In this document: one piece after another, positions 1-64,000 of the stretch
Layout: each line of letters starts with the position of its first letter
Position numbering within the stretch: the first letter of the stretch is position 1
Virus record (IMG/VR): IMGVR_UViG_3300033120_000845
Span: 1-64,000 of that record
Strand: one strand, 5' to 3'
Source of the DNA: a virus
Lineage: Duplodnaviria; Caudoviricetes
DNA: 64,000 nt
Notes under the pieces: model-generated
What the model was told of the DNA's origin: nothing
What the model saw: only the letters and a program-made list of their open reading frames with translations
Database searches by the model: none
Program-made: the position numbers and the translations under genes

Positions 1-68
1 AATCAGTCATAAACCGATACTTTATGCTTCCTTAATCCGCCACATCGCCAAGTTGCGAACCGTTATAA
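1..68 (+). mobile_element. attC-like hairpin site S0 (right arm only, truncated by window start)
   Basis: CGCCAAGTTGCGAACC-GTTATAAG resembles the right arms of S2/S3; GTT at 62-64 overlaps the TAA stop of the 63..707 ORF. Confidence 0.7.
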
Positions 69-707
69 GCAAGCTGCTACGTTCCTGCTCCGAATGAAAG
101 TTCCCCATTGTTCAGCCATACTTTTTGCCACTCCGCTAAAAGTTTTTGAGCTTTCCTTTTGACTTATATTTACAAATTGGTATTTCTGCCCTCGTTTCTT
201 ACCTCCTGTATTGCTCGGTAAATACGGCTTATAGTTGCTTTTAATGTCAGTCGGTTTTAATAGTGGCAAATTTTTCAACCACAATAAAGTTCTTTTGCTG
301 TATTCGTGTCCATATTCGTATGGCTGTATCGCTTGGCTATGTTTTGGCAATTCAACCACTTTTAAAGGCGTTGGATTTTCAATAGCAATATATTCAATAG
401 GTGCGTTAAGTAGTTTCAAAAACAAATCCTTCGCTTCCATTGCCTTTGCATATCTATCTTGGCACAAATTACCTGCCGTTGGATACATCCATCTTGCTCC
501 AGCCCTACTCATATAAGTACAAGGTGGGTGTGCAATCATCATATCATATTTACCACTATAAGCCTCTTTTACTGCATCTCCTACAATATGCCATTCAGGT
601 TTACCACCGCTACATTCTTGTAGGTCGCAACTATAAGCATCAAATCCTAATTCTCGGAAAGCTCTGCAAACTTCTTGGCTCTCCTCACAAGCTATTAATA
701 TTTTCAT
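63..707 (-). CDS. C5-cytosine DNA methyltransferase-like protein (phage type), cassette 1
   Basis: N-terminal SAM-binding-like ILIACEES, catalytic HPPC, ENP motif, C-terminal KTFSGVAKSMAEQW. Confidence 0.75.
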   Translation of the reverse strand: MKILIACEESQEVCRAFRELGFDAYSCDLQECSGGKPEWHIVGDAVKEAYSGKYDMMIAHPPCTYMSRAGARWMYPTAGNLCQDRYAKAMEAKDLFLKLLNAPIEYIAIENPTPLKVVELPKHSQAIQPYEYGHEYSKRTLLWLKNLPLLKPTDIKSNYKPYLPSNTGGKKRGQKYQFVNISQKESSKTFSGVAKSMAEQWGTFIRSRNVAACL

Positions 708-744
708 TTCAATTTAAGTTTTTCGTTAATAATCCGCAGCCAGC

Positions 745-842
745 TTATAACAGCGGTTTTGTGCTATTTGCCCATCAATATTTGTGGTAAACTTGAAACT
801 TTGTGCAAGGGCAAACAGACACAAAGCCGCAAAACGTTATGT
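745..842 (+). mobile_element. attC-like hairpin site S1
   Basis: TTATAAC-a-GCGGTTTTGTG..TTTGCCC-loop-GGGCAAA..CACAAAGCCGC-aaaac-GTTATGT. Confidence 0.85.
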
Positions 843-870
843 GAGATTGCTCCAAATTGATTTCATAAGA

Positions 871-1428
871 CTATTTCGCCATCAAATCGGCTAACTCTTT
901 TTGCTTTCTAATAATTTCTCTTTGTTTAAAATCTTCTTTGTTCAAATCATAATATTTTTTTATAATTGAATCGTAATTATTAAACACTTCTTTTGCGTTT
1001 TCTAATTTAAAGTAAAGGCTTTTGTTTGCGCTATCACAATAATCAGGATTAAACGATTTTAATTCAAAAAAGAATTTTTCAAAGAAAATAGTTGGATAAT
1101 CCCCACCAAAAATATATGCTCCAGTAGGATAACTAAATTTAATAAGTCTTTCTCCTTTTGGTTTTTTACCATTATCCTCCCAGCTTATTGTTGTTCTTTC
1201 GCTATCAATAAAAGTTAGATGTACATTGTTTTTCAATTCTTGATACTGAATGTTATTTATTCTTTTTTCGTCAATTTCAAGTCCGTAAACCTCTTTTAAT
1301 TCCAATCCAAATAAATGGTTATTGGCTTTTAATTCTAAATCTTGAAAATCAAAATTTAATAAATCTTTGTTCTTTTTAGCGATTTTCAAAATGCTGTCAT
1401 AAATCTTTTTTGTTTCTTGTAATTTCAT
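871..1428 (-). CDS. hypothetical protein, cassette 2
   Basis: 185-aa ORF filling the space between S1 and S2. Confidence 0.8.
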   Translation of the reverse strand: MKLQETKKIYDSILKIAKKNKDLLNFDFQDLELKANNHLFGLELKEVYGLEIDEKRINNIQYQELKNNVHLTFIDSERTTISWEDNGKKPKGERLIKFSYPTGAYIFGGDYPTIFFEKFFFELKSFNPDYCDSANKSLYFKLENAKEVFNNYDSIIKKYYDLNKEDFKQREIIRKQKELADLMAK

Positions 1429-1457
1429 AACGTTTAGTTTTAAAAACCCACAACCTC

Positions 1458-1590
1458 ACATAACAAGTGTTTGGCAAAAAAGCGGGTTCGGTTATTAATT
1501 TAAAATCTGTTTTGTGTCTTTATAATTTAGGCTTAATCGAAGTTTCGGGCATTTTTAACCGCTTCTTCGCCAAGCACTAGGACGTTAGCA
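1458..1590 (+). mobile_element. attC-like hairpin site S2
   Basis: ACATAAC-a-AGTGTTTGGC..AAGCGG-loop-CCGCTT..GCCAAGCACT-aggac-GTTAGCA. Confidence 0.85.
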
Positions 1591-1596
1591 GTAACT

Positions 1597-1824
1597 TTAC
1601 CAACTAACTCGAATAAAATCGCCTTGTCTTTGGTCTAATGTTTCTTTAACATCAAATCCCTGTGCTTTTAACCATTTAACAACTAATTCATCGTAAAGGT
1701 CTGAATCAAATGTGGTTTCCCTTTTCCCGTAAGAAGCAACATTTTTTAATCTTCTTTTTATTTCTTCAAGTTTTGGGGAATTTTGACTTTCTGAAATAAT
1801 CTGCAATTCTTTAATAAAATCCAT
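1597..1824 (-). CDS. hypothetical protein, cassette 3
   Basis: 75-aa ORF ending just inside the S2 boundary; C-terminal ..VSW seen in small phage proteins. Confidence 0.75.
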   Translation of the reverse strand: MDFIKELQIISESQNSPKLEEIKRRLKNVASYGKRETTFDSDLYDELVVKWLKAQGFDVKETLDQRQGDFIRVSW

Positions 1825-1859
1825 TTTTCTATGTATGTTTTAAAAATATGTATAGAGAA

Positions 1860-1973
1860 TTACTTTTTTCTATACATTTCGATTAATAAATAAAATATCC
1901 TTCCTAATGCTAAAAGTATAAATGGAATTGTCCAAAAATATACCCAACAATTAATCTCTTCTTGTATCGACAT
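1860..1973 (-). CDS. small hydrophobic peptide (37 aa), cassette 3
   Basis: Manually translated MSIQEEINCWVYFWTIPFILLALGRIFYLLIEMYRKK; ATG lies just inside the cassette end; below ORF-track cutoff. Confidence 0.4.
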   Translation of the reverse strand: MSIQEEINCWVYFWTIPFILLALGRIFYLLIEMYRKK

Positions 1974-1982
1974 AAAAGCTAC

Positions 1983-2077
1983 TGCTAACAAAGGTTTGGC
2001 GCAATAAAGCCACAACCTTCTTATTAATATTCTTGTTTTTCTAAGGCTTTACTTCGCCAAGCCTCTGGACGTTATAA
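1983..2077 (+). mobile_element. attC-like hairpin site S3
   Basis: TGCTAAC-aa-AGGTTTGGCG..TAAAGCC-loop-GGCTTTA..CGCCAAGCCT-ctggac-GTTATAA. Confidence 0.85.
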
Positions 2078-2088
2078 ACAATAAATAA

Positions 2089-2235
2089 CTAATCTTCGTC
2101 TATATCGTTATGAAATAAATATTCGTCTGTTTCGCAATCAGGACAATTTCCATCTATTAAATCTTCACTGTCTAAAAAAGAATTACATTGTCTACAAATA
2201 AATTCTTTATCTTTATAATCTTTACTAAATCCCAT
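2089..2235 (-). CDS. 48-aa zinc-ribbon protein, sole gene of cassette 4
   Basis: Manually translated MGFSKDYKDKEFICRQCNSFLDSEDLIDGNCPDCETDEYLFHNDIDED (CxxC...CPxC); fills the cassette. Confidence 0.7.
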   Translation of the reverse strand: MGFSKDYKDKEFICRQCNSFLDSEDLIDGNCPDCETDEYLFHNDIDED

Positions 2236-2246
2236 TTTTTTACTGT

Positions 2247-2379
2247 TTATAACATCGGTTTTGCTCTATTGCGGTTTAGTGCTTAACCAATCTTCGGTTT
2301 GTGTTTGTTAATTTTGTTTTTTAACTCAATAATTTAGGATTACTTTTCCGCAACAAAGCAAAGCCTCGAAACGTTATAT
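2247..2379 (+). mobile_element. attC-like hairpin site S4
   Basis: TTATAAC-atc-GGTTTTGCT..TTGCGG-loop-CCGCAA..AGCAAAGCC-tcgaaac-GTTATAT. Confidence 0.85.
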
Positions 2380-2389
2380 GAGATTTATT

Positions 2390-2593
2390 CTAAACTTGGG
2401 GCACCCAAACTAAATTAATAAAATCTGTTTCAAACCCTTCGCTTTCAATAATAGAAACAAAATCATCCTTTACAACAACTTTATAAAAATCAAAGTTTTC
2501 ATTTAAGTAATCCTCTAAATCTTTATGATTATTTGCAACTAAAATAATATCGTTACAAAAATTTCTTTCGTATTTAAACAGTAATTTATTCAT
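2390..2593 (-). CDS. hypothetical protein, cassette 5
   Basis: 67-aa ORF filling the space between S4 and S5. Confidence 0.7.
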   Translation of the reverse strand: MNKLLFKYERNFCNDIILVANNHKDLEDYLNENFDFYKVVVKDDFVSIIESEGFETDFINLVWVPQV

Positions 2594-2614
2594 ATTTATA
2601 TAAATTTAAACCTC

Positions 2615-2748
2615 ATATAACAGCAGTTTTGCGCAAGTGGCAGTTTGTTTTATGCCTGTTATATTTCGGCTTGGTTAATAATTATTTTTTATTTGTTATC
2701 ATTGTTTTTAAATCGTGCCACCTTCGCAAAGCTGGCAACTCGTTATCC
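2615..2748 (+). mobile_element. attC-like hairpin site S5 (right end of array 1)
   Basis: ATATAAC-ag-CAGTTTTGCG..GTGGCA-loop-TGCCAC..CGCAAAGCTG-gcaactc-GTTATCC; GTTA overlaps the stop of a 24-aa minus-strand ORF (2743..2817). Confidence 0.85.
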
Positions 2749-2834
2749 TATAAAAGAAAAAGTAATTAGTCCCACTAATATAATAACTCCTGCTAAAAAT
2801 GTTTTTCTACAATACATATTATTTTATTTTTTTA

Positions 2835-2866
2835 CAAATGTATTAATTATTTATTTGATGTGCAAA
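2835..2866 (-). promoter_or_regulatory. Bacteroidota sigma70-type promoter pointing into cassette array 1
   Basis: Minus strand TTTGCACA-N16-TACATTTG matches the -33 TTG / -7 TAnnTTTG consensus. Confidence 0.7.
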
Positions 2867-2884
2867 TGTTTTCTCTGTTTTTTT

Positions 2885-3148
2885 TTACCTTTTTTCGCGC
2901 AAAAATTCCAAATTTAATTGTTCTACAAAAGCAAATAACTCTTCTTTTTCTTCCTGAGAAGGTTTTCTCCAATGAGAGAAGATTTTTAAATCTGCTTCTA
3001 TTAATTTTTTTTGCGCCCAAATTGACAATTCTTCGCTATGTTGTCCATATTCTAATTTTATTAGTTTAGGTTGAATCTTAATTGCATTCTGTTCTCCATG
3101 ATAAAGAGAAACACTTCTTGTATATAGATTTACTGCGAATCTTGTCAT
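2885..3148 (-). CDS. hypothetical protein
   Basis: 87-aa ORF in a co-oriented, tightly packed gene run. Confidence 0.6.
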   Translation of the reverse strand: MTRFAVNLYTRSVSLYHGEQNAIKIQPKLIKLEYGQHSEELSIWAQKKLIEADLKIFSHWRKPSQEEKEELFAFVEQLNLEFLREKR

Positions 3149-3154
3149 GTTTTT

Positions 3155-3502
3155 TTATTCAATTAGTTTTCTAATTCTTTGAGCTTCTTCATAGTCTTCG
3201 TTTTCTAAAGCCTTTTTAAGTTTTAGTTCAAGAGTGTACTTATCATATAAATTTGTAAATAAGCTTTCCGGCTCTGTATAATAGTCCCACCCATTTTGCC
3301 AAATATCAAAAGCAACTTTAATTAACTTTTCTTCTCTAAACATTCTTATATAAGATTCCTCTAAATTTTTCAAATATATCATCCCATTTGCTACTCCAAT
3401 AAATTGTAACTTATCTCCAATATAAGAGCGGTCTCCATATCCATCTGATGGGCTCACCCTTGTAATAAAACTACCTTTTTCAATTTCTATTATATTTTTC
3501 AT
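3155..3502 (-). CDS. protein with C-terminal UVR (UvrB/UvrC) coiled-coil motif
   Basis: LELKLKKALENEDYEEAQRIRKLI. Confidence 0.7.
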   Translation of the reverse strand: MKNIIEIEKGSFITRVSPSDGYGDRSYIGDKLQFIGVANGMIYLKNLEESYIRMFREEKLIKVAFDIWQNGWDYYTEPESLFTNLYDKYTLELKLKKALENEDYEEAQRIRKLIE

Positions 3503-3507
3503 AACTA

Positions 3508-3711
3508 TTAATTTGAATGTTGATTATTATTTAAAAACGTTTCAACTATTGTGTAATTTTGTGATTCCACATCAAAAACTGAAAGAAACATATCAAAAGG
3601 ATTGCCCTTTTTCAAATCTTCAAAATGAATACGGCTTTCTAATTTTGTTGAAAAATAAATATTTTCTCTTTCATTAGCTTCACAAACGGTTATCATATAA
3701 GGATACTTCAT
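3508..3711 (-). CDS. hypothetical protein
   Basis: 67-aa ORF, tightly packed. Confidence 0.6.
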   Translation of the reverse strand: MKYPYMITVCEANERENIYFSTKLESRIHFEDLKKGNPFDMFLSVFDVESQNYTIVETFLNNNQHSN

Positions 3712-3714
3712 AGC

Positions 3715-3909
3715 TTATTTCTTTTTTAAAATTTCTGTTGATAGTCCCAACTCGGCGCGTTTTAAATCGACTGCTAATTGAGCTGCTCTTATTGTTTCAT
3801 GTGAGCCACAGTTATAAGGAGTGTTCTTATACATGAACCTTCCCATGTAAGGCTTCTTATCATTTTTTCTTGGCGCGAGTTTTATGTATTTTGGTAGTTT
3901 TTCTTTCAT
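3715..3909 (-). CDS. AP2-like DNA-binding protein
   Basis: PYMGRFMYKNTPYNCGSHETIRAAQLAVD resembles the AP2 domain (G-x-F/H-x-T-x3-A-x2-A-x-D). Confidence 0.55.
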   Translation of the reverse strand: MKEKLPKYIKLAPRKNDKKPYMGRFMYKNTPYNCGSHETIRAAQLAVDLKRAELGLSTEILKKK

Positions 3910-4388
3910 AAAATTAAATATTTATTGAAGTGTTGTAAATGACATTGTTTAAATTTTCTACCACTTCCACAACTACACTTATCATTTCTACCTAACTTTT
4001 TATAGTTTATATTGTAATCATTTAATATCTTCTGTGCCTCTTTTTTAGCCTCTTCTCTTACTTGTTTGTCATGTCTATCAATTTCATCTTGTCCCGCATC
4101 GCACTCCACAATATTTTGAGAATAAAAATCGCCCATTCCCATAATAGCTTCCATACCAAATCCCGTCATAAAAGCCCCGTATATTCCTAAAGTATCTTTA
4201 GTTTTCTTTTGTTTATATCGGTCTCTTTGTTGTTTAATTAGTTCAGGTTTTACTTCTGAAGGTTTATAAGGTGTATAGATTGCATTACATGTGTCACATT
4301 CTAATTCTTTTTGAACATTCCACGAATGGATTGTGAAATTACTGCAACATTTACAATATGTTCTATGTTTTTTAGGAGGTGTTGGCAT
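3906..4388 (-). CDS. SEC-C motif protein with N-terminal Zn ribbon
   Basis: KLGRNDKCSCGSGRKFKQCH is a SEC-C motif; CKCC..CDTC at the N-terminus. Confidence 0.8.
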   Translation of the reverse strand: MPTPPKKHRTYCKCCSNFTIHSWNVQKELECDTCNAIYTPYKPSEVKPELIKQQRDRYKQKKTKDTLGIYGAFMTGFGMEAIMGMGDFYSQNIVECDAGQDEIDRHDKQVREEAKKEAQKILNDYNINYKKLGRNDKCSCGSGRKFKQCHLQHFNKYLIL

Positions 4389-4717
4389 AGTTACTTTCTT
4401 TTACGTTTATTTTTCAAACAAGTTTGTCTGTGTTTTTCATAGTTTTTACCGCCACAATCTTTATAAATTTGTTGTAGGGTTCTTTTTGTTGGAAGTCCTA
4501 AAATTAAATAGCTCATAATTTCGCGTGAGGACTCGTTCCTCGTTTAAAAAAGTTAAACAGAAAAATACTTCTCAATAATAGGAATCAATTCCAAATTAAG
4601 TTTATGTTCATTTGATTCTCTTAATGCTTCAATAAATGCTTCTGCAATAAGTTGTCCATCATATTCTGCTTTAATAGCTATTTCTTTTCCGAGTGCTGTT
4701 GATAGGTTCATAATTTC

Positions 4718-5134
4718 TTATTTTATTAATACTTCTTCAAGCGTTACTGTTTGTCTGTTTCTTTTTAAATTTTTCATTCCGCGCAACCTTTCATTAATTC
4801 TCTCTTTTAAAAGCTCCCTAACTTCATTTGAAGGCTTCCAATCGTTTAAAAGATGTTTAGGTAGGTCTTTATAGCTCTCACTATAATCAAGTGTCTGAAA
4901 ACGTCTTAAATTAGCTTCCTTAATTAATTCTTTATGGCGCGAAACTAAAAACTGCAAACGAGAATAGAAAAAAGTGATATGCCCGCTAGATAATTTGAAC
5001 ACATCTGTTTTATTTTCTATCTTAGCTTTCCCGCTTTTTACAGTATTTAATATTCTTGGCAATTCTCTTATTTCCGCTAATAAATGAGCGTCTGTCAGTT
5101 CGTAGGGTGCTATTGCAGCATTAATTCTTGTCAT
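4718..5134 (-). CDS. denV: pyrimidine-dimer DNA glycosylase (T4 endonuclease V family)
   Basis: MTRIN...LTDAHLLAEIRELPRI...FKLSSGHITFFY; start placed at MTRIN (catalytic Thr2). Confidence 0.9.
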   Translation of the reverse strand: MTRINAAIAPYELTDAHLLAEIRELPRILNTVKSGKAKIENKTDVFKLSSGHITFFYSRLQFLVSRHKELIKEANLRRFQTLDYSESYKDLPKHLLNDWKPSNEVRELLKERINERLRGMKNLKRNRQTVTLEEVLIK

Positions 5135-5281
5135 AATTTTTAAATCTTTGAATAAAATACTCACCCAACCAAATAACCGATGATAATAAATGTAACCAAG
5201 TGTACATATCTCTATCGTTTTCTAAATCCCACGCGAAAACAAAAAAGAAAAATATACCTGTTAATAAAGGAAATAATGTTT

Positions 5282-8200
5282 TCATTTCACTAAATTTTTA
5301 AAATTATTAACTTCTTTCTCAGTTTTTACGGCGAAAGTTTCTCCTTGCATTACACAATCTTTAAATAGTTCTGCTTGTTTTTTGGTGCAAGGGTTTGATA
5401 GTTGAACCCAATATTCTCTAATATCGTTTTCTGTTATCTTTTGTTGTTTGATTGCTATTGCTATGTGTTTCATAATAAATATTGTTCAGCTTCATCAATT
5501 GTGTCGAACCATTTATAATATTCAATCCTTTGTATTTTCTCTGTTTCAAATTCTTTTTCCGCGACTTTTCCGAAAAGATTTTGTACAAATCTATACTTTT
5601 TAACTTTTGTTTTCGGCGTATTGTTTAGGTGTTTCCATACTGTTACTTTTTAACCTTTAATACTTTACCTGTTGGTTCTTTTCCGCAAAAGTCTAAACCT
5701 CTAAATACTCCATCTGTAAATAGCTCAGCTTCTCTTCTTGTTTTAAATGAATATAAACCTTCTAAAAGAAGTGAGTTGTAATGCCAAATTGTTAGTGCGT
5801 ATGTTTTCATAATGTTTTTAACTTTTCTCTAATGTCATATAATTTACATCTTATTTCGTAACTGTCTGTTCCAAAATCTTGAAATAGCTTTTTACCTATA
5901 CTTTCTAATTCTTTAATTATGTCTTCCATAAAATTAATTTATTTGGTAAATAATTTCTTTTCTGTTTTTTGCACTTCTTATTTGGAGGGTCGCGTTTTCT
6001 TTTTCGCATACCTCTTTAAACTCATTCGCCCACTCTTTTAATCTGTCAAGTTTTTCGTATGGTATAAGAATAGCGTACATTAAGTTGGGAGCAAATGTGA
6101 ATTCTCTTAAACTTGATAAGGCTTTAAAAGTATTATTCTCTTTGGTTTTCATGTAAACCATTAGATTACAGTCTGTTGTTTTCATAATATTTCAGTTATT
6201 TCGCCGCCAAAGAAATAAAAAAGACAGCAATTAATATTCACTTCAAATATAATAATAATTTTCTATTCTACAAAATAAAAAGATTACAATTAATTCGGTT
6301 GATAAAAATCTACATCCAATACTTCGCAAAACTCCCAATTACCTTTACTTACAAAATCATAAATATCAGGTTCATTTTCGCTTTCTGAATTGTTTTCTTC
6401 TTGATATTTATCCCATTTCTCACAAACTAAATCGTAATTGTGTTCTTGTGTTAAAACAGTTCCTACTATTTCTTCACTAAATTTATCGTATAATTGTATT
6501 GCTTTCATAAGTTTTAGTTTAAAGGTTTATAATATTCTTTTTCGCCACGAATAAAAACTAAAGAAGGAGCTCCAACTTTATTATTCTCATAAAAGTTAAT
6601 AATTTCATACCCCATATACTTCTTTAAATCTTTTTTAGAATATTCTTTACAATGTTCTAAAGTATCTGTTGGGTTTTCTGTTAACCACTTTTTTATTTCT
6701 GTTTTTATTTCTTCTTTGTCGAATTTTTCAAACCATTTTATAGGTTGGTCTTTTTCTTGACTGAATAATAAGTGTGCCATATTACTAATTTTTATAATCT
6801 AACATTTCCTTTTTAGTAACTCTATCAAAACCGTAAAACTCTAAAAAGTCGTTAATATGTTTTGCTGTTGTATTGCTAAACCAACCGTAAACGCTCATTT
6901 TGTTTGTTTTGTGGTTATAACTTGCTACTCTTTTACCATAGCTTATTAAGTCGCTATAATGGTCGCCGTCTGAATTTACATATTCGTTTACGTGGTTATT
7001 CTTTTTGTTATTGATATAAAATGTTTTCATAATCTAATTAAATTTAATAGGTTGACTTTCTACTTTTTATTAACTTTCTATACTCGTTTTTCATAATTTC
7101 GCGGGTAAAAGAATTAAAAAAAAGATTTACTATAAACAAAAGATACAATCTCTAACAAAGAAACAGTAACAGTTTCCTGATAAACATATTCCTCTGAATA
7201 ATCAAAGAATATAATAACATCCTTACCCATTTCTGTAAAATCATGAACAGATTGTTTAATGTTAAGATGCTCTTTACAATAAGATTCTAATAGTTGTCTT
7301 TTCATAACATGAATATTAAACCGATAACAAATAATTGATAAATTAAAGCCGCTCTAAGTACATTATGATTAATACTTTCAAAGTCTTCTACTAAATGTGG
7401 GGAAAATATACCAACAAAAGGGGTGAATAAAATTAAATATTTCATAGCTTTAATTTTGTTTTTGGGGGTAACTTACCGCCCTTACATTAATAATCCTTTA
7501 AAACGTTTGTAAATGGTATTCTCGTCTGTTTTTACAATCTTTTCTATTAGTGGAATAAACTCGCCGCAAAAAAGGAATAAAACAGAAAAGAAATACTTTA
7601 TAAAGATAATAAATAATTCCAACACTACCTACAATAAGATAGTAATTTATTTAAAAAACCCCTAACTTATATTCAATATTTTGTCTACTTTGTAATTCTG
7701 ATAAGTGTAATTCAACTTCTACTAATTCAGAATTAACATAAGTAACACTCACAACTTGTAATTTATCAAAAGGTGCTTCATAACCTTGTTCAATTTTTAC
7801 ATATTCCCCTACTCTTGGAATAACTTTAAAATTAGAAGGGAATTTATTTTTAAACTTGTCTATATTAGTTTTAAATATAATTTTCATAATACTTTATTTT
7901 AATTGGTTAAAACTCGCCGCAAAAAAGAATTAAACAGAAGATAAACTAAACACAAACAGTTAACAACCCATAACTATTATAATAACAACTAATAGGAGGA
8001 TAACTATTTAAACTATTGATATCAGATACAACCTTCTGAATATTTATATTATAACAAGATACATTACTCTTTATACGAACTTCTGTAATAGCTAACCTCT
8101 TTTCTTCAAATAAGGATTTAATAATAAAATCTTTGTACTACTTTTTATCGTTATTCAATAAATATTTACTGTTTCTCGTGTTACTGTTAAATGCAATTGT

Positions 8201-11200
8201 TATCTTAACGTTTATTTCTTTATTATCCACTTCTTACCACTTTTTACCACGATTTACCCTAAAAGTACTTTGAAATGCAAAGTGGATTTTTGGTGGGTGG
8301 TGGACTACCGACCTTATTAAACCTCATGTAACCCCTTATAAATCAAGACATTAGGGATAATATCTTTAAATCTTCTTTCATCTCCAAGAGCATTTGCATA
8401 GCGTCTTTATAGTCTTCGTTAGATATAGCTTCTGTTATTATATCTATATCGTTTATTAGTTTGTTTAGCATAATCTTTTTGTTTTTAGTTTTCTTTTGCG
8501 CGGAATTCCTTAAATATGGGATTCTCTCTAAGACTTATATAGAGCATTTTTCCCAAGATTAAGGATTTCTTTTTAATCTGCCAAACATTCTTTCAATTTC
8601 ACCTCTTCCAAAACAGCTAAGAATAAGTTTCTTTTATCTTTTGCTGTTGGCTCTTCCCAATTGTCCCACAATAAACTGTCGTTTGTGTGTTCTCTTAATA
8701 CTTCAATCTCTCCATTTATTTCTATTTCGGCGCATTTATAATAAGAGCCTCTTCCGTTACCTCTTTCCATAAAAGCATTGTGACAGATGATTTTTCCCTC
8801 TATACTGTTATTCTTTAATAACTGAGCTACTTTCTTTATAAAGGCTTTACTACCTCTTTCGTTGTAGTTGTCGTATATGTAGTTTGTTACTGAAAGTTTT
8901 TCTGTTGTCTTCATAATCTTTTTGTTTTAAGTTTTTTTTCGCGCCCAAACCTGAATCGAACAAGGTCGTACCTATTATTTCAGTACTCTACCATTTAAGG
9001 GCTTTTTAAATTATTGTTTTTGATATTTTTCTATTTCTGCGCCGTTTCCTATCTCAGCCGTTAACTTGTGAGCCTCAATTTTAGCGTACAAATTACCATG
9101 TACAGAATGGAATTCACCGTGGTAACGTTCAGGGATAAATAGACTGCCTTGTGTGTTTTCTGTTGTTGGTGTACTGCATCCTATCAAACTGAATAAGAGC
9201 GCAAATAGTATTAATAGTTTTTTCATAATTGTACTTCATTAAAGATTATACGTTCTACTTTTTGGAGTTCTTCTCCTTTTAAATTTTCTTTTGTCGCGCG
9301 GTATTCAATTTCTGCTTGTGTGTCTTCTTTTCCGCGCCAATAGCCTAAAAAGAAACTGCTCACTACTAACACAAGTAATAAGCCTATTAAAGCGATTTCT
9401 TTCATACCTAATTGAATTTTTTATTATACTCTTTACTTACTTGTTCATCTGTTAGGCTTGTAAGATAGTTAAATCTTTCTAAACTTCTTTTTTCGCTTAG
9501 TAGTATAGCTGTTAATTGCTCTGTTCTGTTCATAATTTCTATTTTTTAATTTTCTTTTTCCGGCGAAATTTATAGCAATACCACAAGACGATTGATGTCT
9601 TTTCTACGCAATACATAAAAAGTCTTGAAACCTCTCTCAACTTTTACGTAACTGCATTTTTCTTTTTGCATTGCTGCCCGCATTCCTGATACGCTCCCCG
9701 CATTTTCATACACTACTAAAGTAAGCCTTTCACTTTCTGTTAGTGGTTTGTCGTCTATAAATATAGTTTCCATGATTTTATTGATTGGTGGTTAAAACTC
9801 TTTCGTAGGCTTTTGTCATTTTGTCGTTGTCGGCATAATGTACATTTTTAATTTTTAACATCCATTCGTTAAAACCGTTTACTTTGGTTTTATTTACCGT
9901 TGATAATATTTTGATTGTCTTCATCTTTTTTGCGCGATTTTATAAATTATTTTAATTTTATAACGTTACATTATTTGCTAATTTTTCTGCAATTACTTCG
10001 CTTTTTAGTAAATAATCTACATAATCGACAAAGGCACAACGAATATCCGTACAATACTGATTTTGTGTATAGGTCTTTCTGTAATGCTCTTTAAATTGTG
10101 GATGATTTTCCCAAAAAGATGCGCGTATTTCTTTAAATGTTTTCATAATATTAAAGGTTTTCTTTTAATGTAAAAAATGCGTTTGATAAGTTATTCCAAT
10201 ACTCAGATAAAAATACGTCTTCCTGCTCTTCTGTCTCTATTTTATAACCCGCGTTTTTTGCATTTTCCAATATTTCAAAGTTATAAAAAGGAACAGTTAA
10301 AACAGAAGGAAGACCACGCAACCACTCAGAAAATAAAAATCTTTCGCTCTGGCGTTTGTTGTTTTCGTGTACGTATTCACGCTTGAAAATATTGTACAAA
10401 GTTTTAATTTTGTCGTACAAATAACCATCGTTGTTGATTCCGTAACCGTCAAAATTAATATTGTCTAAGATGGTTTTTTCAAAGAAAGTATAAACAGTTG
10501 TTTTCATAATGATATTTTTTAAATGATTAATTAATGTAAATTTAATGAATTTTTTTTTGATTGTGCAAATAAACTTCGTATTTATTTTAAAGTTTTAAAT
10601 TTGTGCCGTTGTTGTTATCGCTACAAATAAAGTCTTTACTTTCAACGGCTCAGATTTTTATTAGCTTCTTAGTGCCTGACCTGCTCCGTTTACTAATTGT
10701 TTAAAAATGGTTTTGATTGCTTGCATAATGTTAGTTTTTAGTGTTTAACTGTATTTTCTTTTTTTGGCGATACATTTAAAGAAACTAACTCTTTTTTATC
10801 TTCATCATAGCACGAAAACTGATATAATTTTTCTGCAAAGTCATTATCTTTTAAGAAAGAATTATTTCTTTTATTTCGTCTTTTTGCCGTTTCCACCATT
10901 TCACACAACCTTTCATAATTGTTGTAAAATGTATTGTAACCGAATTCTTTTAATATGTCAATAACTACGTTATTTAACGACTCGAATTTATGTCTATCTT
11001 GGAAAGTTAATTGTTTCATAATTTCGCGGATTAAAAAGTTAAAAATTAAAGTTTTCAAATAAAACGGCTATAAATAAAGCCACTAAAAAAGCGATAAACA
11101 AATTTCTATTAAAGTTTTTCATAATTAAAAATTTGTTAGTTGTTCCCCACAATCTGACAATCTATAAAAATCTATTGAATAGCTATTTTGTTGCATACAA

Positions 11201-11367
11201 TTACAACCGTCGAAATAACCTTCGCATTCTTTGTAGTCTTCCGCTTTACCTGTCCATGCAGTATCAAAACGTAATAATTCGGACGCTTTTAATTTCTCTT
11301 TGTTGTTATTTTCGTTTATAAAAATAGCATTCCCTTTTTTACTAAAATCTAAATTATATTTTTTCAT
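5282..11367 (-). other. cluster of >20 small co-oriented hypothetical ORFs (probable early/host-takeover region)
   Basis: Dense 60-120 aa ORFs (e.g. 5934-6185, 6290-6508, 6514-6780, 6785-7030, 7651-7887, 8573-8914, 9011-9226 lipoprotein-like LIGC, 9958-10146, 10151-10507, 11125-11367), many starting MKT after AT-rich leaders. Confidence 0.7.
7557..7940. repeat. near-identical ~32-bp direct repeat AAACTCGCCGCAAAAAAG(G)AAT(A/T)AAACAGAA at 7557 and 7910
   Basis: Direct sequence comparison; a related copy lies at 26366-26391. Confidence 0.75.
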
Positions 11368-11649
11368 AATGTTAATTTTTAAAAGTTTTTGTACAATATT
11401 GTACTTTAGTCCCCTTTGTTCGTTTCGCTCGAATAAACTAAAAACTATTTAGCAAAGGGATTGTATTATTTTTCTTTGCCCGCATTCCACCGACAACAAA
11501 AAATAAAAATTAATCTTTTTTTATTTCTAATACTTCAATAATATAAGGGTTGTCCGTTGGGTTTAATTCGTCGTAATAGTTTTCCCAATCTTCTGGAGTA
11601 GCAAAGTCTTTTGCTACAACGTTACCGCAATAAGAATAAATAACTGTTA

Positions 11650-12730
11650 TCATCTTTTTAAATTTTAATTAAACAAAATTAACTATACAAATATAAAAAT
11701 AAAATTTAAATTACCAAAGAAAAAAGTAATAAATTTAAATTTTAACATTTGCAGTATTTTTAGAACGTTGCGCAATAACAACATAACAAAGATAAAAATT
11801 ATTTTTAATATACAAAACAGTTTTATTAAAAATTAGAAATTTAGAATTATTCTAAATAAGTAAAATAATTTGCATATTTAAAAAGTTTTTTGTATAATAA
11901 ACGCGCACGCCTGTACATATTATTAAAAGCCGCGAAAAAGATAAAGATCAGTTAAAAACCAATTACAAGCCACACAATAAAAGATAAAGTATATAAACAT
12001 ACTCAAGTATTAAAACTTTGAGAAAGTGCCACAAATGAAAAATTGAATTATGCAAATAAAAATTGTTAAATTTTTGTACCTGTAAAAAATAATTAATATA
12101 CAACTGATTAAGATAATTTATAATAAGAACAAATAAAAATAATAAGGTAGTCTTTAACTTTTTGCCGCGCATAAAAAATAAAACGATAAAAACAAATAAA
12201 ACCGTTAAAAGTTATCAACAAAAAAACATTTCTAAAATGAAAATCAAAAAACTGATTTTGGAAATTTGGAATTAGTCTAAATAAAAGTAGGCGGGTATGG
12301 AGTAAAAGCGTCCGAGATTTGGGGAGTCTGTTGTATTAGTACCAACTCACATATTCACGTATAGCTATTTTTTAAACAGGCACACATTCACGTATCATAC
12401 ATTTTTAAAAGTTCTCCCCACCAAATTTAAATCTTTTATATAATGACTTTTTCACTACTAACAATTTTATTTTTTAATCACTCCCTCTCAAAAACACATA
12501 CAATTATCCTTCTTGCATCCAATAACATTAATCTCCACACACTTTAAACCAATTAAGCTAAGAATTAGCCTTTATAAGACGTTTTTACTTAAAAGTGATA
12601 GTTAGATATATTTGATATAAAAATAATGGCTTAAAACGAGTGTAACGAGTAAGTAACGAACGAAGTGAGTAATCAATGAATTAAATTAAAAAAGAACATC
12701 CCCACACCAATTAAGATATGAGGATGGGGG
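11650..12730. other. long AT-rich non-coding region (candidate genome terminus, origin or early promoter region)
   Basis: No credible ORF; several TAnnTTTG boxes; short direct repeats (ATTCACGTAT x2; AACGA tandem). Confidence 0.45.
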
Positions 12731-12732
12731 GT

Positions 12733-14188
12733 CTAATTAATTGCAATGCCTTTATTAGGTTCAATTGTTAAATCGTATAAGTCTTCTTTTAAGATATTTA
12801 GATTACTTATTAAGTATTGTGTTCGGTGTTGTGCTCTGATTATTTCTTTTAATAAACCTTCTCCTGTTATTTCAGGGTCTATAATAAAATCTCTTGGATT
12901 TGGAACATCTTTTGAAATTATTTCTCTTAATGAGTGTAATTCATTCATTATTTGTCCTAATCTGTTGTTTATTTCTTCTTGTGTGTTTTTAATGTTTTCT
13001 AATGTCATTTTATTTCTGTTTTTAATTTATTTCCGCCAAATTTAAATAATAGTCTTCTACTTCAGACATTTGTCTTAAATATCTTTTTTCTAATTGTTGT
13101 ATTCGTCCCACCAAAGAAAAGGTATCCTTATCATCTTCTCTTGGAATGTTTAAATCATCTAAATATTGGTGGGCACATTCTACTGCTTCTTTATAGTAAT
13201 TATTCATTTTTATATTTCTGTTGTTTAATTCTTTTTCGCGATTTTAAATCTTAAATTATTTATAATGTATGTTTTATTTCCCCAACACTCTACTTCAATT
13301 GTAGCCACGCTTTCTATGAATTTAAATGTTTCATCAGATACATTTATTTCTATATATTCCTCAATAGGTTCATAGCTCGGTTGAAATAGATTTAGCCCTG
13401 TACTACAAAACTCGTTCATTATCTCTTCAATAATCCTTGTATCAGGAGGAGTTAAGCTAATAAACTTCCCTGTTTTTGTTATTAGTGTTTTCATATTTAA
13501 AATATTTCACATAATATTGGATGTCCTTTTTTATAAACTCTTTTTATTTTTGTTTCGGGCGGTAACTCTTTACATTCTGAAACGGGGAAACAACCATTCT
13601 CAGGATTATCTTTGTCAATGTAATAATCCTCATGTAATTGTTCTGCTTCAATTTCGGTGATTACATCCTCCGCATCTTCTCTCCAAAGAATTACATTTTT
13701 GTTTAATTCTGATTCTGGTAAATTGTTACAGAAATCTTTTAATTGTCTAAAATTCATTTTCTATCGTTATTAAATTTAACTATGTACTATACAAAATGGA
13801 TTACTACATGTCTCAGGGTGCTGTGTACAATGTGTGTTTCCTTCTTCTGTTTCTACGTCTTTTCTTTTCATTGTTCTATTGTTATTATATTTAATCTATT
13901 AGCTCTCTTTAAAAGTTTTTTAATTGTTCTATATGTTTGTTTCCAATTAAATCTTTTTCTTTCTAATTCTTCTGAGCACTCTTTTTTAAATTCTTTTTTG
14001 CCGCAATTTAAAAAGAAGTCTATATTGTCATAAAAACATTCTTCTGCTCCAATAGTTCCTGTGCTCACTTCAATATATCCAAAGTTAATAAGTTTCTTTT
14101 TATGCTTCTTTAAGTTTTCTTTTACGGAAATTGATAATGTTACATCGTCTAAATGTAAATTTACTTCTGTGTGTATTTTATCTTTCAT
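12733..14188 (-). other. run of five small hypothetical ORFs
   Basis: ORFs 12733-13008, 13022-13207, 13225-13494, 13497-13757, 13868-14188, co-oriented. Confidence 0.65.
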
Positions 14189-14508
14189 AATTTTTCTTTC
14201 ACTTCCTGTCTGTTTTCTTCAAACTCTTCTTTTTATTTAATTTTTTTAATTTCGCGCGAAAAAGAGTCTTTAACAAACAATCTTCTTTCTTCTTGGACAG
14301 CTAATTCTTCTTTCTGTTTCTTTAAGTTGTTTATTTTCTCCGTTTAATTCTTTTTCTTTATTATTTGCGCAATTATGCACTGAGAAAAGTAGTAAAATCA
14401 CTACTACTATGTAAATCCAATTTTTTTAATATTTTCTTTCATTATTTTATTTTAAAATTTCGAGAAATAAGTCACTTAATCCTTTTATTTATAAGGCTTG
14501 ACACTCTG

Positions 14509-14545
14509 TTGCGTATATATATATATAATAATTACCTGCAAGTGC
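14509..14545 (+). mobile_element. left junction of cassette 6 (half-site resembling one arm of terminal site SD)
   Basis: TTGCGTATAT(AT)n AATA-ATTACCTGCAAGTGC; the last 15 nt are complementary (11/15) to GCACCAACAGGTAAC at 15520-15534. Confidence 0.6.
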
Positions 14546-14561
14546 TACATTGGTGCTTTGA

Positions 14562-15467
14562 TTAAACATTTTCATTAGAAAAATTATTAAAAATTTCCCC
14601 ACCTTTTAAAAAAGAAAAAATATGAGCAATCACATCAACAGTCCACCCGTTTCCTATTGCTTTATATCTTTGCGTGTCGCTGAAACCAATTGTGTAATCA
14701 ATTGGTAGAGTTTGAAGTATTTCACATTCCTTTGGTGTTAATCTTCTTAATATACCGTTGGATTCTACAATCTGCCCTTCTCTACTATTACTATTATTTT
14801 TGTAATATGTTGCAAACAAACATTTAGATTTATTAGCAACTAAATCAAACCCTTGTTTTTCCCTTACTCGTTCCACAGCACGTTCTGTTAAATAATACTT
14901 TTCATCAACATCGGTTTCAATTATATTTCTAAAATCCAAACCTAAATCAATGGGTTGTTTTACATTCGGTATATTAGTCCAATACAATCTATTACGTCTT
15001 TGATGGCTTAATAATGCTGAATTTATCTTTATAGGTTTTACCCCCAATGCTTCTGAGATTAAATCCTCCCATTCTTTTTTCATTACAACATTTTCAAGTA
15101 AAAAGTATTTTGGTTTAGTTTCATTTAAAACTCTTACATATTCCCAAAATAAACCACTCTTACCTTCAAATCCAACCTTATCACCCATTTCTTCACGATA
15201 TAAACCCATTGTACTAAATGATTGACAAGGTGAGCCACCAATAAGTAAATCAATTTTTGGTAATTCACTTGCTTTTACGTCCACTACACTTCCTATATGT
15301 TTTGTATTTGGGTAATTCCTTTTACACATCTGAATTGCATAACCATCAATTTCAGAAGCGAAATAGTTTTCAATACCAATATCTGCTCGTTCAAGTGCAA
15401 TTTGTCCGCAACTAATACCATCAAATAATGATAATACGTTTATTTTTTCTTTTTTGCCTACGCTCAT
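14562..15467 (-). CDS. dcm: DNA (cytosine-5) methyltransferase, cassette 6
   Basis: Motif I LSLFDGISCG, motif IV GGSPCQ, motif VI ENV, motif VIII QRRNRLYW, motif X IGNGWTV. Confidence 0.92.
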   Translation of the reverse strand: MSVGKKEKINVLSLFDGISCGQIALERADIGIENYFASEIDGYAIQMCKRNYPNTKHIGSVVDVKASELPKIDLLIGGSPCQSFSTMGLYREEMGDKVGFEGKSGLFWEYVRVLNETKPKYFLLENVVMKKEWEDLISEALGVKPIKINSALLSHQRRNRLYWTNIPNVKQPIDLGLDFRNIIETDVDEKYYLTERAVERVREKQGFDLVANKSKCLFATYYKNNSNSREGQIVESNGILRRLTPKECEILQTLPIDYTIGFSDTQRYKAIGNGWTVDVIAHIFSFLKGGEIFNNFSNENV

Positions 15468-15527
15468 TTTTAATAATTTTTTGTTTAGTATTTCAATTTA
15501 AGTTTTCCGTTAATTAACCGCACCAAC

Positions 15528-15657
15528 AGGTAACACGTGCTATAAGCAATAGCGGGTTCTGTGCTATCCGAAAGTTTCTGCTGTTTATTATCGTTTGTCA
15601 TAATTTGAAAGTTCTTTGTTATTAATCCGCTACTGCTCATAGCACCATACGTTATCT
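15528..15657 (+). mobile_element. attC-like hairpin site S6
   Basis: AGGTAAC-ac-GTGCTATAAGCAATAGCGG-loop-CCGCTACTGCTCATAGCAC-catac-GTTATCT; GTTA overlaps the stop of ORF 15652..15846. Confidence 0.85.
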
Positions 15658-15846
15658 TACACAGCTACAATTACATTTAGGATGGTTATACATTCTAAGA
15701 GAGGGTTTTGATTTTTCTCTCAGTTCTTTATTCTCTGTTTCTAATTCTTTTACGCGCGAATTTTGTTTTTCTAACTCATATAGTGAATAGATGAATAGTG
15801 AAAAACCTAATACTGCTAAAATTACTAATGGTTTATTTGTGTTCAT
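15652..15846 (-). CDS. small membrane-anchored coiled-coil protein
   Basis: N-terminal TM helix followed by a coiled coil. Confidence 0.6.
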   Translation of the reverse strand: MNTNKPLVILAVLGFSLFIYSLYELEKQNSRVKELETENKELREKSKPSLRMYNHPKCNCSCVR

Positions 15847-16108
15847 AGTACTCTTCTAATATTTTATATTGTTCTTCTGTTAAATTAAATATCTTTCTAA
15901 ATCTTTCTTTTCCGCCGATTTCAATAGGTAAGTAAGAATTTCCACCACGTAAAGAATAGCCTAAAATTAAATCTTTCTTGAATGAATCTCCTAATTCAAA
16001 TATCTTTTTGTCATTCACCCCGATAAAGTGGTTTTCATTTGTCAGAATTGTAAATCTATGACCTCTTTGCCATAAATCGAGCAGATACGTTAAACAATTT
16101 ACTTTCAT
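15833..16108 (-). CDS. hypothetical protein
   Basis: 91-aa ORF overlapping the neighbouring start. Confidence 0.6.
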   Translation of the reverse strand: MKVNCLTYLLDLWQRGHRFTILTNENHFIGVNDKKIFELGDSFKKDLILGYSLRGGNSYLPIEIGGKERFRKIFNLTEEQYKILEEYYEHK

Positions 16109-16392
16109 AAAAATCTTGTTTCTGATTCATTTCCTACAATTTCTACAGATATTGTCTCTCTACCTTTAGGTGTAATAAACTCACTCTTCAATAAATTCTC
16201 TTCAATTTTCTCTTTTGCTTTATCAAAACTTTCCGCTAAACAAAAATATTCTCCAATTTTACTTTTTACTTTGTATAAGTTCATAATTATAATTTATTTT
16301 TGACAAATTTACAAAATATTTTTCACATAAAAAAGAAAAACAGCAAAAATTTTCTACAAAGTTTCACTAAAAACAAAAAAAAAGAGAACCAA

Positions 16393-16884
16393 TTAGGCTC
16401 TCTTAGTGATATTGAATTCAAAATCTTTTGGTGCTTTTGTTGTCCCGCCGAAATAAGGTCTTAAAATAATTTTCGGAAACCATAATTTCCATCCACTCAT
16501 TCTAAGTAGATAAAGACTGTTATTATTTACTTTAACGAAATAATTATGCTTACTTATTTTAATTTCAAATACGTTTTCTTCATCCTGATTTACAAAACAA
16601 AGTGGAGTTATTGTTCTTTCTCCATTCATATATCTGATAACTAAGATTTCTGTTTTATTTTCTTCTTCGCACCACCTCCAACCGATTCTCACACTTGATT
16701 TATGGTGATGATAACTGTCAGAGAACCCAATGATTTTATTAGTGTCTTTCTGTTTATCAATTTCATAACTGAAATCGCCGATTAATTTAAAAGTCCCACA
16801 TAATTTCCGCGAAAAAGTAAAAAACGGAAAGAAATTAAAATTACAATAATGACTATTCTTTTCTATTAAAAACCGCATACACAC
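16393..16884 (-). CDS. hypothetical protein (beta-rich)
   Basis: 163-aa ORF. Confidence 0.65.
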   Translation of the reverse strand: MCMRFLIEKNSHYCNFNFFPFFTFSRKLCGTFKLIGDFSYEIDKQKDTNKIIGFSDSYHHHKSSVRIGWRWCEEENKTEILVIRYMNGERTITPLCFVNQDEENVFEIKISKHNYFVKVNNNSLYLLRMSGWKLWFPKIILRPYFGGTTKAPKDFEFNITKRA

Positions 16885-17028
16885 CTTTAATTAAAAAGAA
16901 AATAAAAATCGCCGAAAAAGAATATAAAAAATAATAAGATTCCTCATACTCCTGAAAAAAAGAAGCTATAAAAATACCAATCATAGTCAGTAGTGCCCAA
17001 AATAAGTCACTAAATAAAAATTTATTCA

Positions 17029-17316
17029 TTATAAATGTGTTTTAAATGTTGTATTAAACTGTTTATTATAATTTTCTATTTGAAATTTTATTTCCGCGCA
17101 AGTTTCAAAATTAGACCACAGCTCAAAGAAACTAAGGAGAATTAAAAGATTGTTTATATCATATAACCTAAGAATATTAATATAGTCATCTCTGTCAGAA
17201 TATCGGATAATTTCATTGAATTCTATATCTTCGGGAAATACTCCATCAGGGATAAAAGCTATATGTAATTTCCAAAACTCTTTTAATTCTTCAACGGTAA
17301 GTTTCTTTGTAATCAT
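17029..17316 (-). CDS. hypothetical protein
   Basis: 95-aa ORF. Confidence 0.6.
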   Translation of the reverse strand: MITKKLTVEELKEFWKLHIAFIPDGVFPEDIEFNEIIRYSDRDDYINILRLYDINNLLILLSFFELWSNFETCAEIKFQIENYNKQFNTTFKTHL

Positions 17317-17424
17317 TCCCTATAAATAAGATTCTTTATTTTAATAATATTGTAAAATCATTCTTGCGCTTGTCTATTGAATTTTGGAAGGCTTTAGTTA
17401 TGAACAGGACTTTAGTCAACCAAT

Positions 17425-17649
17425 ATGAAACAACATTTTTACAAATTAAAAGACATAGTTGACATAAGCGTTTTTATATTAACTATGTGGCTATCTTTTT
17501 TAATTTTTGTTGGCTATACACTAAAAGAATACACTTGTGTTACCCTTTCATTTTATTGGACAATAATTCTTTTTTATATACTTCCTTTTCTTGTAATAAT
17601 TCTTTCTTTTTTACAAAAAACGATATCAATATCACAAAAAAGACAATAA
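17425..17649 (+). CDS. small 2-TM membrane protein, probably in a truncated cassette
   Basis: Plus-strand hydrophobic ORF in a minus-strand region, left of site SA. Confidence 0.45.
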   Translation: MKQHFYKLKDIVDISVFILTMWLSFLIFVGYTLKEYTCVTLSFYWTIILFYILPFLVIILSFLQKTISISQKRQ

Positions 17650-17777
17650 CAAAAGATAATGATAATGCACATCGTAATTCAGGAACAGATAGAGCCTTAT
17701 TTAACTTTAAATAGGTTTCATATTCATACATTGAAATTCAATATTTTTTCTAACAGTTAACGTTGAGCCAAGCTTAC

Positions 17778-17911
17778 CGCTAACGTTTTGTGGCTTTATG
17801 AAGTTGCGTGCCTCCAAAACAGCCGTTAATAAATTTTTTCTTTTCTTCCCGCACGCACGGAAAATTCCAAACACACCCTAAACAAGCAATTTCATAAAAC
17901 CTCTGTTAGCA
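17778..17911 (-). mobile_element. attC-like hairpin site SA (inverted relative to S0-S6)
   Basis: CGCTAAC-gttttgt-GGCTTTATGAAGTTGC-loop-GCAATTTCATAAAACC-tct-GTTAGCA; its reverse complement has the S1-S5 architecture. Confidence 0.85.
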
Positions 17912-17970
17912 GTAGTATTTTCTTTCAAACTTAGTAAATTTATTTTATCTTCGTCAAAAGATATTTAATT

Positions 17971-18267
17971 ATGATACATAAAGATAATATAAGCACCGAA
18001 CATTATATAAACTCAATAGCTCCCGACTACTACATTGAATTACCTTTCAGACCGGAAGAAAAAATAGAAGAGAAAGATGTTACTTGTGTATTCTCTATTA
18101 TTACAGAACCTTTAAAATTAAGATGTGTAGGCATTGATTATTTCGATATGATTGATAACGATGTTTTATTAGATAAACGTTACGGAGAATATTTGCCAAG
18201 TCATATATACGTTTTTAAAGGAAGACCTTTTGATATTGAAGCTGAAAGAAACAGACTAATTATCTAA
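17971..18267 (+). CDS. hypothetical protein, cassette 7
   Basis: 98-aa ORF between SA and SB. Confidence 0.7.
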   Translation: MIHKDNISTEHYINSIAPDYYIELPFRPEEKIEEKDVTCVFSIITEPLKLRCVGIDYFDMIDNDVLLDKRYGEYLPSHIYVFKGRPFDIEAERNRLII

Positions 18268-18453
18268 AAGATTTTTATAGAACTTATCGTTTGATGTATA
18301 ACTCTCAACACCTCTTAATTGAACTGTTGCTGATTTTCCGCAATCTTTTAAATACTCACAAAATTCTTCAAGGTCTTTATACTCTCTACTTTGAAAGTTT
18401 TCAAGTATTTGAGATGCTAATTTAGAAAAGTATTTTTCCTTATTATTGTCCAT
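18256..18453 (-). CDS. hypothetical protein, cassette 7 (convergent)
   Basis: 65-aa ORF convergent with 17971..18267. Confidence 0.55.
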   Translation of the reverse strand: MDNNKEKYFSKLASQILENFQSREYKDLEEFCEYLKDCGKSATVQLRGVESYTSNDKFYKNLLDN

Positions 18454-18487
18454 AATATTTATTTACAGCAGTTTATCGTAATATTAC

Positions 18488-18620
18488 TGCTAACGTCCCG
18501 CCAGCTTTGTGAAGGTGCAATTTTCACTCACTAACGATGGATTAATAATTAATTTTTATTCTTGCACCAAAACTTTAAATTAAACCTTTAGTTGCACTTT
18601 CACAAAACTGCCTGTTGTGC
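18488..18620 (-). mobile_element. attC-like hairpin site SB
   Basis: TGCTAAC-gtcccgc-CAGCTTTGTGAAGGTGCAA-loop-TTGCACTTTCACAAAACTG-cct-GTTGTGC. Confidence 0.85.
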
Positions 18621-18628
18621 GTTCGTTG

Positions 18629-18925
18629 TTATTCTTCTTTCGCATTTCTTATCAAATACGCTCCTGCAATTGCCATTAAACCAAAATATAAAGGTGTCGC
18701 AGATGTGTATCCCGCACCTCCACCATCATTATAAAAAGCCCCACCTGACCATTCAGAGCTTAGATTACTCATTTGTATTATAGCACCACAATCTTTTATT
18801 AACAGATTTATTGTAAATAGTAAAACCGATAATACAGGTGGAAATAGTAAAATGTAACCAATTGTTTTTTGAATATTTTTCATAATATTTAGTTTTAAAT
18901 TATCTGAGTTGTTTTTAATTTTCAC
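18629..18925 (-). CDS. 2-TM membrane protein, cassette 8
   Basis: Hydrophobic segments GYILLFPPVLSVLLFTI and LYFGLMAIAGAYLI. Confidence 0.7.
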   Translation of the reverse strand: MKIKNNSDNLKLNIMKNIQKTIGYILLFPPVLSVLLFTINLLIKDCGAIIQMSNLSSEWSGGAFYNDGGGAGYTSATPLYFGLMAIAGAYLIRNAKEE

Positions 18926-18969
18926 TAAGTTCTGAAAATTTTTCTTACGTTTACATTTTAATTTTCAAT

Positions 18970-19425
18970 ATGGAAGATTTAATAAAACTAACAGAAAAAA
19001 TACATCCAACAGCTACGAGATTTTTCATTAATCATTTTTTTGTTGCATTATTTTGGTTTATTCCGTTCATAATGTTTAAAAAGGAATTTTTAGATTACTC
19101 ATTTCACATACAAATGATATTAGTTTTCTGCATAAGTTTAATTTGGTATCTTGTTAGCTGTGTTATAAATGTAATATTATTGAATATATTCAATCTTGTT
19201 GATAAATACGGATACTACTTATTAGAGCTTACTACAGTTTTTACAATATTATTTTTATGCGCTTTAATAAATGTTGGATACTATTATTCATTTACAATCA
19301 CTAAATTTCTAAAGCTTTCTTTTATACCTATTGTAATTACGCCCTTTACAATATTCCTAGTAATCGAGCTGTTGTTTTTGATATTAAAAGGAATATTGAA
19401 AGTACAAAAAAAGCAAAATAACTAA
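18970..19425 (+). CDS. 4-TM membrane protein, cassette 8
   Basis: 151 aa with four hydrophobic helices. Confidence 0.7.
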   Translation: MEDLIKLTEKIHPTATRFFINHFFVALFWFIPFIMFKKEFLDYSFHIQMILVFCISLIWYLVSCVINVILLNIFNLVDKYGYYLLELTTVFTILFLCALINVGYYYSFTITKFLKLSFIPIVITPFTIFLVIELLFLILKGILKVQKKQNN

Positions 19426-19564
19426 GTGTACTCAAACTCTCTATTACGGTTAATTTCTTGTTTCCGTCTTTCAAATATGTATATAGTCTAATATGAACAG
19501 GTATTGATGTGATTAACCAAACTATAAAGTATATTGACAACACCGTTTCTAATTTCATTTTCAC
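19346..19564 (-). CDS. small membrane protein, cassette 8 (convergent)
   Basis: 72-aa hydrophobic ORF overlapping the 3' end of 18970..19425. Confidence 0.4.
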   Translation of the reverse strand: MKMKLETVLSIYFIVWLITSIPVHIRLYTYLKDGNKKLTVIESLSTLSYFAFFVLSIFLLISKTTARLLGIL

Positions 19565-19598
19565 GTCTTGTTTTTAGGTAAAGTTGACGTACAATGAC

Positions 19599-19732
19599 GC
19601 ACAACGTCCATAGGCTTTGTGTCAGGTGGCGCGAACCAACACAGACCTCTCTGATTAATAATTATTTTTTAATTGCGCCAAAACTTTCCAAATATTCCTT
19701 TAACCGCCACTTGCACAAAACCTTTGTTGTAC
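19599..19732 (-). mobile_element. attC-like hairpin site SC
   Basis: GCACAAC-gtccat-AGGCTTTGTGTCAGGTGGCG-loop-CGCCACTTGCACAAAACCT-tt-GTTGTAC. Confidence 0.85.
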
Positions 19733-19805
19733 GACGGCTTTTATTATTTCCCGCCAAGTTATTAAAACTTTTTCTTACTTTTGGTTTTCACTTTAAATTT
19801 TTAAT

Positions 19806-20159
19806 ATGGCTGAAATAAACACAACAAAAAATGATGAAATATCAGGTTTGAAAAATAAATATAATCCTGATAAACATTTACCAACACCATTTCCTGAACA
19901 ATTTAAATATGAGAATTGCATTTGTGTATTTTACTCAGTTATTTTAAATGAAAAGTATAAAACTTTAAAAAGAGTATATCATAATGCTAAATTTTATAAA
20001 TCATTTACAGAAAACGATATGGTGGGTTTTGATTATAAAGGCTTTTCTTTGAACGGAGTTTACATATTAACTTCTACTAAAGAAGAAAGTGTTTCAATCT
20101 TAGAAGATATAAAATCTAATACAGAAAATTATAAAGAAAATTATTTAGACTGTATTTAA
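19806..20159 (+). CDS. hypothetical protein, cassette 9
   Basis: 117-aa ORF between SC and SD. Confidence 0.7.
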   Translation: MAEINTTKNDEISGLKNKYNPDKHLPTPFPEQFKYENCICVFYSVILNEKYKTLKRVYHNAKFYKSFTENDMVGFDYKGFSLNGVYILTSTKEESVSILEDIKSNTENYKENYLDCI

Positions 20160-20362
20160 ATTTTCGGTGGTTTTTCAAAAGCTGCTCCGTTAAAATAACT
20201 TGCTCTTTTTAGCTCTTCTTTAAGAATTTTTAAAAATACCTCTATTTCTGAATACCGAAGTTGGTTTAAATGAGAGTAAGTTACGCTTAGTGCTTTACTA
20301 ACTATTTCTTTACTCTCTTTTGTTAAGTGTTTGTATTTTTTACTCATAGTTTTATTAAACAA
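20156..20362 (-). CDS. hypothetical protein, cassette 9 (convergent)
   Basis: 68-aa ORF whose stop overlaps the stop of 19806..20159. Confidence 0.5.
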   Translation of the reverse strand: MFNKTMSKKYKHLTKESKEIVSKALSVTYSHLNQLRYSEIEVFLKILKEELKRASYFNGAAFEKPPKI

Positions 20363-20393
20363 CTTATTTAACGTTCTGTTGAGTTAAGCTGTT

Positions 20394-20490
20394 GTACAAC
20401 TTGTAAATATACGCATTGCGCTTTTTAAATATATCTCGGTTTTATTGAATATATTTACTTTTGTGCATTGCGTATATTTTTTTGTTAATA
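20394..20490. mobile_element. terminal hairpin site SD (distinct class; candidate attI-like primary site)
   Basis: GTACAAC-ttgt-AAATATACGCATTGCGC-loop-GTGCATTGCGTATATTT-tttt-GTTAATA; symmetric spacers; 7 nt from the groES stop. Confidence 0.7.
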
Positions 20491-20497
20491 ATTAATT

Positions 20498-20746
20498 TTA
20501 AGGTTTTGGTGCTTCGGCAATTACATAAAGTTCATTTAAAACTAAATATTTTTTACCGTTATATTCAATTTCTTTCCCGCGCTCCTCATCATAAAAAATA
20601 TACATCCCTACTTTATAAACTTCTGTTTTTTCACCAATAGAAATAACTTCAGAAACCATATTCTTTTGATTAGGCATAAAATTCATAGAGTTTGGATTCT
20701 TTTCAAATCTTACAACGACTTCATTCTGCTTAAATTTTAAATCCAT
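20498..20746 (-). CDS. groES: co-chaperonin GroES-like
   Basis: EVISIG...KVGMYIFY...GKEIEYNGKKYLVLNELYVIA; adjacent to GroEL. Confidence 0.8.
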   Translation of the reverse strand: MDLKFKQNEVVVRFEKNPNSMNFMPNQKNMVSEVISIGEKTEVYKVGMYIFYDEERGKEIEYNGKKYLVLNELYVIAEAPKP

Positions 20747-20747
20747 A

Positions 20748-22238
20748 TTACACTACACTTATAATTCTTGTATTAATAATTAATTTTGCCACAGACACTG
20801 CATTTTCTAATGCCACTCTCAAAGATTTTTTAGCATCAATAATTCCTGACTTTCTATAATTTACAACTTTTTTAGTTTTAATATCATAAAGTTGTCCATA
20901 TCTGTTAATTTGACGAATCGCTTTTTCAGCTTCTACATCACCATTAGTTAAAATCTGCCTGAAAGGTTCACAAATAGTGTCTAATAAAATTTGATATCCT
21001 AAATCCTTTTTATTTTTACCACTTAATTTTTTAGCAATCGACAGCATAGTTGCTCCACCTCCTGCTACAAACCCTTCTTCAACAGCACACTCTAAAGCCC
21101 TCTTAGCATCATCAAAACGGTCAAACTTTTCTTTTCTTTCCGAGTCTGTTTTTCCTCCAACATAAATTGTAGCAACACCATTCTCTAAATTAGCAATTCG
21201 CTTTTCAATAAAATCTGTTTTTTCTTCAACTTGCTTCAAAGAACTCAAATGTTCTAAACTTTTTTCATTTAATTCTCTCTGAATAATGTAAGTGCGGTCT
21301 TTTGAAACTATCACTTTATCTGCTGTCCCTGCGTGAATTACTTTTGAAACTCCCGGAACAAAAACCTCCGCACCTGTATAAAAAGCAATGTCTTGTAAAA
21401 GCTGTTTTCGTTCTTGTCCAAACTCAGGGGCTTTAATAACACAAATATGTCTTCCTCGCCTGTGAATATTTACAATTGCATTTAAAGCGTCCTCAGAAAT
21501 GTCTTCAACAATTAATAATAAGGGGCTTGAAGAGTTGGTGATAATTCCGTCAACTAAATTAGAATTAGAAAGACCCAGACTATTTTCAAAAATTACAATC
21601 TCTACATCTGTTTCATCAAAAGTTAAATTGCTTTCTTTAGTTGTTAGAAATGGCGAAACATATCCTTTCTCGATGTTCATACCTTTAATAACTTTCATTG
21701 TAGTTGTTGGAGAATCTGCTTCAATTACATCCACAATATTTGCATTATCAAAGGCTTCAATAAGCATTTCAGAAATTTCTTTATCACCATTGGAAGAAAT
21801 GTAAGCAATATCTTTTAAATTGTCTTTATCTGCATCCTCTGCTAAATTGTTAAGTTCTGAAATAACATCCGTCATTGCTCTATCAACACCTTCAATTATT
21901 TCTCGTGGAGTTGATAAATCTTTAGCCTCTAAACTCTTTTTAACCAAAGCCTGCGCAAAAACTAATGAAGAAGTTGTATTATCCCCCGCCTCCGTAACAG
22001 TTTTTACCGCCACTTGTTTAGCAAGATTAGCTCCCATCTGCTTTTCTTTCCTAATTACTTCGTCTTCATCATTGAAAAATATTGACTTACAAACAGAAAC
22101 ACCATCTTTAGTTGCAGAAACAGTTCCTAAATGCCCTTCAATCATAGCAATTTTTCCTTCCCCACCTAAAGTAAGTTTTGTAGCATCGCAAGCCACATTA
22201 AATCCAAAAATTAAATTACTATTATCTAATGTCGTCAT
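20748..22238 (-). CDS. groEL: chaperonin GroEL (phage-encoded)
   Basis: TLGGEG, TKDGVSV, AGDNTTSS, KAPEFG, GFVAGGG, GIID..K motifs. Confidence 0.95.
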   Translation of the reverse strand: MTTLDNSNLIFGFNVACDATKLTLGGEGKIAMIEGHLGTVSATKDGVSVCKSIFFNDEDEVIRKEKQMGANLAKQVAVKTVTEAGDNTTSSLVFAQALVKKSLEAKDLSTPREIIEGVDRAMTDVISELNNLAEDADKDNLKDIAYISSNGDKEISEMLIEAFDNANIVDVIEADSPTTTMKVIKGMNIEKGYVSPFLTTKESNLTFDETDVEIVIFENSLGLSNSNLVDGIITNSSSPLLLIVEDISEDALNAIVNIHRRGRHICVIKAPEFGQERKQLLQDIAFYTGAEVFVPGVSKVIHAGTADKVIVSKDRTYIIQRELNEKSLEHLSSLKQVEEKTDFIEKRIANLENGVATIYVGGKTDSERKEKFDRFDDAKRALECAVEEGFVAGGGATMLSIAKKLSGKNKKDLGYQILLDTICEPFRQILTNGDVEAEKAIRQINRYGQLYDIKTKKVVNYRKSGIIDAKKSLRVALENAVSVAKLIINTRIISVV

Positions 22239-22392
22239 CTTCTACTTCTATGTGTAATACGTCTCTTTCCGTTTGTTGTTGTTTTTTAATAAACTTTGTT
22301 TTGTCTTTTTCCCAATCGCCCGAAAGAGAAGGAAATATGAGATACAACTCCTCTGTTTCGAGGAGCGTATCGTATAATCTTTTATAATCCAT
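22222..22392 (-). CDS. small hypothetical protein (56 aa)
   Basis: Manually translated MDYKRLYDTLLETEELYLIFPSLSGDWEKDKTKFIKKQQQTERDVLHIEVEDDDIR; fills the gap and overlaps both neighbours. Confidence 0.65.
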   Translation of the reverse strand: MDYKRLYDTLLETEELYLIFPSLSGDWEKDKTKFIKKQQQTERDVLHIEVEDDDIR

Positions 22393-22591
22393 TCGATTTT
22401 AAATCTTTTAAAATGTTTTGATATAAAACACCATCAACTTTGTGAAAAGGAACATTTAAATCTACATAATTATGAATCTTATCTTTTATAACTTTCAAAG
22501 AAAGTCTGTTATCTAAAGTTTCAAATCCTACGAACGATGCCCCTGTTTCTCGTCTAATGATGTTATGCCAAAGGTTGTGAAACTTGTTCAT
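22382..22591 (-). CDS. hypothetical protein
   Basis: 69-aa ORF overlapping neighbours. Confidence 0.6.
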   Translation of the reverse strand: MNKFHNLWHNIIRRETGASFVGFETLDNRLSLKVIKDKIHNYVDLNVPFHKVDGVLYQNILKDLKSNGL

Positions 22592-22931
22592 CTTTTCTAA
22601 TTTCGTGTTTTTTAATTGCTTTTCCTGCTTTCACTGCTTCCATAAACCAATGTAATAAGTTGAATTTCATATCCATTGCAGATGCTCCCATAATTGTCAT
22701 TGCAGGTTTTGGTTCTTGGGAGAAGAATGTTTTTGCATCATACATTTTCTGTTCTGTTTTACCTTTACCTGTGGCAATAGTTTCTTCATTAAGCATCACT
22801 GTTTTGGTTTCTTGATTCTCAACCATTGTTAAGACATCTAAGAGTGCTGTTAATAATTCTCCGGGAATTTCTACAATACTTCCCTGTTCAAATGTATAGT
22901 CCGCTAAGTTAATTTTTGTTTCTTCGTTCAT
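22563..22931 (-). CDS. hypothetical protein
   Basis: 122-aa ORF. Confidence 0.7.
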   Translation of the reverse strand: MNEETKINLADYTFEQGSIVEIPGELLTALLDVLTMVENQETKTVMLNEETIATGKGKTEQKMYDAKTFFSQEPKPAMTIMGASAMDMKFNLLHWFMEAVKAGKAIKKHEIRKDEQVSQPLA

Positions 22932-23008
22932 TTATTTTTGTTTAAAACCCGCCTCAAAAGACAATTAGTCTCCGCAGGGAAATGCCCTACGCTCGGCGGG
23001 ATATGTTG

Positions 23009-23884
23009 TTAATTATTATATTCTAATACTTCTATTCCTAAACTTTTTATAAATTCTTCATGTTTTTCTCTTGTATCTAAATAAGTCCCATCTTGTAAAT
23101 GAAAAATTCTTTTTTCAACGTTTAATATTAAATGGTTATGTAAATTCTTATGGTCTCTAATATTTAAGATAAATACATCTTTCAAATAATCTTCGTTATA
23201 ATTCCAATGATGTAATTCAAACTCTCTATGTAAATTTAGGTAATATTTACTCCTTAGACCTTTATATACCGTACTATTTTTCCAAGGTTTATTTTTGTCC
23301 CACAATTTTTGTTGCTCTTTATAAACAAGTCTGTAGTACTTATCTCTATGCCTTTGACGCTCTTTTTCTAAACCTTCAGGAGTAGATGTATTTATATCTG
23401 TCCTTTCTTTAACATCCGTTTTGGTACAAGATTTACATTTCCCTAAATATCCATCTCCCATTCCACTATGTTTATAAAACTCTTCATAAGGTTTTGTAAC
23501 ATTGCATTTAAAACAAGTTTTTCCTATTTTATAAAAAGTCTCAAAAATATCTTCAGTAAGTAATCCTGAATTACATGGATTCGGGTCGTGATAAAGCCTT
23601 CCATTTTGGTATATGCAAATATGGTTTGCCCCTCTATTTGTTTTTCCCGTTACTGTATAAAAAGAGTCATCGTACCTATGCCCTTCAATGGTTTGCCAAA
23701 TCCATCCTTTATTATAAAGCCACTCTTGTAACTGTACATTCCAATCGTTTTCTAAGTATTTCTCCTGAATTTGAATTACATCTTCAGGAGAATCTAAGTT
23801 TAAGAAACAAGCTATTACTGTTGGGAAACAATTACCTAAAACTTCAGGTGGGTTATGTATCCTTGTTTGATATAACTTTTTCAT
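23009..23884 (-). CDS. two-domain protein: papain-like N-terminal domain plus Zn-finger/HNH-like nuclease domain
   Basis: GNCF..IAC / HICIY / HDPNP, then KTCFKC..FYKH....DG...KCKSC and ELHHWNY..HKNLH. Confidence 0.6.
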   Translation of the reverse strand: MKKLYQTRIHNPPEVLGNCFPTVIACFLNLDSPEDVIQIQEKYLENDWNVQLQEWLYNKGWIWQTIEGHRYDDSFYTVTGKTNRGANHICIYQNGRLYHDPNPCNSGLLTEDIFETFYKIGKTCFKCNVTKPYEEFYKHSGMGDGYLGKCKSCTKTDVKERTDINTSTPEGLEKERQRHRDKYYRLVYKEQQKLWDKNKPWKNSTVYKGLRSKYYLNLHREFELHHWNYNEDYLKDVFILNIRDHKNLHNHLILNVEKRIFHLQDGTYLDTREKHEEFIKSLGIEVLEYNN

Positions 23885-23893
23885 ATCTAACGT

Positions 23894-24643
23894 TTAAGCG
23901 AACGGAAGGTCGTCATGTTTTTCTGACAAATTAGCTACAGGCTCAAAAGCATCATTTGGCGACATTGTAGGAATTTGTTTTCCGCTCGGTTTTGGATTTC
24001 TTGGCGTTGTACCTACGTGAGGGTCTTCAGCTGTTGTGTTATTTTCTCCTTGAACCCATTTTAATCTTTCTGTATGTTCTTTTAACACTGCCAATAGATA
24101 ATCATCTTTAGCTTCCATTGAGGCGGCTGATGGCTTCTTTTTACCTAAAGCATCTTCTTTCCAAGTAATTGCAGGAATATCTCCTTCCACGAAATTACCA
24201 TCTTTGTAATACGCATTTGTCAATCCCTTTAATTTCTCACCATTAACAGAAATAGAAACTCCAATTTGAGAGTACTTACTTCCTTCAGGGATAAAATTAT
24301 AAGCTCTTACCGTAAGGTTATCCCCTTTATTGAGTTTTGGTAATACTTTAATTAGACTTTCTGCGTAATTGTCCACATTTCCCCTTTGGTCTGCAATATC
24401 TATAGGTACATAATAAACATCCTCTCCGTTTTTAATATTCATAGAAATTTGCTTTCCAAAACTGCCATCATAAATAGAAACAGATTCTAAAACTCCTGAA
24501 ACACCTTCTTTATAATATTTTCTATAAGAAACGTTACCTTTACTTGATGTATGTTTCTCAAACCCTTGCTTTTCTTCTTTACTGTAAATGAAAAACAAGC
24601 CACTACCGAACTCCAGTTGGAGATAATTTTTGTTAATTGCCAT
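23894..24643 (-). CDS. ssb: single-stranded DNA-binding protein (putative)
   Basis: Acidic C-terminal tail DDLPF after a disordered linker; replication-module context. Confidence 0.65.
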   Translation of the reverse strand: MAINKNYLQLEFGSGLFFIYSKEEKQGFEKHTSSKGNVSYRKYYKEGVSGVLESVSIYDGSFGKQISMNIKNGEDVYYVPIDIADQRGNVDNYAESLIKVLPKLNKGDNLTVRAYNFIPEGSKYSQIGVSISVNGEKLKGLTNAYYKDGNFVEGDIPAITWKEDALGKKKPSAASMEAKDDYLLAVLKEHTERLKWVQGENNTTAEDPHVGTTPRNPKPSGKQIPTMSPNDAFEPVANLSEKHDDLPFA

Positions 24644-24666
24644 TGTTTGTATTTAATTATTTATAT

Positions 24667-25170
24667 TTATTCTTCATTACTTGGAAATTCTAAAATTAAA
24701 TCCTTTTCTTTCTTTTTAAAAAGTCTTTTAAATTTCCATTTTAAACTTTCTAATTTTTCTTCCCACCAACTTTGGTCTGCTAAAAATAATTGACCGTAAA
24801 TATCGTCTGTAGTTTCCATAACATCAAAAGATAATCCTGCTTTTGTATATACAGTTGTAATACCTTCTGTTTCTGAATCAATCGCAAAAGAAAAATCTTG
24901 ACGTTCTAAAATTACTTCATTGTGGATGTATTCATATTCATCTTCTTTAAGTTTTACATATCCATCAGGCGATACTTCATCTTCTGTTTCTTCTTCCTCT
25001 AATTCGGGAGGCTCTACTCCAAGATTCCTGTACCACTGAGCCGAATGAGGCGGGGGGTTATCTTCATCAATCTCTTGTTGTTTCTTATTAACTTTCTTTA
25101 ACCTTTCTTGACCTTTCTCATTAATCTCTGTTGATACGGTGGTTAAAAATAAGATTTTAGGTTTACTCAT
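24667..25170 (-). CDS. hypothetical acidic protein
   Basis: 167-aa ORF directly downstream of a promoter. Confidence 0.7.
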   Translation of the reverse strand: MSKPKILFLTTVSTEINEKGQERLKKVNKKQQEIDEDNPPPHSAQWYRNLGVEPPELEEEETEDEVSPDGYVKLKEDEYEYIHNEVILERQDFSFAIDSETEGITTVYTKAGLSFDVMETTDDIYGQLFLADQSWWEEKLESLKWKFKRLFKKKEKDLILEFPSNEE

Positions 25171-25193
25171 TTTTTATTATTTTATTTCTTATG

Positions 25194-25225
25194 CAAATAT
25201 ACAACTTTATTTTGAATTGTGCAAG
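25194..25225 (-). promoter_or_regulatory. Bacteroidota sigma70-type promoter
   Basis: CTTGCACA-N16-TATATTTG on the minus strand. Confidence 0.75.
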
Positions 25226-25236
25226 TTTATTTTTGA

Positions 25237-26169
25237 TTATTTATTTTCAATTAAAAGCTCTAATTCTGCTAATGCATTCCAAGCAACATGATAGCAATGC
25301 GGTAACATACTTTCCAAGTCAATACCTTTTTGTATTCTATGTCTTAAACCTGCATCTGCATAATCTTTGCTCCCTCCTTTTACACGTTTAAAATTCAGGT
25401 AGTCTTTATCTGTTTCTTTATACTTTTCATGCCCGTATTCAGAACATCTTACAATTGCTTCTAATGCTTTCGGGAACTGTTTAAATAATAAAGATAATTG
25501 AGGTTTTAATATATTGAATTTCTGACCCTCAGTTTCTTTAAACTTATTTTCATCACATAAGTTATTATTGAGGATTGATTCTTTAGTTGGATGACAACAA
25601 ACACATCTTGAGTCGTCACACATTGTAAAATTACAATGCATTGGTTTTCCTTGTAATAGAGCTCCTTTTAAATCTTGTTTTGGCGCAATTGGACTCTCTG
25701 TTTTTAACACTTCCATTTTTTGCAATTTCAACCTTTCACTATCCTCAATTCTCTTTTTGCGCGAACAGTAATTTTCATCAACAAATGGATTAGAATGAAC
25801 AGGTTTTGTATTTAAAGTACTTTCTGTTTTTTTATTTGGTCTCCAAGAGAAAGTGTAAATTTTAGGTTCAACTATTTCATCTTCTTCACACATTTCAAAA
25901 CTTACAGGTGCTTCTATACTATATGTAAATCTACTTTTATCTTCACAATCTTCAGCTTTCAATCTTGTAGCATTAACTCTATTCCGTTTTTCGTCCGCAA
26001 AAAAAGATTCTAAACAGTCTTTATGATTAATCAAAAAATAAACAAGGTCAAACATCATCTGTCTGTTACTATTATTAATTTTCAATATCTCTGTATGAAG
26101 TGCTACATCGTTAATTGAATTAAGATTGTTTTCTCTTAAGTATTTTTTGTGATGTTCTTTTAGATTCAT
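25237..26169 (-). CDS. dATP/dGTP diphosphohydrolase domain protein (DUF5664-type) with long N-terminal extension
   Basis: GQKFNILKPQLSLL..KALEAIVRCSEYGHEKY..NF..YADAGLRH..DLESMLPHCYHVAWNAL. Confidence 0.8.
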   Translation of the reverse strand: MNLKEHHKKYLRENNLNSINDVALHTEILKINNSNRQMMFDLVYFLINHKDCLESFFADEKRNRVNATRLKAEDCEDKSRFTYSIEAPVSFEMCEEDEIVEPKIYTFSWRPNKKTESTLNTKPVHSNPFVDENYCSRKKRIEDSERLKLQKMEVLKTESPIAPKQDLKGALLQGKPMHCNFTMCDDSRCVCCHPTKESILNNNLCDENKFKETEGQKFNILKPQLSLLFKQFPKALEAIVRCSEYGHEKYKETDKDYLNFKRVKGGSKDYADAGLRHRIQKGIDLESMLPHCYHVAWNALAELELLIENK

Positions 26170-26577
26170 TTATTTAATTTTATTGTTTTAAAATTAACTT
26201 TTTACTTAACCTCCCGAAAAAGTTTAAAAAAGTGAGTGACACTACGATTCACTAAAACCTCCGCGCCGATAAAAAGACTTAAATAGAAACCGAAATTTCT
26301 ATTTAATTAACATCTCCCTACTCGTGATTTTTGTCTACGTTCAACACGTTTGTTGATATTTATTTTCGCGCAAAAAAGATAAAAACAGAAGAAAAATTTG
26401 TGGTCACTCTCTCCACATTAGCAACTTAAAATTAAGGTTTATTTCCTGTTACCAAGAACACAGCACGTTACTTACCTTAGCCGAAAAGTGTTTTTTACCA
26501 ATATTTCTTCTTTTTAAAATAGTATACGATTAAAGCTTACCTTTAAAGTCTCATCATCCGTCTCTCTATTTCTTCTG

Positions 26578-26609
26578 CAAATATAAATATTATTTTTTAA
26601 TTATGCAAG
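26578..26609 (-). promoter_or_regulatory. Bacteroidota sigma70-type promoter
   Basis: CTTGCATA-N16-TATATTTG on the minus strand. Confidence 0.75.
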
Positions 26610-26610
26610 T

Positions 26611-27318
26611 TTATTTTGGATTATTTTTATTATATTTATAATCAAGAATTTTTCCAACTAAATCTGAACGGTGATTTGATTTCAATTTGTGCCATTTTAT
26701 TTCGGGAATATTTTTACTTAATTCAATAACATAATCTAATCCTGTATAAGAAGCTTGAATATCCCGCTGTGCATTATCACCATTAATTACAATTCTACCA
26801 CCCTTTCCTAAACGGGTTACAAGGGCTTCCATTTCGTGTTCTGTTAAATTTTGTCCTTCCTCAACCACTAGTAATTCTCTATTACCTATAGTTTTTCCGC
26901 GTATGTATTGTGTTGGAATACCTTGAATTTTTGCAACAGTTGTTTTTGTAGCAGTCTTATCTTTATTTTCCTCTCCTCCACTCAAATGTGTCAAATGTTT
27001 ATCGACTTTATTTTTATCGTAACACGCATAAAGATTATCACGGAAAGCTTCAATATAAGCATCAAATTTGTGAGAAATTTCGCCGGGAAGAAATCCTAAA
27101 GTCTTTCCAACCTCTACGGCAGCGCGAGTTACATATACTTTGTCAATATGCCCATTAAAAATTAAATCTAAAACAGTTTGGGCTACAACCAGACTTTTGC
27201 CACTACCCGCCCTTCCACTAATAACAACTATTTCATTATCATAGATGTCTGATTTTACTATTTTTTGGTCTTCGTCTAATGTGATATTATATTTAATATC
27301 GTTTTTTCTTTCTCTCAT
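26611..27318 (-). CDS. phoH: PhoH-like ATPase
   Basis: GRAGSGKS, TRAAVE..LGFLPG, YIRGKT, VVEEGQN, TRLG..GDNAQRD, HRS. Confidence 0.93.
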   Translation of the reverse strand: MRERKNDIKYNITLDEDQKIVKSDIYDNEIVVISGRAGSGKSLVVAQTVLDLIFNGHIDKVYVTRAAVEVGKTLGFLPGEISHKFDAYIEAFRDNLYACYDKNKVDKHLTHLSGGEENKDKTATKTTVAKIQGIPTQYIRGKTIGNRELLVVEEGQNLTEHEMEALVTRLGKGGRIVINGDNAQRDIQASYTGLDYVIELSKNIPEIKWHKLKSNHRSDLVGKILDYKYNKNNPK

Positions 27319-27320
27319 AT

Positions 27321-27749
27321 TTATGAATTTGGTTCTAAATGTTTAGAATAGACTGTTGCTTTAATCCAAAAATTAAATGCTAATGGGTCAGTCAAAGCCC
27401 CTGAACAAATAATATTCTTAGTTTCCTCATAGGTTGTCTCAGCTTTAGAAAAACAAAACTGAAGAATTTCTTTCTTATAGTTAGGCTTATCTTCTTTTAA
27501 AATTTTCAACAACTCTTTAGAAGAACCATTATATGTTTTCCATGTATATTCCCCTTTTGATTGACCTTTCAACTTACCACTTGTGTAATTAGGTTTTAGC
27601 ATTGTTTTTCGTCCAATATAGTATCTACCATCTTCTAACGTAATTTTATAAACAAAGGAGATACTACCTTTCGGTGTTTTTGAAATATCGTCTATTACTT
27701 TACCTTGATATTCCCACTGTGGTTTACTTACTTTCTTTTTTGGTGGCAT
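27321..27749 (-). CDS. GIY-YIG family nuclease-like protein
   Basis: FVYKIT..DGRYYIGRK...YNGSS...KEIL. Confidence 0.7.
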   Translation of the reverse strand: MPPKKKVSKPQWEYQGKVIDDISKTPKGSISFVYKITLEDGRYYIGRKTMLKPNYTSGKLKGQSKGEYTWKTYNGSSKELLKILKEDKPNYKKEILQFCFSKAETTYEETKNIICSGALTDPLAFNFWIKATVYSKHLEPNS

Positions 27750-28699
27750 ATTTTAATATATTAATCGTACCGTCTTCCCAATGTTCTACAATGTTTTTAT
27801 TTTCATCCATATAAATCATTGGTAATCCTTTTTCCCAAGCATCTTCTTCTACCCTTTTGCGGAAATTTTCTTGAAACTTTTCTGACTTAAAATATTCAGA
27901 TTCTGTCATTATTCTTCGTTGTTAGATTTAAAATACGCCTCATAAACAAGTATGAAAAACCATGTCAAGGGTAAAACTAAATAGTTCCAAGTATTATCAC
28001 CTCTTTCTTCAAATGGAATTTCTAATTCTTCTTCCATTCTTTGATTAGAGATTGATATTGTTATTCCAATGAATATGTATAGTGCTGTTAAAAATATTAT
28101 CATCTGTTTTTATTTTTTATTTGCGCGAAAATTAGCTGTTATTACCAAAACATCCTGTTTCTATTTGAAATCTAATATCCTGCCATTGCAAGAAGGCTTT
28201 TTTCTGCTCTTCATCTGACAATGTGTCATCACAATAGTTTTTCCAATGTTCAGAAGCTTTATTCATTGCCTTTACCCAAGGACTGTCTCCTTTAAATGTA
28301 ACTTCATTTATATGTTTAATCATTCTCTATAATTTTGTTAAACTGCTCTATTATTTCTCTCCCATCAAAAGAATTATGGACTAATATTAATTCACCACTC
28401 TCTTCAATTAATTTAGGTTGACATTTACAAGTTGATAATTCCTCGTGTTCTTCCGAATCATTGATTGGTAGTATATGCCAAATGCTCATCTATTATCGTT
28501 TGAATGTGTAAATATAAATTGTATCCGTTTTTATTCCATTACTTTCTATCCTATAATCAGGTTTGATTTTAATACTTGATTCTATTTTTATTTCTGAAAA
28601 ATACTTATCATAAACACTGTAAATCACATATCCAAAAAGTAGTAATAATATAACAAATAACCACCCAACTAATTTCCAAAGTACGTTAAAGACTCTCAT
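27724..28699 (-). other. run of small hypothetical ORFs, two with TM helices
   Basis: ORFs 27724-27909, 27909-28103, 28132-28323, 28493-28699. Confidence 0.6.
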
Positions 28700-28700
28700 A

Positions 28701-28949
28701 TTAACTCTCCATCACTTTTTTAACAATCTCATCAAACTCTTCTGCTGTAAATACTCCTACTTTCTTCTCTTTTAATTCGCCACCTAAAAAGAATAACATA
28801 GTAGGAACTGTCCTTACATTATATTGAAGTGCTAATGAATGGTCTTCAAAAACATCTACTTTCTTATATTCTTTTCCTTCTAAATTTTTATCTAATTGAA
28901 TACATGGTTTACATGTATCACTGTACAGTTTAATTACTTCTAATTCCAT
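28701..28949 (-). CDS. trx: thioredoxin
   Basis: CKPC active site; YNVRTVPT cis-Pro motif. Confidence 0.88.
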   Translation of the reverse strand: MELEVIKLYSDTCKPCIQLDKNLEGKEYKKVDVFEDHSLALQYNVRTVPTMLFFLGGELKEKKVGVFTAEEFDEIVKKVMES

Positions 28950-28952
28950 ATT

Positions 28953-29963
28953 CTATTCTTCTGTTTCTTTTTTAGTTTTTTCAGCGATTTCAGATTTTAA
29001 GTCCTCTAATAAATCAGGGTTATCAAATAACATTGGTACTAAATTATCAATACCCTGTACTATAGTCGTACCCTTATAGGTAACCCAACTACCCTTCATT
29101 TCTAAAATTCCTAATCTTTTTGCGGAAGAAGCTACGTCTGCTTCAATAGTGTAACCCATTCCGTAGGTGAATTCAACGGATACTTCTCTGTTTACAATCC
29201 CTACTTTATTTTTAGTACACTTAATACGTACCATATTACCTTCAACAATTTTATCTTTATTTCCAAGATTACCTTTTTCATCTTTTTCTTTTTTAGATGA
29301 TTTGAATAACTCTAAAGTTAAAGAGCTATTGTGATGCAAACTTCTACCTCCCGGAACAACTGTGTCTGGACTGTATTTATTAGCTTTATCCATATTATCT
29401 CTGACTTGAGATAAAATAATTAAAGTAGTGTTGTATTGGTTACATAAACCTATTAAAATTGGTAATTGGCTGGATAGAACGTTGGCGCGGTTTGCCATCG
29501 TTTTTTCACCTGCTGTTTTTTGTAATTGTTCTCCACTCGCAGAGTTATTAATAGAATCGACAATAATAACATCATAGTTAGGAATTTGTTGCCTGATTAC
29601 GTCACACATTAATTCTGTTGTTTCAGGAATAAAGTGGTCAAATTTTGAAGGGTCTGCACCCAAACTTTCTAAATAATCAGTTGTTAGTGTAGCTTCTGTA
29701 TCTGCATATAATATCCTGTCCCCTAATCCTTCTGCAATTTGAATTGTTAATGAGCTCTTACCCGCACTTGGTTCTCCTGCAAATAATACTAACCTGCCTT
29801 TTGGTATCCCACCATCAGTTACCCAATCAATACTTGGTCTACCTGTTAATGATTTTTCTGCATATCTTGGATTTTTCTGTAAATTAACTATAGCTCCACG
29901 AGCATATAAAAAATCTACTTTTTCAAAAGTTTTATCTAATCCTTCGTCTTTTTTCTTTGCCAT
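28953..29963 (-). CDS. recA: RecA/UvsX recombinase
   Basis: GGIPKGR, GEPSAGKS, DTE, IIVDS, SQVRD, PGGRSL, KNKVG; start placed at MAKKK (29963). Confidence 0.93.
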   Translation of the reverse strand: MAKKKDEGLDKTFEKVDFLYARGAIVNLQKNPRYAEKSLTGRPSIDWVTDGGIPKGRLVLFAGEPSAGKSSLTIQIAEGLGDRILYADTEATLTTDYLESLGADPSKFDHFIPETTELMCDVIRQQIPNYDVIIVDSINNSASGEQLQKTAGEKTMANRANVLSSQLPILIGLCNQYNTTLIILSQVRDNMDKANKYSPDTVVPGGRSLHHNSSLTLELFKSSKKEKDEKGNLGNKDKIVEGNMVRIKCTKNKVGIVNREVSVEFTYGMGYTIEADVASSAKRLGILEMKGSWVTYKGTTIVQGIDNLVPMLFDNPDLLEDLKSEIAEKTKKETEE

Positions 29964-29965
29964 TT

Positions 29966-30382
29966 TTATTTTGTTAATTGTGAGATGCGCCCAGAAATAC
30001 TGTTTAAAATCTGTTGAACCGCTAAAACTACTAATCGGGCTCTTTCTTTTTGTTTGAAAGCAAATGCACAAGCATCATCTACTTCTTTAGACTGTAACCT
30101 TGCTAATCTTTCTGAATCTGCTACATTATGACATTTACCTGTTCTTTCATCTATTTCATTTCTAAAATATTCTTCTTTTTCGGCGTAGAATCTTTTTCTA
30201 TCATAATCCTTTGATTCAGCATTAGCTATTGTCATTGAAACTGAATCACTAAGATAAAATAAATTTAATGCTATATTTTCTCTCAAATCTTGTAATTCTT
30301 GAACAGTCATTGAGTTTCTTTTTTCATTAAACTCATCAATCAATTCCGTTAATTTATAAAAAGGATGTGTTTCAGTTGCCAT
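29966..30382 (-). CDS. helical protein next to RecA (possible recombination mediator)
   Basis: 138-aa coiled-coil-like ORF; function inferred from position only. Confidence 0.55.
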   Translation of the reverse strand: MATETHPFYKLTELIDEFNEKRNSMTVQELQDLRENIALNLFYLSDSVSMTIANAESKDYDRKRFYAEKEEYFRNEIDERTGKCHNVADSERLARLQSKEVDDACAFAFKQKERARLVVLAVQQILNSISGRISQLTK

Positions 30383-30821
30383 CTCTAAACTTGTTTATTA
30401 TTTCTATATAATCTTCTTTATAAAAGACTTTCAATTCTTTACTTTTTTCCGCCAAAAAATCTAAAACATCAGAACCATATTCCTCAACTAAAAATTCTTC
30501 ATACTCTTTATGATGTTTAGATTTATACCCTTCAACTTGTACTTGAGCATCAAAAGTGTTTGAAACAGCAGATATTAAATGTACATTTTTTAAGTTATAT
30601 CTCAAACTCATTATTCCTCGGTCATAAAAATGACAGCAATGCATTTGGTCTTTATGAAAACTTTGCTCTTTAATTGGACACCATATTCTTTCTCCGAAAC
30701 CTACCGATTTTCTCAAAAGATATTGTCTTAATTCATAGTCTGCAATTTTCTTTAAATCTGAGTTAGACAGACTTTCTAAATCTTGTGTATTAAAATCTAA
30801 CTTTTTATATTTACTTTTCAT
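30372..30821 (-). CDS. NinG/Rap-like recombination endonuclease
   Basis: MHCCHFYDRGIMSLRYNLKNVH..N..YEEFLVEEYG resembles the lambda NinG core. Confidence 0.65.
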   Translation of the reverse strand: MKSKYKKLDFNTQDLESLSNSDLKKIADYELRQYLLRKSVGFGERIWCPIKEQSFHKDQMHCCHFYDRGIMSLRYNLKNVHLISAVSNTFDAQVQVEGYKSKHHKEYEEFLVEEYGSDVLDFLAEKSKELKVFYKEDYIEIINKFRDGN

Positions 30822-30825
30822 AATG

Positions 30826-30857
30826 CAAATATATGAAATAAAAAGTAGTTGTGCAAA
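30826..30857 (-). promoter_or_regulatory. Bacteroidota sigma70-type promoter
   Basis: TTTGCACA-N16-TATATTTG on the minus strand. Confidence 0.7.
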
Positions 30858-30862
30858 TATTT

Positions 30863-32203
30863 TTACTGTTTTTTATCTTTTTTCGCGGAAAATATATTTA
30901 AAACTTCTTTGAGTTTAATGTATTCAGTGTCTATGCCATTAAATGTATGGATTTCTAACTTTTGAATTAATTGTTTAATTTCTTCTTCTGTTTTTGGTTT
31001 CTTTCCCGCCGATAAAATTTCTAAAGGTTTAAATCCATTACAATTACAAGATTGTAAAAAACTATTACACTTGTTACATCTCGCTGCTATCATAATAAAT
31101 CATTTAATTGTCCTATAAAAACTCGTCGCCAAGCTAATTCCTGACTATATTTCTCTATTAATCCATCTGAATCCTCCACCTTACTTTTAAGGTCGTATAA
31201 TTCGTTTAAAAGAAATTCTAATTCTTGGCAGGCTTCTTTATGGTGTTGTATTAGGTTTTCAATTTTCTGTTTCATCTGTGTAAAATGTTATCTCTGTTGG
31301 GGTTACACTTATTTCTTCATCCGAGCCCTTTTTAATCCATTCTAATAATTGTTCGTAAACTTTTTTATTAGTTTTAACTGTAATTTTCATAATCCTTTTA
31401 TTTCTTTCTGCGCCGAAATTATATTTTCTCTAAGGGTTTCTCCCTTTTTATATGTCTCAATAGAGCATTCGTAGTATTTACTAACCGATAATATTTCAAC
31501 TTCTTTTCCTAAAAATTCAATATACTCTTCTTGAGCTTTGATTAACTTTTCATATTTTGAAATTATGTCATCTTCATAATATTTTTCTATTGCACTCATA
31601 ACCCTTTCTTTTTAATTTGCTCTCTAATTTTATTAAGTTCTTCCTCTAAATCCTCTTTACCTTGCTCAAGAGTTACATAAATTTTAATATACCCTAAAGA
31701 ATTAATCCTTATTGTTATTATTCTATGATAATCTGCTAAATTATATTCTCTTTTAAAATTCTTCTTTTCTTCTTCAGAAGCTCTTATAAATATATCTTGC
31801 TCACCAAAATATTTTGAAAATTCCGCTATAAAACTGATAGTTATCCTACTCCACTCATCTGTTTTACATTCAATTTCTTTATTTTCTTCCTCAAGATTTT
31901 TTAGATAATTAAATAAATCTTCTATCGAAGTAAATGTATATTTTTTATTGTTTATTTTCATTTCTGTTTGATTTTCTTTTTTCTTTCATAAAGTTTACCT
32001 TTCAAATATAATTCAATTGTTAGTGGTCTCCCTAAATCCCAATAAATATCTCTAACGACTTCTATCTCTTTTCCATTATTTACAAATATAAATACATCTG
32101 TTGTATCTGTATGTTCATTGTATTTTGATAACAGTGTTAGTAGTTTTTCTTTTGCTTCTGTTTCTTTGTTGCCGCGATAAATGAAATGATAGTAGTTTTT
32201 CAA
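30863..32203 (-). other. run of small hypothetical ORFs
   Basis: ORFs 30863-31093, 31090-31275, 31387-31599, 31596-31961, 31958-32203, several overlapping at stop/start. Confidence 0.65.
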
Positions 32204-32400
32204 AAGTTAAAATGTTTTAATTTCTTTTTCTATTTCGTAAAGTCTGTTGCAATCTTCTTCTGTAATTCTTCCTGTAATTAGTTTCATTGATATAAATTGT
32301 AATTCCCAATATAAATTATCATCATAGCAGAAGTACATACAATCATTTAATGTTTTTTCAAATTTTTTGTTTAATACTAACATAATTATTAATTTAAAAG

Positions 32401-32432
32401 CAAAAGTACAACTTAATTTTTAATTATGCAAA
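32401..32432 (-). promoter_or_regulatory. Bacteroidota sigma70-type promoter
   Basis: TTTGCATA-N16-TACTTTTG on the minus strand. Confidence 0.65.
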
Positions 32433-33611
32433 TTTCTCTGTTTTAATTTTAGGTATTATACTAAATTCTTTTTCAAATTTTTCTAACATCACATTTTCAA
32501 CTAAATCTATATACTCCTCTGTAGTACTTATTGAATCGTGAACTGTAAATAGAGGTATTTGCTTTTTTGTTAAGTACATTAAAGTCTCTACGCATGAAAA
32601 AATAAACCGACTTTCTGTTTTTTGTAACATTATTGCTACATCTTTGTACCGTTCTGTTTTTATTCTTCTGACAACATAAAATATTTCGGGGAACTCTTGT
32701 TCAAACACTTTCTCATAATCTGATAAGTCTTTTCTATTTTTATCAAACAGCACACCTCCAAAAATCCTTTTCTTAAACTTACTTCTACTTTTTTCTGTTA
32801 ATTTTATTCCCATTTTTTCGGCAAAAAATTCATAAAAACCGTATTTACAAACAACATCTCTGTATTTATTTAATTCTGTTTCTTTAATAGAGCAATTACT
32901 TTTTAAAAAACAGTATAAGAAGAATGGTTGTGAATTTCTAATATCCGCTTGAAATAATGGTTTATTATCAAATGATAGGAATTTTCTAAATTCCGTAGGG
33001 GCGTTTGTTAAATTATTATGCAACCTGTCTCCTGTATCATCTTTAGTTGCAAATTTAGTATCAAATAATTCTATTACCATTTTGCAAAATTCAATCCTTT
33101 TGTCTTCAGATTTATCAATTTTATCTCTTACAAATCTTTGAGCCTTTTTTCTATCTAAGATTAGATTATCCATACATCTTGTAATATAACCATACCCATC
33201 AGTAGATTTTAATAAGTCAAATCTTGGTTTATTTAAAACGTCTGTGAGTTTTTTGTTGAGTTCGATATCTTCTATTTCAACTAATCTAAATTTTTCAGTT
33301 TTATATTTATCACTTAGCTTATATCCTTTGGACTTAGAAGATTTTATATAAAAATTATCCGTTTCTATAATGCCATACATTATTAAATCATCTAAGAATT
33401 TTTTAGCATAATCGTATGATACCAATTTACGAAGATGATTAATATTTAAATTTACGAAACCTTTAGAGTAAAATGTTCTGTCGTAATAAGGTGCGGTTCT
33501 AATATAAGAAACGATAAACAAATAATGCCAAGTAAAATCTTTATTTTTACCTTCATTATTTACTATCTTATTCACTATATCTATAATAATATTATTAGTA
33601 TATATCTTCAT
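32424..33611 (-). CDS. compact family-A (PolA/T7-type) polymerase-fold protein with N-terminal helical/wHTH-like region
   Basis: TGDRLHNNLTN (cf. TGRLSS..NLQN), motif A ADIRNSQP, LQKTES (cf. IQGTAA), motif C TVHDSI; no exonuclease domain; ATG start at 33611. Confidence 0.65.
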   Translation of the reverse strand: MKIYTNNIIIDIVNKIVNNEGKNKDFTWHYLFIVSYIRTAPYYDRTFYSKGFVNLNINHLRKLVSYDYAKKFLDDLIMYGIIETDNFYIKSSKSKGYKLSDKYKTEKFRLVEIEDIELNKKLTDVLNKPRFDLLKSTDGYGYITRCMDNLILDRKKAQRFVRDKIDKSEDKRIEFCKMVIELFDTKFATKDDTGDRLHNNLTNAPTEFRKFLSFDNKPLFQADIRNSQPFFLYCFLKSNCSIKETELNKYRDVVCKYGFYEFFAEKMGIKLTEKSRSKFKKRIFGGVLFDKNRKDLSDYEKVFEQEFPEIFYVVRRIKTERYKDVAIMLQKTESRFIFSCVETLMYLTKKQIPLFTVHDSISTTEEYIDLVENVMLEKFEKEFSIIPKIKTEKFA

Positions 33612-34003
33612 ATTAATTTTAATAACTGTTCTTATGTCGTGGGGACGGATTTTCAAAAATCCTTATTTTTCAGTACTTCACGAGGGTCAAAAGAAAACAA
33701 AAAAACGAAAACTTGTAACCTATAAAATGACGAAAGTCCAATAAACTGAGAACCCTAAATGTAGCTGCAAGGATTCTGTATTCAGTTTAAAGGACTTTAC
33801 GTGTTCTCTTTAATATTGTTTACAATTTAATTATAGGCAGCTACGTCTATAATAAACTTTTGGTTTTAAATTTTAACGAGCCGAACAAAACGTGGTTAGT
33901 TAGGTGGGCTCGGTTGTTAAGTACAATTTCTAAACTATTCTATTTATCCGTGAACAATGTCACCAAGAATTATATCTTTTTTCATGCTTTCAATTTTAAA
34001 GTG

Positions 34004-34131
34004 CAAATATACAACATTAATTTTAAACCACCAAATTGATTAGCTGAAAATAAATTATTTTTTATAAACTAATAAAATTCATAATATTATGTTAAAGTTC
34101 TTGCATGATAATAAAATACGTAGTATATTTG
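34004..34131. promoter_or_regulatory. divergent promoter pair at the strand switch
   Basis: Minus: TATATTTG at 34004-34011 with TTTG at 34032-34035; plus: CTTGCATG-N16-TATATTTG at 34100-34131. Confidence 0.75.
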
Positions 34132-34142
34132 CATTTTAAATT

Positions 34143-34502
34143 ATGGGTAAAAGGAGAAATTACTACTACATTCCACCCGAATACCACAGGGAAATCAGCT
34201 TCCAAAAATACATAAAGAAAAATAAAATATTCTTTAGAGATGCAACAAAACTCTTTAAAGGGTATGGATATGTTGTAACGGAAGAACATAAGAACTACAC
34301 AGCTTTTTCTAAAGACGGTATTACTTTTTATTTGCCGCGAATACAAGAATATTTCACTTGGGTATTTACAGAGCATAAGGATTTTATCTTTGAAGATTTA
34401 TATGGGGAATGGTCGGTTAAAAGACTGAAATTTAATTTAGACAGAATGAGTATGTTTAAATACAGAATAAAATACAATAAAGAATTTGGCTTATGCAAAT
34501 AG
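34143..34502 (+). CDS. hypothetical protein
   Basis: First ORF of the plus-strand operon. Confidence 0.7.
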   Translation: MGKRRNYYYIPPEYHREISFQKYIKKNKIFFRDATKLFKGYGYVVTEEHKNYTAFSKDGITFYLPRIQEYFTWVFTEHKDFIFEDLYGEWSVKRLKFNLDRMSMFKYRIKYNKEFGLCK

Positions 34503-34903
34503 ACTTAACGGGGTTTACTTATGATTTTAAAACCTGCGGATATAAAAATGATGCGGAATTAACAGACATTATAATCAAACTGTATCAAATAACATCTAAA
34601 AAATTAGCACTTCAAGAAAAGGAAGAAAAGATACTTTTGTTTTACATTAAATACGGATATAATGAAAAAACTAAGAAAGCAATTCTAACATCTGTAGATA
34701 AAAGAAGTGGAGATTCGGCGGAAAAAATAACAAGAAAGCATTTGGATATGATTAACTTCTCTCTAAAAGAAAAAGGATATTTATTAAATCATCCTTCCAA
34801 TTACAGACAGAAATTAGTTGACCCGATGTTAGAAAAAATGTATAAAACATTTACAGGAGATAACGGAAATAAATTATTTATAATTGGATTAAAACAGAAT
34901 TGA
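34493..34903 (+). CDS. hypothetical protein (possible winged-helix DNA binder)
   Basis: 136 aa; HLDMINFSLKEKGYLL. Confidence 0.65.
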   Translation: MQIDLTGFTYDFKTCGYKNDAELTDIIIKLYQITSKKLALQEKEEKILLFYIKYGYNEKTKKAILTSVDKRSGDSAEKITRKHLDMINFSLKEKGYLLNHPSNYRQKLVDPMLEKMYKTFTGDNGNKLFIIGLKQN

Positions 34904-34904
34904 A

Positions 34905-35087
34905 ATGGATAAAGAATCTTTAGAAGAAAGAAAAGATAGGTTTAATAATAAAATATTAGAAACTAAAGAACTTTTTAGAAATTTACCGTGTAATGAAGCT
35001 ATATATTTATTGAATTGTGTAATTGAAGATATTAAAAGTTTTAGAGATGAAAAAAGTAAAGATATTAATTTTACACCTTCAGAATGA
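34905..35087 (+). CDS. hypothetical protein
   Basis: 60 aa; ATGA overlap with the next gene. Confidence 0.55.
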   Translation: MDKESLEERKDRFNNKILETKELFRNLPCNEAIYLLNCVIEDIKSFRDEKSKDINFTPSE

Positions 35088-35446
35088 GTCAATTCGCAAT
35101 AAAAGATGATATAACATCAAAAGTCGCGGAAAGATGGAAAGATGTAGAGAAAAAAGATGTTGATGACTTACTAAGATGCTTTGTAGAATACTTAAACAAA
35201 TCAACAAAGTCAGATGAACATTACGCTTATGATTTTCCATACTTAGGAAAAATGTATTTGAAGTTGAATAAATATGAAAAGGGAGCAACACCTTTAGCGG
35301 TAGAAACACTAAAAGATATTTTATTTAATTCTCCAAATTATGAAAAACATCCGTCATACAGAAGAAGCACTTTATACAGAATTCGCACAAAAGATATGAC
35401 AAATGAAGAATTAATGTACAGACAAAATAATGCTGAACAAGATTAA
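35084..35446 (+). CDS. HU/IHF-like DNA-binding protein
   Basis: KDDITSKVAE..KKDVDDLL..FVEYL..FPYLGKM pattern of the HU/IHF fold; IHF-like genes are typical of crAss-like phages. Confidence 0.55.
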   Translation: MSQFAIKDDITSKVAERWKDVEKKDVDDLLRCFVEYLNKSTKSDEHYAYDFPYLGKMYLKLNKYEKGATPLAVETLKDILFNSPNYEKHPSYRRSTLYRIRTKDMTNEELMYRQNNAEQD

Positions 35447-35720
35447 AACAATAGTCCTTTCAAGGATAACAAAACCAAAAACCGATAAGTGGATAAAGGA
35501 CAGACGTAGTAAATGCAATGTTTGTCCTTTTAACACTAAGAACATGGAAAAAGTGCCACTAAAGATAAAAATAATAAAAGCACTTTCAGATTTTTACACT
35601 TGGATAACATTTAATAAAAAAACAGAATTGGGTAACTGTTCTTTGTGCGGATGTGATATTTATTATAAGACGGAAACAAAAATAGAAAAATGCGAAGATA
35701 ACCAATGGAACTTAGATTAA
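35430..35720 (+). CDS. Cys-rich Zn-binding protein
   Basis: RRSKCNVCP..CSLCGC..KT..KC..W. Confidence 0.7.
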   Translation: MLNKIKTIVLSRITKPKTDKWIKDRRSKCNVCPFNTKNMEKVPLKIKIIKALSDFYTWITFNKKTELGNCSLCGCDIYYKTETKIEKCEDNQWNLD

Positions 35721-36040
35721 GAGAAACAGATAAAGCAAAATTAGTAGGTAGCGTTATTGAATATAATGAACTACCTTATGCAGGAAATTCAAAAGTTATT
35801 TTAGACTTTATTTTCCCGCAAGATTCAAAAATTACAGACTTTTTACTAACTCCAACTTGCGGATGTACAATCACAAACACTTGGAAGAACACAGACGGAA
35901 GTTATTATACAGATGTTAAGTATGACACAAAAAGAGTCGGAGAATTTGAAAAAACAGTAAAAATCTCATACAAAGAGAACGGAAAAAATATTAATGGAAC
36001 ATTTAAAATAAAAGGTAAAGTAAGAGAGAATGGATTATAA
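35705..36040 (+). CDS. Ig-like (DUF1573-type) protein
   Basis: TPTCGCT..VKYDTKRVGEFEKTVKI..IKGKV. Confidence 0.65.
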   Translation: MELRLRETDKAKLVGSVIEYNELPYAGNSKVILDFIFPQDSKITDFLLTPTCGCTITNTWKNTDGSYYTDVKYDTKRVGEFEKTVKISYKENGKNINGTFKIKGKVRENGL

Positions 36041-36263
36041 AGGATTAATACAATTAGAATTAGATAAATTAATTGAAGAGAATAAGGATTTTACAATGGG
36101 AGAGATTTTCTACTCTTTTCTAAGACCATGTTTTTTAAATGGAAAAATTTTACTTGATGCTTCTGATGAAGATATTTTTAATTCTTTAGAGCGCGCAAGA
36201 AAAGTAGAAGGAACAGACACAGAAATGACAGACCAAGAAATACAAGCATTCATCAATGGATAA
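36030..36263 (+). CDS. hypothetical protein
   Basis: 77 aa, overlaps neighbours. Confidence 0.65.
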   Translation: MDYKGLIQLELDKLIEENKDFTMGEIFYSFLRPCFLNGKILLDASDEDIFNSLERARKVEGTDTEMTDQEIQAFING

Positions 36264-36708
36264 AATAAACAAAACATTACTAAGTTCTTTTGAAGAGAGA
36301 TATCAGGAGTTTAAAGATTACTCAACATTCTACACTAAGTTTGTAGAAACCGCGAAAGAAAATTTAAAAGAAAGGGAAGAATTTATTCTTAAAAATATAG
36401 ACAGCCCTGAAGCAATTGAAAACTTCATTTTAGAAAATTCAACATTGCCTTATTACTACGCAAATGATTTAGAAATTCTAAAAGAAAGACTTATTGCGAC
36501 CTATGAGGCGGTAAAAGATTTTATTGAACTACCACAAGAAGTAATTGATGATATGTTTGTGACAATAAAACTAAAATCAAAGTTAGCGTTCAAAATTGTA
36601 GCAGGAAGCCCCGAACCAATTGACCCTAATTATATCGAACAAATAAAAGCCGAAATAAAAAAACAAGGAATAATTAAAAAAGTTCTTGAACCATTAGCCT
36701 CTAAATAG
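36256..36708 (+). CDS. hypothetical protein
   Basis: 150 aa, followed by a terminator. Confidence 0.7.
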   Translation: MDKINKTLLSSFEERYQEFKDYSTFYTKFVETAKENLKEREEFILKNIDSPEAIENFILENSTLPYYYANDLEILKERLIATYEAVKDFIELPQEVIDDMFVTIKLKSKLAFKIVAGSPEPIDPNYIEQIKAEIKKQGIIKKVLEPLASK

Positions 36709-36718
36709 GAGGCTTTTT
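36697..36718 (+). terminator. intrinsic terminator
   Basis: AGCCTC-taaatag-GAGGCT-TTTT. Confidence 0.7.
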
Positions 36719-36730
36719 GCATTATATATT

Positions 36731-36892
36731 ATGGGAGAAGCGGGCTATATCTTTGATTTAGAAAACATATTACACAGACAATATAAAATTTATAAACATC
36801 GACCTGAAAATAAGTTTGCTGGGCATACCGAATGCTATAATATTAAACTTCCTATTGAGGAAATAATTAAATTAGGATGTCAGAAAGAATAG
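36731..36892 (+). pseudogene. 53-aa remnant resembling the C-terminus of a GIY-YIG/T5orf172-type endonuclease
   Basis: Manually translated MGEAGYIFDLENILHRQYKIYKHRPENKFAGHTECYNIKLPIEEIIKLGCQKE (LE..LH..; F-x-G-x-TEC). Confidence 0.5.
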
Positions 36893-39489
36893 ATAAATTT
36901 ATAAAACAGCATAAAGAGTATTTTAAAAGAAATGCTACTGCTATTGAAAGCAACTATTGGGATAAGGACGAAGAACTCGTAAGAAAAGTAAAATTATTTA
37001 AGCAAGAGAATAGCCTTACTACATCTATTGTTGGAAGATTGTCAGCATTTATAAAAATAGCGGAAGCTGATAGAAGATTACCTAAAACTCAAAAATTCAT
37101 AGAAGAAACTTTAGATATAATAAACATCCACATAAAAAAATGTGATAATTATTTAGATTATAAACTAGATGAGTTGATAGAATCAACAGACGATACTGAT
37201 GAGGAAATTGATTTAAAAACTCAAGAGATTGCCTTCCAAGATGATGTATTTAATCAGAAAATTGCAATACAAGATAAATTAGATTCTTTAAATCTTAAAA
37301 GTGAACCCGATGATTTAAAATTTAGTTTTTTCAGCGGACAAATAGCGTCACTACCAATGTCAGAAGTATTGACAGTTGTTAATAATGATATTAAAGAAGC
37401 AACAGACTCATTAAATTTAGCTAAAGAAATAACAGACAAAACTTTTTATAAGGATTTATTAGAGCAAGGAAAAGTTCCTCAATGGAATGAAAAAAAACAT
37501 TATTGGGAACAAGATAAAGAAACTTTAGCTTTTTGGCAAAACGAGTGGTTGAAAATAAAATATGGATTTGAGGTGGATGGGTATTTTATTCACCCTTGGT
37601 TATATTTTCACATAAACTTTTTTAAAACTCCAATTCCGCAATCTGATGGTTCTGAACCTATTGTGAGTCCTGATTTCAGAGATAATGAGTGGTTATTTGT
37701 TGAAGAAATAAAAAGAGCAGAAGAGGCTGGTAACAGAGGGGTTATGCTGTATGGAAGCCGCCGTTTAGGTAAATCTACACTAATGTCTTCTTATTGTTAT
37801 TGGAAAGCACTCACTAAACCAAATGCCTCTGCGACAATTACATCGGGGTCTGAAGGAGATTTGATTGACTTAACGCATAAGATAAAAACTGCTATGAAGT
37901 ATATACCAAAAGCATTTTATCTTTATATTCAGAGTCAAGAATGGTTAGGTGGGTCTGTTGAATTAGGATTAAAAACAACGGCAAGTAACTTAGTAGAGTA
38001 CTCAAGATTTAATATAAAAAACTTAGCAGGTGGTACAACTAAGGCTACCCAAAAGACTGCGGGTGGAGCTCCAAGTGTCTTCTTAATTGAAGAAATTGGA
38101 AAATTCAATTGGAAGAAGTCGTTTTTAGCAGCTAAACCATCTTTTGAAACAAAAGACAGATGGAAGTGTGTACCAATTGCTGTAGGTACAGGAGGAGAGG
38201 CTTCATTATCGGGTGATGCTATGTTAGCTTTATCAAATCCAAAATCTATGCATTTTTTAGAAATGGATTGGGATACTTTTGAATCTAAAATACCTGAAAA
38301 AGCAATTAGTTGGACAAGAAGAAAGTTTGCCACATTTGTTCCTGCTCAGATGTCATATAAAACAAATCTTAGGAGTATAAAAAGACCTTTTGGTGAATTT
38401 TTAGGGATACAGTCGGAAGAATTAGATAAAATTACAATATTTCAAGCTGATTGGGAGCACAATTTAAAAGTCTTATTAGAAGATAGAGATTTAGTAAAAG
38501 GTGATTCATTATTAGCACAACAAGAAGCTGTACAATATCCAATTGACCCGGAAGAATGTTTCCTGAGTTCAGAATCTAACCCATTCCCTTATGAAGAAGC
38601 AAGAACACATAAAGAATATCTACAGGCTACAGGTAAATGGGATAGAAGAAGGGAATTAATAAAGAACTCTCAAGGTAAGATAGAGGTACGATTATCAACA
38701 AAGGAATTAGTTGAATTTCCTTTTAAAGGTGGAAATCAAGATGCACCTTATCTTATTTTTGAAGACCCACCAGAAGAGAAACAAAGCAGATGGACTTATG
38801 TTGCATCAGGTGACTTTTATAAGCAAGAAGGTTCGGCTACAGAATCAGTGGGTACAATTTATATTTATAAATATGACCTATTTGATGACCCATTTGCTAA
38901 AAAATTAGTTGCCTCTTATTCAGCGAGACCTAAAACATACAGAGAATTTAATGAAAAAGTATTATTATTATTGGAAGCATATAATGCAGTAATTTTCCCA
39001 GAAAATGAAGATTTAGGTGTGTTCCAAACTTTTTTGGAAAATAAACATTTAGAAGATTATCTTGTAAAACACATTGATTTTAAAACAGCTTTAGATTTTA
39101 CAGAAAATGGAATTAGAAAATATGGATGGACTGCCGCACAATCTAAATCTAAATTAATAGCAATGTATGTTAATTATTGTAATGAGACAGTTAAAATTAT
39201 AAATGATGAAGGTATTGAAGTAGAAGTTAAAAGAATTCAAACCATTGATGATATTTGGCTATTAACAGAGATTATGAATTTCTCTTCTACTGGGAACTTT
39301 GATAGGATTTCAGGTTCACTTGGAGCAATTGGACTGTTACACGTATTGGAAAAAAACTATATTTATCCAAAACATGTAAAAAAACGAAGAGAAGAAAAAG
39401 AAGGAGAAGAAAAACCCAAAGACCGAACAAAAACTTTCTATGGAATGTCAAGCAGAAAAGCAGGTTTTTATTCAGGAAGAAGGCGTTAA
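36877..39489 (+). CDS. terL: terminase large subunit
   Basis: Walker A GSRRLGKS, Walker B LIEEIGK, GTGG coupling motif, nuclease GDFY/EN/GNFDRI; upstream of portal. Confidence 0.9.
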   Translation: MSERIDKFIKQHKEYFKRNATAIESNYWDKDEELVRKVKLFKQENSLTTSIVGRLSAFIKIAEADRRLPKTQKFIEETLDIINIHIKKCDNYLDYKLDELIESTDDTDEEIDLKTQEIAFQDDVFNQKIAIQDKLDSLNLKSEPDDLKFSFFSGQIASLPMSEVLTVVNNDIKEATDSLNLAKEITDKTFYKDLLEQGKVPQWNEKKHYWEQDKETLAFWQNEWLKIKYGFEVDGYFIHPWLYFHINFFKTPIPQSDGSEPIVSPDFRDNEWLFVEEIKRAEEAGNRGVMLYGSRRLGKSTLMSSYCYWKALTKPNASATITSGSEGDLIDLTHKIKTAMKYIPKAFYLYIQSQEWLGGSVELGLKTTASNLVEYSRFNIKNLAGGTTKATQKTAGGAPSVFLIEEIGKFNWKKSFLAAKPSFETKDRWKCVPIAVGTGGEASLSGDAMLALSNPKSMHFLEMDWDTFESKIPEKAISWTRRKFATFVPAQMSYKTNLRSIKRPFGEFLGIQSEELDKITIFQADWEHNLKVLLEDRDLVKGDSLLAQQEAVQYPIDPEECFLSSESNPFPYEEARTHKEYLQATGKWDRRRELIKNSQGKIEVRLSTKELVEFPFKGGNQDAPYLIFEDPPEEKQSRWTYVASGDFYKQEGSATESVGTIYIYKYDLFDDPFAKKLVASYSARPKTYREFNEKVLLLLEAYNAVIFPENEDLGVFQTFLENKHLEDYLVKHIDFKTALDFTENGIRKYGWTAAQSKSKLIAMYVNYCNETVKIINDEGIEVEVKRIQTIDDIWLLTEIMNFSSTGNFDRISGSLGAIGLLHVLEKNYIYPKHVKKRREEKEGEEKPKDRTKTFYGMSSRKAGFYSGRRR

Positions 39490-39499
39490 TATTTCTAAC

Positions 39500-39542
39500 A
39501 AACTAACCAATTTTTTTAATCTTAGTTAAATTAGTAATTTTG
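39500..39542 (+). promoter_or_regulatory. late promoter (AAACTAACCAATTTT-N20-TAATTTTG)
   Basis: Same 15-mer and spacing at 42435 and 58005. Confidence 0.8.
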
Positions 39543-39562
39543 CAAATTAATTTTACAGAAAC

Positions 39563-42391
39563 ATGAGTAATTACGAAGGCTTTCACGCTTTTCAGAACGG
39601 TTTAAGCACCGCCACAGCTCTATCAGGATTACGACCACCAACGGCAATAGAAGACTCAAAGAAAAATAAACATTGGCGAAAAGCTACAATGGATTTCTTT
39701 GAAAGGTATGGTGTTCGTCAATTGCAGAAAAACCTAAGATTTAGAGAATATCGAAAAATGGTTGATGGACAATTCACCTATATCGGAACAGGTATGGGGG
39801 AGTTTCAAGAGATGCCTTGGTTCGACAATGAAATCAGAAAATTACGTGAAGATAAGGGTATCCCAACTTACGTAAAACATTTTGATTTCATAGGTATTGT
39901 TTGTAACGCCCTTTTAGGTGTTTATGACGAATTCTTAGACATGTTTGAGATAGACTCTACGGATGAATATGCCACTAATGAGTTTATAAGAATGAAGACA
40001 GAGATGATGCACCAATCTGCTTCACAAGTATTCCAAGAAGAGCTTCAAAGAATGCTTATGATGAGAGGTGTTGATGTTAATAAAAAAGATTTTCAGTCTG
40101 AGGAAGAAGCACAACAATACCAACAGTATGTTGCCGAACAATCAAAAGCATTAACACCTGAAGAAATAGAGGTAAGTCTTTCTAAAAACTTCAAAGTCTT
40201 AGCTGTGGAATGGGCGCAAAATACTATAACAACAGATAGAACGGAATTCCGCATAGATGAATTAGACAGAGAAAACTTCTTAGACTATTTATTAACAGGA
40301 AGATACTTTAAACATTTTCGAGTGGGCTATGATTCATACTCTGTCGAAAGATGGTCTCCTGAAGAAACATTCTTTTCTCAAGATGTAGAAGCAAAATATC
40401 CACAAGAAGGAGAGTTTATAGGTCGAATAAGAAATTTATCGCCTGACTCTATTTTAAATATTTACGGGCACTTATTAACTGCCAAAGAACAAGAACAAAT
40501 TTCAAATTATTGGAATCAGAGCTTGTATTATAGAAGTAGCAGTTCTATGAACGCAGGGGCTTTAACAAATACGCTATTTCCTGAAGCAAGAACAGTTCCG
40601 TTTCAAAATTATTATACTCACGATTTAATGACTCAATATGAGGATGCTTTAGGAGAACCTATGGCTATGCGTACTTTGAGAAATAAAGAAGGAGATGAAT
40701 ACACAATTGAAGATTGGATGCCTCGTTATTACGCAAACACCAATCCTCTAAACACAAATGTTTTCGCAAAATATTTAAGAAACGATATTGAAGTAAGACA
40801 GGATACTATTCAAGTCACCGAAGTGTATTTTAGAAACTATAAACGAATGGGACTCTTAACTTATGAAAATGAGATTGGAGCTATTGCACAAGTTTTAGTT
40901 ACGGACGATTTACTGAGTGGTTTTTTAACAGAAAATGAAATTGAAAAAATTAAAGACGTTTCATTAGAAGAAGTTAAAATCGCTACAGACCAAAATAGAC
41001 TTTCAGAATATGTAAATACAATTGTTTATACGTATCACCCTGAAGTTTGGAAAGGTGTAAAAATCAGAGGAAATAAAGCAGTACTTAAAAATGACCTTTA
41101 TTTAGACATCAGACCTTTAGATTTTCAAATTAAAGGCAGTAGAAGTAAAACTTATGATTTTCAATTACCTGTTGCAGGAATTATTACAACCTCTCCTGTC
41201 GCACAAAGATTAGAGCCATATCAGATTCTTCATAATATTTCCATGAATCAAATCACAGAATTATTAGAAAAAGAATTAGGGGTATTCTTTACATTTGATA
41301 TTTTATATCTTCCATCAGAATATAAAGACATGGATACTGAACAAGCTATCCTTGAAATGAGAGATATGATTAGAGATATTGGTTTAATGCCAATTGACAT
41401 GTCAAAACAAAATACAGCAGGAAATCAACCACTTGTAAATAGTTTCCAAAGACAAGATGTAACATTTGCTTCACAAGTACAGTATAGACAAGCTCTTGCG
41501 CAATATTACAAAATGGAAGGGCTTTCTCAAATTGGAATTACACCTCAATTATTAGGGCAAGCAAATACCTATGTAACTTCTGAAGGTGTTAAACAAGGTG
41601 CACAAGCGTCTTATGCATTATTAGCTCCAATCTTTGAAAAATTCAATACAGCGAAAGCTAAAGAAATGGAAGTTCATATTGCGGTGGCTCAATATTGCCA
41701 ATCATCAGGTAAAGACCAAACTGTTTTATATAGAAAAGGAGATGGTGAATTAAGTTTCCTTAATATTATGGTAGAGGACGGTGAACTATTTCCTCTTAGA
41801 CACTTAGGAGTTGCGCCAAAAACAAATGCAAAAGACAGAAAGATTTTAGAGACAGTTAGAAATCTAATGTTAAATGATAATACAATGCAACGTGACTTAA
41901 AAGACGTTATAGATGTATTAACTAATCCAAATCTTTTAGAGGTTAAAGATGCCGCGCAAAGAAATAGAATAAGACATCAAAAAGAAACAGAAGCACAAAG
42001 ACAGCATGAATCAGAAATGGCTGATAAACAAATTCAAGCTAATCAAGCAAGTATTCAAGAGCAAAGACAATTTGATTTATTAAAACAGAAAAATCAATTG
42101 GATTCTAATGAAAAGATTGCTTACATGAGCGGTATGGCTAAAGCTGTTGATACAAATGCTACAATAGACGAATTAAATCTGTATAAAACAGAGATGAGTG
42201 GCTTCCTATCTAAGACCAAAATGGATGCTGACATTGAACATAAGCAAAATGTATTAGAACAAAAGACTCAAAACGACATAGAGAAGAACAAAGCAACAAT
42301 ACAACAGTTAGGACTTAAAGCAAGAGAAATCTCAGTGAGAGAGCGTGAAGCAGAGAATAAAAGATTTGGAGATATAATTAATAAAAATTAG
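39563..42391 (+). CDS. portal protein (crAss-like)
   Basis: 942 aa between terminase and scaffold/MCP; GITPQLLGQ motif and long Q-rich C-terminal coiled coil. Confidence 0.85.
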   Translation: MSNYEGFHAFQNGLSTATALSGLRPPTAIEDSKKNKHWRKATMDFFERYGVRQLQKNLRFREYRKMVDGQFTYIGTGMGEFQEMPWFDNEIRKLREDKGIPTYVKHFDFIGIVCNALLGVYDEFLDMFEIDSTDEYATNEFIRMKTEMMHQSASQVFQEELQRMLMMRGVDVNKKDFQSEEEAQQYQQYVAEQSKALTPEEIEVSLSKNFKVLAVEWAQNTITTDRTEFRIDELDRENFLDYLLTGRYFKHFRVGYDSYSVERWSPEETFFSQDVEAKYPQEGEFIGRIRNLSPDSILNIYGHLLTAKEQEQISNYWNQSLYYRSSSSMNAGALTNTLFPEARTVPFQNYYTHDLMTQYEDALGEPMAMRTLRNKEGDEYTIEDWMPRYYANTNPLNTNVFAKYLRNDIEVRQDTIQVTEVYFRNYKRMGLLTYENEIGAIAQVLVTDDLLSGFLTENEIEKIKDVSLEEVKIATDQNRLSEYVNTIVYTYHPEVWKGVKIRGNKAVLKNDLYLDIRPLDFQIKGSRSKTYDFQLPVAGIITTSPVAQRLEPYQILHNISMNQITELLEKELGVFFTFDILYLPSEYKDMDTEQAILEMRDMIRDIGLMPIDMSKQNTAGNQPLVNSFQRQDVTFASQVQYRQALAQYYKMEGLSQIGITPQLLGQANTYVTSEGVKQGAQASYALLAPIFEKFNTAKAKEMEVHIAVAQYCQSSGKDQTVLYRKGDGELSFLNIMVEDGELFPLRHLGVAPKTNAKDRKILETVRNLMLNDNTMQRDLKDVIDVLTNPNLLEVKDAAQRNRIRHQKETEAQRQHESEMADKQIQANQASIQEQRQFDLLKQKNQLDSNEKIAYMSGMAKAVDTNATIDELNLYKTEMSGFLSKTKMDADIEHKQNVLEQKTQNDIEKNKATIQQLGLKAREISVREREAENKRFGDIINKN

Positions 42392-42434
42392 TAAATCTTC
42401 TAATCATTATAAAATCAGCTAACCAATTGCTTAC

Positions 42435-42477
42435 AAACTAACCAATTTTGAATATTAAAAATAAACCAATAAATTTG
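42435..42477 (+). promoter_or_regulatory. late promoter (AAACTAACCAATTTT-N20-TAAATTTG)
   Basis: Conserved 15-mer plus -7 box; partial second copy CTAACCAATT at 42419. Confidence 0.8.
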
Positions 42478-42487
42478 CACTAGAAAA

Positions 42488-43627
42488 ATGAATAACACCC
42501 AAGATTTTTCAACGGGAGATGACCTACTTAACTTTTTAGGTCAAGCCCCAAAAGAAACTACAAACGAGTTAGAAAACTTATTACAGACTCCTCCAAAATC
42601 AGAAGAAACTCCAAAAGAAGTTATTGAAGATAAGAAAGACGAAGTAGTAGTTGAAACTCCACCTCAAGTTCAAGCAGAAGGTCTTAAAGACATCGCAGAC
42701 ATATTACCGACACAACCACAAACAAACGCCGCAAAAAACGATTTGGTTAAAAGGTATTTAGAGGATGGATATTGGCAAGATGTAACAGTACAGATTCAAA
42801 CAGAAGAAGGATTAAAAGAAGTACCCTTGTCTGAAATGGATAATGTAGATGATGAAACCTTTTTACAATTAAAAGAGGCGCAGGATAAATTAAGAACAGA
42901 AGAATTCGACCAAAAATTCATTAGTAAAGAAGGACTTGATGAAAAGACTTTAAAACTAATTGAGATTGCAAGAAACGGAAGATTCGATGAAATCCAAGAT
43001 TTACTAAAAATTCAGGCAGAAATTGTTCACCCATTACAAGGATTGGACACATCTGATGAAAAAGTACAAGAATGGATTGTAGCGCAAACTTTAAAAAATC
43101 AAGGACTTGATGACGTTGTAATTTCTAATACAATTAAACAATACAAAGAAAATTTAGTCTTAGACCAAAAAGCCGAAGCAGTTGTACAGCAAATTGATAG
43201 AATGTATAATGAGCAGGTTGACAACAAACTTAAAGAAGTTGAAGATTCTAAGATTAAAGAAAAAGAAAATCAGAAACTGTTTAAAAAATCAGTATCTGAC
43301 GAATACAAAAAATTAGGCATTAAAGAAACACTACAAAAATCTTTAATTGAAAGTGCCACCAAGTATGACGAGTTCGGTCTGTCACAAACAGACAAATTAT
43401 ATTTTGAAGCGAAGAAAGACCCGCAATTTTTCGCAGATTTAAATTTCTTTTTAAATAACAGAGATGCATACAACGAATTTAAAGGAGTTAAGATAGCCAA
43501 CGAGGTAAATAAAAGAAATTTTATCACTATTGTTAAGTCCGATAAAAAAGTTGCATCTACTCTTGTTGAAACAAAAAAAGATGATAGTAAAGAGAACCCG
43601 TTGAATAGATTTTTAAACACTAATTAA
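42488..43627 (+). CDS. putative scaffolding protein
   Basis: Acidic, low-complexity N-terminus and coiled coil; between portal and MCP. Confidence 0.65.
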   Translation: MNNTQDFSTGDDLLNFLGQAPKETTNELENLLQTPPKSEETPKEVIEDKKDEVVVETPPQVQAEGLKDIADILPTQPQTNAAKNDLVKRYLEDGYWQDVTVQIQTEEGLKEVPLSEMDNVDDETFLQLKEAQDKLRTEEFDQKFISKEGLDEKTLKLIEIARNGRFDEIQDLLKIQAEIVHPLQGLDTSDEKVQEWIVAQTLKNQGLDDVVISNTIKQYKENLVLDQKAEAVVQQIDRMYNEQVDNKLKEVEDSKIKEKENQKLFKKSVSDEYKKLGIKETLQKSLIESATKYDEFGLSQTDKLYFEAKKDPQFFADLNFFLNNRDAYNEFKGVKIANEVNKRNFITIVKSDKKVASTLVETKKDDSKENPLNRFLNTN

Positions 43628-43650
43628 CATTAAACAAAAAATAACAAACA

Positions 43651-45357
43651 ATGAGTTTTTATAATCAAGGAGTACCTATGGTACGCAATAATGACCAAGT
43701 AATTGGCTTTGCTACTACGAAGAGTTTTCAGGACGTAGCAAAGGGAGGTTACATTGATTACACCTCGTTACAGTCTTGGTACGAAGAAGACCCTTTAAAA
43801 AACCACATGAGATTACAACCGTTTTTCGGACACCAATCTCAAGTTAAATATCCTATTTTTGAAGATATATTGCAAAACAATGCAATCTTAGAGGTAAATG
43901 GTTGGGAAGGTTCTTTCACTTATGATTTACCAATTGAAACAGATAATAGTGTCAAAACTATTGGTGATACTTCTTATCAAGAATATGCGGGAGCAGATAA
44001 TACACTATTTGAAATCATTTTAAATTATGAGTTTGCGCCGGGTACATCTTTAACTTGTGACGGACTTTACGGAGATACAATCGTTATAGATGATTCTCGT
44101 CCTGTTGAAGACGTTGGTGAAGGTTTTAAACATTGGGTTACTTTATTAACAAATGATGCTAATAAAACATACCCTAATTTCTTACTAAAGAAAAACGTTC
44201 AATACTTTGAAACAGGTCATGGAACATCTGAGTATGGTGAAAAATTTGCTATCACTCATATGCCAAAAGGAAGTTCTTATATGACTTTAGAATTCCGTTT
44301 AGGTTCTGTACAAGGAGCTGAAAGTTACATAACAGGAAAAGCCGACTCAGTTAACTTAGGTGGTGGTGTTGCAGCAACTAAAGACTACTTAGGAGAAATT
44401 GAAAGTTTCTATAAAGGAGGTAAAGAAATGGTAATCATCGGACAAAACGATGGTACAGGAAAAATGTCTTCAGGAGCTAAAGCAAAAGTTGGTACTATTA
44501 TGGAGTTCCTTACTTTGAAGAAATTTAACGAAAATATGTCAACTTCATTGATGTTCCAAAGAGGTGGTGTAGTTAAAGGTCAAAAAGGAGCTATCCGTTA
44601 CAACGAAGGATTGTGGCATCAAATGAGACGTGGTAAAATTGTTTCTTACGGTAAACGTTACGGAATCACCCGTTCTCACATTAAAGAAGCTGCTGATTAC
44701 GTATTTAGAATCAACCCTAACAAGCGTCCAATTGAGCGTAATATTAAATTCAAGTGTGGTACTGAGGCTTACAACAACATGCTTCAAATCTTTAAAGAAG
44801 AGACACAGGCACAGTTAACAGCTAATGCGGTATTAATCGGAGCACAATCTGTTGCTAACTTGAATCAAAAAATCGTTACAGGAAACGACATTTACAACTT
44901 GACAATGAATCCTGTACGTTTTACAAACGTTTATTTAGATGGAATCGGACACGTAGAAATTGAAGAAGATTACTCTCTAAACTACATGAACGTAACTGAC
45001 CGCCAGTTAGCAGGTATGAACCCTAAAGGATTCGACCACACTACTTACTCTATGATTATTTGGGATGCTTTAGACACTCAATACTCAAACAACCAAGAGA
45101 TGCCAAAAGGTACTCAATTAGTTGACCAAGGTAAGAAAGATGCTAACATCTACTTAGTAATGCCACAAGGAGAGAAAATCTATTGGGGTACTTCTACAGG
45201 ACGTTACGACAACAGAAGAGCTACAGGAATTATGGCTTCTCACAAAACTATGACGCAAGAATTCTTCGTTTACGGTTCGGGAGCTATTTGGATGAAAGAC
45301 CCTTCTAAATTTGTAATGATTGAGTTAGAACCATCTGCACGTAGAGGATTTAACTAA
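43651..45357 (+). CDS. major capsid protein (crAss-like)
   Basis: 568 aa with strongly biased (highly expressed) codon usage; EGLWHQMRRG, GIGHVEI, IWMKDPSKFV; follows portal and scaffold. Confidence 0.85.
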   Translation: MSFYNQGVPMVRNNDQVIGFATTKSFQDVAKGGYIDYTSLQSWYEEDPLKNHMRLQPFFGHQSQVKYPIFEDILQNNAILEVNGWEGSFTYDLPIETDNSVKTIGDTSYQEYAGADNTLFEIILNYEFAPGTSLTCDGLYGDTIVIDDSRPVEDVGEGFKHWVTLLTNDANKTYPNFLLKKNVQYFETGHGTSEYGEKFAITHMPKGSSYMTLEFRLGSVQGAESYITGKADSVNLGGGVAATKDYLGEIESFYKGGKEMVIIGQNDGTGKMSSGAKAKVGTIMEFLTLKKFNENMSTSLMFQRGGVVKGQKGAIRYNEGLWHQMRRGKIVSYGKRYGITRSHIKEAADYVFRINPNKRPIERNIKFKCGTEAYNNMLQIFKEETQAQLTANAVLIGAQSVANLNQKIVTGNDIYNLTMNPVRFTNVYLDGIGHVEIEEDYSLNYMNVTDRQLAGMNPKGFDHTTYSMIIWDALDTQYSNNQEMPKGTQLVDQGKKDANIYLVMPQGEKIYWGTSTGRYDNRRATGIMASHKTMTQEFFVYGSGAIWMKDPSKFVMIELEPSARRGFN

Positions 45358-45374
45358 TAAATAAAAGTCTTAAA

Positions 45375-45399
45375 GGGAGGGGGGTGTAATATCCCCTCC
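45375..45399 (+). terminator. GC-rich hairpin after MCP (terminator/attenuator)
   Basis: GGAGGGG-ggtgtaatat-CCCCTCC. Confidence 0.55.
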
Positions 45400-45439
45400 T
45401 GAGTAGGACAAAACCAAAAAACCAAAAAGAATAACAAAA

Positions 45440-46399
45440 ATGGCAAAAAAAATTAAAGAGGATGAAATTTTAATCAAAGTACAAAATACTATGATTAAGA
45501 TTGGAGATTCCTATGAGGTAGTGGGAAAAATGGACTTAGATGCTCCTGACGAAGCCTTTAAAAAACACAACACAACAAAATATTTAATCAAAGGAATTGG
45601 GGATTCACGCTCTATACCATTTGATGATAAAAGAAATTTATGGGATACAGGATTTGATGTAAGAGACACTTCTAATAGAGATATGAAAGAAGAGGATAAA
45701 GCGTACGTTTCCGCCTATAACAAACATATAAAAGAACCATACGAAGAAAAATATAACGTAAAACTTGATGCCCTCGATAGAAAAGATTCACCTTGGTACG
45801 ATTTGATTATCGACATTCAAAAAGGAAGAATTTTTGACACAACAGATGAAAAAGATAGGCTTCAATTGTTTTTAGCATTGCAACATTATTTTGTTTGTGA
45901 AAAAGATGATAAGTCTTATAAAACAAGAAATGCTAACTACAATATTGTAAATAAAGCTAAATCTATTGATGTTAAAAAAGATAGATATGGTAAAAAATTA
46001 GAAGCAATTACAGTATTTAATAATTTACTAAATTCAGATATAGATACTCTTTATTTAATTTTAGAATGGATTGGATATGGAACTGTAAGAAATACACCTA
46101 AAGAATCTTTAATGCTTCAAGTTATGGAGTCATTCGAGCAGGAAGAGGGATACACTTCAGTTGAAAATTTCTTAGATATTTATAAAATGTCGCAAGATAA
46201 AACAAGAAAAGAAGAGTTAGATTTGTTCTCTTATTTGAATCAACTTAGATACACAAATAGGTTGAAATATGAAAGAAGAGAGTTCTTATTAGACGGCGAA
46301 GTAATTGGAAACAGTTTAAAAGATGCCGCGAAAAGAGCTTTAGCAAATCCTGAATTAAAAAGTAAGATTATCAATATAGCAGCAGACGTTTTAAAATAA
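45440..46399 (+). CDS. conserved capsid-module protein
   Basis: 319 aa directly after MCP, as in the crAss-like gene order. Confidence 0.7.
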   Translation: MAKKIKEDEILIKVQNTMIKIGDSYEVVGKMDLDAPDEAFKKHNTTKYLIKGIGDSRSIPFDDKRNLWDTGFDVRDTSNRDMKEEDKAYVSAYNKHIKEPYEEKYNVKLDALDRKDSPWYDLIIDIQKGRIFDTTDEKDRLQLFLALQHYFVCEKDDKSYKTRNANYNIVNKAKSIDVKKDRYGKKLEAITVFNNLLNSDIDTLYLILEWIGYGTVRNTPKESLMLQVMESFEQEEGYTSVENFLDIYKMSQDKTRKEELDLFSYLNQLRYTNRLKYERREFLLDGEVIGNSLKDAAKRALANPELKSKIINIAADVLK

Positions 46400-46406
46400 A
46401 TAAACA

Positions 46407-47072
46407 ATGTTAGTAGAAGAAGCATATATAAATTATCTGTCAAAAGTTGAAGAAAACTCTACAAACGACAATATCTCAACAGATAAGCAGAGATTTGTAT
46501 TACTTTTCAACGAAAATCAAAATAAATTTATAGAAGGATTATTAGATAGAAGAGGGGATGACGACATTAGATATATTCAAAAGTTTTTAGTCCCCGATTC
46601 AAATCTAACCTTTAAAAATAAAAAAGAGAATAGATATAATTTCAATCTTCCAGAAGATTATTTAGACTTATCAAGTTGTTTTGCAATGGGGTCTAAGGGT
46701 ACATGTACAAATCAAAGGATAGATTTATATGAAATAAAATCAGAAAATCTTGTACAAGTGTTACAGGATAGTTTTCAAAAACCCTCTTTTGAATGGAGAG
46801 AATCTCCTTACTTAGTCAATTCGGATTTAGTAGCAGTTTTTGTAGATGAATTTAAAATCGACAAAGTGTTACTTAGTTATTATAGATATCCACAATATAT
46901 TAGATTAGTTAGTCCTGATGACCCTGAGAGTCAATTTGACGAAACTTTTAAAATTGAGTGGGATGATAAAGCTACAAATCGTATTATTTCAGCTTGTGCG
47001 GGCGAGTTCGATATAAACGAGATGAGTCCTCGTTGGCAGTTACAAAAACAAAGAGTTACAAACAAAAATTAA
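46407..47072 (+). CDS. head-tail adaptor/ring protein
   Basis: NENQNKFI..LPEDYL..LSYYRYP pattern and position. Confidence 0.6.
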   Translation: MLVEEAYINYLSKVEENSTNDNISTDKQRFVLLFNENQNKFIEGLLDRRGDDDIRYIQKFLVPDSNLTFKNKKENRYNFNLPEDYLDLSSCFAMGSKGTCTNQRIDLYEIKSENLVQVLQDSFQKPSFEWRESPYLVNSDLVAVFVDEFKIDKVLLSYYRYPQYIRLVSPDDPESQFDETFKIEWDDKATNRIISACAGEFDINEMSPRWQLQKQRVTNKN

Positions 47073-47103
47073 AATTTAATAAACAATAAAATAATTAAAA
47101 AAG

Positions 47104-49344
47104 ATGAGTGGAATTCACAGTCCTATTAGTAGAGACTTCTTTACATTAAACGGTGCGGTTCGTACTTCAGGTGGTTCTAAGAACTTAGCTAAAGGAGAAT
47201 TTGCCGTGGTAAATAAAAACAAACCTACAGCAGATGGTGCTGCCGTTATTGGTAGTTTCGCAGGTTTACCAAAATCTACTGTATATGAGCTACGATTAGG
47301 AAAATCACCTGTAGCAGAAGTAAGAAGTGGGGATACATCAAATCCTTATGCATCTCATACATTTACAATTGAGGATGTAAAAGACATTAGAGTTTCTGCA
47401 CCAAAAGTAAAAAATCAAAAATTCGATAGTTATATTATTGGATATGATGGAATTAACGCAGATTCTGCAATTGTAGTTAATGAAGGAGCATCAACAGTTA
47501 TTGATTTAGTTCTTTATGGAGATGCAATTCGTTGGATTAACCCTGCTGATAAATACGGAGAATATAAAGTAAAACTTCACTTTAACAAAGAAGTTGGACA
47601 AACTGACCAAGAAGTAGTTAGAGCTGCGGTTAAAAGATTGCAAGCTGAGAGATTTCCAACACAAGTTCCTTTAACAGACTTTGTAGACATTAAATTAGTT
47701 GATAGTTCACATACAGCAGATTCAGGAACATTATACAATTTCTCAACGTTAACTTTAACTGACGCAGGAGATTCTAATTCATTAGCATTAGTTCAAGCTC
47801 AATATCCAACATATAAAGTACAAAGAACAGGTAGAGTAGGTTTAGTATCTACTTACAGCATCTTAGCTCCTGCTTCAGTATCTTTATCGGCTTATTCAGT
47901 TTCTATTCCTTCTTACATTAAAGATTGTGCAGACTGTTTAGCAGGATATAGTGCACTTACAGGAGGAGTAGTTTACTCAGTATCTATTGAAGATGACGGT
48001 GTAGATTTAACAACCACTGTAGATGACCTTCCGGGATTTGTAACAGGTTCGGCAGTAAAAATTGGACAAGACGTTAATAACAACGGTAGAGGATTATATT
48101 CTTTAGTTTTAGACAATGCTTTAACAGATGCTGAAATTACAACTTTCTTAACAGCTTCGGCGGTAAAAGGAACAGCAACAATTAAGTTTGTTGGAACAGT
48201 TGAGGCAGTTTGTTCAAACGCTACAACTACAAAAACTGCTTGGGTAACTGATAATACTTGTTATGCTTCAATTGAGCAATATAAAATTCAATTGAAAGAT
48301 ACAGATTGTGATGGAAGTCAGCTTACTAAATTACAAGCAGCTTATCCTCAATTAACAATTGAAGAAGGAGTACCTGATGGAACAGCTACTCAAACAATTA
48401 CATTATCAGGTGTTTCAGGAAATGCTTCAGTTATCATTAATGGTGTAACTTATACAACAGCGTTCAACGCAGATTTAACAACTACGGCAGCAGATTTCGT
48501 AACAGCACATGCATCAGCTATTTTAGCAGACACAGGAATTGTAGTTACTTCAGCTTTAGCAGTTATCACTTTAACAGGTGATGCAGTAGGCTTCCCATCA
48601 GTGGTAGCAGTAGCGGGAGGTTTAACAGAAGCGGTTTCAGCTTTAGACTTAGTAACAGATGCATCAACAGGGGGATGTCAGAGAGTATATTCAACTTCTG
48701 TAGTAACAGATGTAATGTGCGCAGATTGTGACCCAATCTTCACTTCATTATGGACAGCTACAGCACCTGCCGATTATGATTTTATTCCTTGGACTAAAGT
48801 AGTACCAGCTTCTGATGCAACAGCTAAAATGGGTATCTTAATTACAGGTAAACCTTTTATCTTAGACCCTGCTGAAGCGTTGCGTGACCAAATGCCTTTC
48901 ATGGAAACTTCTGTAAGATTTAAAATTGCAGGTGGTTATATTGAAGAGCCTAACTGGTCTAACGAGCCTGTTTACGATAATGGATTGTTTAAAGTAAAAC
49001 AATTATCTCGTGCGGAAGATAGAGACCACTTAGGAGGACATCTAAGATATAGAGAAGACATGTCAATGGTTTATTTCAATGGTATTCCACGTCACAGAAA
49101 CAACTTAGTTGCTAAAGCAGTTTTAGGTGAAGAGTCTGTATTGGATGCAAGAAAACAATATGTAGATTATACAATTGTAATCAAAGACAATAAGTACTCT
49201 CAAGGTGTTGGTAAATCTTCTGATATGGGTATCGCTTATATTGTTCACGCGGAAGTAGGTAAACATACAGCTATTGAAGCATTGATTAACAAAGTTGCAG
49301 CGAAAGCAGGTTTGGACGCAGTTCAGGCATTCGCAAACGTTTAA
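47104..49344 (+). CDS. abundant structural protein (auxiliary capsid-like, with inserted beta-rich domains)
   Basis: 746 aa, Ala/Thr/Val-rich, highly expressed codon bias, followed by a terminator. Confidence 0.7.
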   Translation: MSGIHSPISRDFFTLNGAVRTSGGSKNLAKGEFAVVNKNKPTADGAAVIGSFAGLPKSTVYELRLGKSPVAEVRSGDTSNPYASHTFTIEDVKDIRVSAPKVKNQKFDSYIIGYDGINADSAIVVNEGASTVIDLVLYGDAIRWINPADKYGEYKVKLHFNKEVGQTDQEVVRAAVKRLQAERFPTQVPLTDFVDIKLVDSSHTADSGTLYNFSTLTLTDAGDSNSLALVQAQYPTYKVQRTGRVGLVSTYSILAPASVSLSAYSVSIPSYIKDCADCLAGYSALTGGVVYSVSIEDDGVDLTTTVDDLPGFVTGSAVKIGQDVNNNGRGLYSLVLDNALTDAEITTFLTASAVKGTATIKFVGTVEAVCSNATTTKTAWVTDNTCYASIEQYKIQLKDTDCDGSQLTKLQAAYPQLTIEEGVPDGTATQTITLSGVSGNASVIINGVTYTTAFNADLTTTAADFVTAHASAILADTGIVVTSALAVITLTGDAVGFPSVVAVAGGLTEAVSALDLVTDASTGGCQRVYSTSVVTDVMCADCDPIFTSLWTATAPADYDFIPWTKVVPASDATAKMGILITGKPFILDPAEALRDQMPFMETSVRFKIAGGYIEEPNWSNEPVYDNGLFKVKQLSRAEDRDHLGGHLRYREDMSMVYFNGIPRHRNNLVAKAVLGEESVLDARKQYVDYTIVIKDNKYSQGVGKSSDMGIAYIVHAEVGKHTAIEALINKVAAKAGLDAVQAFANV

Positions 49345-49356
49345 CATTAAAAATAT

Positions 49357-49386
49357 GGGAGGGTGTAAAAATCCCTCCCTACTTTT
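49357..49386 (+). terminator. intrinsic terminator
   Basis: GGGAGGG-tgtaaaaat-CCCTCCC-tacTTTT. Confidence 0.7.
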
Positions 49387-49404
49387 AAAATATGAAACCA
49401 AAAC

Positions 49405-49911
49405 ATGTCGGAACAACACCGCGAACCCCAAAACCTAAGAAACCAAAAAAATAAGATAATATTAATAATTACTTTTTTAATAGCCATTGTCGGGTATTCT
49501 TTATGGGAACATCTACAACAACTATTAGAAATGTTTTTAACGAAAGAAGAAGCTGAAATAAAAGCAGTAAATTTCTTTTTCTTATGTATAGAGCTTGCTT
49601 TTGTAGGATATACATTTGTAATAAAAGAATTGATTAAAAATGACGAAGATAAATATTTCAAATACATTTCTGAATTTATATTCTGCACTACTGTCGCAAC
49701 AGTTATTGACAGGATTTTTGGAGACCCTTATACTGTTTCTTTCTATGATTACCTTATATTTTTCATAAATATATTATTAACCTTCAGATGGAAGATTATA
49801 GAATTACTACATTGGAACAAAAGATTGATAATTTTGAGGAAAAAATTGACAACTTTGAAGATAAAATTGACAGTCTTGAAATTAAACTTGATAAGATACT
49901 TTTCTACATGA
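49405..49911 (+). CDS. multi-TM membrane protein (lysis module)
   Basis: About 4 hydrophobic helices, upstream of the endolysin. Confidence 0.6.
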   Translation: MSEQHREPQNLRNQKNKIILIITFLIAIVGYSLWEHLQQLLEMFLTKEEAEIKAVNFFFLCIELAFVGYTFVIKELIKNDEDKYFKYISEFIFCTTVATVIDRIFGDPYTVSFYDYLIFFINILLTFRWKIIELLHWNKRLIILRKKLTTLKIKLTVLKLNLIRYFST

Positions 49912-50099
49912 ACAATGACCCACAAACGGGTAAAAAAGGCGTAATAGCTGAAATGGAAGATTTAAAGAAAACTATTTCAGAATTACTTACTCGCGAAAAA
50001 GTATATCAAGCAAAGGCGAGTGTATACGGAGTAGTTGGAGGTGCATTAGTTATAGTAGCAGGTAAAGTCATAGCGTTTTTAATACCCTTTATAAAATGA
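49788..50099 (+). CDS. holin-like protein (coiled coil plus C-terminal TM)
   Basis: Heptad repeats, then VYGVVGGALVIVAGKVIAFLIPFI. Confidence 0.6.
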   Translation: MEDYRITTLEQKIDNFEEKIDNFEDKIDSLEIKLDKILFYMNNDPQTGKKGVIAEMEDLKKTISELLTREKVYQAKASVYGVVGGALVIVAGKVIAFLIPFIK

Positions 50100-50350
50100 A
50101 AAAGCTCATACAAACAATACTTAACGACACACTAAAATCACCAAATGGAAAATTTAGTAGGAAATCTCTAACTATGTTTGTTTCATTTGGAATGTCAGTT
50201 TTATTAGGAGGGTATATGGTCTACATAAGACCACAAGACGGAGTACAAATCTTTTATGGATTTTTAGCTTTAGGCGGTGGAATAACAGGTATGAGTATCT
50301 ATGATAAGTATAAAAACGGCGGACAAAATAAAGAAGAAATAAATGGATGA
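50096..50350 (+). CDS. putative holin (2 TM)
   Basis: GKFSRK followed by two TM helices; directly upstream of the endolysin. Confidence 0.65.
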   Translation: MKKLIQTILNDTLKSPNGKFSRKSLTMFVSFGMSVLLGGYMVYIRPQDGVQIFYGFLALGGGITGMSIYDKYKNGGQNKEEING

Positions 50351-50873
50351 GATTTCGCTAAAGCGTGCGCAGGAAGCACACCCCAAGATTAGACAAAAAC
50401 TGATTGACACGTATATTAAAGCAAATAATAAATTAGGTAAAGGGTGTAGATTAAGATTATCTTATGTATACCGTTCACCTGAAGAACAGGATGCTTTATA
50501 CGAACAAGGAAGAACAACGAAAGGTTCTAAAGTTACAAATAGTAAGGCTTGGCAAAGTATACATCAATATTGTTTAGCATTAGATATTGTATTGCTTTAT
50601 GATAAAGATGGCGATGGTAAATTTGAAGAAGTTTCGTGGGATATGAAAAGAGACCAAGATAAAGACGGAGTTGCAGATTGGCTCGAAGTGACAAAAGTAT
50701 TTTTAGAAGCGGGGTTTACAAACGGATTTATATCTAAGGGTAAAAAATGGGATTTTCCGCATTTTCAAATTGATTTTGGTTTATCATGGAAACAAATGAA
50801 AGCAAAAATTGATGGTGGAGAATATACAGAGGAAATACAAAACGGCAAAAAAATTAAATACATAAAAATATAA
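50343..50873 (+). CDS. endolysin, M15 family L-Ala-D-Glu peptidase
   Basis: YRSPEEQDALYEQGRT..VTN..QSIHQY.LALD..WDFPHFQ. Confidence 0.9.
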   Translation: MDEISLKRAQEAHPKIRQKLIDTYIKANNKLGKGCRLRLSYVYRSPEEQDALYEQGRTTKGSKVTNSKAWQSIHQYCLALDIVLLYDKDGDGKFEEVSWDMKRDQDKDGVADWLEVTKVFLEAGFTNGFISKGKKWDFPHFQIDFGLSWKQMKAKIDGGEYTEEIQNGKKIKYIKI

Positions 50874-50874
50874 A

Positions 50875-51396
50875 ATGGCAACTTACGACTATTCAAAATT
50901 CACTCTAATAGAATTAATCAAAAAAATAGGTAATTCAAGATATTGGAATCTTCCTAAAATGTTAGAGGAAGTTTTAATGAAACTTAACAATAAAGAAAAT
51001 GCCGCAAATAAAGTTTATAGAGCTTCTATAACACAAACAGGAACTAATCCTCCTGTAGCTATAGTTTTAGAAAATAATACAGGTAGAGAAATATCTTATC
51101 TCTACGATTCACAAGGGTTTTATATAGTCAATGTAAGCGGAGATTATGATTTAAATAAGATATTTATAAGTCTATCTTGTATTGAGGAGTTTTCAGATGG
51201 ATATATAACAGATGTAGAAGTTTTAGGACAAACGGGTAAGTCACAAGTAAAAACAATATATGCATATACATACCCTAATCATATTTGGATAGAAAATGGA
51301 TACAGATACGCAGATGATACAGGGGGATTAAAACTATATTTTGCAGACTCTGTTATGGATAAACCTGTTATGGTTACAATAGAAATCTTTGAATAA
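50875..51396 (+). CDS. structural protein, paralogue of 60070..60510
   Basis: Shared DYxKxT...LPxM and KVY.A.(I/L)TQTGT..PVA.VLEN motifs. Confidence 0.7.
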   Translation: MATYDYSKFTLIELIKKIGNSRYWNLPKMLEEVLMKLNNKENAANKVYRASITQTGTNPPVAIVLENNTGREISYLYDSQGFYIVNVSGDYDLNKIFISLSCIEEFSDGYITDVEVLGQTGKSQVKTIYAYTYPNHIWIENGYRYADDTGGLKLYFADSVMDKPVMVTIEIFE

Positions 51397-51398
51397 AT

Positions 51399-51965
51399 AT
51401 GGCAACAGTAGGAACAATAAATATTAATTTTGATACCTTTTCAAATAGCCCCTTATACTTAGCTGTCATTGATTTATCAGAATGGCTCTATTCAGAAGAC
51501 AAACCCTCATATATAGAAATTACTGTTCCGGGCTCTAAAAAACCAAAGAGATTTTCTTTTAAGAAATATAAAACAAATATTTTCAATTCTCATAATTTAG
51601 GACTCAGCTGTTTGAGAGGAGATTGTACTGAAGAAACTTATGTTGACCTTCCTGACGGTATCTACACAATTAAATTAATGTCAGGATTTGAAGGAATTGA
51701 TGAAACAAAGTACTACCTAAAGACAGACAGATTTGAGATTGAATATCAAAAAGTTTTAATAGCTTATGGTACAAATGTAGACCAAAATTTTATAAACTTT
51801 ATGACTAAAGTGAAATATATTTTGGATGTAGCTAAATCTCACACTATGAATGGTAATTTTGTTGATTCACATAAGTACTTTCAAGAAGCTAAGAAACTTT
51901 TAAAGAGATTTGCAGAATGCAAAGATTGTCTCGGAGGCTCTGAAAAACATCATCATAAATATTAA
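51399..51965 (+). CDS. putative tail/collar structural protein
   Basis: 188 aa with LPDGIYTI; structural-module context. Confidence 0.6.
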   Translation: MATVGTININFDTFSNSPLYLAVIDLSEWLYSEDKPSYIEITVPGSKKPKRFSFKKYKTNIFNSHNLGLSCLRGDCTEETYVDLPDGIYTIKLMSGFEGIDETKYYLKTDRFEIEYQKVLIAYGTNVDQNFINFMTKVKYILDVAKSHTMNGNFVDSHKYFQEAKKLLKRFAECKDCLGGSEKHHHKY

Positions 51966-51976
51966 AAGAATAAGTA

Positions 51977-52309
51977 GTGGCTGGACAGAACCAAATAAAA
52001 CAGTACAACCAAGAAACACTATTCAATAAGTATAATAAAGAGCTTATGAATCAAGTGAAGATGTGGTATATAGAAGACAAGTTCGCCATAAAAACTGATT
52101 ATGACGAATATAAGACTTTAGAAACATTTCTTTTTAAAGAATTATATGCAACAGAAGATTGCGAAGTAAAAAAGTTTCTAAGAAAAAAATTCAGAGGGGC
52201 TTTAGATAAAAATATAAAAATTGTAGATTTAAAATCACTACAAACAGAACACAGGGATATTAATAATTATTTTTATTCCGCAGCAAATTACGAAACAGTA
52301 GAGTTTTAA
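51977..52309 (+). CDS. hypothetical protein
   Basis: 110 aa, GTG start. Confidence 0.6.
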   Translation: MAGQNQIKQYNQETLFNKYNKELMNQVKMWYIEDKFAIKTDYDEYKTLETFLFKELYATEDCEVKKFLRKKFRGALDKNIKIVDLKSLQTEHRDINNYFYSAANYETVEF

Positions 52310-52312
52310 AAA

Positions 52313-54451
52313 ATGACAGATATACCTATTAAAATACAATTTGTAAAGGCTTTATCCAATTTAAAGCCAAATAGGTTAATTGTCAAAAAAGCTGACAATG
52401 AATCCGTTTTTTCATTATTTATAACAGATAAAAACTCGCTTCCTTTTTCCATAAAAGACAATACTTCCATAGGTTCGGGAATACAAACTTTAATCAATAT
52501 TGATGGCACTTTATCTATAACAAGTGGATTAAATAAAGTTATTAATATTTCACCTACCACAATGGCTGTAATAAACTCAGCTTTACAAAGTGGGGATAAT
52601 ATATCAACACTTAATAATAATGTTGGATATATTACTTTAGCGGATTTACCTGATACAAAAGCCGAATTTAATTCCCTGTTATCAGATGGTAATTTTTTAT
52701 TTGAAAACGATATTTTTCAATATACAGATGAACAAGCTCAAGACGCTGTAGGAGGCATATTAACAGACACAGCTACAATTGATTTAAGTTATAATGACTT
52801 AACAAATCAAATTTCAGCAACTGTACAAGCCAATTCCATTACTGCAAATGAACTTTCCGATACAATAAATATTAGCGAGTTTGTAAATGATGAAAATTTT
52901 GTCACAGGAACTAACTTAACAACTACACATAATAGTACAAATGTTATAGTGAATTCTGATAATGGAACAGATGCAACAATTAGTCTTGCCAACGGAATAA
53001 CAGCAGGAGTATCAGAAAACAACTTTACTTCCGCAGAAAAAGCTAATTTAGCCAATCAATCAGGAGTAAATAGTGGTGACCAAACGAGTATAGTTGGTAT
53101 AACAGGCACAAAAGCCCAGTTCAACACTGCTGTAACAGACGGAGATATTTTATATGTAGGAGACATAACTCAATATACAAATGAAGATGCTCAAGATGCT
53201 GTCGGTAATATCTTAACTAATAGTAGCACAATAGATTTCACTTATAGTGACGGAGGGAACACAATTTCAGCAAGTGTAAAACCAAACTCAATCACTGCAT
53301 CTGAATTAGCAAACACTATAAATGTCTCAGAGTTTACAAATGACTCTAACTATATTAATCACGCTGATTTATCTGTTACACATAATCCATCAAACGTTGT
53401 TGTTAACTCGGATGTAGGAGCAGATGGTACAATCAACTTAGGTAACGGCACTACTGCGGGGGTAAGTTTAAATAACTACACAACAGCAGAGAAAACAAAG
53501 CTAGCAGGAATTGAAGCAGGAATTACAATTAAAAATACCGACATTTTATCGAGCGTATTAACAACAAAAGACGCGGACGGATTTGTCGCTTATATTAACG
53601 CTTTACCAAGTTCTTTTGCTGTTGCTTCAAACGAAATTCAATACTATTCGATTACGGATATAGGCATGAAATTCATGTTTAAATTAAACGGTCGGTCTTT
53701 CGGTGGTTCTGAGCCGGATATTACTACAATTGATGTACTTCAATTTGGATTGGACTATTTCGATAATCATTTTTTTAAAGATTACCAAGTGCAATCAAGG
53801 GGCGATGCAACATTAACAACAATTGGGGCTACTGCATTATCAGCAACAGGAACGGCAGCGAATATTGTGGGCGGAAGTGGTATTTATGCAAATATCACAC
53901 ATAAAACAGGAGTTACAAGCGCGACGGCAACAGCAGGGAGTTCGTGCGGGTATAGAGAAGGAAGTTTCAAACCATTCAATTTTACGCTTGGTTTTAAGAT
54001 TAATTTTAAATTTGCTAATTCAGACGCTGCAACCGTATCCGATGCTCGTTGTTTTGTTGGATGTTACCTCAGCAATTCACAAATAGGTAATGTAAATCCT
54101 TCGACATTGCTTAATATGTTTGGTATTGGGTCTGATAATGGCGAAACGAACTTTTCAATTATGCATAACGACGGTAGTGGAACAGCGACAAAAATACCAT
54201 TAGGCATAAACTTCCCCGCCAATACTTCTAAAGTAGACGTTTATTCTGTGACATTTTGGGTTTACCCCGGAACGACAACTCTATATTACGAAGTTAAACG
54301 AGAAAATACAGGGCATATCGCAAGCGGTAAAATTACCACTGATATTAACACATCCGCAGTTTTCGCGCCTCATTTTTTCAGAAACAATGGATCGACAGCA
54401 TTGGCGGTAAATCAAACATTCATTTCATTAATAGCAAAACTACCATTCTAA
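52313..54451 (+). CDS. tail fibre protein with internal 151-aa-period duplication
   Basis: Thr/Asn/Ser-rich; repeat units start at 52655 and 53108; AEKTKLAGIEAG fibre motif; beta-rich C-terminal head. Confidence 0.8.
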   Translation: MTDIPIKIQFVKALSNLKPNRLIVKKADNESVFSLFITDKNSLPFSIKDNTSIGSGIQTLINIDGTLSITSGLNKVINISPTTMAVINSALQSGDNISTLNNNVGYITLADLPDTKAEFNSLLSDGNFLFENDIFQYTDEQAQDAVGGILTDTATIDLSYNDLTNQISATVQANSITANELSDTINISEFVNDENFVTGTNLTTTHNSTNVIVNSDNGTDATISLANGITAGVSENNFTSAEKANLANQSGVNSGDQTSIVGITGTKAQFNTAVTDGDILYVGDITQYTNEDAQDAVGNILTNSSTIDFTYSDGGNTISASVKPNSITASELANTINVSEFTNDSNYINHADLSVTHNPSNVVVNSDVGADGTINLGNGTTAGVSLNNYTTAEKTKLAGIEAGITIKNTDILSSVLTTKDADGFVAYINALPSSFAVASNEIQYYSITDIGMKFMFKLNGRSFGGSEPDITTIDVLQFGLDYFDNHFFKDYQVQSRGDATLTTIGATALSATGTAANIVGGSGIYANITHKTGVTSATATAGSSCGYREGSFKPFNFTLGFKINFKFANSDAATVSDARCFVGCYLSNSQIGNVNPSTLLNMFGIGSDNGETNFSIMHNDGSGTATKIPLGINFPANTSKVDVYSVTFWVYPGTTTLYYEVKRENTGHIASGKITTDINTSAVFAPHFFRNNGSTALAVNQTFISLIAKLPF

Positions 54452-54452
54452 T

Positions 54453-54959
54453 ATGTATCAGATTTCTAATTATAGCGGAAAAATAAAACACGTTCCAAGT
54501 GGTATCGTGTTTTTAAATGATTCAACAGATATTAATTATCCTGATTATTTAGAATGGCTACAATCGGGCAACAGTCCTGAAATGATTGATTTCTTTGAAG
54601 GTGAAGAAGCGGAGAAAACTGCCTTAGATAAACTATCGATAGAAACAGCAAAATACATTCAGCGTTCAAATGATGGGCGCGATGCATACGCAAAAATAAG
54701 TGCTGAGTTTCGTTTAGCTAAACTATATGGACAGATAACCGAAGAAGCTCACGCAATTGTCGAAAAGATACTTATTCCGGTCAGAAATGAAATTTTAGCC
54801 GGGCAATGGATAAGTGGACAAAATGAACTTGTTTTAATTGGTTCTTCGGTAATAGGTCAGCAATTATACGATAGACTTTATAATCAAATGGATGCTTACA
54901 TTCAAGTAAGCTATACAGTAGATGAAATAAATTCCAACAAATCAATTATCAAAAAATAA
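54453..54959 (+). CDS. putative tail fibre assembly chaperone
   Basis: DYLEWLQSGNSPE motif typical of fibre-associated proteins; directly after the fibre gene. Confidence 0.55.
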   Translation: MYQISNYSGKIKHVPSGIVFLNDSTDINYPDYLEWLQSGNSPEMIDFFEGEEAEKTALDKLSIETAKYIQRSNDGRDAYAKISAEFRLAKLYGQITEEAHAIVEKILIPVRNEILAGQWISGQNELVLIGSSVIGQQLYDRLYNQMDAYIQVSYTVDEINSNKSIIKK

Positions 54960-55147
54960 TTGTAATTATGGGATAATATAGTAGTAGCTGAGACTGGAAT
55001 TTTAGACGCATTAACTTCCTCCATTCATTTAAAAGATAATATATTACAAAGACTTGTAGAATTTACTTTCATACAATTAGAACAAGAAACAAATACAAAT
55101 TATGCAACTACTGTAAGCGATTGGGAATTAGTAATAGAATAAAAAAC

Positions 55148-55585
55148 ATGAAAAATTGTAATAAAGAAAAACATACCTGTGGCGAAGCAGTTTCTTTCGC
55201 AACCTGCATTTCGTATGAAACAGCACTTCCCGATTTTTCTGAAATTGGAAATTGCCCAGATTTAGATGCCACCACAGCAGAATTATATGAATTAGTCGGT
55301 GACATAAGAGAACAGATTGATTTAACGACATTAGCTGAATCTTGTTTAGAATACATAAAAGATGCAGAAGAAAGAATAGTTGTAAAGAATGTTCTTTTAA
55401 AACACCAAGAAGAGATTTGCGCATTAAAAACAAAAGTAGAGGAATTAGAGAACAGACCTTTATGTAACTTACCTTTAGGAGATTGCATTGATACAAAATG
55501 TTTAACCGATGCATGTAACAATACTATAAATACTTGGGGTGAGTTAGCACAAGCCCTTATAGATAATGCTTGTCCAACACCTTAA
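55148..55585 (+). CDS. Cys-rich structural protein
   Basis: ATG at 55148 (MKNCNK); Cys-rich with a coiled coil. Confidence 0.7.
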   Translation: MKNCNKEKHTCGEAVSFATCISYETALPDFSEIGNCPDLDATTAELYELVGDIREQIDLTTLAESCLEYIKDAEERIVVKNVLLKHQEEICALKTKVEELENRPLCNLPLGDCIDTKCLTDACNNTINTWGELAQALIDNACPTP

Positions 55586-55597
55586 AAATAATAAAAT

Positions 55598-55822
55598 ATG
55601 TCAATACCTTGCAATTTAAGCACCCCTACGGTCTTTGAACAGGATGAATGTATGGGGGAAAGAAAATCGGCAGCGTGTGTCAACGATACAACAGCCTATG
55701 TTGAATTATCATTGCCTCCCAATTCAACACAACAACAAATTAATCAAGCCTTATACACGGCTTTTTTAAACCTAAAAGCAACAGTAGAGAACTTACAGCA
55801 ACAGATATATAATTTACCATAA
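55598..55822 (+). CDS. small Cys-containing coiled-coil protein
   Basis: 74 aa. Confidence 0.65.
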   Translation: MSIPCNLSTPTVFEQDECMGERKSAACVNDTTAYVELSLPPNSTQQQINQALYTAFLNLKATVENLQQQIYNLP

Positions 55823-55824
55823 AT

Positions 55825-57930
55825 ATGTGTAACAAATGTAACCAAACAAATACAAATACTAAATGTGGTGGATGTAACGACACCTATCAATACCAAAATA
55901 TTTGTAATGAATGCCCTCCGCAACCCTGCGACTGCCCGGTGGTTGATTTGTCAACAGATTGTGTTTTATACAATCAAGACGACATTCTTTGTGGAGCAAC
56001 AGTTGTAGTCCCTAAGAATACAATCCTTTCAGATGCTTTAAACTTAATTATTACTTGGGTTTGTTCAGGATTTGAGGAAGTTAAAAAATACCTACGATTA
56101 AAAAATGTAGGAACAGGTGCTGAAATTTATGCAGGAGATACACTTCTCGGCGAAAAAAAATTAAGAACCCTAACAACTACTTCAAGCATAATAACTATAA
56201 ACCAAGCTACAGATGAAATTGAGTTTGGAATAGATACTGACGAACTAAACGATTTTGTAAGTATTTCAAATGTTGGGACAGGGGTTCAATCATATAAAGG
56301 ATTTAACTCTCTAACAAGCACTCACGAGTTTAGAACAGTAACAACAGAAAGCTTGGGAATGGGAGAAAGTTTCCTAAGAGACATTCAACAAAATACTAAT
56401 GAGTTAAATGTAAGGGTAAAAACTTTAGTTTCTGACAACTTATCAATTACATCAACAGATGATGAGATAAGGATAGAAACACCAACTACAGCAGCTATAC
56501 CTGCATTATATGTTAATAATTTATATGAACCATCTTATGAAGAATGGTTAGCAGAAAACACAATACAAAATGGCGGAACACCTATAGTAGGTTTTGTATT
56601 TAGAGGAAAAGGAACCTTAGCACAACCCTTCACAGATTCAGTAGTTTACCCCTTAGCAGGAGGTTCACCAACTACAACACCAAATACAGCTATTCAAAAT
56701 GCCTTAGATGGGGATACAGCCTATACGACACCATATAGTTATGTGGGAACAGATAGTAGATTACGCCCATCCAGAAACGGGGAAAAGATAATCATACAAA
56801 GTAATAATTCAAGTTACACTTTTACAGGAGATTTCGGGTATAGTAACATAGATGTTAAGATAGAAGGTGCTGTTATTTCTACAACTACAGGATATATTAT
56901 TGACATGGATAATGCCGCACATTTCAATGCGTTATCAGACTTGGCAAAAATAGAAGTTTCAAAAGGGTGTTTTTTAACAGTACAGGGGGAAGGTTTTAAA
57001 AACGATGGCACAACTGTAGCTACAAACTTATTTAGTCAATTTAGACTATTAAAATTAATAGGTGACGGTACAATAATAAGTACAGGAACAGATATTACAA
57101 AATATATTTTAACATCAGATAAAACATCTTCAGGAAATACAACAGTAGGATTTTACAACGATGGTATTTGGCATTTTGAAATAAGCTGTCTGTTAGTATC
57201 AGAGTTTCAAGGAATTTTAGCAATTGGAGGAAAAGCTCAAGTTTTTAGTTTTGGAGGTAAATTTCGATCAGGGTCTATATCAAGTGATGTTGATATAAAC
57301 TTAAAAGCCTTCTATTTAAAAGGCGGGGTTTTTAAGCTACAAGACAACTCTAAAATTATTTTATACGGGTTTAACACAACTACTCGTTTAGAAGGTATAA
57401 CATTTGAATCAACGAATGGTTTTACAGCAACTATGTATTCAAGCGGAACAGAGATGACAGGTGAATTGGACACACTGTTTAATAAAGTAAACACTTCAAA
57501 TGCAATTCTTGAATTTACTTCATCTAATAGTGGACTTCAATTTTACCCAACAGAAGTATTTAATTCGCCAAATTTATGGCAGGTAATATTTAAGAACAAT
57601 GTTTTCTCTTTAGGAAATATTGACAACACTAAAGTTGATTTAACATTCGGTAATGCCATTTCAGCTATAAACACAATTGGTAACAATGTTTTAGAACATC
57701 TTAGAAGTTTTACAAGTAAGGAGTTAGCAAGAGTGTCAGGTATGCCTGTAAACTCAGCATATCTTTTAGTAAGACCTGTTACGGCAACAAATTTAATACA
57801 AGGAACAGAATATAAAGTTACCACTTTTGGTGATGGAGCTTTAGGAGCTTTAGGTACTTATTTCATAGCAACAGGCTCAGAAACAGGTACGGGAGTGGGT
57901 TCTTTAATAGAAAGATGTATTTTAATATAA
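55825..57930 (+). CDS. tail fibre/spike protein with Cys-rich N-terminus
   Basis: 701 aa; CNKC/CGGC/CNECPPQPCDCP, two NVGTG..(F/L)RT fibre repeats, AIQNALD then a beta-helix-like region. Confidence 0.75.
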   Translation: MCNKCNQTNTNTKCGGCNDTYQYQNICNECPPQPCDCPVVDLSTDCVLYNQDDILCGATVVVPKNTILSDALNLIITWVCSGFEEVKKYLRLKNVGTGAEIYAGDTLLGEKKLRTLTTTSSIITINQATDEIEFGIDTDELNDFVSISNVGTGVQSYKGFNSLTSTHEFRTVTTESLGMGESFLRDIQQNTNELNVRVKTLVSDNLSITSTDDEIRIETPTTAAIPALYVNNLYEPSYEEWLAENTIQNGGTPIVGFVFRGKGTLAQPFTDSVVYPLAGGSPTTTPNTAIQNALDGDTAYTTPYSYVGTDSRLRPSRNGEKIIIQSNNSSYTFTGDFGYSNIDVKIEGAVISTTTGYIIDMDNAAHFNALSDLAKIEVSKGCFLTVQGEGFKNDGTTVATNLFSQFRLLKLIGDGTIISTGTDITKYILTSDKTSSGNTTVGFYNDGIWHFEISCLLVSEFQGILAIGGKAQVFSFGGKFRSGSISSDVDINLKAFYLKGGVFKLQDNSKIILYGFNTTTRLEGITFESTNGFTATMYSSGTEMTGELDTLFNKVNTSNAILEFTSSNSGLQFYPTEVFNSPNLWQVIFKNNVFSLGNIDNTKVDLTFGNAISAINTIGNNVLEHLRSFTSKELARVSGMPVNSAYLLVRPVTATNLIQGTEYKVTTFGDGALGALGTYFIATGSETGTGVGSLIERCILI

Positions 57931-57964
57931 TATAAAGATTTTTGGTTTATTTTTGTTATTCTTG

Positions 57965-57995
57965 AAAGGCGGGGGAAGAAATTCTTCCGTCTTTT
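57965..57995 (+). terminator. intrinsic terminator
   Basis: AAAGGCGGGGGAAGAAATTCTTCCGTCTTTT hairpin plus T-tract. Confidence 0.6.
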
Positions 57996-58004
57996 ATTTT
58001 TAAT

Positions 58005-58047
58005 AAACTAACCAATTTTTTACATTAAAAACTAATTTGTAATTTTG
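58005..58047 (+). promoter_or_regulatory. late promoter (AAACTAACCAATTTT-N20-TAATTTTG)
   Basis: Third copy of the 15-mer with identical spacing. Confidence 0.8.
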
Positions 58048-58051
58048 CATA

Positions 58052-58717
58052 ATGAATAATAGAGAAGCAGTATCGGTAATAGAAAATTCAGTGAGAGGTG
58101 TGTCGAAAGATTTAGCTGTCCCAAGAAGATATATTTTAAAAGTTTTGCGAGATAATGCTAAAATGTTAATCTCTCAAAAATTACTTGACAGAACATTAAC
58201 ACAAGAAGAAAATCTATACACTCAAATAAGTTGTATTGAATTAGAAAGAATTGAGATTAAAAAATGTCCGGTGATTGAATTTAGAATGTGTAGAGTTGTA
58301 ATGCGTTCAGTAGAGCCTCTACCAACACCTATTTATAGCAGACTTGGTTCAAGTATTAGAGAGGTTGTTTCGGTAGATGGACTATTCGATTTCACTATAG
58401 TTTCGCCGCAGCAATATAGAAGAAACAAAAAAAGACAACATACCTTAAGTAATATAATTTACACCTATATAGACAGCGACAATTACCTTTGGATTTTAGA
58501 TAAAGAGATATTTGCTGTAGATTTAAAAATGATTACTTTAGAATCAGAAAAGGTAATGGATTGCGAGAAAGATGATTGTAAAAACAATTGGGAAGGAATA
58601 TTTACTTGTCCCGATAAACTTTTAACAGCGGTTATTTCTCAAGCAACAGAATTTATTTTAAGAACTTATAAGTCTGTACCTGCTGACCCTAATCCAAACA
58701 CAATAGAAAATGTTTAA
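58052..58717 (+). CDS. ring/tail structural protein (crAss-like)
   Basis: 221 aa; CIELERI..C..C..RS..PLP pattern; precedes IHF-like and tail-tube genes. Confidence 0.6.
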   Translation: MNNREAVSVIENSVRGVSKDLAVPRRYILKVLRDNAKMLISQKLLDRTLTQEENLYTQISCIELERIEIKKCPVIEFRMCRVVMRSVEPLPTPIYSRLGSSIREVVSVDGLFDFTIVSPQQYRRNKKRQHTLSNIIYTYIDSDNYLWILDKEIFAVDLKMITLESEKVMDCEKDDCKNNWEGIFTCPDKLLTAVISQATEFILRTYKSVPADPNPNTIENV

Positions 58718-59171
58718 TTTTTTAAGGGAAAAAGATGTTTTAGATAAAGATTTTTATGACTATTACATAAAGCATCGAAAGAAATATGTAAAAACTTTTT
58801 GTAGATACGCATATTGGAAAAAGGCTATCTGTTCGATTCTCAGAGAAATCCAAATGGAAATGACAGAGAATGAAGGAGGTGTTTACATAAAAGATTGGGG
58901 TTACTTTGCTCATTATATGGCGGTGGATAAGAAAAGAGTAAGACATAAAAAAATCCGCGATATAGCTTATATAAGAAAAAAGAGGACTTACAGATATTTC
59001 CCACACTTCTACCCTGATGATAACTTTAGAGAGTGGACTATGGAGAACACAATGCTTAAATTAAAAATACGAAATAAGAGGTATTTTAAAAGAGGAAAAA
59101 GATATAAATTACATTTCGAGCTTATAAAAACGGCGGAAGAAATGATTAGAAACAATAAAAAACGAATCTGA
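58710..59171 (+). CDS. basic IHF-like protein
   Basis: Helix then EGGVYIKDWGYF; crAss-like gene order. Confidence 0.5.
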   Translation: MFNFLREKDVLDKDFYDYYIKHRKKYVKTFCRYAYWKKAICSILREIQMEMTENEGGVYIKDWGYFAHYMAVDKKRVRHKKIRDIAYIRKKRTYRYFPHFYPDDNFREWTMENTMLKLKIRNKRYFKRGKRYKLHFELIKTAEEMIRNNKKRI

Positions 59172-60064
59172 TGTATTTAGAAGAATTTATAGCAGAGATA
59201 GAATCAGATTTATCTTCTTATGCAGAGTCAGGGGATATAGATAAAGTTTCCATAAAAAGATGGGTTATGAATGAGCTCAAAAGATTTGGAAATGATTTAC
59301 TCGAAACAGGGGAAGAAATATTAGAAGTTAAGAATTCATCCACCACATTACCACAGACATTCAAGAGCTTAAAATTAGCTATGAGATTGGACAGAGATGA
59401 TGACAGATATTTTGACGATGATAGTGATGATAGTTCCTATTCAATAAAGCAGTTTATAAAAAATCCCGCTTATTTCATGGAAACCACAGGAGAATATCAA
59501 ACAGACTGTAATTCTGAAATAATCACAGAAAAAACAAAGATTAGAAACAGAAGTCCCTATTACAAATACAGAAATCCAAAATTCTTATCGTTAACCAAAG
59601 GAATTAAAACCACAGGAGTTATTGACCCCGATTGTTACAATTTAAACCCTTATATTAGAGAAAATGCGGAATATGAAATAAGTATTACAGGGAATCAAAT
59701 TAATGCAAATTTCAGAGAAGGGTTTATCTATTTACAATACACAATGCTCCCAACAGATGAAAATGGAGAATTGTACATACCTGAAACAAGAAACGGATTT
59801 TTAGAAAAGTATTTAGAATTTTATGTAAAATCCCGCATTGTAGAAAACTTAATTGCAAACAATAGAAGTCCACAAACAATAGGACAATTACTCTCATTAT
59901 ACAAACAAGAGGCTCAGAATTATTTACCATTAGCTTTAAGAGAATCTAAATTCAAAGGACTTGGACAGCATTGGGCTAAACGATTTAAAAGACTTTCTCA
60001 CAGAAACATTATTACTTACGACTTACCAAAACTATTAAGAATCCCTAACCCACGTTATTATTAA
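59171..60064 (+). CDS. tail tubular protein (P22 gp4-like)
   Basis: YEI..NQINANFREGFIYLQY...PTDENG..IP..LEFYV; position before the stabilisation protein. Confidence 0.65.
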   Translation: MYLEEFIAEIESDLSSYAESGDIDKVSIKRWVMNELKRFGNDLLETGEEILEVKNSSTTLPQTFKSLKLAMRLDRDDDRYFDDDSDDSSYSIKQFIKNPAYFMETTGEYQTDCNSEIITEKTKIRNRSPYYKYRNPKFLSLTKGIKTTGVIDPDCYNLNPYIRENAEYEISITGNQINANFREGFIYLQYTMLPTDENGELYIPETRNGFLEKYLEFYVKSRIVENLIANNRSPQTIGQLLSLYKQEAQNYLPLALRESKFKGLGQHWAKRFKRLSHRNIITYDLPKLLRIPNPRYY

Positions 60065-60069
60065 AAATC

Positions 60070-60510
60070 ATGGCAAAAATTGATTACACAAAATACACAT
60101 TTCAAGAATTAATTGACAGAATAGAGTTTGCAAGATTCTTTGACTTACCAAGAATGACTCGCGAGGCTTTAAAGAGACTGAAGGCTTTAATTGACACAAA
60201 TGAACCAAAGTATAAAGTTTACACAGCTTTATTAACACAAACAGGAACAGATGCTCCTGTAGCCACAGTTTTAGAGAATACATTAGGTGTAGATGTTGTG
60301 TGGAATTATGACGAAAAAGGTATGTATAGTACCTCCCTTATAGGTGAAAAAGCCGTGTTTATACCTAACGATTTTACACAAGATTTTAATGTTACAGGAA
60401 TTTCAATCAGCACTTCTATTATAACACTAATAACTTTAAAATTAGCAGAGCTTACAACAGAAAATGAAATTTTAAATAACACACCAATAGAAATAAGAGT
60501 ATACAACTAA
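60070..60510 (+). CDS. structural protein, paralogue of 50875..51396
   Basis: KVYTALLTQTGTDAPVATVLENTLG..TPIEIRVY. Confidence 0.7.
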   Translation: MAKIDYTKYTFQELIDRIEFARFFDLPRMTREALKRLKALIDTNEPKYKVYTALLTQTGTDAPVATVLENTLGVDVVWNYDEKGMYSTSLIGEKAVFIPNDFTQDFNVTGISISTSIITLITLKLAELTTENEILNNTPIEIRVYN

Positions 60511-60519
60511 ACAAATTAA

Positions 60520-63500
60520 ATGAAAAAGAATACAACAGTATCTTCACCTAAAATAGGTATGAATAGAACCACACATGGTTCTCTCTTAAAGCAAGAGGAG
60601 TATTCTTTTGCTTTAAATGCCAACAACACAACAGAACAAGGTGAACGCTTAAATATCACCAACGAACCATCTAATATCCTTGCGGTTGAATTTCCGCAGG
60701 GATATATCGTTATTGGGTATAAGTACAATTCATTATTAAATAAAACATATTTATTATTGACAAATCCTGAAACAGGCTTTAGTTCAATAGGATACATTGA
60801 CTACGATTTTCAATATGTGTACACCCCAGATGAAGAAAATTCTTGTGGAGATTGTTATCAAACACAATTACAATTAGGTACTCCATTAGAAGATTTAATA
60901 CAAACAGCAAACCAAACTTATGTTGAGTTGTTGAATGATGAATGTAATGGAGACTTAGCTTTTGATATAAATTATCCTTTTCTAACAATAGAAATAAAAA
61001 CAGAAAAGAACCATAATGTAATGTATTTTACAAATGGTAAAAATACAGGATATTATTTGAATTTAAGTGATATTGAATATTACAAATACGAGGGTGAGTA
61101 TATTTGTGGAGTAGATGTTCTACCAACCACTTGCATTGACGTATCTAAAATGAAGATATTTCCTTCTCATAGAATACTCCAAATTGACCCTGAAACAATT
61201 CAGAACAGTGGAAATTTAAAATTAGGAACATATACATTCTATGCTTCTTATTGTGACGCGCAAGGAAATGAAATAACGAACTATTCAACACCTACAAATC
61301 CAGTAAGAATCTTTGATGAAAATAACTTCATTTTAGAACAGCCTGATTTAGATAACGCTACAAATTTCGCAATAAAATTAAAAATAAATAATCTTGACAC
61401 ACAACATTTTAAATATTATAAAGTAATTGTTCAAGAAATATCAACAGTTGCAAAAGGGTATTCTTATTTTGTTGCGGGAATTTACCCTACGACAAATAAC
61501 ACTGTATTATACACTTCAAATTTAGAAAAAGACAGAGCAAGCGTTGACAACATAAAAATAGTAAAACCAACTTATGAAACTATTGATAAATTAGTAGCTT
61601 CAAACAACACTTTATTCCTATACGGACTTAAAGAGAAAAGGCAATTCAATTTACAACCTGTAGTTAATTTATTTTCATCTTTACTTAAATGGAGCAGTTC
61701 AATAGCTAAAGAAGCATTATACAAAAATCCAATCCCAACTTCTAAATATGTTGGATATAGAAGAGATGAAGTACAGCCATTCAGCATTAGATTTAGATAT
61801 AAAGATGGAGGACTTTCTCCTGTTTACCCGTTTATTGGCAGACCTGCGAACACAACAGATTTAGAAACAATTTCTGTGGATGACATTAATTATCAATCTA
61901 TCCACGATTACGATTCAAGTTGTACCGAGAATGATAGAACTAAGAGATGGCAATTGTTCAACACAGCTTCTGTAACAGATGTTTGTAGCACCCCTACAGA
62001 TAATGCAATTGAAGTTGTGGATGATTACACAAGAACGTGTCTAATAGAGAATGTGGCAACAATTCCAACAGATGTCATAACATTTGAACCACCTGTGGGG
62101 TACACCGATTTTGAAACATTTTTAAATGAATACAGAGATGACCCCTCTTACTATATTCCTGAGATAGCTCCATATTTAACAGACACCTATCCTGATGACC
62201 ATTGTACACCAATATTTCAGGGCGAATGCTCGACACCTGTTCTTTCATCCTCTGTAAATTTAGTAGGGTCGGTTAACGGAGAAGTAGTAACTAACATTTA
62301 TAAAAGAGAAGCCGAGTATCAAAGGTCTGTTGCACCTAAATTCTGTAATAACTTTTTAGTTAGTATGGAAGATGGGAAAAAAGTAAAAGATACAGCTTTT
62401 ATAGCAGACTTTTTACCATGTGGGGTTACGGTGTATGAAAGAAACTCAACGGATGTTACAAATGAAAGTTGTGCTTATGCTGTAGATATTATAAACTATC
62501 CAACATATCAAAGTAATTTAGCGGGATATTATCACAATTATTATGGTAATAGTAATGCAAATCCACTTTTATCTACATTAGTTTCAGATGGAGATTTGGT
62601 TCAGAATGTAAGTATTGTTTCAGGAACTACAGGAAGTATAACAGTGGTAATTGATGGTACTTCTTATGCTCAAGCATACTTAGGGACACCTGCCGCTACA
62701 ATGACAGCATTTTTCTCAACACATGAAGCCGCAATAGAAACACAAACAGGTGGAACTTTAACTTATAGTTCAGGTGTAATATCTTTAACAAACGCTTTAA
62801 TACTAATAGATACAGTTATACCTTCGGGAGATGTAATACCTTCATACACAGTTACGGGAAATTTTGCGGAAAAACTCCATAAAAATGCTTTATTCTTCAA
62901 AGGCATAAGAAACGGTAGAAATGAATTAGTATTAGAGATAACGAAAAATAGCAATTGTGCAACAGAAGATTACTTAACTAATAGTAATTTTTCAAGAGTA
63001 TCTATTTTTGATAGTTGTTCTTCAGGAACATTATTACACACAGAAATAATTAATACAAATAGTGGGTTATTAAAAGTAATCGATACTTCTGCATATCTAA
63101 GTACGTTCATAGTTGCAATTGACACACCTTTAAAAAAAGAGGTAAGTTTAGTTGATGAGTGTGGAACTTGTGGGGGAGATGACCAACCCGCTTGTACTTA
63201 TGAAAACACTCATGTTTTATACACAAATTGTGGATGCTTCGCGGTACTTATCAGAGACACCGAAGTAAAAGAAAAAACAGTAGAGTGGGAGAGTATCATA
63301 ATTGACAAACAAGAAACTTACACCTCTACATGTACTACATATTTACCACAAGTGGGAGAATGTGATACAGTGCCGTTTCAAAAAGGTGAATTTTCATACT
63401 GGGAATCAACGGAAACTTACCCTAATAATTCAGAAGTTTATGACAGCTCTAATTTAATTGTATTAGAATCTGATTTAAACCTGTCTCCTGCGGATAAAGC

Positions 63501-64000
63501 AAAATTCAAGGAATATTATACAGAAAGTGTAATAGATGGCACTTATACGTTAAAAACAACAACAGATTTTAGATGTGCTCATATCAGACATTTCAAAATG
63601 CCCGATAATAGAGTTTCACCTTTCATGTATGAATCAACCCTTCCCGAATTTGCAGGGTCGTTTATATTTCCTTTAGGTGTGGAATTAGATTCCTCTGTTG
63701 TGAACACAATGCTTAGTGTGGCTGTAAGAAACAATTTAATCTCTCAAGAAGAATTAAATAACATTGACAGCTATGAAATATTAAGAGGGGATACGGCAAT
63801 TTCTAAGTCTATTATAAGCAGTGGGTTAGCGTATGACATGTATAAGTACGAGGAGCGTGGAAAAGTAGTGCATTATCCAAATTACCCACACAATGACCTT
63901 TCAGACGATAAATTACATTACACGGATGGAAGTAGAAACCAATTAATAAAACACCCAAATAATAGAACAGGGAATAGTAAATACAGCTATATATCACCCG
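60520..64000 (+). CDS. tail stabilisation protein (P22 gp10-like), runs off the window end
   Basis: Absent from the ORF track, consistent with no stop inside the window; starts MKKNTTVSSPKIGMNRTTHGSLLKQEEYSFALNAN; contains GYRRDEVQPFSI and IRHFKMPD; crAss-like gene order. Confidence 0.75.
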   Translation, partial: MKKNTTVSSPKIGMNRTTHGSLLKQEEYSFALNANNTTEQGERLNITNEPSNILAVEFPQGYIVIGYKYNSLLNKTYLLLTNPETGFSSIGYIDYDFQYVYTPDEENSCGDCYQTQLQLGTPLEDLIQTANQTYVELLNDECNGDLAFDINYPFLTIEIKTEKNHNVMYFTNGKNTGYYLNLSDIEYYKYEGEYICGVDVLPTTCIDVSKMKIFPSHRILQIDPETIQNSGNLKLGTYTFYASYCDAQGNEITNYSTPTNPVRIFDENNFILEQPDLDNATNFAIKLKINNLDTQHFKYYKVIVQEISTVAKGYSYFVAGIYPTTNNTVLYTSNLEKDRASVDNIKIVKPTYETIDKLVASNNTLFLYGLKEKRQFNLQPVVNLFSSLLKWSSSIAKEALYKNPIPTSKYVGYRRDEVQPFSIRFRYKDGGLSPVYPFIGRPANTTDLETISVDDINYQSIHDYDSSCTENDRTKRWQLFNTASVTDVCSTPTDNAIEVVDDYTRTCLIENVATIPTDVITFEPPVGYTDFETFLNEYRDDPSYYIPEIAPYLTDTYPDDHCTPIFQGECSTPVLSSSVNLVGSVNGEVVTNIYKREAEYQRSVAPKFCNNFLVSMEDGKKVKDTAFIADFLPCGVTVYERNSTDVTNESCAYAVDIINYPTYQSNLAGYYHNYYGNSNANPLLSTLVSDGDLVQNVSIVSGTTGSITVVIDGTSYAQAYLGTPAATMTAFFSTHEAAIETQTGGTLTYSSGVISLTNALILIDTVIPSGDVIPSYTVTGNFAEKLHKNALFFKGIRNGRNELVLEITKNSNCATEDYLTNSNFSRVSIFDSCSSGTLLHTEIINTNSGLLKVIDTSAYLSTFIVAIDTPLKKEVSLVDECGTCGGDDQPACTYENTHVLYTNCGCFAVLIRDTEVKEKTVEWESIIIDKQETYTSTCTTYLPQVGECDTVPFQKGEFSYWESTETYPNNSEVYDSSNLIVLESDLNLSPADKAKFKEYYTESVIDGTYTLKTTTDFRCAHIRHFKMPDNRVSPFMYESTLPEFAGSFIFPLGVELDSSVVNTMLSVAVRNNLISQEELNNIDSYEILRGDTAISKSIISSGLAYDMYKYEERGKVVHYPNYPHNDLSDDKLHYTDGSRNQLIKHPNNRTGNSKYSYISP

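Follow-up and report, generated by a model that had tools for sequence, protein, structure and literature searches.

Integrons are known from bacteria; they pair a tyrosine recombinase gene with a simple adjacent entry site, from which an array of single-gene cassettes extends. Classical integron integrases read extrahelical bases via the IntI insertion. To our knowledge, phages have so far yielded only integron fragments or attC clusters without an integrase, and a literature search turned up no phage integron run by a non-IntI enzyme. The attC clusters (CALINs) were described in virulent phages, for example Polaribacter phage P12002L; no integrase was found for the P12002L arrays, which were treated as bacterial integron fragments (Qi et al. 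2023, PMC9892861). In the same work, IntI1 recombined the P12002L array-start region at G|TT, and IntegronFinder called one P12002L hairpin. A second kind of phage cassette, the PeSL cassettes of T4-type phages, carries a promoter and a terminator and recombines by homology (PMC2839356, PMC4122927).

Here, we analyzed a window of 64,000 nucleotides (positions 1 to 64,000 of IMG/VR record IMGVR_UViG_3300033120_000845) from the 132-kb genome of a phage of Bacteroidota. By a virion structural protein, its closest isolates are Cellulophaga phages phi4:1 and phi17:2 (40% identity); the crAss-like and lytic labels given earlier are putative. At its left end lies an array of hairpins and genes (Table 1) that a preliminary description had read as integron-like mobile cassettes. 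We put at roughly 80% the probability that this array belongs to a phage-borne integron-like cassette system, whose hairpin sites are recombined by the phage's own 275-aa recombinase. The site family, the pairing of cassette ends, the adjacency of a recombinase gene, and the breakpoints between sister phages all support the cassette reading, and those checks suggested in the preliminary description that were run all favored it. The six hairpins described in 1-2748 were found in place, five as full AAC..GTT sites and one as the partial site S0, and the intervals between them do hold short genes with little spare DNA, all on the minus strand. The stop codon of the cassette 1 methyltransferase sits within the GTTA core.

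Table 1. Hairpin sites and genes of the cassette arrays in the window (R1, covariance model)
Feature	Position	Strand	Basis or remark
S0, partial hairpin site (right arm, cut by contig start)	1..64	+	GTT at 62-64; arm matches family (repeat families D1, D6)
Cassette 1 gene, 214-aa DNA methyltransferase	63..707	-	phrog_757, E 3.7e-49
Hairpin site W1 (AAC..GTT)	749..838	+	R1, 76.4 bits; pairing
Cassette 2 gene, 185 aa	871..1428	-	No family match
Hairpin site W2	1462..1586	+	R1, 110 bits
Cassette 3 gene, 75 aa, no function assigned	1597..1824	-	phrog_3012, E 1.6e-10
Uncertain 51-aa ORF after cassette 3 gene	1860-2015
Hairpin site W3	1987..2073	+	R1; 96% identical copy at genome 131843-131929
Cassette 4 gene, 48 aa, two Cys pairs	2089..2235	-	No family match
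Hairpin site W4	2251..2375	+	R1, 127.7 bits
Cassette 5 gene, 67 aa, no function assigned	2390..2593	-	ORF list, family searches
Hairpin site W5, last of the array	2619..2744	+	R1
Solo cassette (hairpin 15532-15653)	14532..15653		R1, 71 bits
C5 cytosine methyltransferase gene in solo cassette	14562-15467	-	PF00145, E 2.7e-42
Inverted-array hairpin	17782..17907	-	R1, 68.2 bits; ends pair with next site
Inverted-array hairpin	18492..18616	-	R1, 51.9 bits; end pairing
Inverted-array hairpin	19603..19728	-	R1, 64.3 bits; end pairing
Atypical near-symmetric hairpin bounding inverted array	20398..20487		Read from sequence; missed by R1

Sites in the window array share one order of parts: TAAC, 3 nt, stem, variable loop, stem, 7 to 8 nt, and GTTA (6 to 8 nt on the GTT side in other arrays). 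Sites of the family are arranged head to tail and are 87 to 128 nt long; as in classical integrons, the cassettes are bounded by imperfect inverted repeats with AAC...GTT ends, and site length varies while structure, but not sequence, is conserved. The covariance model (R1) identified 16 sites in the genome, including a six-site array that directly adjoins the only recombinase gene, as well as arrays in other phage contigs. Default filters missed real sites in contig L006 and in P12002L and were switched off. Across a 12-site alignment, 95.1% of pairing cells could pair (35 to 42% with partners slid), 14 of the 15 inner-stem pairs were altered on both sides in a compensatory manner, and none of 500 shuffles reached the observed scores, indicating that the hairpins are one structural family. 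The third stem pair was T.G in 11 of the 12 sites, in line with the wobble proposed earlier. The view that the loops are unrelated was only partly right, since 1503-1535 and 2310-2342 are 76% identical. Single-strand fold energies were only modestly better than those of shuffles (z -0.6 to -3.3), and taken alone they are weak evidence for hairpin sites. The comparison with attC gave a mixed outcome: the sites have the fold and the AAC/GTT cores, but the only fixed core bases are TAAC/GTTA, the 7-nt consensus cores fit some sites only, and the spacer asymmetry is reversed, with the longer spacer on the GTT side. The phage sites also add a conserved A.C mismatch at position 11 (A at +11 after GTT in 33 of 33; C at -11 before AAC in 29 of 33).

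The bases that flank these sites connect one site to the next. We compared the six variable bases after GTTA with those before the next TAAC in 26 cognate pairs from five contigs, using 1063 noncognate pairs as the background. On average, 5.35 of 6 bases matched in cognate pairs versus 1.99 of 6 in noncognate pairs, and matches of at least 5 of 6 bases occurred in 23/26 and 22/1063 pairs, respectively. The proposed complementarity of the tail after GTT to the bases before the next AAC, rather than to its own hairpin, is thus far above chance. As in integrons, what follows G|TT is part of the next cassette, whose R' and R'' are complementary. The GTTA flank of W5 had no partner among the candidates listed by a genome-wide scan, and no hairpin follows W5; searching the genome for inverted six-base ends that lack hairpins proved too noisy to use (34 matches versus 20 to 31 in shuffles). 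For the inverted array, the flank of the atypical bounding hairpin complements the GTT flank of the R1 site at 19603-19728.

Conserved structure in transcribed regions between genes could also denote structured RNAs or transcription terminators, with incidental end complementarity. We consider this very improbable. Against Rfam, the whole window had no match that reached a gathering score, and a search of 1-3000 relaxed to E values of 10 gave chance-level matches only; no T-run terminators were found, and reading the gene-sense strand turns the conserved wobble into a C.A mismatch. Moreover, the end pairing reaches across whole genes, and neither the link to a recombinase nor the homology breakpoints described below have an RNA explanation. 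Hairpin elements of the IS200/IS605 or REP/RAYT type depend on a Y1 HUH transposase that acts on hairpin ends, and the genome has no match to PF01797; no serine recombinase was detected in the genome either.

The preliminary description reported no integrase in the window and supposed it to be encoded elsewhere in the phage or borrowed from the host. The former proved correct: the enzyme is neither absent nor host borrowed, and the search for a tyrosine recombinase beside an array led to an Xer/IntI-like gene (275 aa; genome 101470-102297, outside the window) adjoining the second array of the same phage. Arg131, Lys156, His220, Arg223, His246, and Tyr255 are invariant in 15 family members, and we read them as the putative catalytic set. 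The protein scored below both integron-integrase cutoffs (TIGR02249, 165 bits in two stretches versus 265; PRK15417, 83 versus 435 bits). Relative to VchIntIA (2a3v), 20 residues of the protein stand in place of 62 in IntI, such that the IntI-specific insertion of ∼40 residues is missing. Xer models also scored below cutoff (archaeal XerA, 206.8 versus 220 bits; XerD, 166.9 versus 329.6; XerC, 156.2 versus 335). In the tree, the recombinase fell outside the IntI clade and outside the Xer clade (support 100/100 for each). Model scores and tree placement thus assign it to neither IntI nor XerC, XerD, or XerA, and the family forms a clade of its own; more than 2000 relatives were present in the protein collection at E ≤ 1e-30. 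Xer-dependent elements offer a partial parallel. CTX phage has a folded single-strand attP and Acinetobacter plasmids carry pdif modules, both systems using host XerC/XerD and 28-bp dif-like cores. The phage system resembles them in its Xer-type recombinase and in a proposed folded single-strand site or small modules bounded by recombinase sites, but its enzyme is element encoded and its sites are 87- to 128-nt hairpins arranged head to tail.

Beside the recombinase gene lies a simple hairpin-less junction, as expected for an attI-like entry site. At all 16 loci read, a hairpin-less core (mostly TAAC) is followed by a conserved AT-rich motif ∼50 nt before the recombinase start codon. In 11 of 13 testable loci, the six bases next to the junction are complementary to those preceding the first hairpin (one of the 11, L016, was realigned by eye). 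Hairpins occur just upstream of related recombinases (49 to 100% identical), in one fixed orientation, at 13 of the 15 loci with enough upstream sequence. Two viral contigs have in common with this phage only the recombinase and ∼30 to 60 nt upstream, at both the DNA and protein levels. Peptide-pattern scans with the 160-aa neighbor gene and the virion structural protein found no close backbone relatives in viral contigs, so sister phages were compared in another clade of recombinase-bearing phages. Four such phages are ∼90% identical through the recombinase and the downstream backbone; their homology stops exactly at the junction AAC/GTT, and the cassettes beyond are unrelated. These are the GTT breakpoints that cassette exchange predicts, and the conserved platform with variable cargo is a further likeness to classical integrons. 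Almost no cassettes were common to different arrays in DNA and protein all-against-all comparisons, beyond methyltransferase and Mom motifs. Cellulophaga phage phi4:1 yielded a single weak covariance-model match, and the array start at genome 131361 is without the conserved junction motif.

These loci also bear on whether the arrays might be integrase-less attC clusters served by a classical integron integrase of the host, with the phage recombinase acting in dimer resolution or lysogeny. Such integrases are common in the phylum of the MAGs carrying relatives, where 90 of 301 sampled genomes exceed the TIGR02249 cutoff; the window array has no adjacent recombinase; P12002L has arrays but no annotated integrase; and IntI1 recombined its array-start region. 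Against this, the 1.5-kb surroundings of 12 classical integrase genes contained no family hairpin, and recombinase, junction, and array occur together in 13 of 15 loci whose surroundings all differ. In addition, the one family hairpin tested, from P12002L, did not recombine with IntI1 (PMC9892861), which fits a dedicated enzyme but also leaves recombination of family hairpins a prediction. Service by a host integrase is therefore quite improbable. P12002L hairpins match R1 only weakly (16.8 to 44.6 bits); nevertheless, they have the same spacers (3 versus 6 nt) and end pairing, and the P12002L arrays likewise start hairpin-less and carry methyltransferase and Mom-like cargo. Unlike in the P12002L work, a dedicated recombinase family and an entry site are identified here.

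Gene polarity sets the phage arrays apart. They begin hairpin-less at GTT beside the recombinase and finish with a hairpin, and every array gene points at the junction and thus at the recombinase gene, so that hairpins precede their genes on the 5' side. The hairpin of the second array holds the start codon. Antisense polarity had been anticipated, and it is the opposite of classical integrons, where genes read away from attI, a promoter in the platform drives their expression, and attC is 3' of the gene. By family matches (Pfam labels), the cargo is rich in DNA methyltransferases and includes a Mom-family protein and an RNA ligase, and the arrays are accordingly most likely an exchangeable store of counter-defense genes. 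Judged by its two Cys pairs, the cassette 4 protein is a possible zinc ribbon.

Hairpins 5' of genes could instead be regulatory modules (leaders, promoters, or terminators) resembling PeSLs, with genes shuffled by homologous recombination between hairpins and the recombinase uninvolved. PeSLs mediate shuffling and minicircles in T4-type phages (PMC2839356), and in both cases small accessory genes sit between repeated stem-loops, within plastic parts of a large phage genome of lytic type, with a link to shuffling. The start codons within hairpins of the second array fit this proposal, as does the far wider spread of the hairpins, loops included, relative to the cassette genes (wastewater and river metagenome contigs). 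W3 and its 96% identical copy likewise stand between unrelated genes on both sides. However, homologous exchange leaves unexplained the cassette-specific six-base end complementarity, the hairpin-less junction fixed beside the recombinase, the sharp homology break at AAC, and the left end of the solo cassette, which is A|TTA rather than G|TTA. In a scan covering sigma-70-like rather than Bacteroidota-type promoters, region 1-3200 contains no terminator-like sites and no promoter excess (14 versus 14.1 expected), and hence not the strong early promoter plus terminator stem-loop that defines PeSLs. The phage array further differs in its recombinase, its single set point of crossover, and end pairing particular to each cassette, and we regard regulatory modules as an unlikely explanation.

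Recombination by the phage enzyme, our preferred reading, would proceed as follows. The mobile unit would consist, on the plus strand, of TT, a gene on the minus strand, TAAC, the hairpin, and G, making W1 part of cassette 1. The 275-aa recombinase most likely recombines hairpin sites with each other and with the hairpin-less entry site, probably acting on folded single-stranded DNA. Its substrate would comprise an outer duplex (TAAC/GTTA, the A.C mismatch conserved among sites, and six cassette-specific pairs), an internal loop with unequal sides (3 nt versus 6 to 8 nt), an inner stem with the conserved T.G pair, and a free loop. On excision, the circle would restore the outer duplex in full, which would explain why the bases after GTT complement those before the next AAC. 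Crossover between G and TT, as in classical integrons, is suggested by two observations. First, the left end of the solo cassette, at 14531, complements the pre-hairpin flank save for its first base. Second, the cassette 1 methyltransferase has a paralogue (92.8% identical; genome 131926-132413) whose homology begins at position 61, at GTT, while the left-hand hairpins of the two cassettes differ. Several findings weigh against this mechanism: the recombinase lacks the IntI insertion used for extrahelical bases, the unrelated neighbors of W3 and its copy cannot be explained by a single crossover point, the array start at genome 131361 has no junction motif, the one family hairpin tested failed with IntI1, fold energies improve only modestly on shuffles, and, with crossover at G|TT, the spacers are asymmetric in the mirror image of classical attC.

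A recombinase, its own entry site, and arrays together in a phage would imply cassette capture operated by phages themselves, and the cargo suggests its use in swapping anti-restriction and RNA-repair genes. We lean slightly toward a broader view, in which a separate integron lineage native to Bacteroidota phages uses a minimal tyrosine recombinase that lacks the IntI domain, together with a mirror-image geometry (hairpins upstream of genes, where they may supply start signals) to maintain a counter-defense gene bank shared by unrelated phages. If so, metagenomes would hold hundreds to thousands of such platforms. They would provide a natural experiment in how a tyrosine recombinase recognizes folded DNA without the IntI domain, and recombinase, junction motif, and hairpins would serve as a simple genomic marker for mining new counter-defense genes from viral metagenomes.

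Metagenome contigs (Logan) contain joints from 66 to 1460, 849 to 1430-1439, and 768 to 2247; these have short sides or unknown inserts, are ambiguous, and were not counted as evidence of excision. Contig depth in unrelated metagenomes peaks at W2.

The preliminary description had proposed an integron-like cassette system, a claim borne out by site structure, pairing of cassette ends, linkage to a recombinase, and breakpoints among sister phages. We regard the array at the start of the window (array 1) as part of an integron-like system that is real and well supported, has reversed geometry, and comes with a new family of recombinases. Its five complete hairpins and one partial hairpin lie where they had been placed. 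On the plus strand, the sites in array 1 consist of TAAC, 3 nt, an inner stem, a variable loop, the inner stem, 7 to 8 nt, and GTTA, compared with a GTT-side spacer of 6 to 8 nt in other arrays. We evaluated this structure in an alignment of 12 sites, all from the phage genome (a single viral contig of 132,413 bp, whose first 64 kb form the window). In this alignment, the proposed structure paired in 95.1% of cells versus 35 to 42% with slid partners, both sides changed in 14 of 15 inner-stem pairs, and no shuffle reached the observed pairing scores. A T.G pair was third in the stem in 11/12 sites. Fold energies by themselves were modest (z of -0.6 to -3.3). No terminator-like features were found at the hairpin array, and an Rfam search of the sites returned no match. 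Scanning with a covariance model, as had been suggested, here built from the same 12 sites, detected 16 sites in the genome (see the table) as well as related arrays upstream of recombinases in other contigs.

Hairpin sites detected in the phage genome by covariance model
Feature	Location	n	Method
Hairpin sites, array 1	window 1-2748	5	covariance model
Solo hairpin site	15532-15653	1	covariance model
Inverted hairpin sites	17.8-19.7 kb	3	covariance model
Second-array hairpin sites	102.6-106.7 kb	6	covariance model
Further hairpin site	131.8 kb	1	covariance model

The key point of the preliminary description, that the bases following each GTT complement those preceding the next AAC, held over 26 cassettes from five contigs: cognate ends matched at 5.35 of 6 variable positions, compared to 1.99 of 6 for non-cognate ends. 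Position +11 after GTT was A (33/33) and position -11 before AAC was C (29/33), so that the duplex, once restored, contains a conserved A.C mismatch. Because end pairing is symmetric, it cannot set polarity. Next to the recombinase, arrays open at a GTT that lacks a hairpin, and their last element is a complete hairpin. In the solo methyltransferase cassette, a hairpin is present on one side only, and the opposite end is A|TTA, as expected if the G is the target's and the TT is the cassette's. In addition, the methyltransferase cassette at 63-707 is matched by a paralogue with 92.8% identity at the opposite end of the contig; the two are homologous from position 61, and the hairpin to the left differs. 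Taken together, the hairpin-less starts, the A|TTA end, and the homology from position 61 point to a mobile unit composed of TT, gene, TAAC, hairpin, and G. By this scheme, the cassettes of array 1 would span 63-836, 837-1584, 1585-2071, 2072-2373, and 2374-2742. The hairpin lies 5' of its gene and genes read toward the entry site, reversing classical integron polarity, in line with the earlier remark that the genes appear antisense to classical cassettes. Given this unit, the spacer asymmetry is the mirror image of that in attC, the classical cassette hairpin site. Consistent with this, the software of Qi et al. oriented the hairpin of Polaribacter phage P12002L opposite to its array-start site (PMC9892861).

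The integrase had been predicted to be either encoded elsewhere in the phage or borrowed from the host, and the genome contains one tyrosine recombinase (275 aa; 101470-102297, minus strand), outside the window. Neither a serine recombinase nor a Y1 transposase was present across the genome. The recombinase gene directly adjoins the six-site second array. A GTTA core without a hairpin, ∼50 nt upstream of the start codon, opens the first cassette, and the six bases following this GTTA complement those preceding the first hairpin. The protein does not reach the cut-off of any of the XerA, XerD, XerC, and integron-integrase models. Comparison with VchIntIA gives 20 residues for the 62 in IntI, the classical integron integrase, which means that the insertion specific to IntI is absent; a C-terminal Ser-Pro-Leu tail is common to both proteins. 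A maximum-likelihood phylogeny was computed for 35 sequences: 16 members of the family, 12 classical integrases drawn from genomes of the phylum to which the Saprospiraceae metagenome-assembled genome (MAG; see below) belongs, one IntI from a Shewanella phage, four Xer proteins, and two integrases of flavobacterial phages. In this unrooted tree with small sampling, the recombinase family grouped as a separate clade (92/66), distinct from those of IntI (100/100) and Xer (100/100), and was joined to IntI weakly (71/64). Six residues were invariant in 15 family members, and in our reading these would be the catalytic set, with Tyr at position 255. A 27-bp motif immediately upstream of the recombinase start codon (genome 102300-102326) recurs with 26/27 identity at 131308-131334, upstream of an 82-aa gene beside an integrase-less array start; this copy may be the remnant of a duplicated platform.

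Relatives of the recombinase numbered >2000 at E <= 1e-30 and, among the matches listed, were nearly all 275 to 279 aa. We examined 16 loci: the phage genome, two IMG/VR contigs, six Logan, ENA, or NCBI contigs, and seven MAG contigs (Ginsengibacter, Saprospiraceae, Parafilimonas, Chitinophaga, Ignavibacteria, and others). Every one of the 16 had a core without a hairpin (mostly TAAC), and a conserved AT-rich motif followed it at a constant distance from the start codon. Where upstream sequence sufficed (15 loci), 13 had family hairpins upstream of the recombinase, always in one relative orientation, and the ends of the first cassette paired in 11 of 13 testable loci (one realigned by eye). 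The phage genome and the two IMG/VR contigs had only the recombinase and ∼30 to 60 nt upstream in common at the DNA and protein levels. The suggested comparison of sister phages gave a sharp boundary: four of them (L022-L025) share syntenic backbones ∼90% identical (recombinase, DNA polymerase exonuclease, and ribonucleotide reductase), and their homology ends exactly at the junction AAC, 53 nt before the start codon, with unrelated cassettes beyond. Of 301 genomes sampled from the phylum of the Saprospiraceae MAG, 90 had classical integrases scoring above the TIGR02249 cut-off, indicating that host integrons are common there. No family hairpins were found within 1.5 kb of 12 of these classical integrase genes, which speaks for an association of the hairpins with the phage recombinase.

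Integrase-less attC clusters have been reported in virulent phages, including P12002L (Qi et al. 2023, PMC9892861). The P12002L hairpins match our covariance model weakly and have the same architecture. Of the sites named in that study, "attC1," a P12002L hairpin of this architecture, did not recombine with IntI1; "attC2," which is the hairpin-less array start, recombined with IntI1 at G|TT (PMC9892861). A 77-bp sequence precedes both hairpin-less P12002L array starts (29172-29248 and 37198-37274; copies 97% identical), and this repeat region is that tested as "attC2." Among the papers searched, none was found to describe the recombinase, the entry site belonging to it, or a reversal of polarity. 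The nearest phage analogue is the PeSL stem-loop cassette of T4-type phages, and PeSLs work by homology (PMC2839356).

We infer the recombination mechanism of the hairpin cassettes; no excision product was seen in the contig-level metagenome data. The hairpin at 1987-2073 and its 96% copy have unrelated neighbors on both sides. With contigs of unrelated wastewater and river metagenomes, coverage was far higher at hairpins than at genes: the bin at 1401-1600 had depths of 634, 204, and 125 in three runs, compared to roughly 0 to 6 for cassette interiors in unrelated runs. This higher coverage indicates that hairpins move or persist independently of genes, which requires a second point of crossover, events on the opposite strand, or exchange by homology.

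Cargo in the phage genome includes two phrog_757 methyltransferases, a C5 methyltransferase, an N6/N4 methyltransferase split into two open reading frames (ORFs), a Mom-family protein, an RNA ligase, and unknowns. Other arrays carry MT-A70, N6/N4, and C5 methylases and a pyrimidine-dimer glycosylase (precomputed Pfam labels). These family names suggest a role in counter-defense. The RNA ligase cassette (PF09414; genome 104822-105568) is consistent with repair of tRNAs that host anticodon nucleases have cleaved. In the last second-array cassette, ORFs 105693-106085 and 106148-106714 match the C- and N-terminal parts, respectively, of the N6/N4 DNA methyltransferase family, and hence a frameshift or a decaying cassette is likely. 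Cassette ORFs 102349-102702 and 103555-104193 start inside similar hairpin loops, so that the recombination site in the second array is also coding sequence; their first 24 residues are 67% identical, and the ORFs are otherwise unrelated. Two different methyltransferase cassettes share, at 91% identity, a 33-nt leader that separates the start codon from the hairpin (706-738 versus 15490-15522).

The contig is linear according to IMG/VR, with a CheckV-estimated completeness of 92%. The labels "crAss-like" and "lytic" in the preliminary description were not established; a virion structural protein shares 40% identity with its counterpart in Cellulophaga phages phi4:1 and phi17:2 (genus Lightbulbvirus), which makes a Bacteroidota host probable. 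The contig ends (window 61-548 and genome 131926-132413) are 92.8% identical copies of a methyltransferase cassette. The contig may represent a circular or terminally redundant genome broken within a tandem cassette duplication, in which case array 1 and the array starting at genome 131361 would be one array. Translation of a 496-aa ORF (window 20748-22238) suggests a GroEL-type chaperonin.

What the first reader, a model, noticed from the sequence alone, without database searches (positions are those of the whole stretch)
62..20400. Recurrent A/C mismatch at position 11 of the cassette-end duplex
Seen: pairing each cassette's two ends as in the excised circle, and counting from G of GTT / C of AAC, position 11 is A opposite C in C1-C6 (plus strand) and in C7 and C9 (minus strand). 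C8 shows the same after a 1-nt bulge. Positions 4-10 vary freely between cassettes yet stay mostly complementary, and pairing resumes at 12-14. The non-cassette flanks at 2742 (GTTATCCTATA) and 15651 (GTTATCTTACA) also have A at position 11. Inference: the recombinase reads an extended (~15 bp) folded ssDNA site with a fixed mismatch (G.T on the opposite strand), analogous to the extrahelical bases that set strand choice in attC but located outside the AAC/GTT core. This would mark a distinct site class.
Basis: partly seen in the sequence, partly recalled or inferred. Interest (0 to 1): 0.85.

Follow-up and report, generated by a model that had tools for sequence, protein, structure and literature searches.

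The report
Fixed wobble in cassette-end stems
The two ends of each mobile gene cassette in this phage pair for 15 bases, with position 11 almost never a normal base pair; the same holds in about 320 cassettes of Bacteroidota and their phages but not in classical integron cassettes, so it is probably a mark read by the small Xer-like recombinase that moves them.

Summary
Observation confirmed and generalised. The window is the first 64 kb of a 132-kb phage record that carries integron-like cassette arrays. All nine window cassettes, and six more beside a 275-aa tyrosine recombinase elsewhere in the genome, have A at position 11 after GTT opposite C at position 11 before AAC.

I collected 561 sites from 91 viral and 32 bacterial or MAG loci. 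Among cassettes with well-paired ends, the A/C state holds in 232 of 246 (viral) and 69 of 75 (bacterial). Positions 4-10 and 12-14 are mostly complementary with all four pair types, pairing weakens at 15, and it stops at 16.

As a control, 37 cassettes beside true IntI integrases lose pairing gradually after position 7 and have no fixed mismatch. The site class is therefore distinct.

Array layout and tyrosine-recombinase polarity imply that the bottom strand is the substrate. There, position 11 is a T.G wobble. A second near-invariant wobble lies next to the core, 11 steps away.

The role in recognition or strand choice is inferred, not shown. Position 11 accounts for only about 1.2 of the 3.8 kcal/mol computed strand bias.

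I found no description in the papers searched. This scan had already noted the same feature on other DNA (e1-5886570, e1-5932993, e1-3921013).

The parts
1..64 (+). Partial hairpin site S0 (3' arm only, cut by the record start), ending in CGTT at 61-64
   Evidence: cmsearch match to model positions 68-136, 27.7 bits; sequence read
62..76 (+). C1 start arm (GTT + 12); position 11 = A at 72
737..751 (+). C1 end arm (12 + AAC); position 11 = C at 741; position 10 is also mismatched
749..838 (+). Hairpin site B (AACA...CGTT, 90 nt), closing cassette C1
   Evidence: cmsearch 77.5 bits. Metagenome contigs carrying C1 plus this hairpin diverge at 838-840
836..850 (+). C2 start arm; A11 at 846
1450..1464 (+). 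C2 end arm; C11 at 1454
1462..1586 (+). Hairpin site C
   Evidence: cmsearch 103.9 bits
1584..1598 (+). C3 start arm; A11 at 1594
1975..1989 (+). C3 end arm; C11 at 1979
1987..2073 (+). Hairpin site D (87 nt); a 96%-identical copy lies at genome 131842-131937 with different flanks
2071..2085 (+). C4 start arm; A11 at 2081
2239..2253 (+). C4 end arm; C11 at 2243
2251..2375 (+). Hairpin site E
   Evidence: cmsearch 113.3 bits
2373..2387 (+). C5 start arm; A11 at 2383
2607..2621 (+). C5 end arm; C11 at 2611
2619..2744 (+). Hairpin site F, last of array A
   Evidence: cmsearch 99.4 bits
2742..2756 (+). Terminal flank with no partner; A at position 11 (2752)
   Evidence: In the wider set, terminal flanks keep A11 in 53 of 73
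14531..14545 (+). Solo Dcm cassette start arm with a degenerate core (ATT for GTT); A11 at 14541
   Evidence: Pfam DNA_methylase for 14562..15467
15520..15534 (+). Solo Dcm cassette end arm; C11 at 15524; positions 9-10 are also mismatched
15532..15653 (+). Hairpin site of the solo cassette; the flank 15651-15665 has A11 at 15661
   Evidence: in the model's training set; missed by the default cmsearch filters
17782..17907 (-). Hairpin site, last of minus-strand array B; the terminal flank read downward from 17784 has A11 at 17774
   Evidence: cmsearch 92.9 bits
17905..17919 (-). C7 end arm; C11 at 17915 (G on the + strand)
18480..18494 (-). C7 start arm; A11 at 18484 (T on the + strand)
18492..18616 (-). 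Hairpin site closing C8
   Evidence: cmsearch 84.4 bits
18614..18629 (-). C8 end arm with one extra base (18623); C opposite A11 lies at 18625
19591..19605 (-). C8 start arm; A11 at 19595
19603..19728 (-). Hairpin site closing C9
   Evidence: cmsearch 99.8 bits
19726..19740 (-). C9 end arm; C11 at 19736; position 8 is also A/C
20386..20400 (-). C9 start arm behind a GTT with no hairpin before it (start of array B); A11 at 20390

Best explanation
The sites are folded single-strand recombination sites of an integron-like cassette system. The mobile unit reads, on the top strand, TT-arm...gene (on the other strand)...arm-AAC-hairpin-G.

When a cassette is excised, its two arms come together below the hairpin. 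They form a 15-bp stem made of a 10-bp helix of free sequence (positions 1-10), one fixed non-Watson-Crick position (11) and a 4-bp clamp (12-15).

The crossover lies at G|TT of the top strand, and tyrosine recombinases cut 5'-arm|centre-3'. The bottom strand should therefore be the substrate.

On that strand position 11 is a T.G wobble, with the T on the cut arm 9 nt from the scissile bond. The near-invariant pair next to the core is a G.T wobble. The two lie 11 steps apart, roughly one helical turn, and bracket about the length of one Xer-type arm.

I propose that the 275-aa Xer-like recombinase lacks the IntI insertion that reads extrahelical bases in classical attC. It may instead use these wobble positions, together with A4 and G8, as structural marks that fix its register on an arm of otherwise arbitrary sequence. 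The same marks would disfavour the top strand, where both positions are A.C mismatches.

Shown: the stem, the fixed position, its absence from IntI-linked cassettes, and the link with the recombinase family.
Inferred: the substrate strand, and any reading by the protein.
For: - Fixed position: A/C at 11 in 232 of 246 viral and 69 of 75 bacterial cassettes, from 91 and 32 loci.
- Covariation on both sides of it: 4-10 and 12-14 mostly paired with all four pair types, against shuffled partners at 3.2 of 7.
- The ruler sits on the GTT-side arm. About 20% of cassettes have one extra base on the AAC-side arm, yet A stays at exactly position 11. A is 92% over 533 distinct flanks.
- Second invariant: AAC-A and C-GTT in 290 of 295 sites.
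- Unit and crossover point: a first GTT with no hairpin before it lies about 50 bp from the recombinase gene. The Dcm cassette has a hairpin on one side only. Metagenome contigs carrying C1 diverge at 58-61 and 838-840.
- Recombinase: Pfam Phage_integrase. TIGR02249 matches in two pieces (5-178, 243-314) below its cut-off; the best family is XerA-type. Homologues at 29-86% identity lie in 28 of the fetched viral and bacterial loci.
- Control: 37 cassettes beside IntI genes over the TIGR02249 cut-off pair 100% to position 7, then 78, 59, 51, 46, 35 and 19%, with no fixed mismatch.
- Folding with DNA parameters: the circle-form bottom strand averages -26.4 against -22.7 kcal/mol for the top, and is more stable in 232 of 244. 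The extended stem appears in the minimum-energy fold in 218 (bottom) against 170 (top).
Against: - No binding or recombination data exist for this family.
- Position 11 contributes only about 1.2 kcal/mol of the computed strand bias. The model's treatment of G.T in DNA is approximate.
- The inner-stem wobble (T.G on the top strand in 240 of 323) has the opposite polarity.
- In the array, the arms of one hairpin come from different cassettes and pair at only 4.5 of 12 positions. Excision therefore cannot depend on the paired stem.
- A11 is kept in 53 of 73 terminal flanks that have no partner. This fits reading of the base itself as well as reading of a mismatch.
- Many arrays, including those of cultured Flavobacterium phages, have no recombinase gene nearby.
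Confidence: 0.5

Rival explanations
1. Independent base contacts. A at +11 on the GTT side and C at -11 on the AAC side are each read as bases, in the frayed array context or in duplex DNA. That they face each other as a mismatch in the circle is incidental.
For: - Both bases are conserved in every context. A11 persists in 53 of 73 partnerless terminal flanks and in 92% of all flanks.
- In the array, the arms are mostly unpaired.
- Other sequence-conserved positions exist at 4 and 8.
Against: - Positions 12-15 beyond it covary, so the circle-form helix is under selection right across position 11.
- The rare exceptions mostly keep A and change the partner.
- Some 'terminal' flanks may be cassette starts whose next site was missed.
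Confidence: 0.2
2. A purely thermodynamic device. The interruption weakens the top-strand hairpin, or limits the length of perfect inverted repeat, without any direct protein readout.
For: The bottom strand folds better in 232 of 244 circle-form sites. The native state costs 3.6 kcal/mol on the top strand against 2.4 on the bottom.
Against: - The position-11 share of the bias is small, about 1.2 kcal/mol.
- Any mismatch at any nearby position would serve, yet both identity and place are fixed in over 90% of about 320 cassettes.
Confidence: 0.15
3. An RNA-level feature. Cassette genes lie on the bottom strand, so each transcript carries GUU-N7-G...U-N7-AAC. This can close the ORF in a 15-bp helix with a legitimate G.U pair, serving as a processing or stability element.
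For: Cassette ORFs lie on the strand where positions 0 and 11 would be G.U pairs. ORFs start inside or just after the hairpins.
Against: - An RNA helix would tolerate A-U or G-C at that position, but the wobble is fixed.
- The AAC/GTT cores, the first GTT with no hairpin beside the recombinase, and the contig breakpoints at the cores all point to DNA recombination.
- No RNA data were examined.
Confidence: 0.05
4. Hitch-hiking by descent. All the arms derive from one ancestral arm, and position 11 is simply inherited.
For: Positions 4, 8 and 12 also show base preferences.
Against: There are 120 distinct 7-mers at positions 4-10 among 203 cassettes and 57 distinct 4-mers at 12-15. The flanking positions have turned over completely while position 11 has not.
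Confidence: 0.03

Closest known systems
Integron attC sites and cassette arrays recombined by IntI (class 1 attC, Vibrio VCRs)
   Same: - Imperfect hairpins bounded by ...AAC and GTT..., with crossover at G|TT.
- Arrays start at a GTT with no hairpin before it, next to the recombinase gene.
- The first bases of a cassette complement the bases before its own AAC.
- AAC-A / C-GTT is shared: 29 of 37 in my IntI-linked control.
   Different: - The arm stem is 15 bp with a fixed non-Watson-Crick position 11. In IntI-linked cassettes pairing fades after position 7.
- The unpaired spacer is 1 nt against 5 nt, with the extra bases on the GTT side of the top strand. That is the 5' arm of the bottom strand, opposite to the classical extrahelical bases (classical layout from my own knowledge of Bouvier 2009 and MacDonald 2006).
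- Cargo genes lie on the other strand and often start inside the site.
- The recombinase lacks the IntI insertion.
Phage-borne CALINs (Qi et al. 2023, PMC9892861), including Polaribacter phage P12002L
   Same: - Clusters of attC-like sites in virulent phages of Bacteroidota, with DNA methyltransferase cargo.
- P12002L holds family-like sites. One cassette (about 38090-38882) follows the position-11 rule after one extra base.
   Different: - That study used IntegronFinder and HattCI and treated the sites as ordinary attC.
- Of the six sites tested, P12002L_attC1 was the one not recombined by IntI1. It is family-like by eye but falls below my model's threshold.
- The extended arms and position 11 were not described.
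CTX-phi attP(+) forked hairpin recombined by XerCD (from my own knowledge)
   Same: A Xer-type enzyme acts on a folded single strand with a mismatched centre. One strand is exchanged and replication resolves the junction.
   Different: That system integrates a whole phage genome at dif using host enzymes. It has no cassette arrays, and its arms are sequence-specific.
dif sites with XerC/XerD or XerA (from my own knowledge)
   Same: The recombinase is most like XerA/XerD. The core-proximal arm bases (YATAA|C) resemble the inner part of dif arms. Position 11 falls near the outer edge of an 11-bp Xer-type arm.
   Different: dif is a duplex site of fixed sequence. Here the arm sequence is free and only its pairing and a few marks are kept.

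Membership tests
Classical integron attC / IntI system | Imperfect hairpin bounded by an inverse core ending in AAC and a core starting with GTT | tested here: met
   All 561 collected sites; consensus TAACA...CGTTA
Classical integron attC / IntI system | Crossover between G and TT of the 3' core, so that a cassette carries its site at one end | tested here: met
   Indirect evidence only:
- a first GTT with no hairpin next to the recombinase gene;
- a solo cassette with a hairpin on one side only;
- metagenome contigs carrying C1 diverge at 58-61 and 838-840.
Classical integron attC / IntI system | Integrase with the IntI-specific insertion (I2 region) in the catalytic domain | tested here: not met
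   TIGR02249 scores 165 bits against a cut-off of 265, matching 5-178 and 243-314 only. The match to 2a3v is in two stretches. The best family is XerA-type. Homologues in other loci align without an insertion.
Classical integron attC / IntI system | Extra (extrahelical) bases on the R''/L'' arm of the bottom strand, with a roughly symmetric unpaired central spacer | tested here: not met
   The spacer is 1 nt after AAC against 5 nt before GTT in 288 of 508 sites, with a constant excess of 4 nt on the GTT side. That places the excess on the bottom strand's 5' arm.
Classical integron attC / IntI system | Cassette ends complementary over the roughly 7-bp R box only | tested here: not met
   Here the design is 10 bp + fixed mismatch + 4 bp. 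The IntI-linked control fades after position 7.
Classical integron attC / IntI system | Cargo ORF on the top strand, with attC downstream of it | tested here: not met
   ORFs lie on the opposite strand and the site lies upstream of, or overlaps, the start codon.
Classical integron attC / IntI system | Recombined by IntI enzymes | not testable with these tools
   The only published data point is that P12002L_attC1 was not recombined by IntI1 (PMC9892861).
Xer/dif-type sites | Duplex site with two sequence-specific 11-bp arms around a 6-8 bp centre | tested here: not met
   The arms are of free sequence and come from one folded strand.
Integron-like cassette system of Bacteroidota and their phages (noted earlier in this scan, not found in print) | AACA...CGTT hairpins in arrays, 15-bp cassette arms with a non-Watson-Crick position 11, and an Xer-like recombinase without the IntI insertion | tested here: met

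The most novel reading that the evidence does not exclude
The recombinase arm site is coded by shape, not sequence. Two G.T wobbles one helical turn apart (next to the core and at position 11) frame a 10-bp helix of arbitrary sequence and set the register of cleavage. This would replace the insertion-domain/extrahelical-base mechanism of IntI. Any gene flanked by arms obeying this rule would then be a substrate, giving a second, simpler solution to structure-specific recombination.
Probability: 0.3. Interest if true: 0.8.

Novelty: new variant of a known kind. Interest (0 to 1): 0.62.

Why it matters
Integron integrases are thought to need a special insertion domain to recognise folded attC sites through extrahelical bases. 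This family is large: I found it in at least 117 viral and at least 120 bacterial or MAG contigs, mostly Bacteroidota, a phylum reported to have almost no integrons (PMC9024848). It moves cassettes with a plain Xer-like enzyme.

A fixed wobble in an otherwise free-sequence arm is a concrete, testable candidate for how that enzyme finds its register and strand. Cultured Flavobacterium phages and their hosts carry such arrays (MN812219), so the test is practical. The cargo includes DNA methyltransferases and Mom-like proteins, so the system probably shuffles anti-restriction genes among phages.

Tried and rejected
- **Alternative unit.** I considered hairpin + following gene, with crossover at the AAC side. 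I rejected it because the array beside the recombinase begins with a GTT that has no hairpin before it and ends with a hairpin. The Dcm cassette also has its hairpin only on the AAC side.
- **cmsearch filters.** With default filters, cmsearch missed two training sites (15532-15653 and genome 131843-131929). Site counts are therefore lower bounds.
- **P12002L.** The model found only one site in P12002L; the short sites there were read by eye.
- **Terminal flanks.** The result (A11 in 53 of 73) is ambiguous, because some may be cassette starts whose next site was missed.
- **Unclear joint.** A contig joint in run X7, from 840 back to 68 with 16 other letters between, could be a circle or tandem junction. 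It rests on one contig with a short side, so I did not use it.
- **Depth.** Depth at the hairpins is inflated by the many related sites in other organisms and says nothing about copy number.
- **Papers.** Searches for a description of this family found only the phage CALIN paper, the IntegronFinder surveys and a recombinase classification. None mentions extended arms or position 11.
- **Withheld genomes.** G043 and G145 are marked unpublished. They were not used.

Full report
**What the window is.** The window is the first 64 kb of a 132,413-bp IMG/VR virus record, rated 92% complete. Earlier notes of this scan call it crAss-like; I did not test that. Its left end and the stretch 17.8-20.4 kb hold arrays of small genes separated by imperfect hairpins of 87-137 nt. 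Each hairpin begins AACA and ends CGTT.

A third array of six cassettes lies at genome 102348-106694. It starts about 50 bp from a 275-aa tyrosine recombinase gene. A fragment of a fourth lies at the record's end.

**The observation.** For each cassette I compared the bases after its GTT with the reverse complement of the bases before its AAC.
- Five cassettes of the plus-strand array, the solo Dcm cassette, three minus-strand cassettes and the six cassettes beside the recombinase were checked.
- In all of them position 11 is A after GTT and C before AAC.
- In three (C8 and two cassettes beside the recombinase) this holds after allowing one extra base on the AAC-side arm.

**Is it general?**
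- A pattern built only from hairpin motifs found at least 117 viral contigs and at least 120 bacterial or MAG contigs.
- The bacterial hits are mostly Bacteroidota: Flavobacterium, Chryseobacterium, Pedobacter, Chitinophagaceae and Cyclobacteriaceae.
- A covariance model built from 16 sites of this genome then located 561 sites in the fetched loci.
- Neither the pattern nor the model covers position 11.

I took neighbouring sites on one strand as the bounds of a cassette and kept cassettes with at least 5 of 7 pairs at positions 4-10. This left 246 viral cassettes from 91 loci and 75 bacterial cassettes from 32 loci.

| Position | Viral | Bacterial |
|---|---|---|
| 4-9 | 90-100% paired | 91-99% paired |
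| 10 | 81% paired | 81% paired |
| 11 | A/C in 232 of 246 | A/C in 69 of 75 |
| 12-14 | 94-96% paired, all four pair types | 83-96% paired |
| 15 | about 77% paired | about 77% paired |
| 16 | 9% paired, mostly A facing A | 17% paired, mostly A facing A |

Further points:
- About one cassette in five has one extra base on the AAC-side arm near positions 9-10. The A on the GTT side stays at exactly 11.
- Shuffled partners pair at 3.2 of 7 positions, against 6.1 observed.
- The flanking positions have turned over completely: 120 distinct 7-mers among the first 203 cassettes. Descent alone therefore cannot explain the fixed position.

**Control with classical integrons.**
- I found attC-like sites with an ad hoc hairpin and core search.
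- 37 cassettes from 8 genomes had positions 4-7 fully paired.
- Their pairing falls steadily: 78, 59, 51, 46, 35 and 19% at positions 8-13. There is no preferred mismatch and no resumption.
- They do share AAC-A / C-GTT (29 of 37).
- The design of 10 bp + fixed mismatch + 4 bp is therefore specific to the present family, while the core-adjacent A/C position is common to both.

**What the unit is, and which strand is cut.** Three lines put the crossover at G|TT of the strand written AACA...CGTT.
- The array beside the recombinase opens with a GTT that has no hairpin before it and closes with a hairpin.
- The Dcm cassette has a hairpin on one side only.
- Contigs from wastewater and river metagenomes carry cassette C1 with its right-hand hairpin, but diverge from the window at 58-61 and at 838-840.

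Tyrosine recombinases cut with the arm 5' of the centre (established chemistry). On a hairpin, the cut arm must therefore be the 5' arm, which makes the bottom strand the substrate, as in integrons. This step is inferred.

On the bottom strand position 11 is T (cut arm) facing G. The pair next to the core is G facing T. Each arm thus reads 5'-T, ten bases, G-3', with the two wobbles 11 steps apart.

**The enzyme.**
- It matches Pfam Phage_integrase and SAM-like N-terminal domains.
- Its best curated family is XerA-type, at 206.8 bits against a cut-off of 220.
- It matches the integron-integrase model and VchIntIA (2a3v) only in two pieces, skipping model positions 179-242, the region of the IntI insertion.
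- Homologues at 29-86% identity, without an insertion, lie within a few kb of sites in 28 of the fetched loci, both viral and bacterial.

**How much can thermodynamics explain?** I used ViennaRNA DNA parameters.
- Circle-form sites fold to -26.4 kcal/mol on the bottom strand and -22.7 on the top. The bottom strand is more stable in 232 of 244.
- Changing position 11 to A.T in silico shows that the native state costs 3.6 kcal/mol on the top strand and 2.4 on the bottom. It therefore supplies about 1.2 of the 3.8 kcal/mol bias.
- The inner stem carries a wobble of opposite polarity: T.G on the top strand in 240 of 323 sites, replaced by Watson-Crick pairs in most of the rest.
- A purely energetic role is thus weak. 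The strict identity and place of position 11 fit a recognition mark better.

**Limits.**
- In the array, the two arms of one hairpin belong to different cassettes and pair at only 4.5 of the 12 positions 4-15. The extended stem exists only at the excised-circle junction, or as a long-range pairing across the gene.
- A11 persists in 53 of 73 terminal flanks. Reading of the base itself, rather than of the mismatch, therefore cannot be excluded.
- Nothing here shows protein binding.

**Literature.**
- IntegronFinder 2.0 reports almost no integrons in Bacteroidetes (PMC9024848).
- Qi et al. 2023 (PMC9892861) reported attC clusters in virulent phages, including Polaribacter phage P12002L.
- The P12002L genome holds family-like short sites and a cassette that follows the position-11 rule.
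- P12002L_attC1 looks like a family member by eye but falls below my model's threshold. It was the only one of six sites that IntI1 failed to recombine. This is one weak data point for a distinct site class.
- A survey of tyrosine recombinases notes that the IntI insertion is 'not fully conserved' in its integron-like subgroup (PMC8138268).
- I found no description of the extended arms or of position 11.

**Earlier notes of this scan.** The integron-like system has been noted many times, and the position-11 feature was noted on three other genomes. My tests are independent of those notes. New here:
- the IntI-linked control;
- the second wobble and the symmetric arms;
- the fixed ruler on the GTT side;
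- the terminal-flank and array-context figures;
- the energy decomposition;
- the metagenome breakpoints.

**Verdict.** It marks a variant of the integron site design that goes with an Xer-like recombinase. Its function as a register or strand mark is the best reading (about 0.5) but is untested.

Noticed in passing
all sites, e.g. window 752 and 835; 1465 and 1583: The base after AAC is A and the base before GTT is C in 290 of 295 sites. This is a second fixed A/C (bottom strand G.T) position next to the core. With position 11 it makes both arms read 5'-C, ten bases, A-3' on the top strand. The core-adjacent A/C is shared with IntI-linked attC sites (29 of 37).
   Followed up: partly
position 16 of cassette arms, e.g. 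window 77 and 736: The stem ends sharply. Position 16 is paired in only 9-17% of cassettes and is most often A facing A.
   Followed up: partly
window 61-548 and genome 131926-132413: Cassette C1 occurs twice in the genome at 92.8% identity, behind two different hairpins. Homology starts exactly at the GTT core.
   Followed up: partly
window 1986-2081 and genome 131842-131937: Hairpin D has a 95.8%-identical copy whose flanks differ on both sides.
   Followed up: no
window 62-838: Cassette C1 with its hairpin is present at 90-100% identity in wastewater, river and freshwater metagenomes of several studies, while neighbouring cassettes are not. The cassette therefore circulates on its own.
   Followed up: partly
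window 63-65; L003:4349-4351: The TTA of the GTTA core is the TAA stop codon of the cargo ORF in some cassettes (ORFs 63..707 and L003:4349..4702). A at position 4 is 88% conserved, so the core supplies a ready stop in one frame.
   Followed up: no
L003:4650-4702, 6141-6193, 6670-6717: Several cargo ORFs beside the recombinase start inside the hairpin and read through its arm and core, giving unrelated proteins similar N-termini.
   Followed up: no
window 20403-20470: Just outside the hairpin-less GTT that opens array B lies an inverted repeat of about 15-17 bp (AAATATACGCATTGC ... GCATTGCGTATATTT) about 45 bp apart. It could be a docking or regulatory site.
   Followed up: no
window 20498-22238 (minus strand): Phage-encoded chaperonin pair: Cpn10-like (82 aa) and Cpn60/TCP-1-like (496 aa), next to array B.
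   Followed up: partly
L127 (MN812219.1, Flavobacterium phage vB_FspS_morran9-1) 1508-8274: A cultured 38-kb Flavobacterium phage holds an array of about 16 such sites with methyltransferase cargo and no annotated integrase nearby. 47 records in the phage collection (46 named Flavobacterium phages) match one site at 80-95% identity.
   Followed up: partly
L248 (NC_028924) 29235-30058: In Polaribacter phage P12002L, one cassette has the same stem design (9 bp, internal loop, 4-bp clamp), but positions 10-11 are A facing A twice instead of A facing C.
   Followed up: no
L003:4788-5492, 6822-7568, 7693-8639; window 14562-15467: Cargo with recognisable families is mostly DNA modification or repair: a Mom-like protein, an RNA ligase, N6/N4 methyltransferase pieces and a Dcm-type C5 methyltransferase. 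Most window cassettes have no Pfam match.
   Followed up: partly

Follow-up and report, generated by a model that had tools for sequence, protein, structure and literature searches.

Integrons are the textbook example of recombination at folded single-stranded sites, and the I2 helix region of their integrase is reported as the innovation behind this chemistry (PMC7790495). Their cassettes can also be inserted at non-att genomic sites (attG), which display a GWT consensus (bioRxiv 10.1101/2022.09.11.507474). Clusters of attC sites without an integrase (CALINs) occur in virulent phages, including one of Polaribacter (Bacteroidota); some of these clusters contain DNA methyltransferases, which were read as anti-restriction functions, and IntI1 recombines some of the phage attC sites (Qi et al. 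2023, PMC9892861). The Xer systems (XerC/D, archaeal XerA) act on dif, a 28-bp site with two 11-bp arms and a centre of 6–8 bp. A further parallel is offered by the promoter-early stem-loops (PeSL) of T4-type phages, which were reportedly proposed by Arbiol and colleagues in 2010 to mediate modular shuffling. As with the sites described below, these are intergenic stem-loops that border swappable small genes in large lytic phages; they differ in that they are thought to act via homologous recombination, and neither a dedicated recombinase nor AAC/GTT cores nor terminal repeats specific to each cassette are known for them. A literature search found no paper on a phage system that combines a Xer-like recombinase, inverted cargo and sites of the present type. 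Whilst attC clusters in phages are already known (Qi 2023), the additions made here are base-level junctions, the replacement of cargo at one locus, and the separability of hairpins from cargo.

The stretch of DNA analysed (the window) comprises the first 64 kb of a viral record of 132,413 bp, at 31 % GC. Within it lies a solitary C5 cytosine methylase gene that, with an estimated probability of about 0.7, is the cargo of a gene cassette belonging to a phage-borne, integron-like system of site-specific recombination. The features of this locus are as follows.

14254–14443, minus strand: beginning of the adjacent resident gene, which is paralogous to the 64-aa gene below and homologous to a 238-aa gene in contig L017
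14501–14531: AT-rich junction flank without hairpin, matched by homologous flanks in L017 and L018; possibly a docking sequence of attI type, of low complexity and resembling the recombinase-side hairpin-less junctions in G000, L020 and L021
14532–15651, minus strand: cassette (hairpin site plus methylase block) of 1120 bp, both ends being homology breakpoints
14532–15534, minus strand: core-to-core cargo block of 1003 nt (terminal repeat, leader, methylase, terminal repeat); homology to contigs L011, L008 and L005 ends at both cores
14532–14546: terminal inverted repeat at the gene-3′ end, with 11 of 15 bases complementary to 15520–15534
14562–15467, minus strand: complete C5 cytosine DNA methyltransferase of 301 aa (PF00145)
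15468–15519, minus strand: leader 5′ of the methylase gene, conserved along with it in L011, L008 and L005
15520–15534: terminal inverted repeat that closes the cargo block on the gene-5′ side and takes in the inner core; it pairs with the left end, according to a rule shared by the cassettes
15529–15656, minus strand: attC-like hairpin site S6, found on this strand only by covariance model R1 (87 bits, S6 itself being one of the 34 training sites behind this score)
15651–15654: outer core, reading GTTA on the plus strand and TAAC on that of the gene; the TAA within it terminates ORF 15652–15846
15652–15846, minus strand: resident flank gene of 64 aa, of small membrane/coiled-coil type, with its stop inside the core

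The product of ORF 14562–15467 aligns to positions 2–320 of the 324 in profile PF00145 (E-value 2.7 × 10−42), and the catalytic Pro–Cys is readable as a PCQ motif around 15230–15245; the full-length match and the motif together identify it as a C5 methyltransferase of Dcm type. Its homologues number at least 8000 proteins at E ≤ 1 × 10−20 among the matches listed, with identities of up to 92 %, and many metagenome contigs encode relatives with 80–92 % protein identity. The genes flanking the methylase on both sides lie on the same strand, and the insert runs in the direction of the surrounding operon. A search of viral contigs yielded no close relative of the neighbouring 163-aa gene, and an Rfam scan of the window matched no family. 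The resident gene at 14254–14443 is frameshifted in the source record at an A-run.

Structurally, S6 consists of two arms of 19–22 bp (15537–15559 and 15623–15645) that enclose a loop of ~65–73 nt. It is flanked by TAAC at 15531–15534, two bases before the first arm, and by GTTA at 15651–15654, five bases past the second. Read on the gene strand, the order of elements is thus TAACG, a spacer of 4–5 nt (up to 7 nt in other members of the site family), a stem of ~20 bp, the loop, the return stem, a spacer of 0–2 nt, and TGTTA. A scan of the genome for stems reveals this shared layout (AAC, short spacer, stem, loop, stem, longer spacer, GTT) at ~17 places, with 20 matches in the genome compared with 2–4 in Markov shuffles. 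The family had been overlooked by a generic repeat finder because the arm sequences differ, and a sliding-window folding scan proved too noisy. When 34 sites from the source genome and related contigs are aligned, AACG is invariant at one end and TGTT at the other, and the consensus fold contains 21 pairs, of which five are invariant R-box pairs and 16 display compensatory changes. One of the R-box pairs is G·T, and is present only on the gene strand. A C·A mismatch close to the base of the stem is likewise conserved. Covariance model R1, built from this alignment, detects nine sites in the window with scores of 60–107 bits, two of them from outside the training set.

746–841, 1459–1589, 1984–2076, 2248–2378, 2616–2747 and 15529–15656, minus strand: sites matched by model R1
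17779–17910, 18489–18619 and 19600–19731, plus strand: sites matched by model R1
746–2747, minus strand: array 1, five sites, with a partial one where the contig starts (stem scan and model R1)
17779–19731, plus strand: array 2, three sites in inverted orientation (stem scan and model R1)

On the opposite strand the array-2 sites reach only 11.5–22 bits. The site family is real and strand-specific; its members measure ~50–155 nt, typically ~125, and conserve the structure of the stem but not its sequence. They harbour the outer AAC/GTT boxes, unpaired spacer, inner stem and variable sequence of an attC-type site. Compared with the attC consensus RYYYAAC/GTTRRRY, the AAC and GTT are invariant, whilst the neighbouring positions (YTAAC-G and T-GTTA-K/Y) fit in part. 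A further regularity concerns the cargo blocks between the sites. In more than 30 cassettes, drawn from the source genome and other contigs, the block starts with GTTR and ~6–12 bases and ends with their reverse complement and YAAC, such that its terminal repeats are complementary over ~9–15 nt, and the methylase block obeys the same rule.

The initial annotation had placed a full hairpin on the upstream side of the gene only, and had described the other end, at 14531, as an imperfect complement with A in place of G and mismatches at its centre. This description is exact: the 15 bases from 14531 match the reverse complement of 15520–15534 at 11 of 15 positions, with A for G and three central mismatches, and the chance of such a match within the 162-nt spacer is ~0.006–0.009. 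The gene-3′ repeat finishes with TAA and then has a T in the place usually taken by the C of the core; L011 possesses the identical end sequence, but there it continues with C and a hairpin. A degenerate hairpin to the left of 14531 would have contradicted the one-sided arrangement, and was looked for both with the model and by folding. With filters off, R1 returned nothing at E ≤ 10 over 14300–14560, and the folding of 14380–14560 is no better than that of shuffles (z = +0.5). As there is neither a model match nor an excess of folding to the left of 14531, the full site lies on one side of the methylase only. An attI-like motif common to the hairpin-less junctions was also seen, but it consists of AT-rich, low-complexity sequence and is not relied upon.

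A block with inverted ends beside a single hairpin might also be a small transposon-like element, or a single-strand element akin to IS200/IS605, that came to lie next to a pre-existing hairpin, the latter being outside the mobile unit. The unit conserved across contigs is indeed the hairpin-less core-to-core block with its inverted ends and, judged from the sequence, removal of this block alone would leave a plausible complete site. Nevertheless, such an origin is very improbable: the Y1 HUH transposase expected in the same genome for an IS200/IS605 element (PF01797) has no match at E ≤ 1 in the 132-kb genome, there is no target duplication, and the same architecture is shared by more than 30 unrelated cargo blocks, none of which carries a transposase. 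The array ends, moreover, display one hairpin per cassette.

With regard to the cassette reading, the junctions can be approached from the cargo side and from the flanks. On the cargo side, L011 displays 89.8 % DNA identity to the window over exactly positions 1–1003 of the core-to-core block (15534 to 14532). Outside the block it has a different hairpin upstream, and downstream a complete TAAC core with a further hairpin, where the window has its AT-rich flank. In L008/L009 (87 %) and L005–L007 (78 %) the homologous block is found between yet other hairpins, and homology again halts at both cores; in L005 no hairpin is present downstream of the block. A contig of 26.9 kb from a bioreactor run (X3) matches 14532–14654, with homology ending at 14532, and beyond the 5′ end of its methylase it enters another site of S6 type.

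On the flank side, the 64-aa gene has homologues at the same locus in three contigs, L017, L018 and L019. An exact look-up of its protein returned only the source contig. L017, a 51.9-kb contig of a sister phage with GroEL and GroES upstream, shares the sequence of the window through the outer TAAC core and two further bases, then diverges, and resumes at the TAA/T junction (window 14524 leftward). Between these breakpoints it harbours a hairpin, an ORF of 58 aa, a second hairpin and an ORF of 76 aa, and no methylase. L018 has one hairpin and a 65-aa ORF at the same position, with the hairpin on the gene-5′ side only, whilst the more distant L019 possesses neither core nor hairpin there. The mobile cassette put forward in the initial annotation is borne out in this respect, as the breakpoints agree from the cargo side (L011, L008, L005 and the bioreactor contig) and from the flank side (L017). 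In these alignments both predicted junctions, 14531/14532 and 15651/15652 (within ~3 nt), coincide with homology breakpoints.

It had further been anticipated that a sister phage would display an empty site joining 14531 to 15652. L017 is such a sister, but it carries other cargo in place of an empty allele. The exact predicted empty junction has no match in viral contigs, a degenerate form of it is absent from the metagenome contigs, and the end of the flank gene, used as query for an empty site, retrieved none in viral or metagenome contigs. Neither a circular junction nor a read joint skipping the cassette was observed; the contigs of four runs contain no joint that skips 14532–15651, a result that, being from contigs only, is uninformative either way. 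What is found at this locus is cargo replacement, not an empty site. Since the locus is filled in all near relatives, the event may have been a replacement of cargo at a resident site, rather than an insertion into an empty one. Separately, the unitigs of the source run break at 15489, 15560 and 15652, with a depth of 57.5 to the left and 35.5 to the right, which gives no more than a hint that the population is heterogeneous at this position.

The relationship of the junctions to stop codons is less straightforward than had been supposed. The TTA at 15652–15654 is the stop of ORF 15652–15846 and abuts the insertion, and hairpin S5 likewise abuts the TAA of ORF 2743–2817 (minus strand), for which TTA at 2743–2745 is the stop of a reading frame of 24 codons. 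Both observations had been reported correctly, but the conclusion drawn from them, that integration favours TAA stop codons, is not shown, as TAA is part of the nearly invariant TAAC core. The position after the 64-aa gene is shared with L017 and L018, where other cassettes occupy it, and thus represents one inherited site rather than repeated targeting. A count of how often ends coincide with stops reveals that, at 11 of the 34 sites, the longest upstream ORF terminates at the TAA of the core, whilst at ~10 further sites the ORF stops 12 nt before that point, where the terminal repeat begins.

As to polarity, all cases examined agree (L005, L018, L020, L021, arrays 3 and 4, and the window): the hairpin-less end lies 3′ of the last cargo gene, and the gene-5′ boundary is always accompanied by a hairpin, at one hairpin per cassette. 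The initial annotation is therefore right about the architecture, in which the hairpin lies 5′ of the gene, opposite to classical cassettes. Its proposal that the hairpin travels with the gene is contradicted by the four homologous methylase blocks (78–90 % DNA identity), which possess four unrelated upstream hairpins. The converse is seen in three pairs of homologous hairpins with unrelated cassettes on both sides, at 96.6 % (arrays 1 and 4), 89.6 % (L005 and L008) and 83 % (within array 3) identity. In addition, the two ends of the contig share a cassette of 489 nt (93 % identity), for which homology begins exactly at GTT, and the preceding hairpins differ. Hairpins and cargo assort independently, and consequently exchange must be possible at either core of a site, unless the hairpins are replaced by another route. 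The lack of a conserved upstream hairpin among homologous methylase cassettes also means that the one-sided integron reaction cannot be the sole route of exchange.

Independent assortment is also compatible with an absence of any dedicated recombination, the hairpins being regulatory or RNA modules (a terminator, a processing site or a portable start region) that are shuffled by homologous or microhomology recombination at their linkers, much as has been proposed for the PeSLs. The gene strand is transcribed, and the conserved fold could thus also act as RNA; it is on this transcribed strand that the fold exists, with an invariant G·U-compatible pair, and many of the loops contain an ATG, with ORFs that read through the 3′ arm and the core. 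We nevertheless regard this explanation as unlikely. It gives no role to the cassette-specific terminal inverted repeats of 9–15 nt, and breakpoints fall exactly at the 4-nt cores instead of inside the longer conserved arms. It is also at odds with the strict asymmetry of the array ends, and with the tight linkage of the arrays, in fixed orientation, to one family of tyrosine recombinases.

A variant of the cassette reading also addresses the separability of hairpins and cargo. We tentatively suggest, as a possibility that is nonetheless less probable than not, that the sites are giant dif-like sites with the hairpin as their central region, and that an I2-less, Xer-type enzyme exchanges strands at either core. 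In this arrangement hairpin modules (often providing the start codon and the first 15–20 codons, and perhaps expression signals) and cargo modules (mainly anti-restriction) would shuffle independently of each other. The cassette ends, which finish with TAA and start with TTA, resemble the inner ends of dif arms. The sites differ from Xer/dif in several respects: there is no 28-bp dif-type site, their length being ~50–155 nt; a hairpin of ~115 nt lies between the arms, in place of the central region of 6–8 bp; and the arm sequences vary from cassette to cassette. If this were true, the phages would possess a two-layer combinatorial cassette system for counter-defence, and an independent route to folded-DNA recombination without the special domain of the integrase.

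The candidate enzyme for the cassette system is the only PF00589 tyrosine recombinase of the genome (101470–102297, minus strand), a protein of 275 aa with an N-terminal PF13495 domain. It is encoded ~86 kb from the solo methylase cassette, a distance that counts against the assignment. Its best named matches are archaeal XerA and XerC/D-like proteins; the best NCBIfam hit is XerA_Arch (206.8 versus a cutoff of 220), and the integron-integrase model TIGR02249 yields 165 bits versus a cutoff of 265. In an alignment to VchIntIA (2a3v), residues 13–175 of the phage protein correspond to 12–179 of the chain, and residues 196–272 to 242–319, leaving ~40 integrase residues without a counterpart. This missing region is the one reported to hold the I2 helix (PMC7790495); the additional domain that marks IntI is thus absent from the phage enzyme, which likewise speaks against the cassette reading.

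Six sites are located directly upstream of the recombinase gene, on the same strand; their array terminates at a core lacking a hairpin, 50 nt short of the start codon. The final cassette of array 3, L020 and L021 finishes with TAAC, after which 50–60 nt of AT-rich sequence lead up to the recombinase start codon. Related recombinases (60–86 % identical) are encoded on 16 viral contigs; amongst the 13 that extend 1 kb or more upstream of the gene, 12 possess sites there in the same orientation, with up to 12 sites in 7 kb. Overall, the recombinase contigs contain ~40 sites upstream compared with 2 weak ones downstream. The family as a whole comprises 2,175 proteins at E ≤ 1 × 10−30, nearly all of 275–277 aa.

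These observations also bear on whether the sites are ordinary attC cassettes from a host integron, present in the phage as a CALIN and moved by a host IntI, with the phage recombinase being unrelated to them and serving lysogeny or dimer resolution. There is precedent for phage-borne attC-type sites with methyltransferase cargo, in the attC clusters and methylase cassettes published for virulent phages, some of which are recombined by IntI1 (PMC9892861), and both the AAC/GTT cores and the fold resemble attC. A phage-encoded non-IntI recombinase, an inverted polarity of cargo and an analysis of solo-cassette junctions are, however, not reported there. A host origin is improbable, as the adjacency of recombinase and array is kept in 12 of 13 contigs, the cargo genes lie on the strand opposite to that in classical cassettes, and a search of 185,579 representative bacterial genomes yielded no close relative of the recombinase. 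Moreover, in Polaribacter phage P12002L, a carrier of a published attC cluster, model R1 has no match at E ≤ 0.01, and a shared site family is not established. Candidate sites that a lenient scan picked up in the Polaribacter phages Leef_1 and P12002L were not confirmed by the covariance model. In the Polaribacter Freya phages length varies upstream of a distant integrase homologue, and no sites of S6 type were found.

Comparison of the phage-borne cassette system with integrons reveals a considerable overlap in the logic of the sites. Both employ folded imperfect palindromes with AAC/GTT cores, in which structure is conserved and sequence is not; both have one site per cassette, in arrays that start from a hairpin-less site beside a tyrosine-recombinase gene; and both would place the crossover between G and TT, with solo cassettes at secondary sites being known for IntI as well. 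In contrast, the phage recombinase is Xer-like and lacks the IntI-specific insertion, and it is co-directional with and downstream of its cargo, where the integron integrase is divergently transcribed. Likewise, the cargo ORFs of the phage occupy the other strand, with the site 5′ of the gene and often supplying its start codon, instead of each ORF preceding its attC. The cassette-specific terminal repeats extend the R box to 9–15 nt, hairpins and cargo re-assort, and the target at the present locus is A/TT, not G/WT.

Taken as a mechanism, the cassette reading would operate as follows. Each site presents a 5-bp, R-box-like duplex (TAACG:TGTTA), joined by an asymmetric unpaired spacer to a stem of ~20 bp. 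A putative circular cassette, comprising S6 and the methylase block, would recombine at TAA^C of the gene strand (equivalent to G^TT on the plus strand) with a hairpin-less, AT-rich partner site just after the stop of the 64-aa gene. The predicted outcome is a hairpin at the gene-5′ junction, and a hybrid, hairpin-less A/TT junction at 14531/14532. The catalyst is likely to be the phage's own 275-aa Xer-like tyrosine recombinase, given that arrays lie directly upstream of its gene family. Over evolutionary time, hairpins and cargo blocks re-assort independently, such that exchange can take place at either core, and the methylase, which keeps its own conserved leader, would protect the phage DNA from host restriction. 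The structure of the sites, the positions of the junctions, the change of cargo at this locus and the linkage of arrays to the recombinase are observed directly, whilst the chemistry, the strand employed, the circular intermediate and the identity of the enzyme are deduced.

Were the link to the enzyme confirmed, a widespread phage system would combine a similar site logic with a plain Xer-like enzyme and inverted cargo, in which case either there is a second way to the chemistry of the integron, or the sites are recognised in a different form, for instance as a cruciform. The base-level junctions of the solo cassette are directly usable for the design of excision and integration assays. By such means, large lytic phages may exchange their anti-restriction functions (Dcm, N6/N4 methylases, Mom) one gene at a time. 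The cargo set fits a counter-restriction role: the cassettes adjoining the recombinase contain genes for a Mom-family protein, for an RNA ligase and, split into two pieces, for an N6/N4 methylase, and in L008 the methylase cassette is followed by a PAPS-reductase-like gene.

Cargo reading frames in these cassettes can begin within the site itself. Many hairpin loops contain an ATG, e.g. L003:4651-4778, in the stretch of the genome with array 3, and window 15560-15623, and the ORFs starting there run via the 3′ arm and core into the cassette, and therefore the site provides the cargo protein with its start codon and first residues. At S6, the hairpin on the 5′ side of the solo Dcm-type methyltransferase gene, the loop ATG opens only a 51-aa ORF (15485..15640), which stops ahead of the methylase's own start. 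The gene adjoining this cassette on its downstream side (window 14254-14443, minus strand) has a broken reading frame: a run of seven adenines, versus eight in the sister-phage contig L017, ends the frame after 11 codons, past which similarity to a 238-aa L017 protein is picked up in two different frames. Sequencing error or phase variation could account for the break, or the gene could be a pseudogene.

Within the Logan contig L010 (1483-3069), a Dcm gene of 92 % identity, its start overlapped by a site of the hairpin family, is flanked on either side by half of an N6/N4 methylase gene. The HPTQKPV motif resumes immediately past the insert, which therefore looks like a cassette that entered another methylase gene. 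An N6/N4 methylase also occurs as two adjoining ORFs within the recombinase-proximal array of the genome (L003:7694-8715; genome 105693-106714):

L003:7694-8086, N6/N4 methylase, C-terminal part
L003:8149-8715, N6/N4 methylase, N-terminal part

Flanking sequence is conserved at the hairpin-less array ends (genome 131300-131360, L003:4299-4348 and L005:4919-4960, the last from a contig with a methylase homologue). A motif of approximately 27 nt ahead of the recombinase start is seen again at array 4, which has no recombinase beside it, and the 16 nt directly past TAAC are alike at array 4 and the L005 array end.

A 489-nt cassette is present at either end of the record, at window 61-548 and, in L004, at genome 131926-132413, the copies being 93 % identical; homology starts exactly at a GTT core, and the preceding hairpins differ between the two copies. 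Hairpins 131842-131937 and 1986-2081 share 96 % identity. Such similarity may explain the failure to circularise the record.

In array 2, the inverted one, the final cassette is followed by a short, near-perfect hairpin (window 20395-20486) with arms of 15-18 bp, a 41-nt loop and spacers of 4/4 nt, which scores poorly with the covariance model (11.5 bits). It is either a degenerate member of the site family or an element of another type; a similar element is present in the more distant relative L019 (170-257).

The phage itself is a large, chaperonin-encoding one, since L017 carries GroEL and GroES (2070-3810) immediately upstream of the cassette region, and the gene adjoining them is common to L017 and the window (17029-17316), with 98 % identity.

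Follow-up and report, generated by a model that had tools for sequence, protein, structure and literature searches.

Integrons are the textbook device for gene capture and shuffling. In the canonical form, each gene precedes its own attC site in the same orientation, and attI and the Pc promoter lie next to intI. IntI itself is a tyrosine recombinase with an extra domain of about 35 to 60 amino acids between patch III and box II. The attC site is an imperfect hairpin of 57 to 141 nt with inverse cores AAC/GTT, conserved in structure more than in sequence and laid out as an R box, a two-sided unpaired spacer, and an L box, with extrahelical bases on the R''-L'' arm away from the cut. Xer recombinases can also use a single-stranded DNA hairpin as a site, as with XerCD and the attP of CTX-phi; the PeSL cassettes of T4-type phages are thought to act through homologous recombination. 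Integrons are generally regarded as uncommon in phages and as all but missing from Bacteroidota. Surveys with IntegronFinder found almost none in Bacteroidetes (PMC9024848), and clusters called with attC models (CALINs) were described in virulent phages, one of them a Polaribacter phage, and tested with IntI1 (Qi et al. 2023, PMC9892861). In the literature we searched, we found no description of an integron-like system of phages or Bacteroidota with a Xer-type recombinase.

The window analyzed here is a stretch of 64,000 nt from a 132-kb uncultured Bacteroidota phage of lytic type. An earlier sequence-only reading had proposed that a second, inverted array of integron-type mobile cassettes lies beside groES, and this was borne out: the sites are structured and covary, the cassette ends pair, and one cassette, C8, recurs elsewhere. 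It is very probable that positions 17782-20486 are a three-cassette mobile array of an integron-like site-specific recombination system (Table 1). The system is not a canonical integron, since its recombinase lacks the IntI insertion and its phage genes are reversed relative to the site.

Table 1. Features of the array beside groES and related elements (window positions unless marked; R1, covariance model of the sites)
Feature	Position	Strand	Description
Array 1	745-2748	-	Five sites, opposite orientation; partial sixth at 1-63
Solo site	15532-15653	-	Upstream of C5 DNA methyltransferase cassette 14562-15467
Backbone gene beyond far flank of array	17029-17316	-	
Far flank, backbone gene to SA	17317-17781		74-aa two-helix hydrophobic ORF at 17425-17649 (+)
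Site SA	17782-17907	+	126-nt AAC...GTT imperfect hairpin; R1 86.3 bits, E 1.5e-18
Cassette C7 body	17908-18491		98-aa ORF 17971-18267 (+); convergent 65-aa ORF 18256-18453 (-)
Site SB	18492-18616	+	125 nt; R1 92 bits, E 5.6e-20; fold z-score -3.1
Cassette C8 body	18617-19602		98-aa hydrophobic ORF 18629-18925 (-); 151-aa four-helix hydrophobic ORF 18970-19425 (+)
Cassette C8, third ORF	19346-19564	-	72 aa, hydrophobic; convergent and overlapping with 151-aa ORF
Site SC	19603-19728	+	126 nt; R1 103.1 bits, E 9.3e-23
Cassette C9 body	19729-20397		117-aa ORF 19806-20159 (+); convergent ORF 20156-20362 (-)
Site SD	20398-20486	+	89-nt variant hairpin; AAC...GTT, ATATACG/CGTATAT stem
groES-like gene	20498-20746	-	Cpn10, E 3.2e-5
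groEL	20748-22238	-	ORF; counterpart gene in L145 is Cpn60
Tyrosine recombinase	genome 101470-102297		275 aa, Xer/IntI-like; outside window, heads another array

Sites SA, SB, and SC had been named from the sequence within an interval of 17778-20490, which took in the fourth site, SD, through its end coordinate only. Their reverse-complement architecture relative to array 1 agrees with the five sites found there. The motif positions given for the cassette ends all match: GTTAGCAGTAGTATT (start 17905) with AATATTACTGCTAAC (end 18494), GTTGTGCGT (start 18614) with ACGCACAAC (end 19605), and GTTGTACGACGGCTT (start 19726) with AAGCTGTTGTACAAC (end 20400). SA, SB, and SC fold as imperfect hairpins and have GCTTTRTG...CAYAAAAC in common, a pattern with three matches against none expected in shuffles. 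SD is likely the fixed anchor of the array beside groES. It lies 11 nt from the groES stop, and together with its flank GTTAATAATTA it is kept directly 3' of the chaperonin gene of a distant phage, L145, where the neighboring cassette is different. Model R1 had no match on SD's own plus strand and only a weak one nearby on the opposite strand (E 0.56). At the other end, AAGCTTACCGCTAAC (17770-17784) closes the far flank. It had been read as the start of a truncated fourth cassette whose partner end is missing. The partner is absent from the genome, the best match to the expected sequence having three mismatches and lying in array 1, but by the inferred polarity this end is more likely the far junction of array and backbone. 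The further observation that the only credible plus-strand genes of this arm are found here is consistent with the list of ORFs of at least 100 aa.

Model R1 was built on this genome's own sites. Read from the outside in, a site has the inverse cores AAC/GTT, an invariant adjacent G.T, a one-sided bulge of 4 to 5 nt beside AAC, a covarying stem of about 16 to 20 bp in which one G.T is invariant and one C/A mismatch conserved, and finally a free loop. By-hand reading gives spacers of 7 to 8 nt versus 3 nt, and the bulge adjoins the AAC that would be cut. Sites are 85 to 133 nt long, mostly 123 to 127 nt, and AAC/GTT is unchanged in 185 of 185 cassettes. The stem covaries very strongly. Among 14 sites of this genome, 15 of the 21 pairs show compensatory changes, and taken across the comparisons 14 to 15 stem pairs do; in 143 distinct sites from other contigs, in an alignment fitted to the model, 98% of alignment cells pair compared with 72.8% in shuffles. 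The covariation score of the same fitted alignment is 0.602 versus 0.133 when shuffled, a value reached in 0 of 500 shuffles, and partners that were slid gave 0.03 to 0.08. In their inverse cores, covarying imperfect hairpin, and length, the sites are attC-like.

The ends of each cassette had been said to pair. This is true of all three cassettes and lies far above chance across the family: in 183 cassettes, 6.2 of 9 end positions are complementary, compared with 3.66 ± 0.09 for shuffled partners and 3.56 of 9 when the site's own flanks are used. The end duplex is 15 nt long, and in 80% of cassettes its position 11 is a G.T. The C7 ends (GTTAGCAGTAGTATT/AATATTACTGCTAAC) pair over 15 nt with this G.T, and the C9 ends (GTTGTACGACGGCTT/AAGCTGTTGTACAAC) are complementary at 13 of 15 positions, the remaining two being G.T. 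Between orthologous C8 cassettes, both ends have changed together (GTTGTGCGT/ACGCACAAC versus GTTGTACCT/AGGTACAAC). Such pairing between the beginnings of a cassette and of its own site is what a G|TT crossover predicts. Once a cassette is excised as a circle, its two ends would add to the site hairpin an outer stem of 15 bp, again with the conserved G.T at position 11. This suggests that, as with attC, recombination acts on folded single-stranded DNA.

A cassette has been exchanged between distant phages. L145 carries an array at the same place after its chaperonin genes, with different content, and its copy of C8 is 81% identical in nucleotides and 82% in amino acids, while GroEL is only 33% identical. 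That copy has different flanking site cores and compensatory changes in the end duplex. Homologues without hairpins, kept in synteny with groES, would have pointed away from mobility; homologues do lie between hairpins, and the two chaperonin-side arrays differ in content. In contigs and cassette comparisons alike, homology borders fall at AAC/GTT, not within the repeats. The methyltransferase cassettes at the two ends of the contig are 92% identical from exactly GTT, behind different sites. The X2 contigs cover 18491-19275 and 19341-19607 and then diverge, the match of a contig from another sample begins exactly at 18491, and an X1 contig has no match before 20398; in X1 to X3, stretches without cover were not counted as absent. 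Among the short contigs of these low-depth metagenomes, no recombination product of the groES-side array was seen.

Polarity can be read from three independent cases of near-identical cassettes, in which the left core is kept (0.92 to 1.00 identity) and the right core is not (0.63 to 0.70). The X1 and X2 contig matches, the retention of SD beside another cassette in L145, and the core-less junction next to the integrase favor the same polarity. Each mobile unit would then consist of a site core and the body lying rightward of it (plus strand), cut at AA|C, giving 17784-18493 for C7, 18494-19604 for C8, and 19605-20399 for C9, and new cassettes would enter at SD, beside groES. There are exceptions: cores at 1987-2073 and at genome positions 131843-131929, nearly identical to each other, have different bodies on both sides, and therefore the other junction, or gene conversion, also operates. 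In phages the longest ORF follows the co-travelling site in 171 of 182 cassettes, the reverse of canonical integron cassettes, and each cassette of the groES-side array has a second, convergent gene. Since the main gene follows its site, it runs against the surrounding minus-strand genes here. In bacteria, canonical polarity was seen in 6 of 7 cassettes, a small sample.

The likely enzyme for these sites is the 275-aa protein, the phage's only tyrosine recombinase and the genome's single match to Phage_integrase. It has the Pfam Phage_integrase and SAM-like N-terminal domains. In alignment, the region of the IntI insertion holds 20 residues, compared with 62 in VchIntIA (2a3v). Against the integron-integrase model TIGR02249 it scores 165.1, in two stretches, with a cut-off of 265, and it also falls below the NCBIfam cut-offs for XerA (206.8 of 220), XerD (166.9 of 329.6), and XerC (156.2 of 335). 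Its closest sequence relatives are XerA and XerC-like proteins, a likeness to XerCD/CTX-phi and archaeal XerA; those Xer systems, however, serve dimer resolution or the integration of whole phages at dif and are not known to build gene-cassette arrays. Homologues with 30 to 86% identity stand directly after co-oriented arrays in 9 other loci, and in bacteria a 346-aa relative, with the same gap at the IntI insertion, occupies the corresponding end of large arrays. This genome and L013 share a hairpin-less, core-less junction, ...AAC|ATA..TATGTATT, which lies about 50 nt from where the integrase begins. The enzyme would act on the groES-side array in trans. Its gene is about 80 kb from that array. 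In another genome, G001, the integrase is 86% identical and GroEL only 30%, and no array follows the chaperonin genes.

The family is widely spread. Model R1 found 16 sites in this phage, in four arrays and the solo site, and 242 more in 80 other viral contigs, where arrays are co-oriented; a strict site pattern occurs in at least 118 viral contigs. Sites are also present in 65 of 151 sampled Bacteroidota genomes (43%). No R1 site was found in Polaribacter phage P12002L, Polaribacter phage Leef_1, or Cellulophaga phage Ingeline_1, despite their integrase homologues, blastn of 17300-20800 gave no match among cultured phage records, and no close GroEL relatives were found among viral contigs.

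Like integrons, the system has promoter-poor cassette arrays split by AAC/GTT imperfect hairpins, complementary starts in each cassette and its site, an Xer/IntI-branch tyrosine recombinase at one array end next to a hairpin-less junction, and DNA methyltransferases among its cargo. Unlike in integrons, the recombinase is without the IntI-specific insertion and its gene is co-directional with the cassette genes, the site has a one-sided 4- to 5-nt bulge by the apparently cut core and two fixed G.T pairs, the outer stem is 15 bp rather than the 7 bp of the attC R box, and a phage gene follows its site and may even start inside it.

Given inverse cores, imperfect hairpin, length, and end pairing that are all attC-like, one can envision that this is a fragment of a canonical integron, a CALIN with true attC sites on which a host IntI acts in trans. 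The published phage CALINs, some recombined by IntI1, are likewise integrase-free clusters of cassette sites in lytic phages with methyltransferase cargo; the present phage differs in encoding its own non-IntI recombinase, and its site family is far more common (PMC9892861). The array-linked recombinase of both phages and bacteria lacks the IntI insertion and scores under the integron-integrase cut-offs, the spacer geometry is one-sided, and phage genes are inverted relative to the site. The surveys left Bacteroidetes nearly integron-free (PMC9024848), yet 65 of 151 genomes have these sites, and R1 finds none in P12002L, which bears the published CALIN. A CALIN is thus improbable. We give the same low probability to hairpins that are regulatory, serving as terminator, promoter, or start-region modules in the manner of the T4-type promoter-stem-loop, with genes shuffled by homologous recombination. 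PeSL cassettes do resemble what we see, in that they are repeated, hairpin-bearing modules between genes, found beside small accessory genes where lytic phage genomes are hyperplastic; our sites are intergenic, ORFs begin within the site loop in arrays 1 and 3, SD sits right after the chaperonin operon, in a terminator's place, and an RNA hairpin would covary equally. However, PeSLs are not known to have AAC/GTT cores, cassette-end pairing, or a dedicated recombinase, and a terminator needs neither paired ends across a 600- to 1000-bp cassette nor compensatory changes in them. The invariance of AAC/GTT in all 185 cassettes, homology borders outside the repeats, the constant linkage to a tyrosine recombinase, and the absence of any matching Rfam family also argue against a purely regulatory role, although regulation and recombination are compatible with each other.

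Invertible segments, with the end repeats as shufflon-like inversion targets of the recombinase, would account for the inverted array and for genes on both strands, as found here; inverted repeats of 9 to 15 bp flank each body, and genes in phages are not oriented with respect to the site as they are in bacteria. But the repeats vary by cassette and covary, so it is pairing that is conserved and not sequence, the contigs reported no strand-changing joints, and the movement of cassettes across genomes and contexts is unexplained by inversion, all of which makes this very improbable. Hairpin-ended elements moved by an HUH (Y1) transposase, as with IS200/IS605 or REP/RAYT, would fit structured repeats of about 126 nt that abound across many genomes. 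We find this scarcely credible, because no such transposase was seen beside the arrays, where the neighbor is always a tyrosine recombinase, and because the sites share one orientation, in strict alternation with gene bodies that have paired ends.

As to cargo, C7 and C9 are paralogous two-gene convergent modules, each a protein of about 100 aa with a partner of 63 to 65 aa. The 98-aa C7 protein is a paralogue of the 117-aa C9 protein, and the likely ATG of the C9 minus-strand ORF, at 20347, gives 63 aa. The convergent pairs noted from the sequence hold up: homologues of the small minus-strand partners pair with homologues of the large ORFs elsewhere, the C7 65-aa partner being 37.5% identical (E 4e-7) to the partner of a family member in L145 and the C9 partner 38% identical (E 4e-14) to the small protein convergent with family member P0013 in L151. 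The C8 products are predicted, from their hydrophobic stretches, to be small membrane proteins. A cassette of L145 and L146, with both ORFs still open, matches 18919-19574 at 81% identity; C8 may be two fused cassettes, since 18617-18918 has no counterpart there.

The eight ORFs of the array gave only subthreshold noise against Pfam, PHROGs, and PADLOC, and tblastn against all collected loci gave no match. Word-index searches with the 117-aa and 98-aa proteins returned only the queries, and ESM Atlas had no usable match for the cargo. AlphaFold on the single 117-aa C9 sequence was unusable (pLDDT 36.6). A better model of the C7/C9 protein reached pLDDT 86.4 and had no Foldseek match at E ≤ 0.001 in PDB or BFVD. 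Its best VIA-align rows, T4 EndoII (Z 6.0, rmsd 3.1 over 88 residues), UvrC N-domain (Z 5.4), and I-TevI (Z 3.9), all lie below the level that would exclude chance, and the family alignment has no conserved GIY or YIG glycine. The earlier reading had suggested exclusion, defense, or toxin-antitoxin-like cargo. Our best guess is that the cargo consists of accessory host-interaction or exclusion genes; the conserved modules, in which the observation is one of pair linkage only, are compatible with a putative toxin/immunity-like pair. The cassettes had also been proposed to be host-derived. We found no host copy of C7, C8, or C9 between hairpins, and the closest relative of the C9 protein (47%) is on a bacterial chromosome with no family site within 4 kb. 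A cassette pool common to hosts and phages is nonetheless plausible, because the same site family occurs in 65 of the 151 Bacteroidota genomes.

Returning to the integron-like mobile array, we are inclined, with some reserve, to a broader view, in which Bacteroidota and their virulent phages would share a second, undescribed integron lineage. Its recombinase would be short, of Xer type, and devoid of the IntI domain, its hairpin site would be mirrored and cut beside the bulge, and phage cassettes would be turned so that the site supplies the gene start region. The groES-side array would be a recombinase-less outpost holding two-gene modules (possibly a nuclease-like protein and its small partner) and membrane proteins for phage-host or phage-phage conflict. 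A structurally related system with a different, simpler recombinase is present in 43% of sampled Bacteroidota genomes and in hundreds of phage contigs, with several arrays in a single phage of lytic type. Should the system prove active, hosts and phages would have a pool of swappable genes in common, which in this genome would include methyltransferases, a Mom-like modifier, and an RNA ligase; the small gene pairs that recur in the groES-side array would be natural candidates for new defense or counterdefense functions; and the system would show how IntI-type recombination of folded DNA may have come from Xer enzymes.

Some smaller observations concern the same DNA. Joints 17916>18483 and 17928>18479 have sides of just 20 to 22 nt in palindromic sequence and for that reason were left uninterpreted; joints 19783>18414 and 20450>16565, in X1, were likewise set aside. 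The assembly graph of the source sample breaks at exactly the 122-nt node of the solo site.

The array beside the groES-like gene belongs to a mobile cassette system that works like an integron, yet it departs from integrons in two defining respects, the IntI domain and gene-site polarity. The sequence-only reading had described an inverted cassette array here; this was confirmed, and every motif that it quoted was found where it had been placed. Genes in the window include those for a terminase, a portal and a UvsX-like recombinase. Cassettes C7, C8 and C9 lie between four successive hairpin sites (SA to SD). The three long sites, SA, SB and SC, share GCTTTRTG ... CAYAAAAC (three matches; none in 100 shuffles). 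When 14 sites of this genome were aligned, compensatory two-sided changes kept 15 of the 21 pairs of a consensus hairpin. Constant in these sites are the AAC and GTT ends, an adjoining G.T pair, four to five additional bases confined to the AAC arm, a C/A mismatch within GGCTTTG/CAAAACC and, farther into the stem, an invariant G.T. A covariance model built on the sites of this genome (R1) found 16 strong sites in it. Across 143 distinct sites of other viral contigs, whose alignment was fitted to the model and is thus somewhat favorable, 98% of cells were paired, compared with 72.8% after shuffling. The covariation score in this fitted alignment was 0.602 (shuffled, 0.133; reached by 0 of 500 shuffles), and it fell to 0.03-0.08 with slid partners. 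An Rfam search of the sites gave no family match.

Coordinates of the array beside groES, of the other sites located by the covariance model and of associated genes
Feature	Position (nt)	Description
Record		132,413 nt, viral; the window is its first 64 kb
Array beside groES		four sites and three gene-bearing bodies, between the backbone gene and the groES-like gene; also located by the model
Backbone gene	17029-17316 (-)
SA	17782-17907	125-126 nt imperfect hairpin, AAC start, GTT end
SB	18492-18616	125-126 nt imperfect hairpin, AAC start, GTT end
SC	19603-19728	125-126 nt imperfect hairpin, AAC start, GTT end
SD	20398-20486	shorter hairpin, AAC to GTT, differing stem ATATACG.../...CGTATAT; array end, 11 nt from groES stop
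groES-like gene	20498-20746 (-)	Cpn10 match weak (E 3e-5)
groEL	20748-22238
Array 1	745-2748	located by the model
Solo site	15532-15653	located by the model
Third array	102646-106698	located by the model
One site	131839-131933	located by the model
Tyrosine recombinase	101470-102297 (-)	275 aa; adjoins the third array

The two ends of a cassette are complementary to each other. In C7, C8 and C9, respectively, complementarity between the bases following GTT and those preceding the next AAC covers 15, 9 and 13 of 15 nt. Over 183 adjacent site pairs, drawn from about 120 loci besides this genome, a mean of 6.2 of 9 end positions were complementary; the mean was 3.66 ± 0.09 when partners were shuffled and 3.56 when the two flanks of a single site were compared. 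Pairing reaches position 15 (numbering from the G in GTT) and is at chance level beyond; G.T occupies position 11 in 80% of cassettes, in this array too (GTTAGCAGTAG versus ...TTACTGCTAAC). Because the ends pair, a circularized cassette would form one long hairpin, its own ends making a 15-bp outer stem that is followed by the site. The same logic is seen in integron cassettes, the first bases of which pair with the start of their own attC. We infer from the end pairing a folded single-stranded substrate.

Had homologues occurred free of hairpins and in conserved synteny, the sequence-only reading would have been contradicted; the homologues found do carry hairpins, and it is the position of the array that is conserved, not its content. 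Two metagenome contigs encode a counterpart of the 151-aa C8 protein at 81% identity. In locus L145, the C8 counterpart lies in an array directly after the chaperonin gene, the other cassettes differ, and GroEL shares only 33% identity with the GroEL of the window. Homology of C8 with L145 is confined to 18919-19574; the flanking site cores (0.63-0.64 identity) are no closer than any two sites, and the end duplex is altered on both sides jointly (GTTGTGCGT/ACGCACAAC here versus GTTGTACCT/AGGTACAAC in L145). A methyltransferase cassette present at both contig ends is 92% identical from exactly GTT on, with different sites ahead. Contigs of other samples match at >99% identity over 18491-19275 and 19341-19607 and are then unlike, and one matches only from 20398, the AAC of SD. 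As to the chaperonin genes themselves, groEL comes before the groES-like gene here, and in L145 it is groEL that the array directly follows.

These comparisons also bear on which core travels with which body. Four of 14 homologous cassette pairs, making up three independent cases, are discordant; in these the left core, upstream of the main gene, is kept (0.92-1.00) and the right core is unrelated (0.63-0.70), the reverse being found in none. The same polarity fits the contig breaks on the AAC side, the hairpin-less AAC| junction described below, the behavior of the methyltransferase cassette and the conservation of SD, which together with its flank GTTAATAATTA is found in L145 adjoining a different cassette. 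On these grounds a core and the body after it are taken as the unit, cut at AA|C; the strand of this cut is one that we infer. The mobile units would then span about 17784-18493, 18494-19604 and 19605-20399, with SD as the fixed anchor of the array, and the unpaired end at 17784, previously taken for a truncated fourth cassette, would be the far junction instead. Read as a canonical integron, with the first cassette at G|TT and a divergent integrase, the phage genes come out antisense. Gene-site polarity defines integrons, and the phage cassettes differ from them in that the gene follows its site: this holds for the longest ORF in 171 of 182 viral cassettes versus 1 of 7 bacterial cassettes (few examined). 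There are exceptions to the proposed polarity, in that the cores at 1987-2073 and 131843-131929, although nearly identical, are flanked on either side by different bodies; therefore, the other junction of the core, or conversion between cores, is also involved.

The single tyrosine recombinase of this genome best matches archaeal-type XerA (206.8 bits, just below the cutoff of 220), XerD/C and, in two pieces, the integron integrase model. In an alignment to the solved Vibrio IntI, 20 of its residues lie opposite 62 in IntI, and it therefore lacks the IntI-specific domain by which integrons are defined. Homologues at 86%, 80% and 61% identity directly follow co-oriented arrays on two viral contigs and a Chitinophaga-labeled MAG contig, as do homologues at 30-61% identity in six further pattern-selected viral loci. 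In this genome and in locus L013, the last cassette ends in ...AAC and continues, without a hairpin, into ATA..TATGTATT, the integrase starting about 50 nt on; this junction looks like an attI-like site. On the 64-kb phage contig G001, the recombinase is 86% identical to that of the present phage and GroEL only 30%; the module of recombinase and array seems itself to be transferred between unrelated phages.

The sites are widespread. A strict 18-base pattern matched at least 118 viral contigs, and in the first 80 of these loci the covariance model located 242 sites, arranged in co-oriented arrays with as many as about 20 sites each. Among the Bacteroidota genomes sampled (the phylum of the Chitinophaga MAG), 65 of 151 have a site at E <= 1e-5, with some arrays of 15-18 or more; a recombinase 36% identical to that of the phage terminates three such arrays. 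The bacterial relative in one genome (346 aa, with an N-terminal extension) is likewise without the IntI insertion. IntegronFinder surveys found Bacteroidetes nearly devoid of integrons (PMC9024848), and the integron parts reported in phages are 17 CALINs only (PMC9892861); in the Polaribacter phage of the latter study, our model finds no site. We found no description of this integron-like system in the literature searched.

The reading as a mobile array was supported, but the labels of host-derived and defense or toxin-antitoxin-like cargo were not. No ORF of this array matched Pfam, PHROGs or PADLOC. For the 117-aa C9 protein, about 14 remote relatives (90-119 aa) were found, among them the 98-aa protein of C7 and a 111-aa protein of the L145 cassette beside SD (E 7e-15). 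Each has a small convergent partner with an overlapping or abutting stop, and the partners are co-conserved: that of C9 is 38% identical to the partner of a family member in locus L151 (P0013; E 4e-14), and that of C7 is 37.5% identical to the partner of the L145 member (E 4e-7). C7 and C9 are therefore diverged copies of one two-gene module. The fold of the family, predicted with confidence (pLDDT 86.4; 15-row alignment), had no Foldseek match. An exhaustive structural aligner ranked GIY-YIG nucleases at the top (T4 EndoII, Z 6.0; UvrC N-domain, Z 5.4; I-TevI, Z 3.9). These scores are too low to exclude chance, and the family does not conserve the GIY-YIG motif glycines; this likeness to the modeled fold is a lead only. 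The closest relative of the C9 protein (47%) is encoded on a bacterial chromosome, where no site lies within 4 kb of it.

The three ORFs of C8 are all hydrophobic. Two of them, the 151-aa ORF and the 72-aa ORF overlapping it, remain open in L145, and most substitutions in the 151-aa ORF are at third codon positions (26, 8 and 38 at positions 1, 2 and 3, respectively). The orthologous cassette in L145 and L146 lacks a counterpart of the 300 nt at 18617-18918, which hold a 98-aa hydrophobic ORF (-) that includes a GGGAGY stretch; C8 may for this reason be two fused cassettes, and this segment may be what is left of a separate cassette that lost its site.

Several observations concern the assemblies. 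The methyltransferase cassette copies (window 61-548 and genome 131930-132413, L008:11931-12414) are about 92% identical; either two diverged copies are really present in the array, or strain variants of a genome with circular permutation were joined during assembly. The source-sample assembly graph breaks at the solo site (window 15460-15652), which has its own 122-nt node, with a depth of 57.5 on the left and 35.5 on the right, suggesting coexisting genome variants that differ there. In run X1, from another sample, backward joints from 19783 to 18414 (21 extra letters) and from 20450 to 16565 (15 extra letters) could be rearranged arrays or circle junctions.

The other arrays in the phage encode a C5 methyltransferase, a Mom-like protein, an RNA ligase and an N6/N4 methyltransferase, which are typical counterdefense functions. 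The N6/N4 DNA methyltransferase (L007:7694-8715, genome 105693-106714) is in two ORFs of 188 aa (DPPY part) and 130 aa (C-terminal part), about 60 nt apart inside one cassette, the gene being either broken or split. In array 3 (L007:4651-4778, 6142-6267 and 6671-6797), ORFs begin within the site loop and continue through the arm, so that N termini such as NTEQSNSTKPVL are common to unrelated proteins; the arm CACAAAACCTGTGTTAG encodes KPVL.
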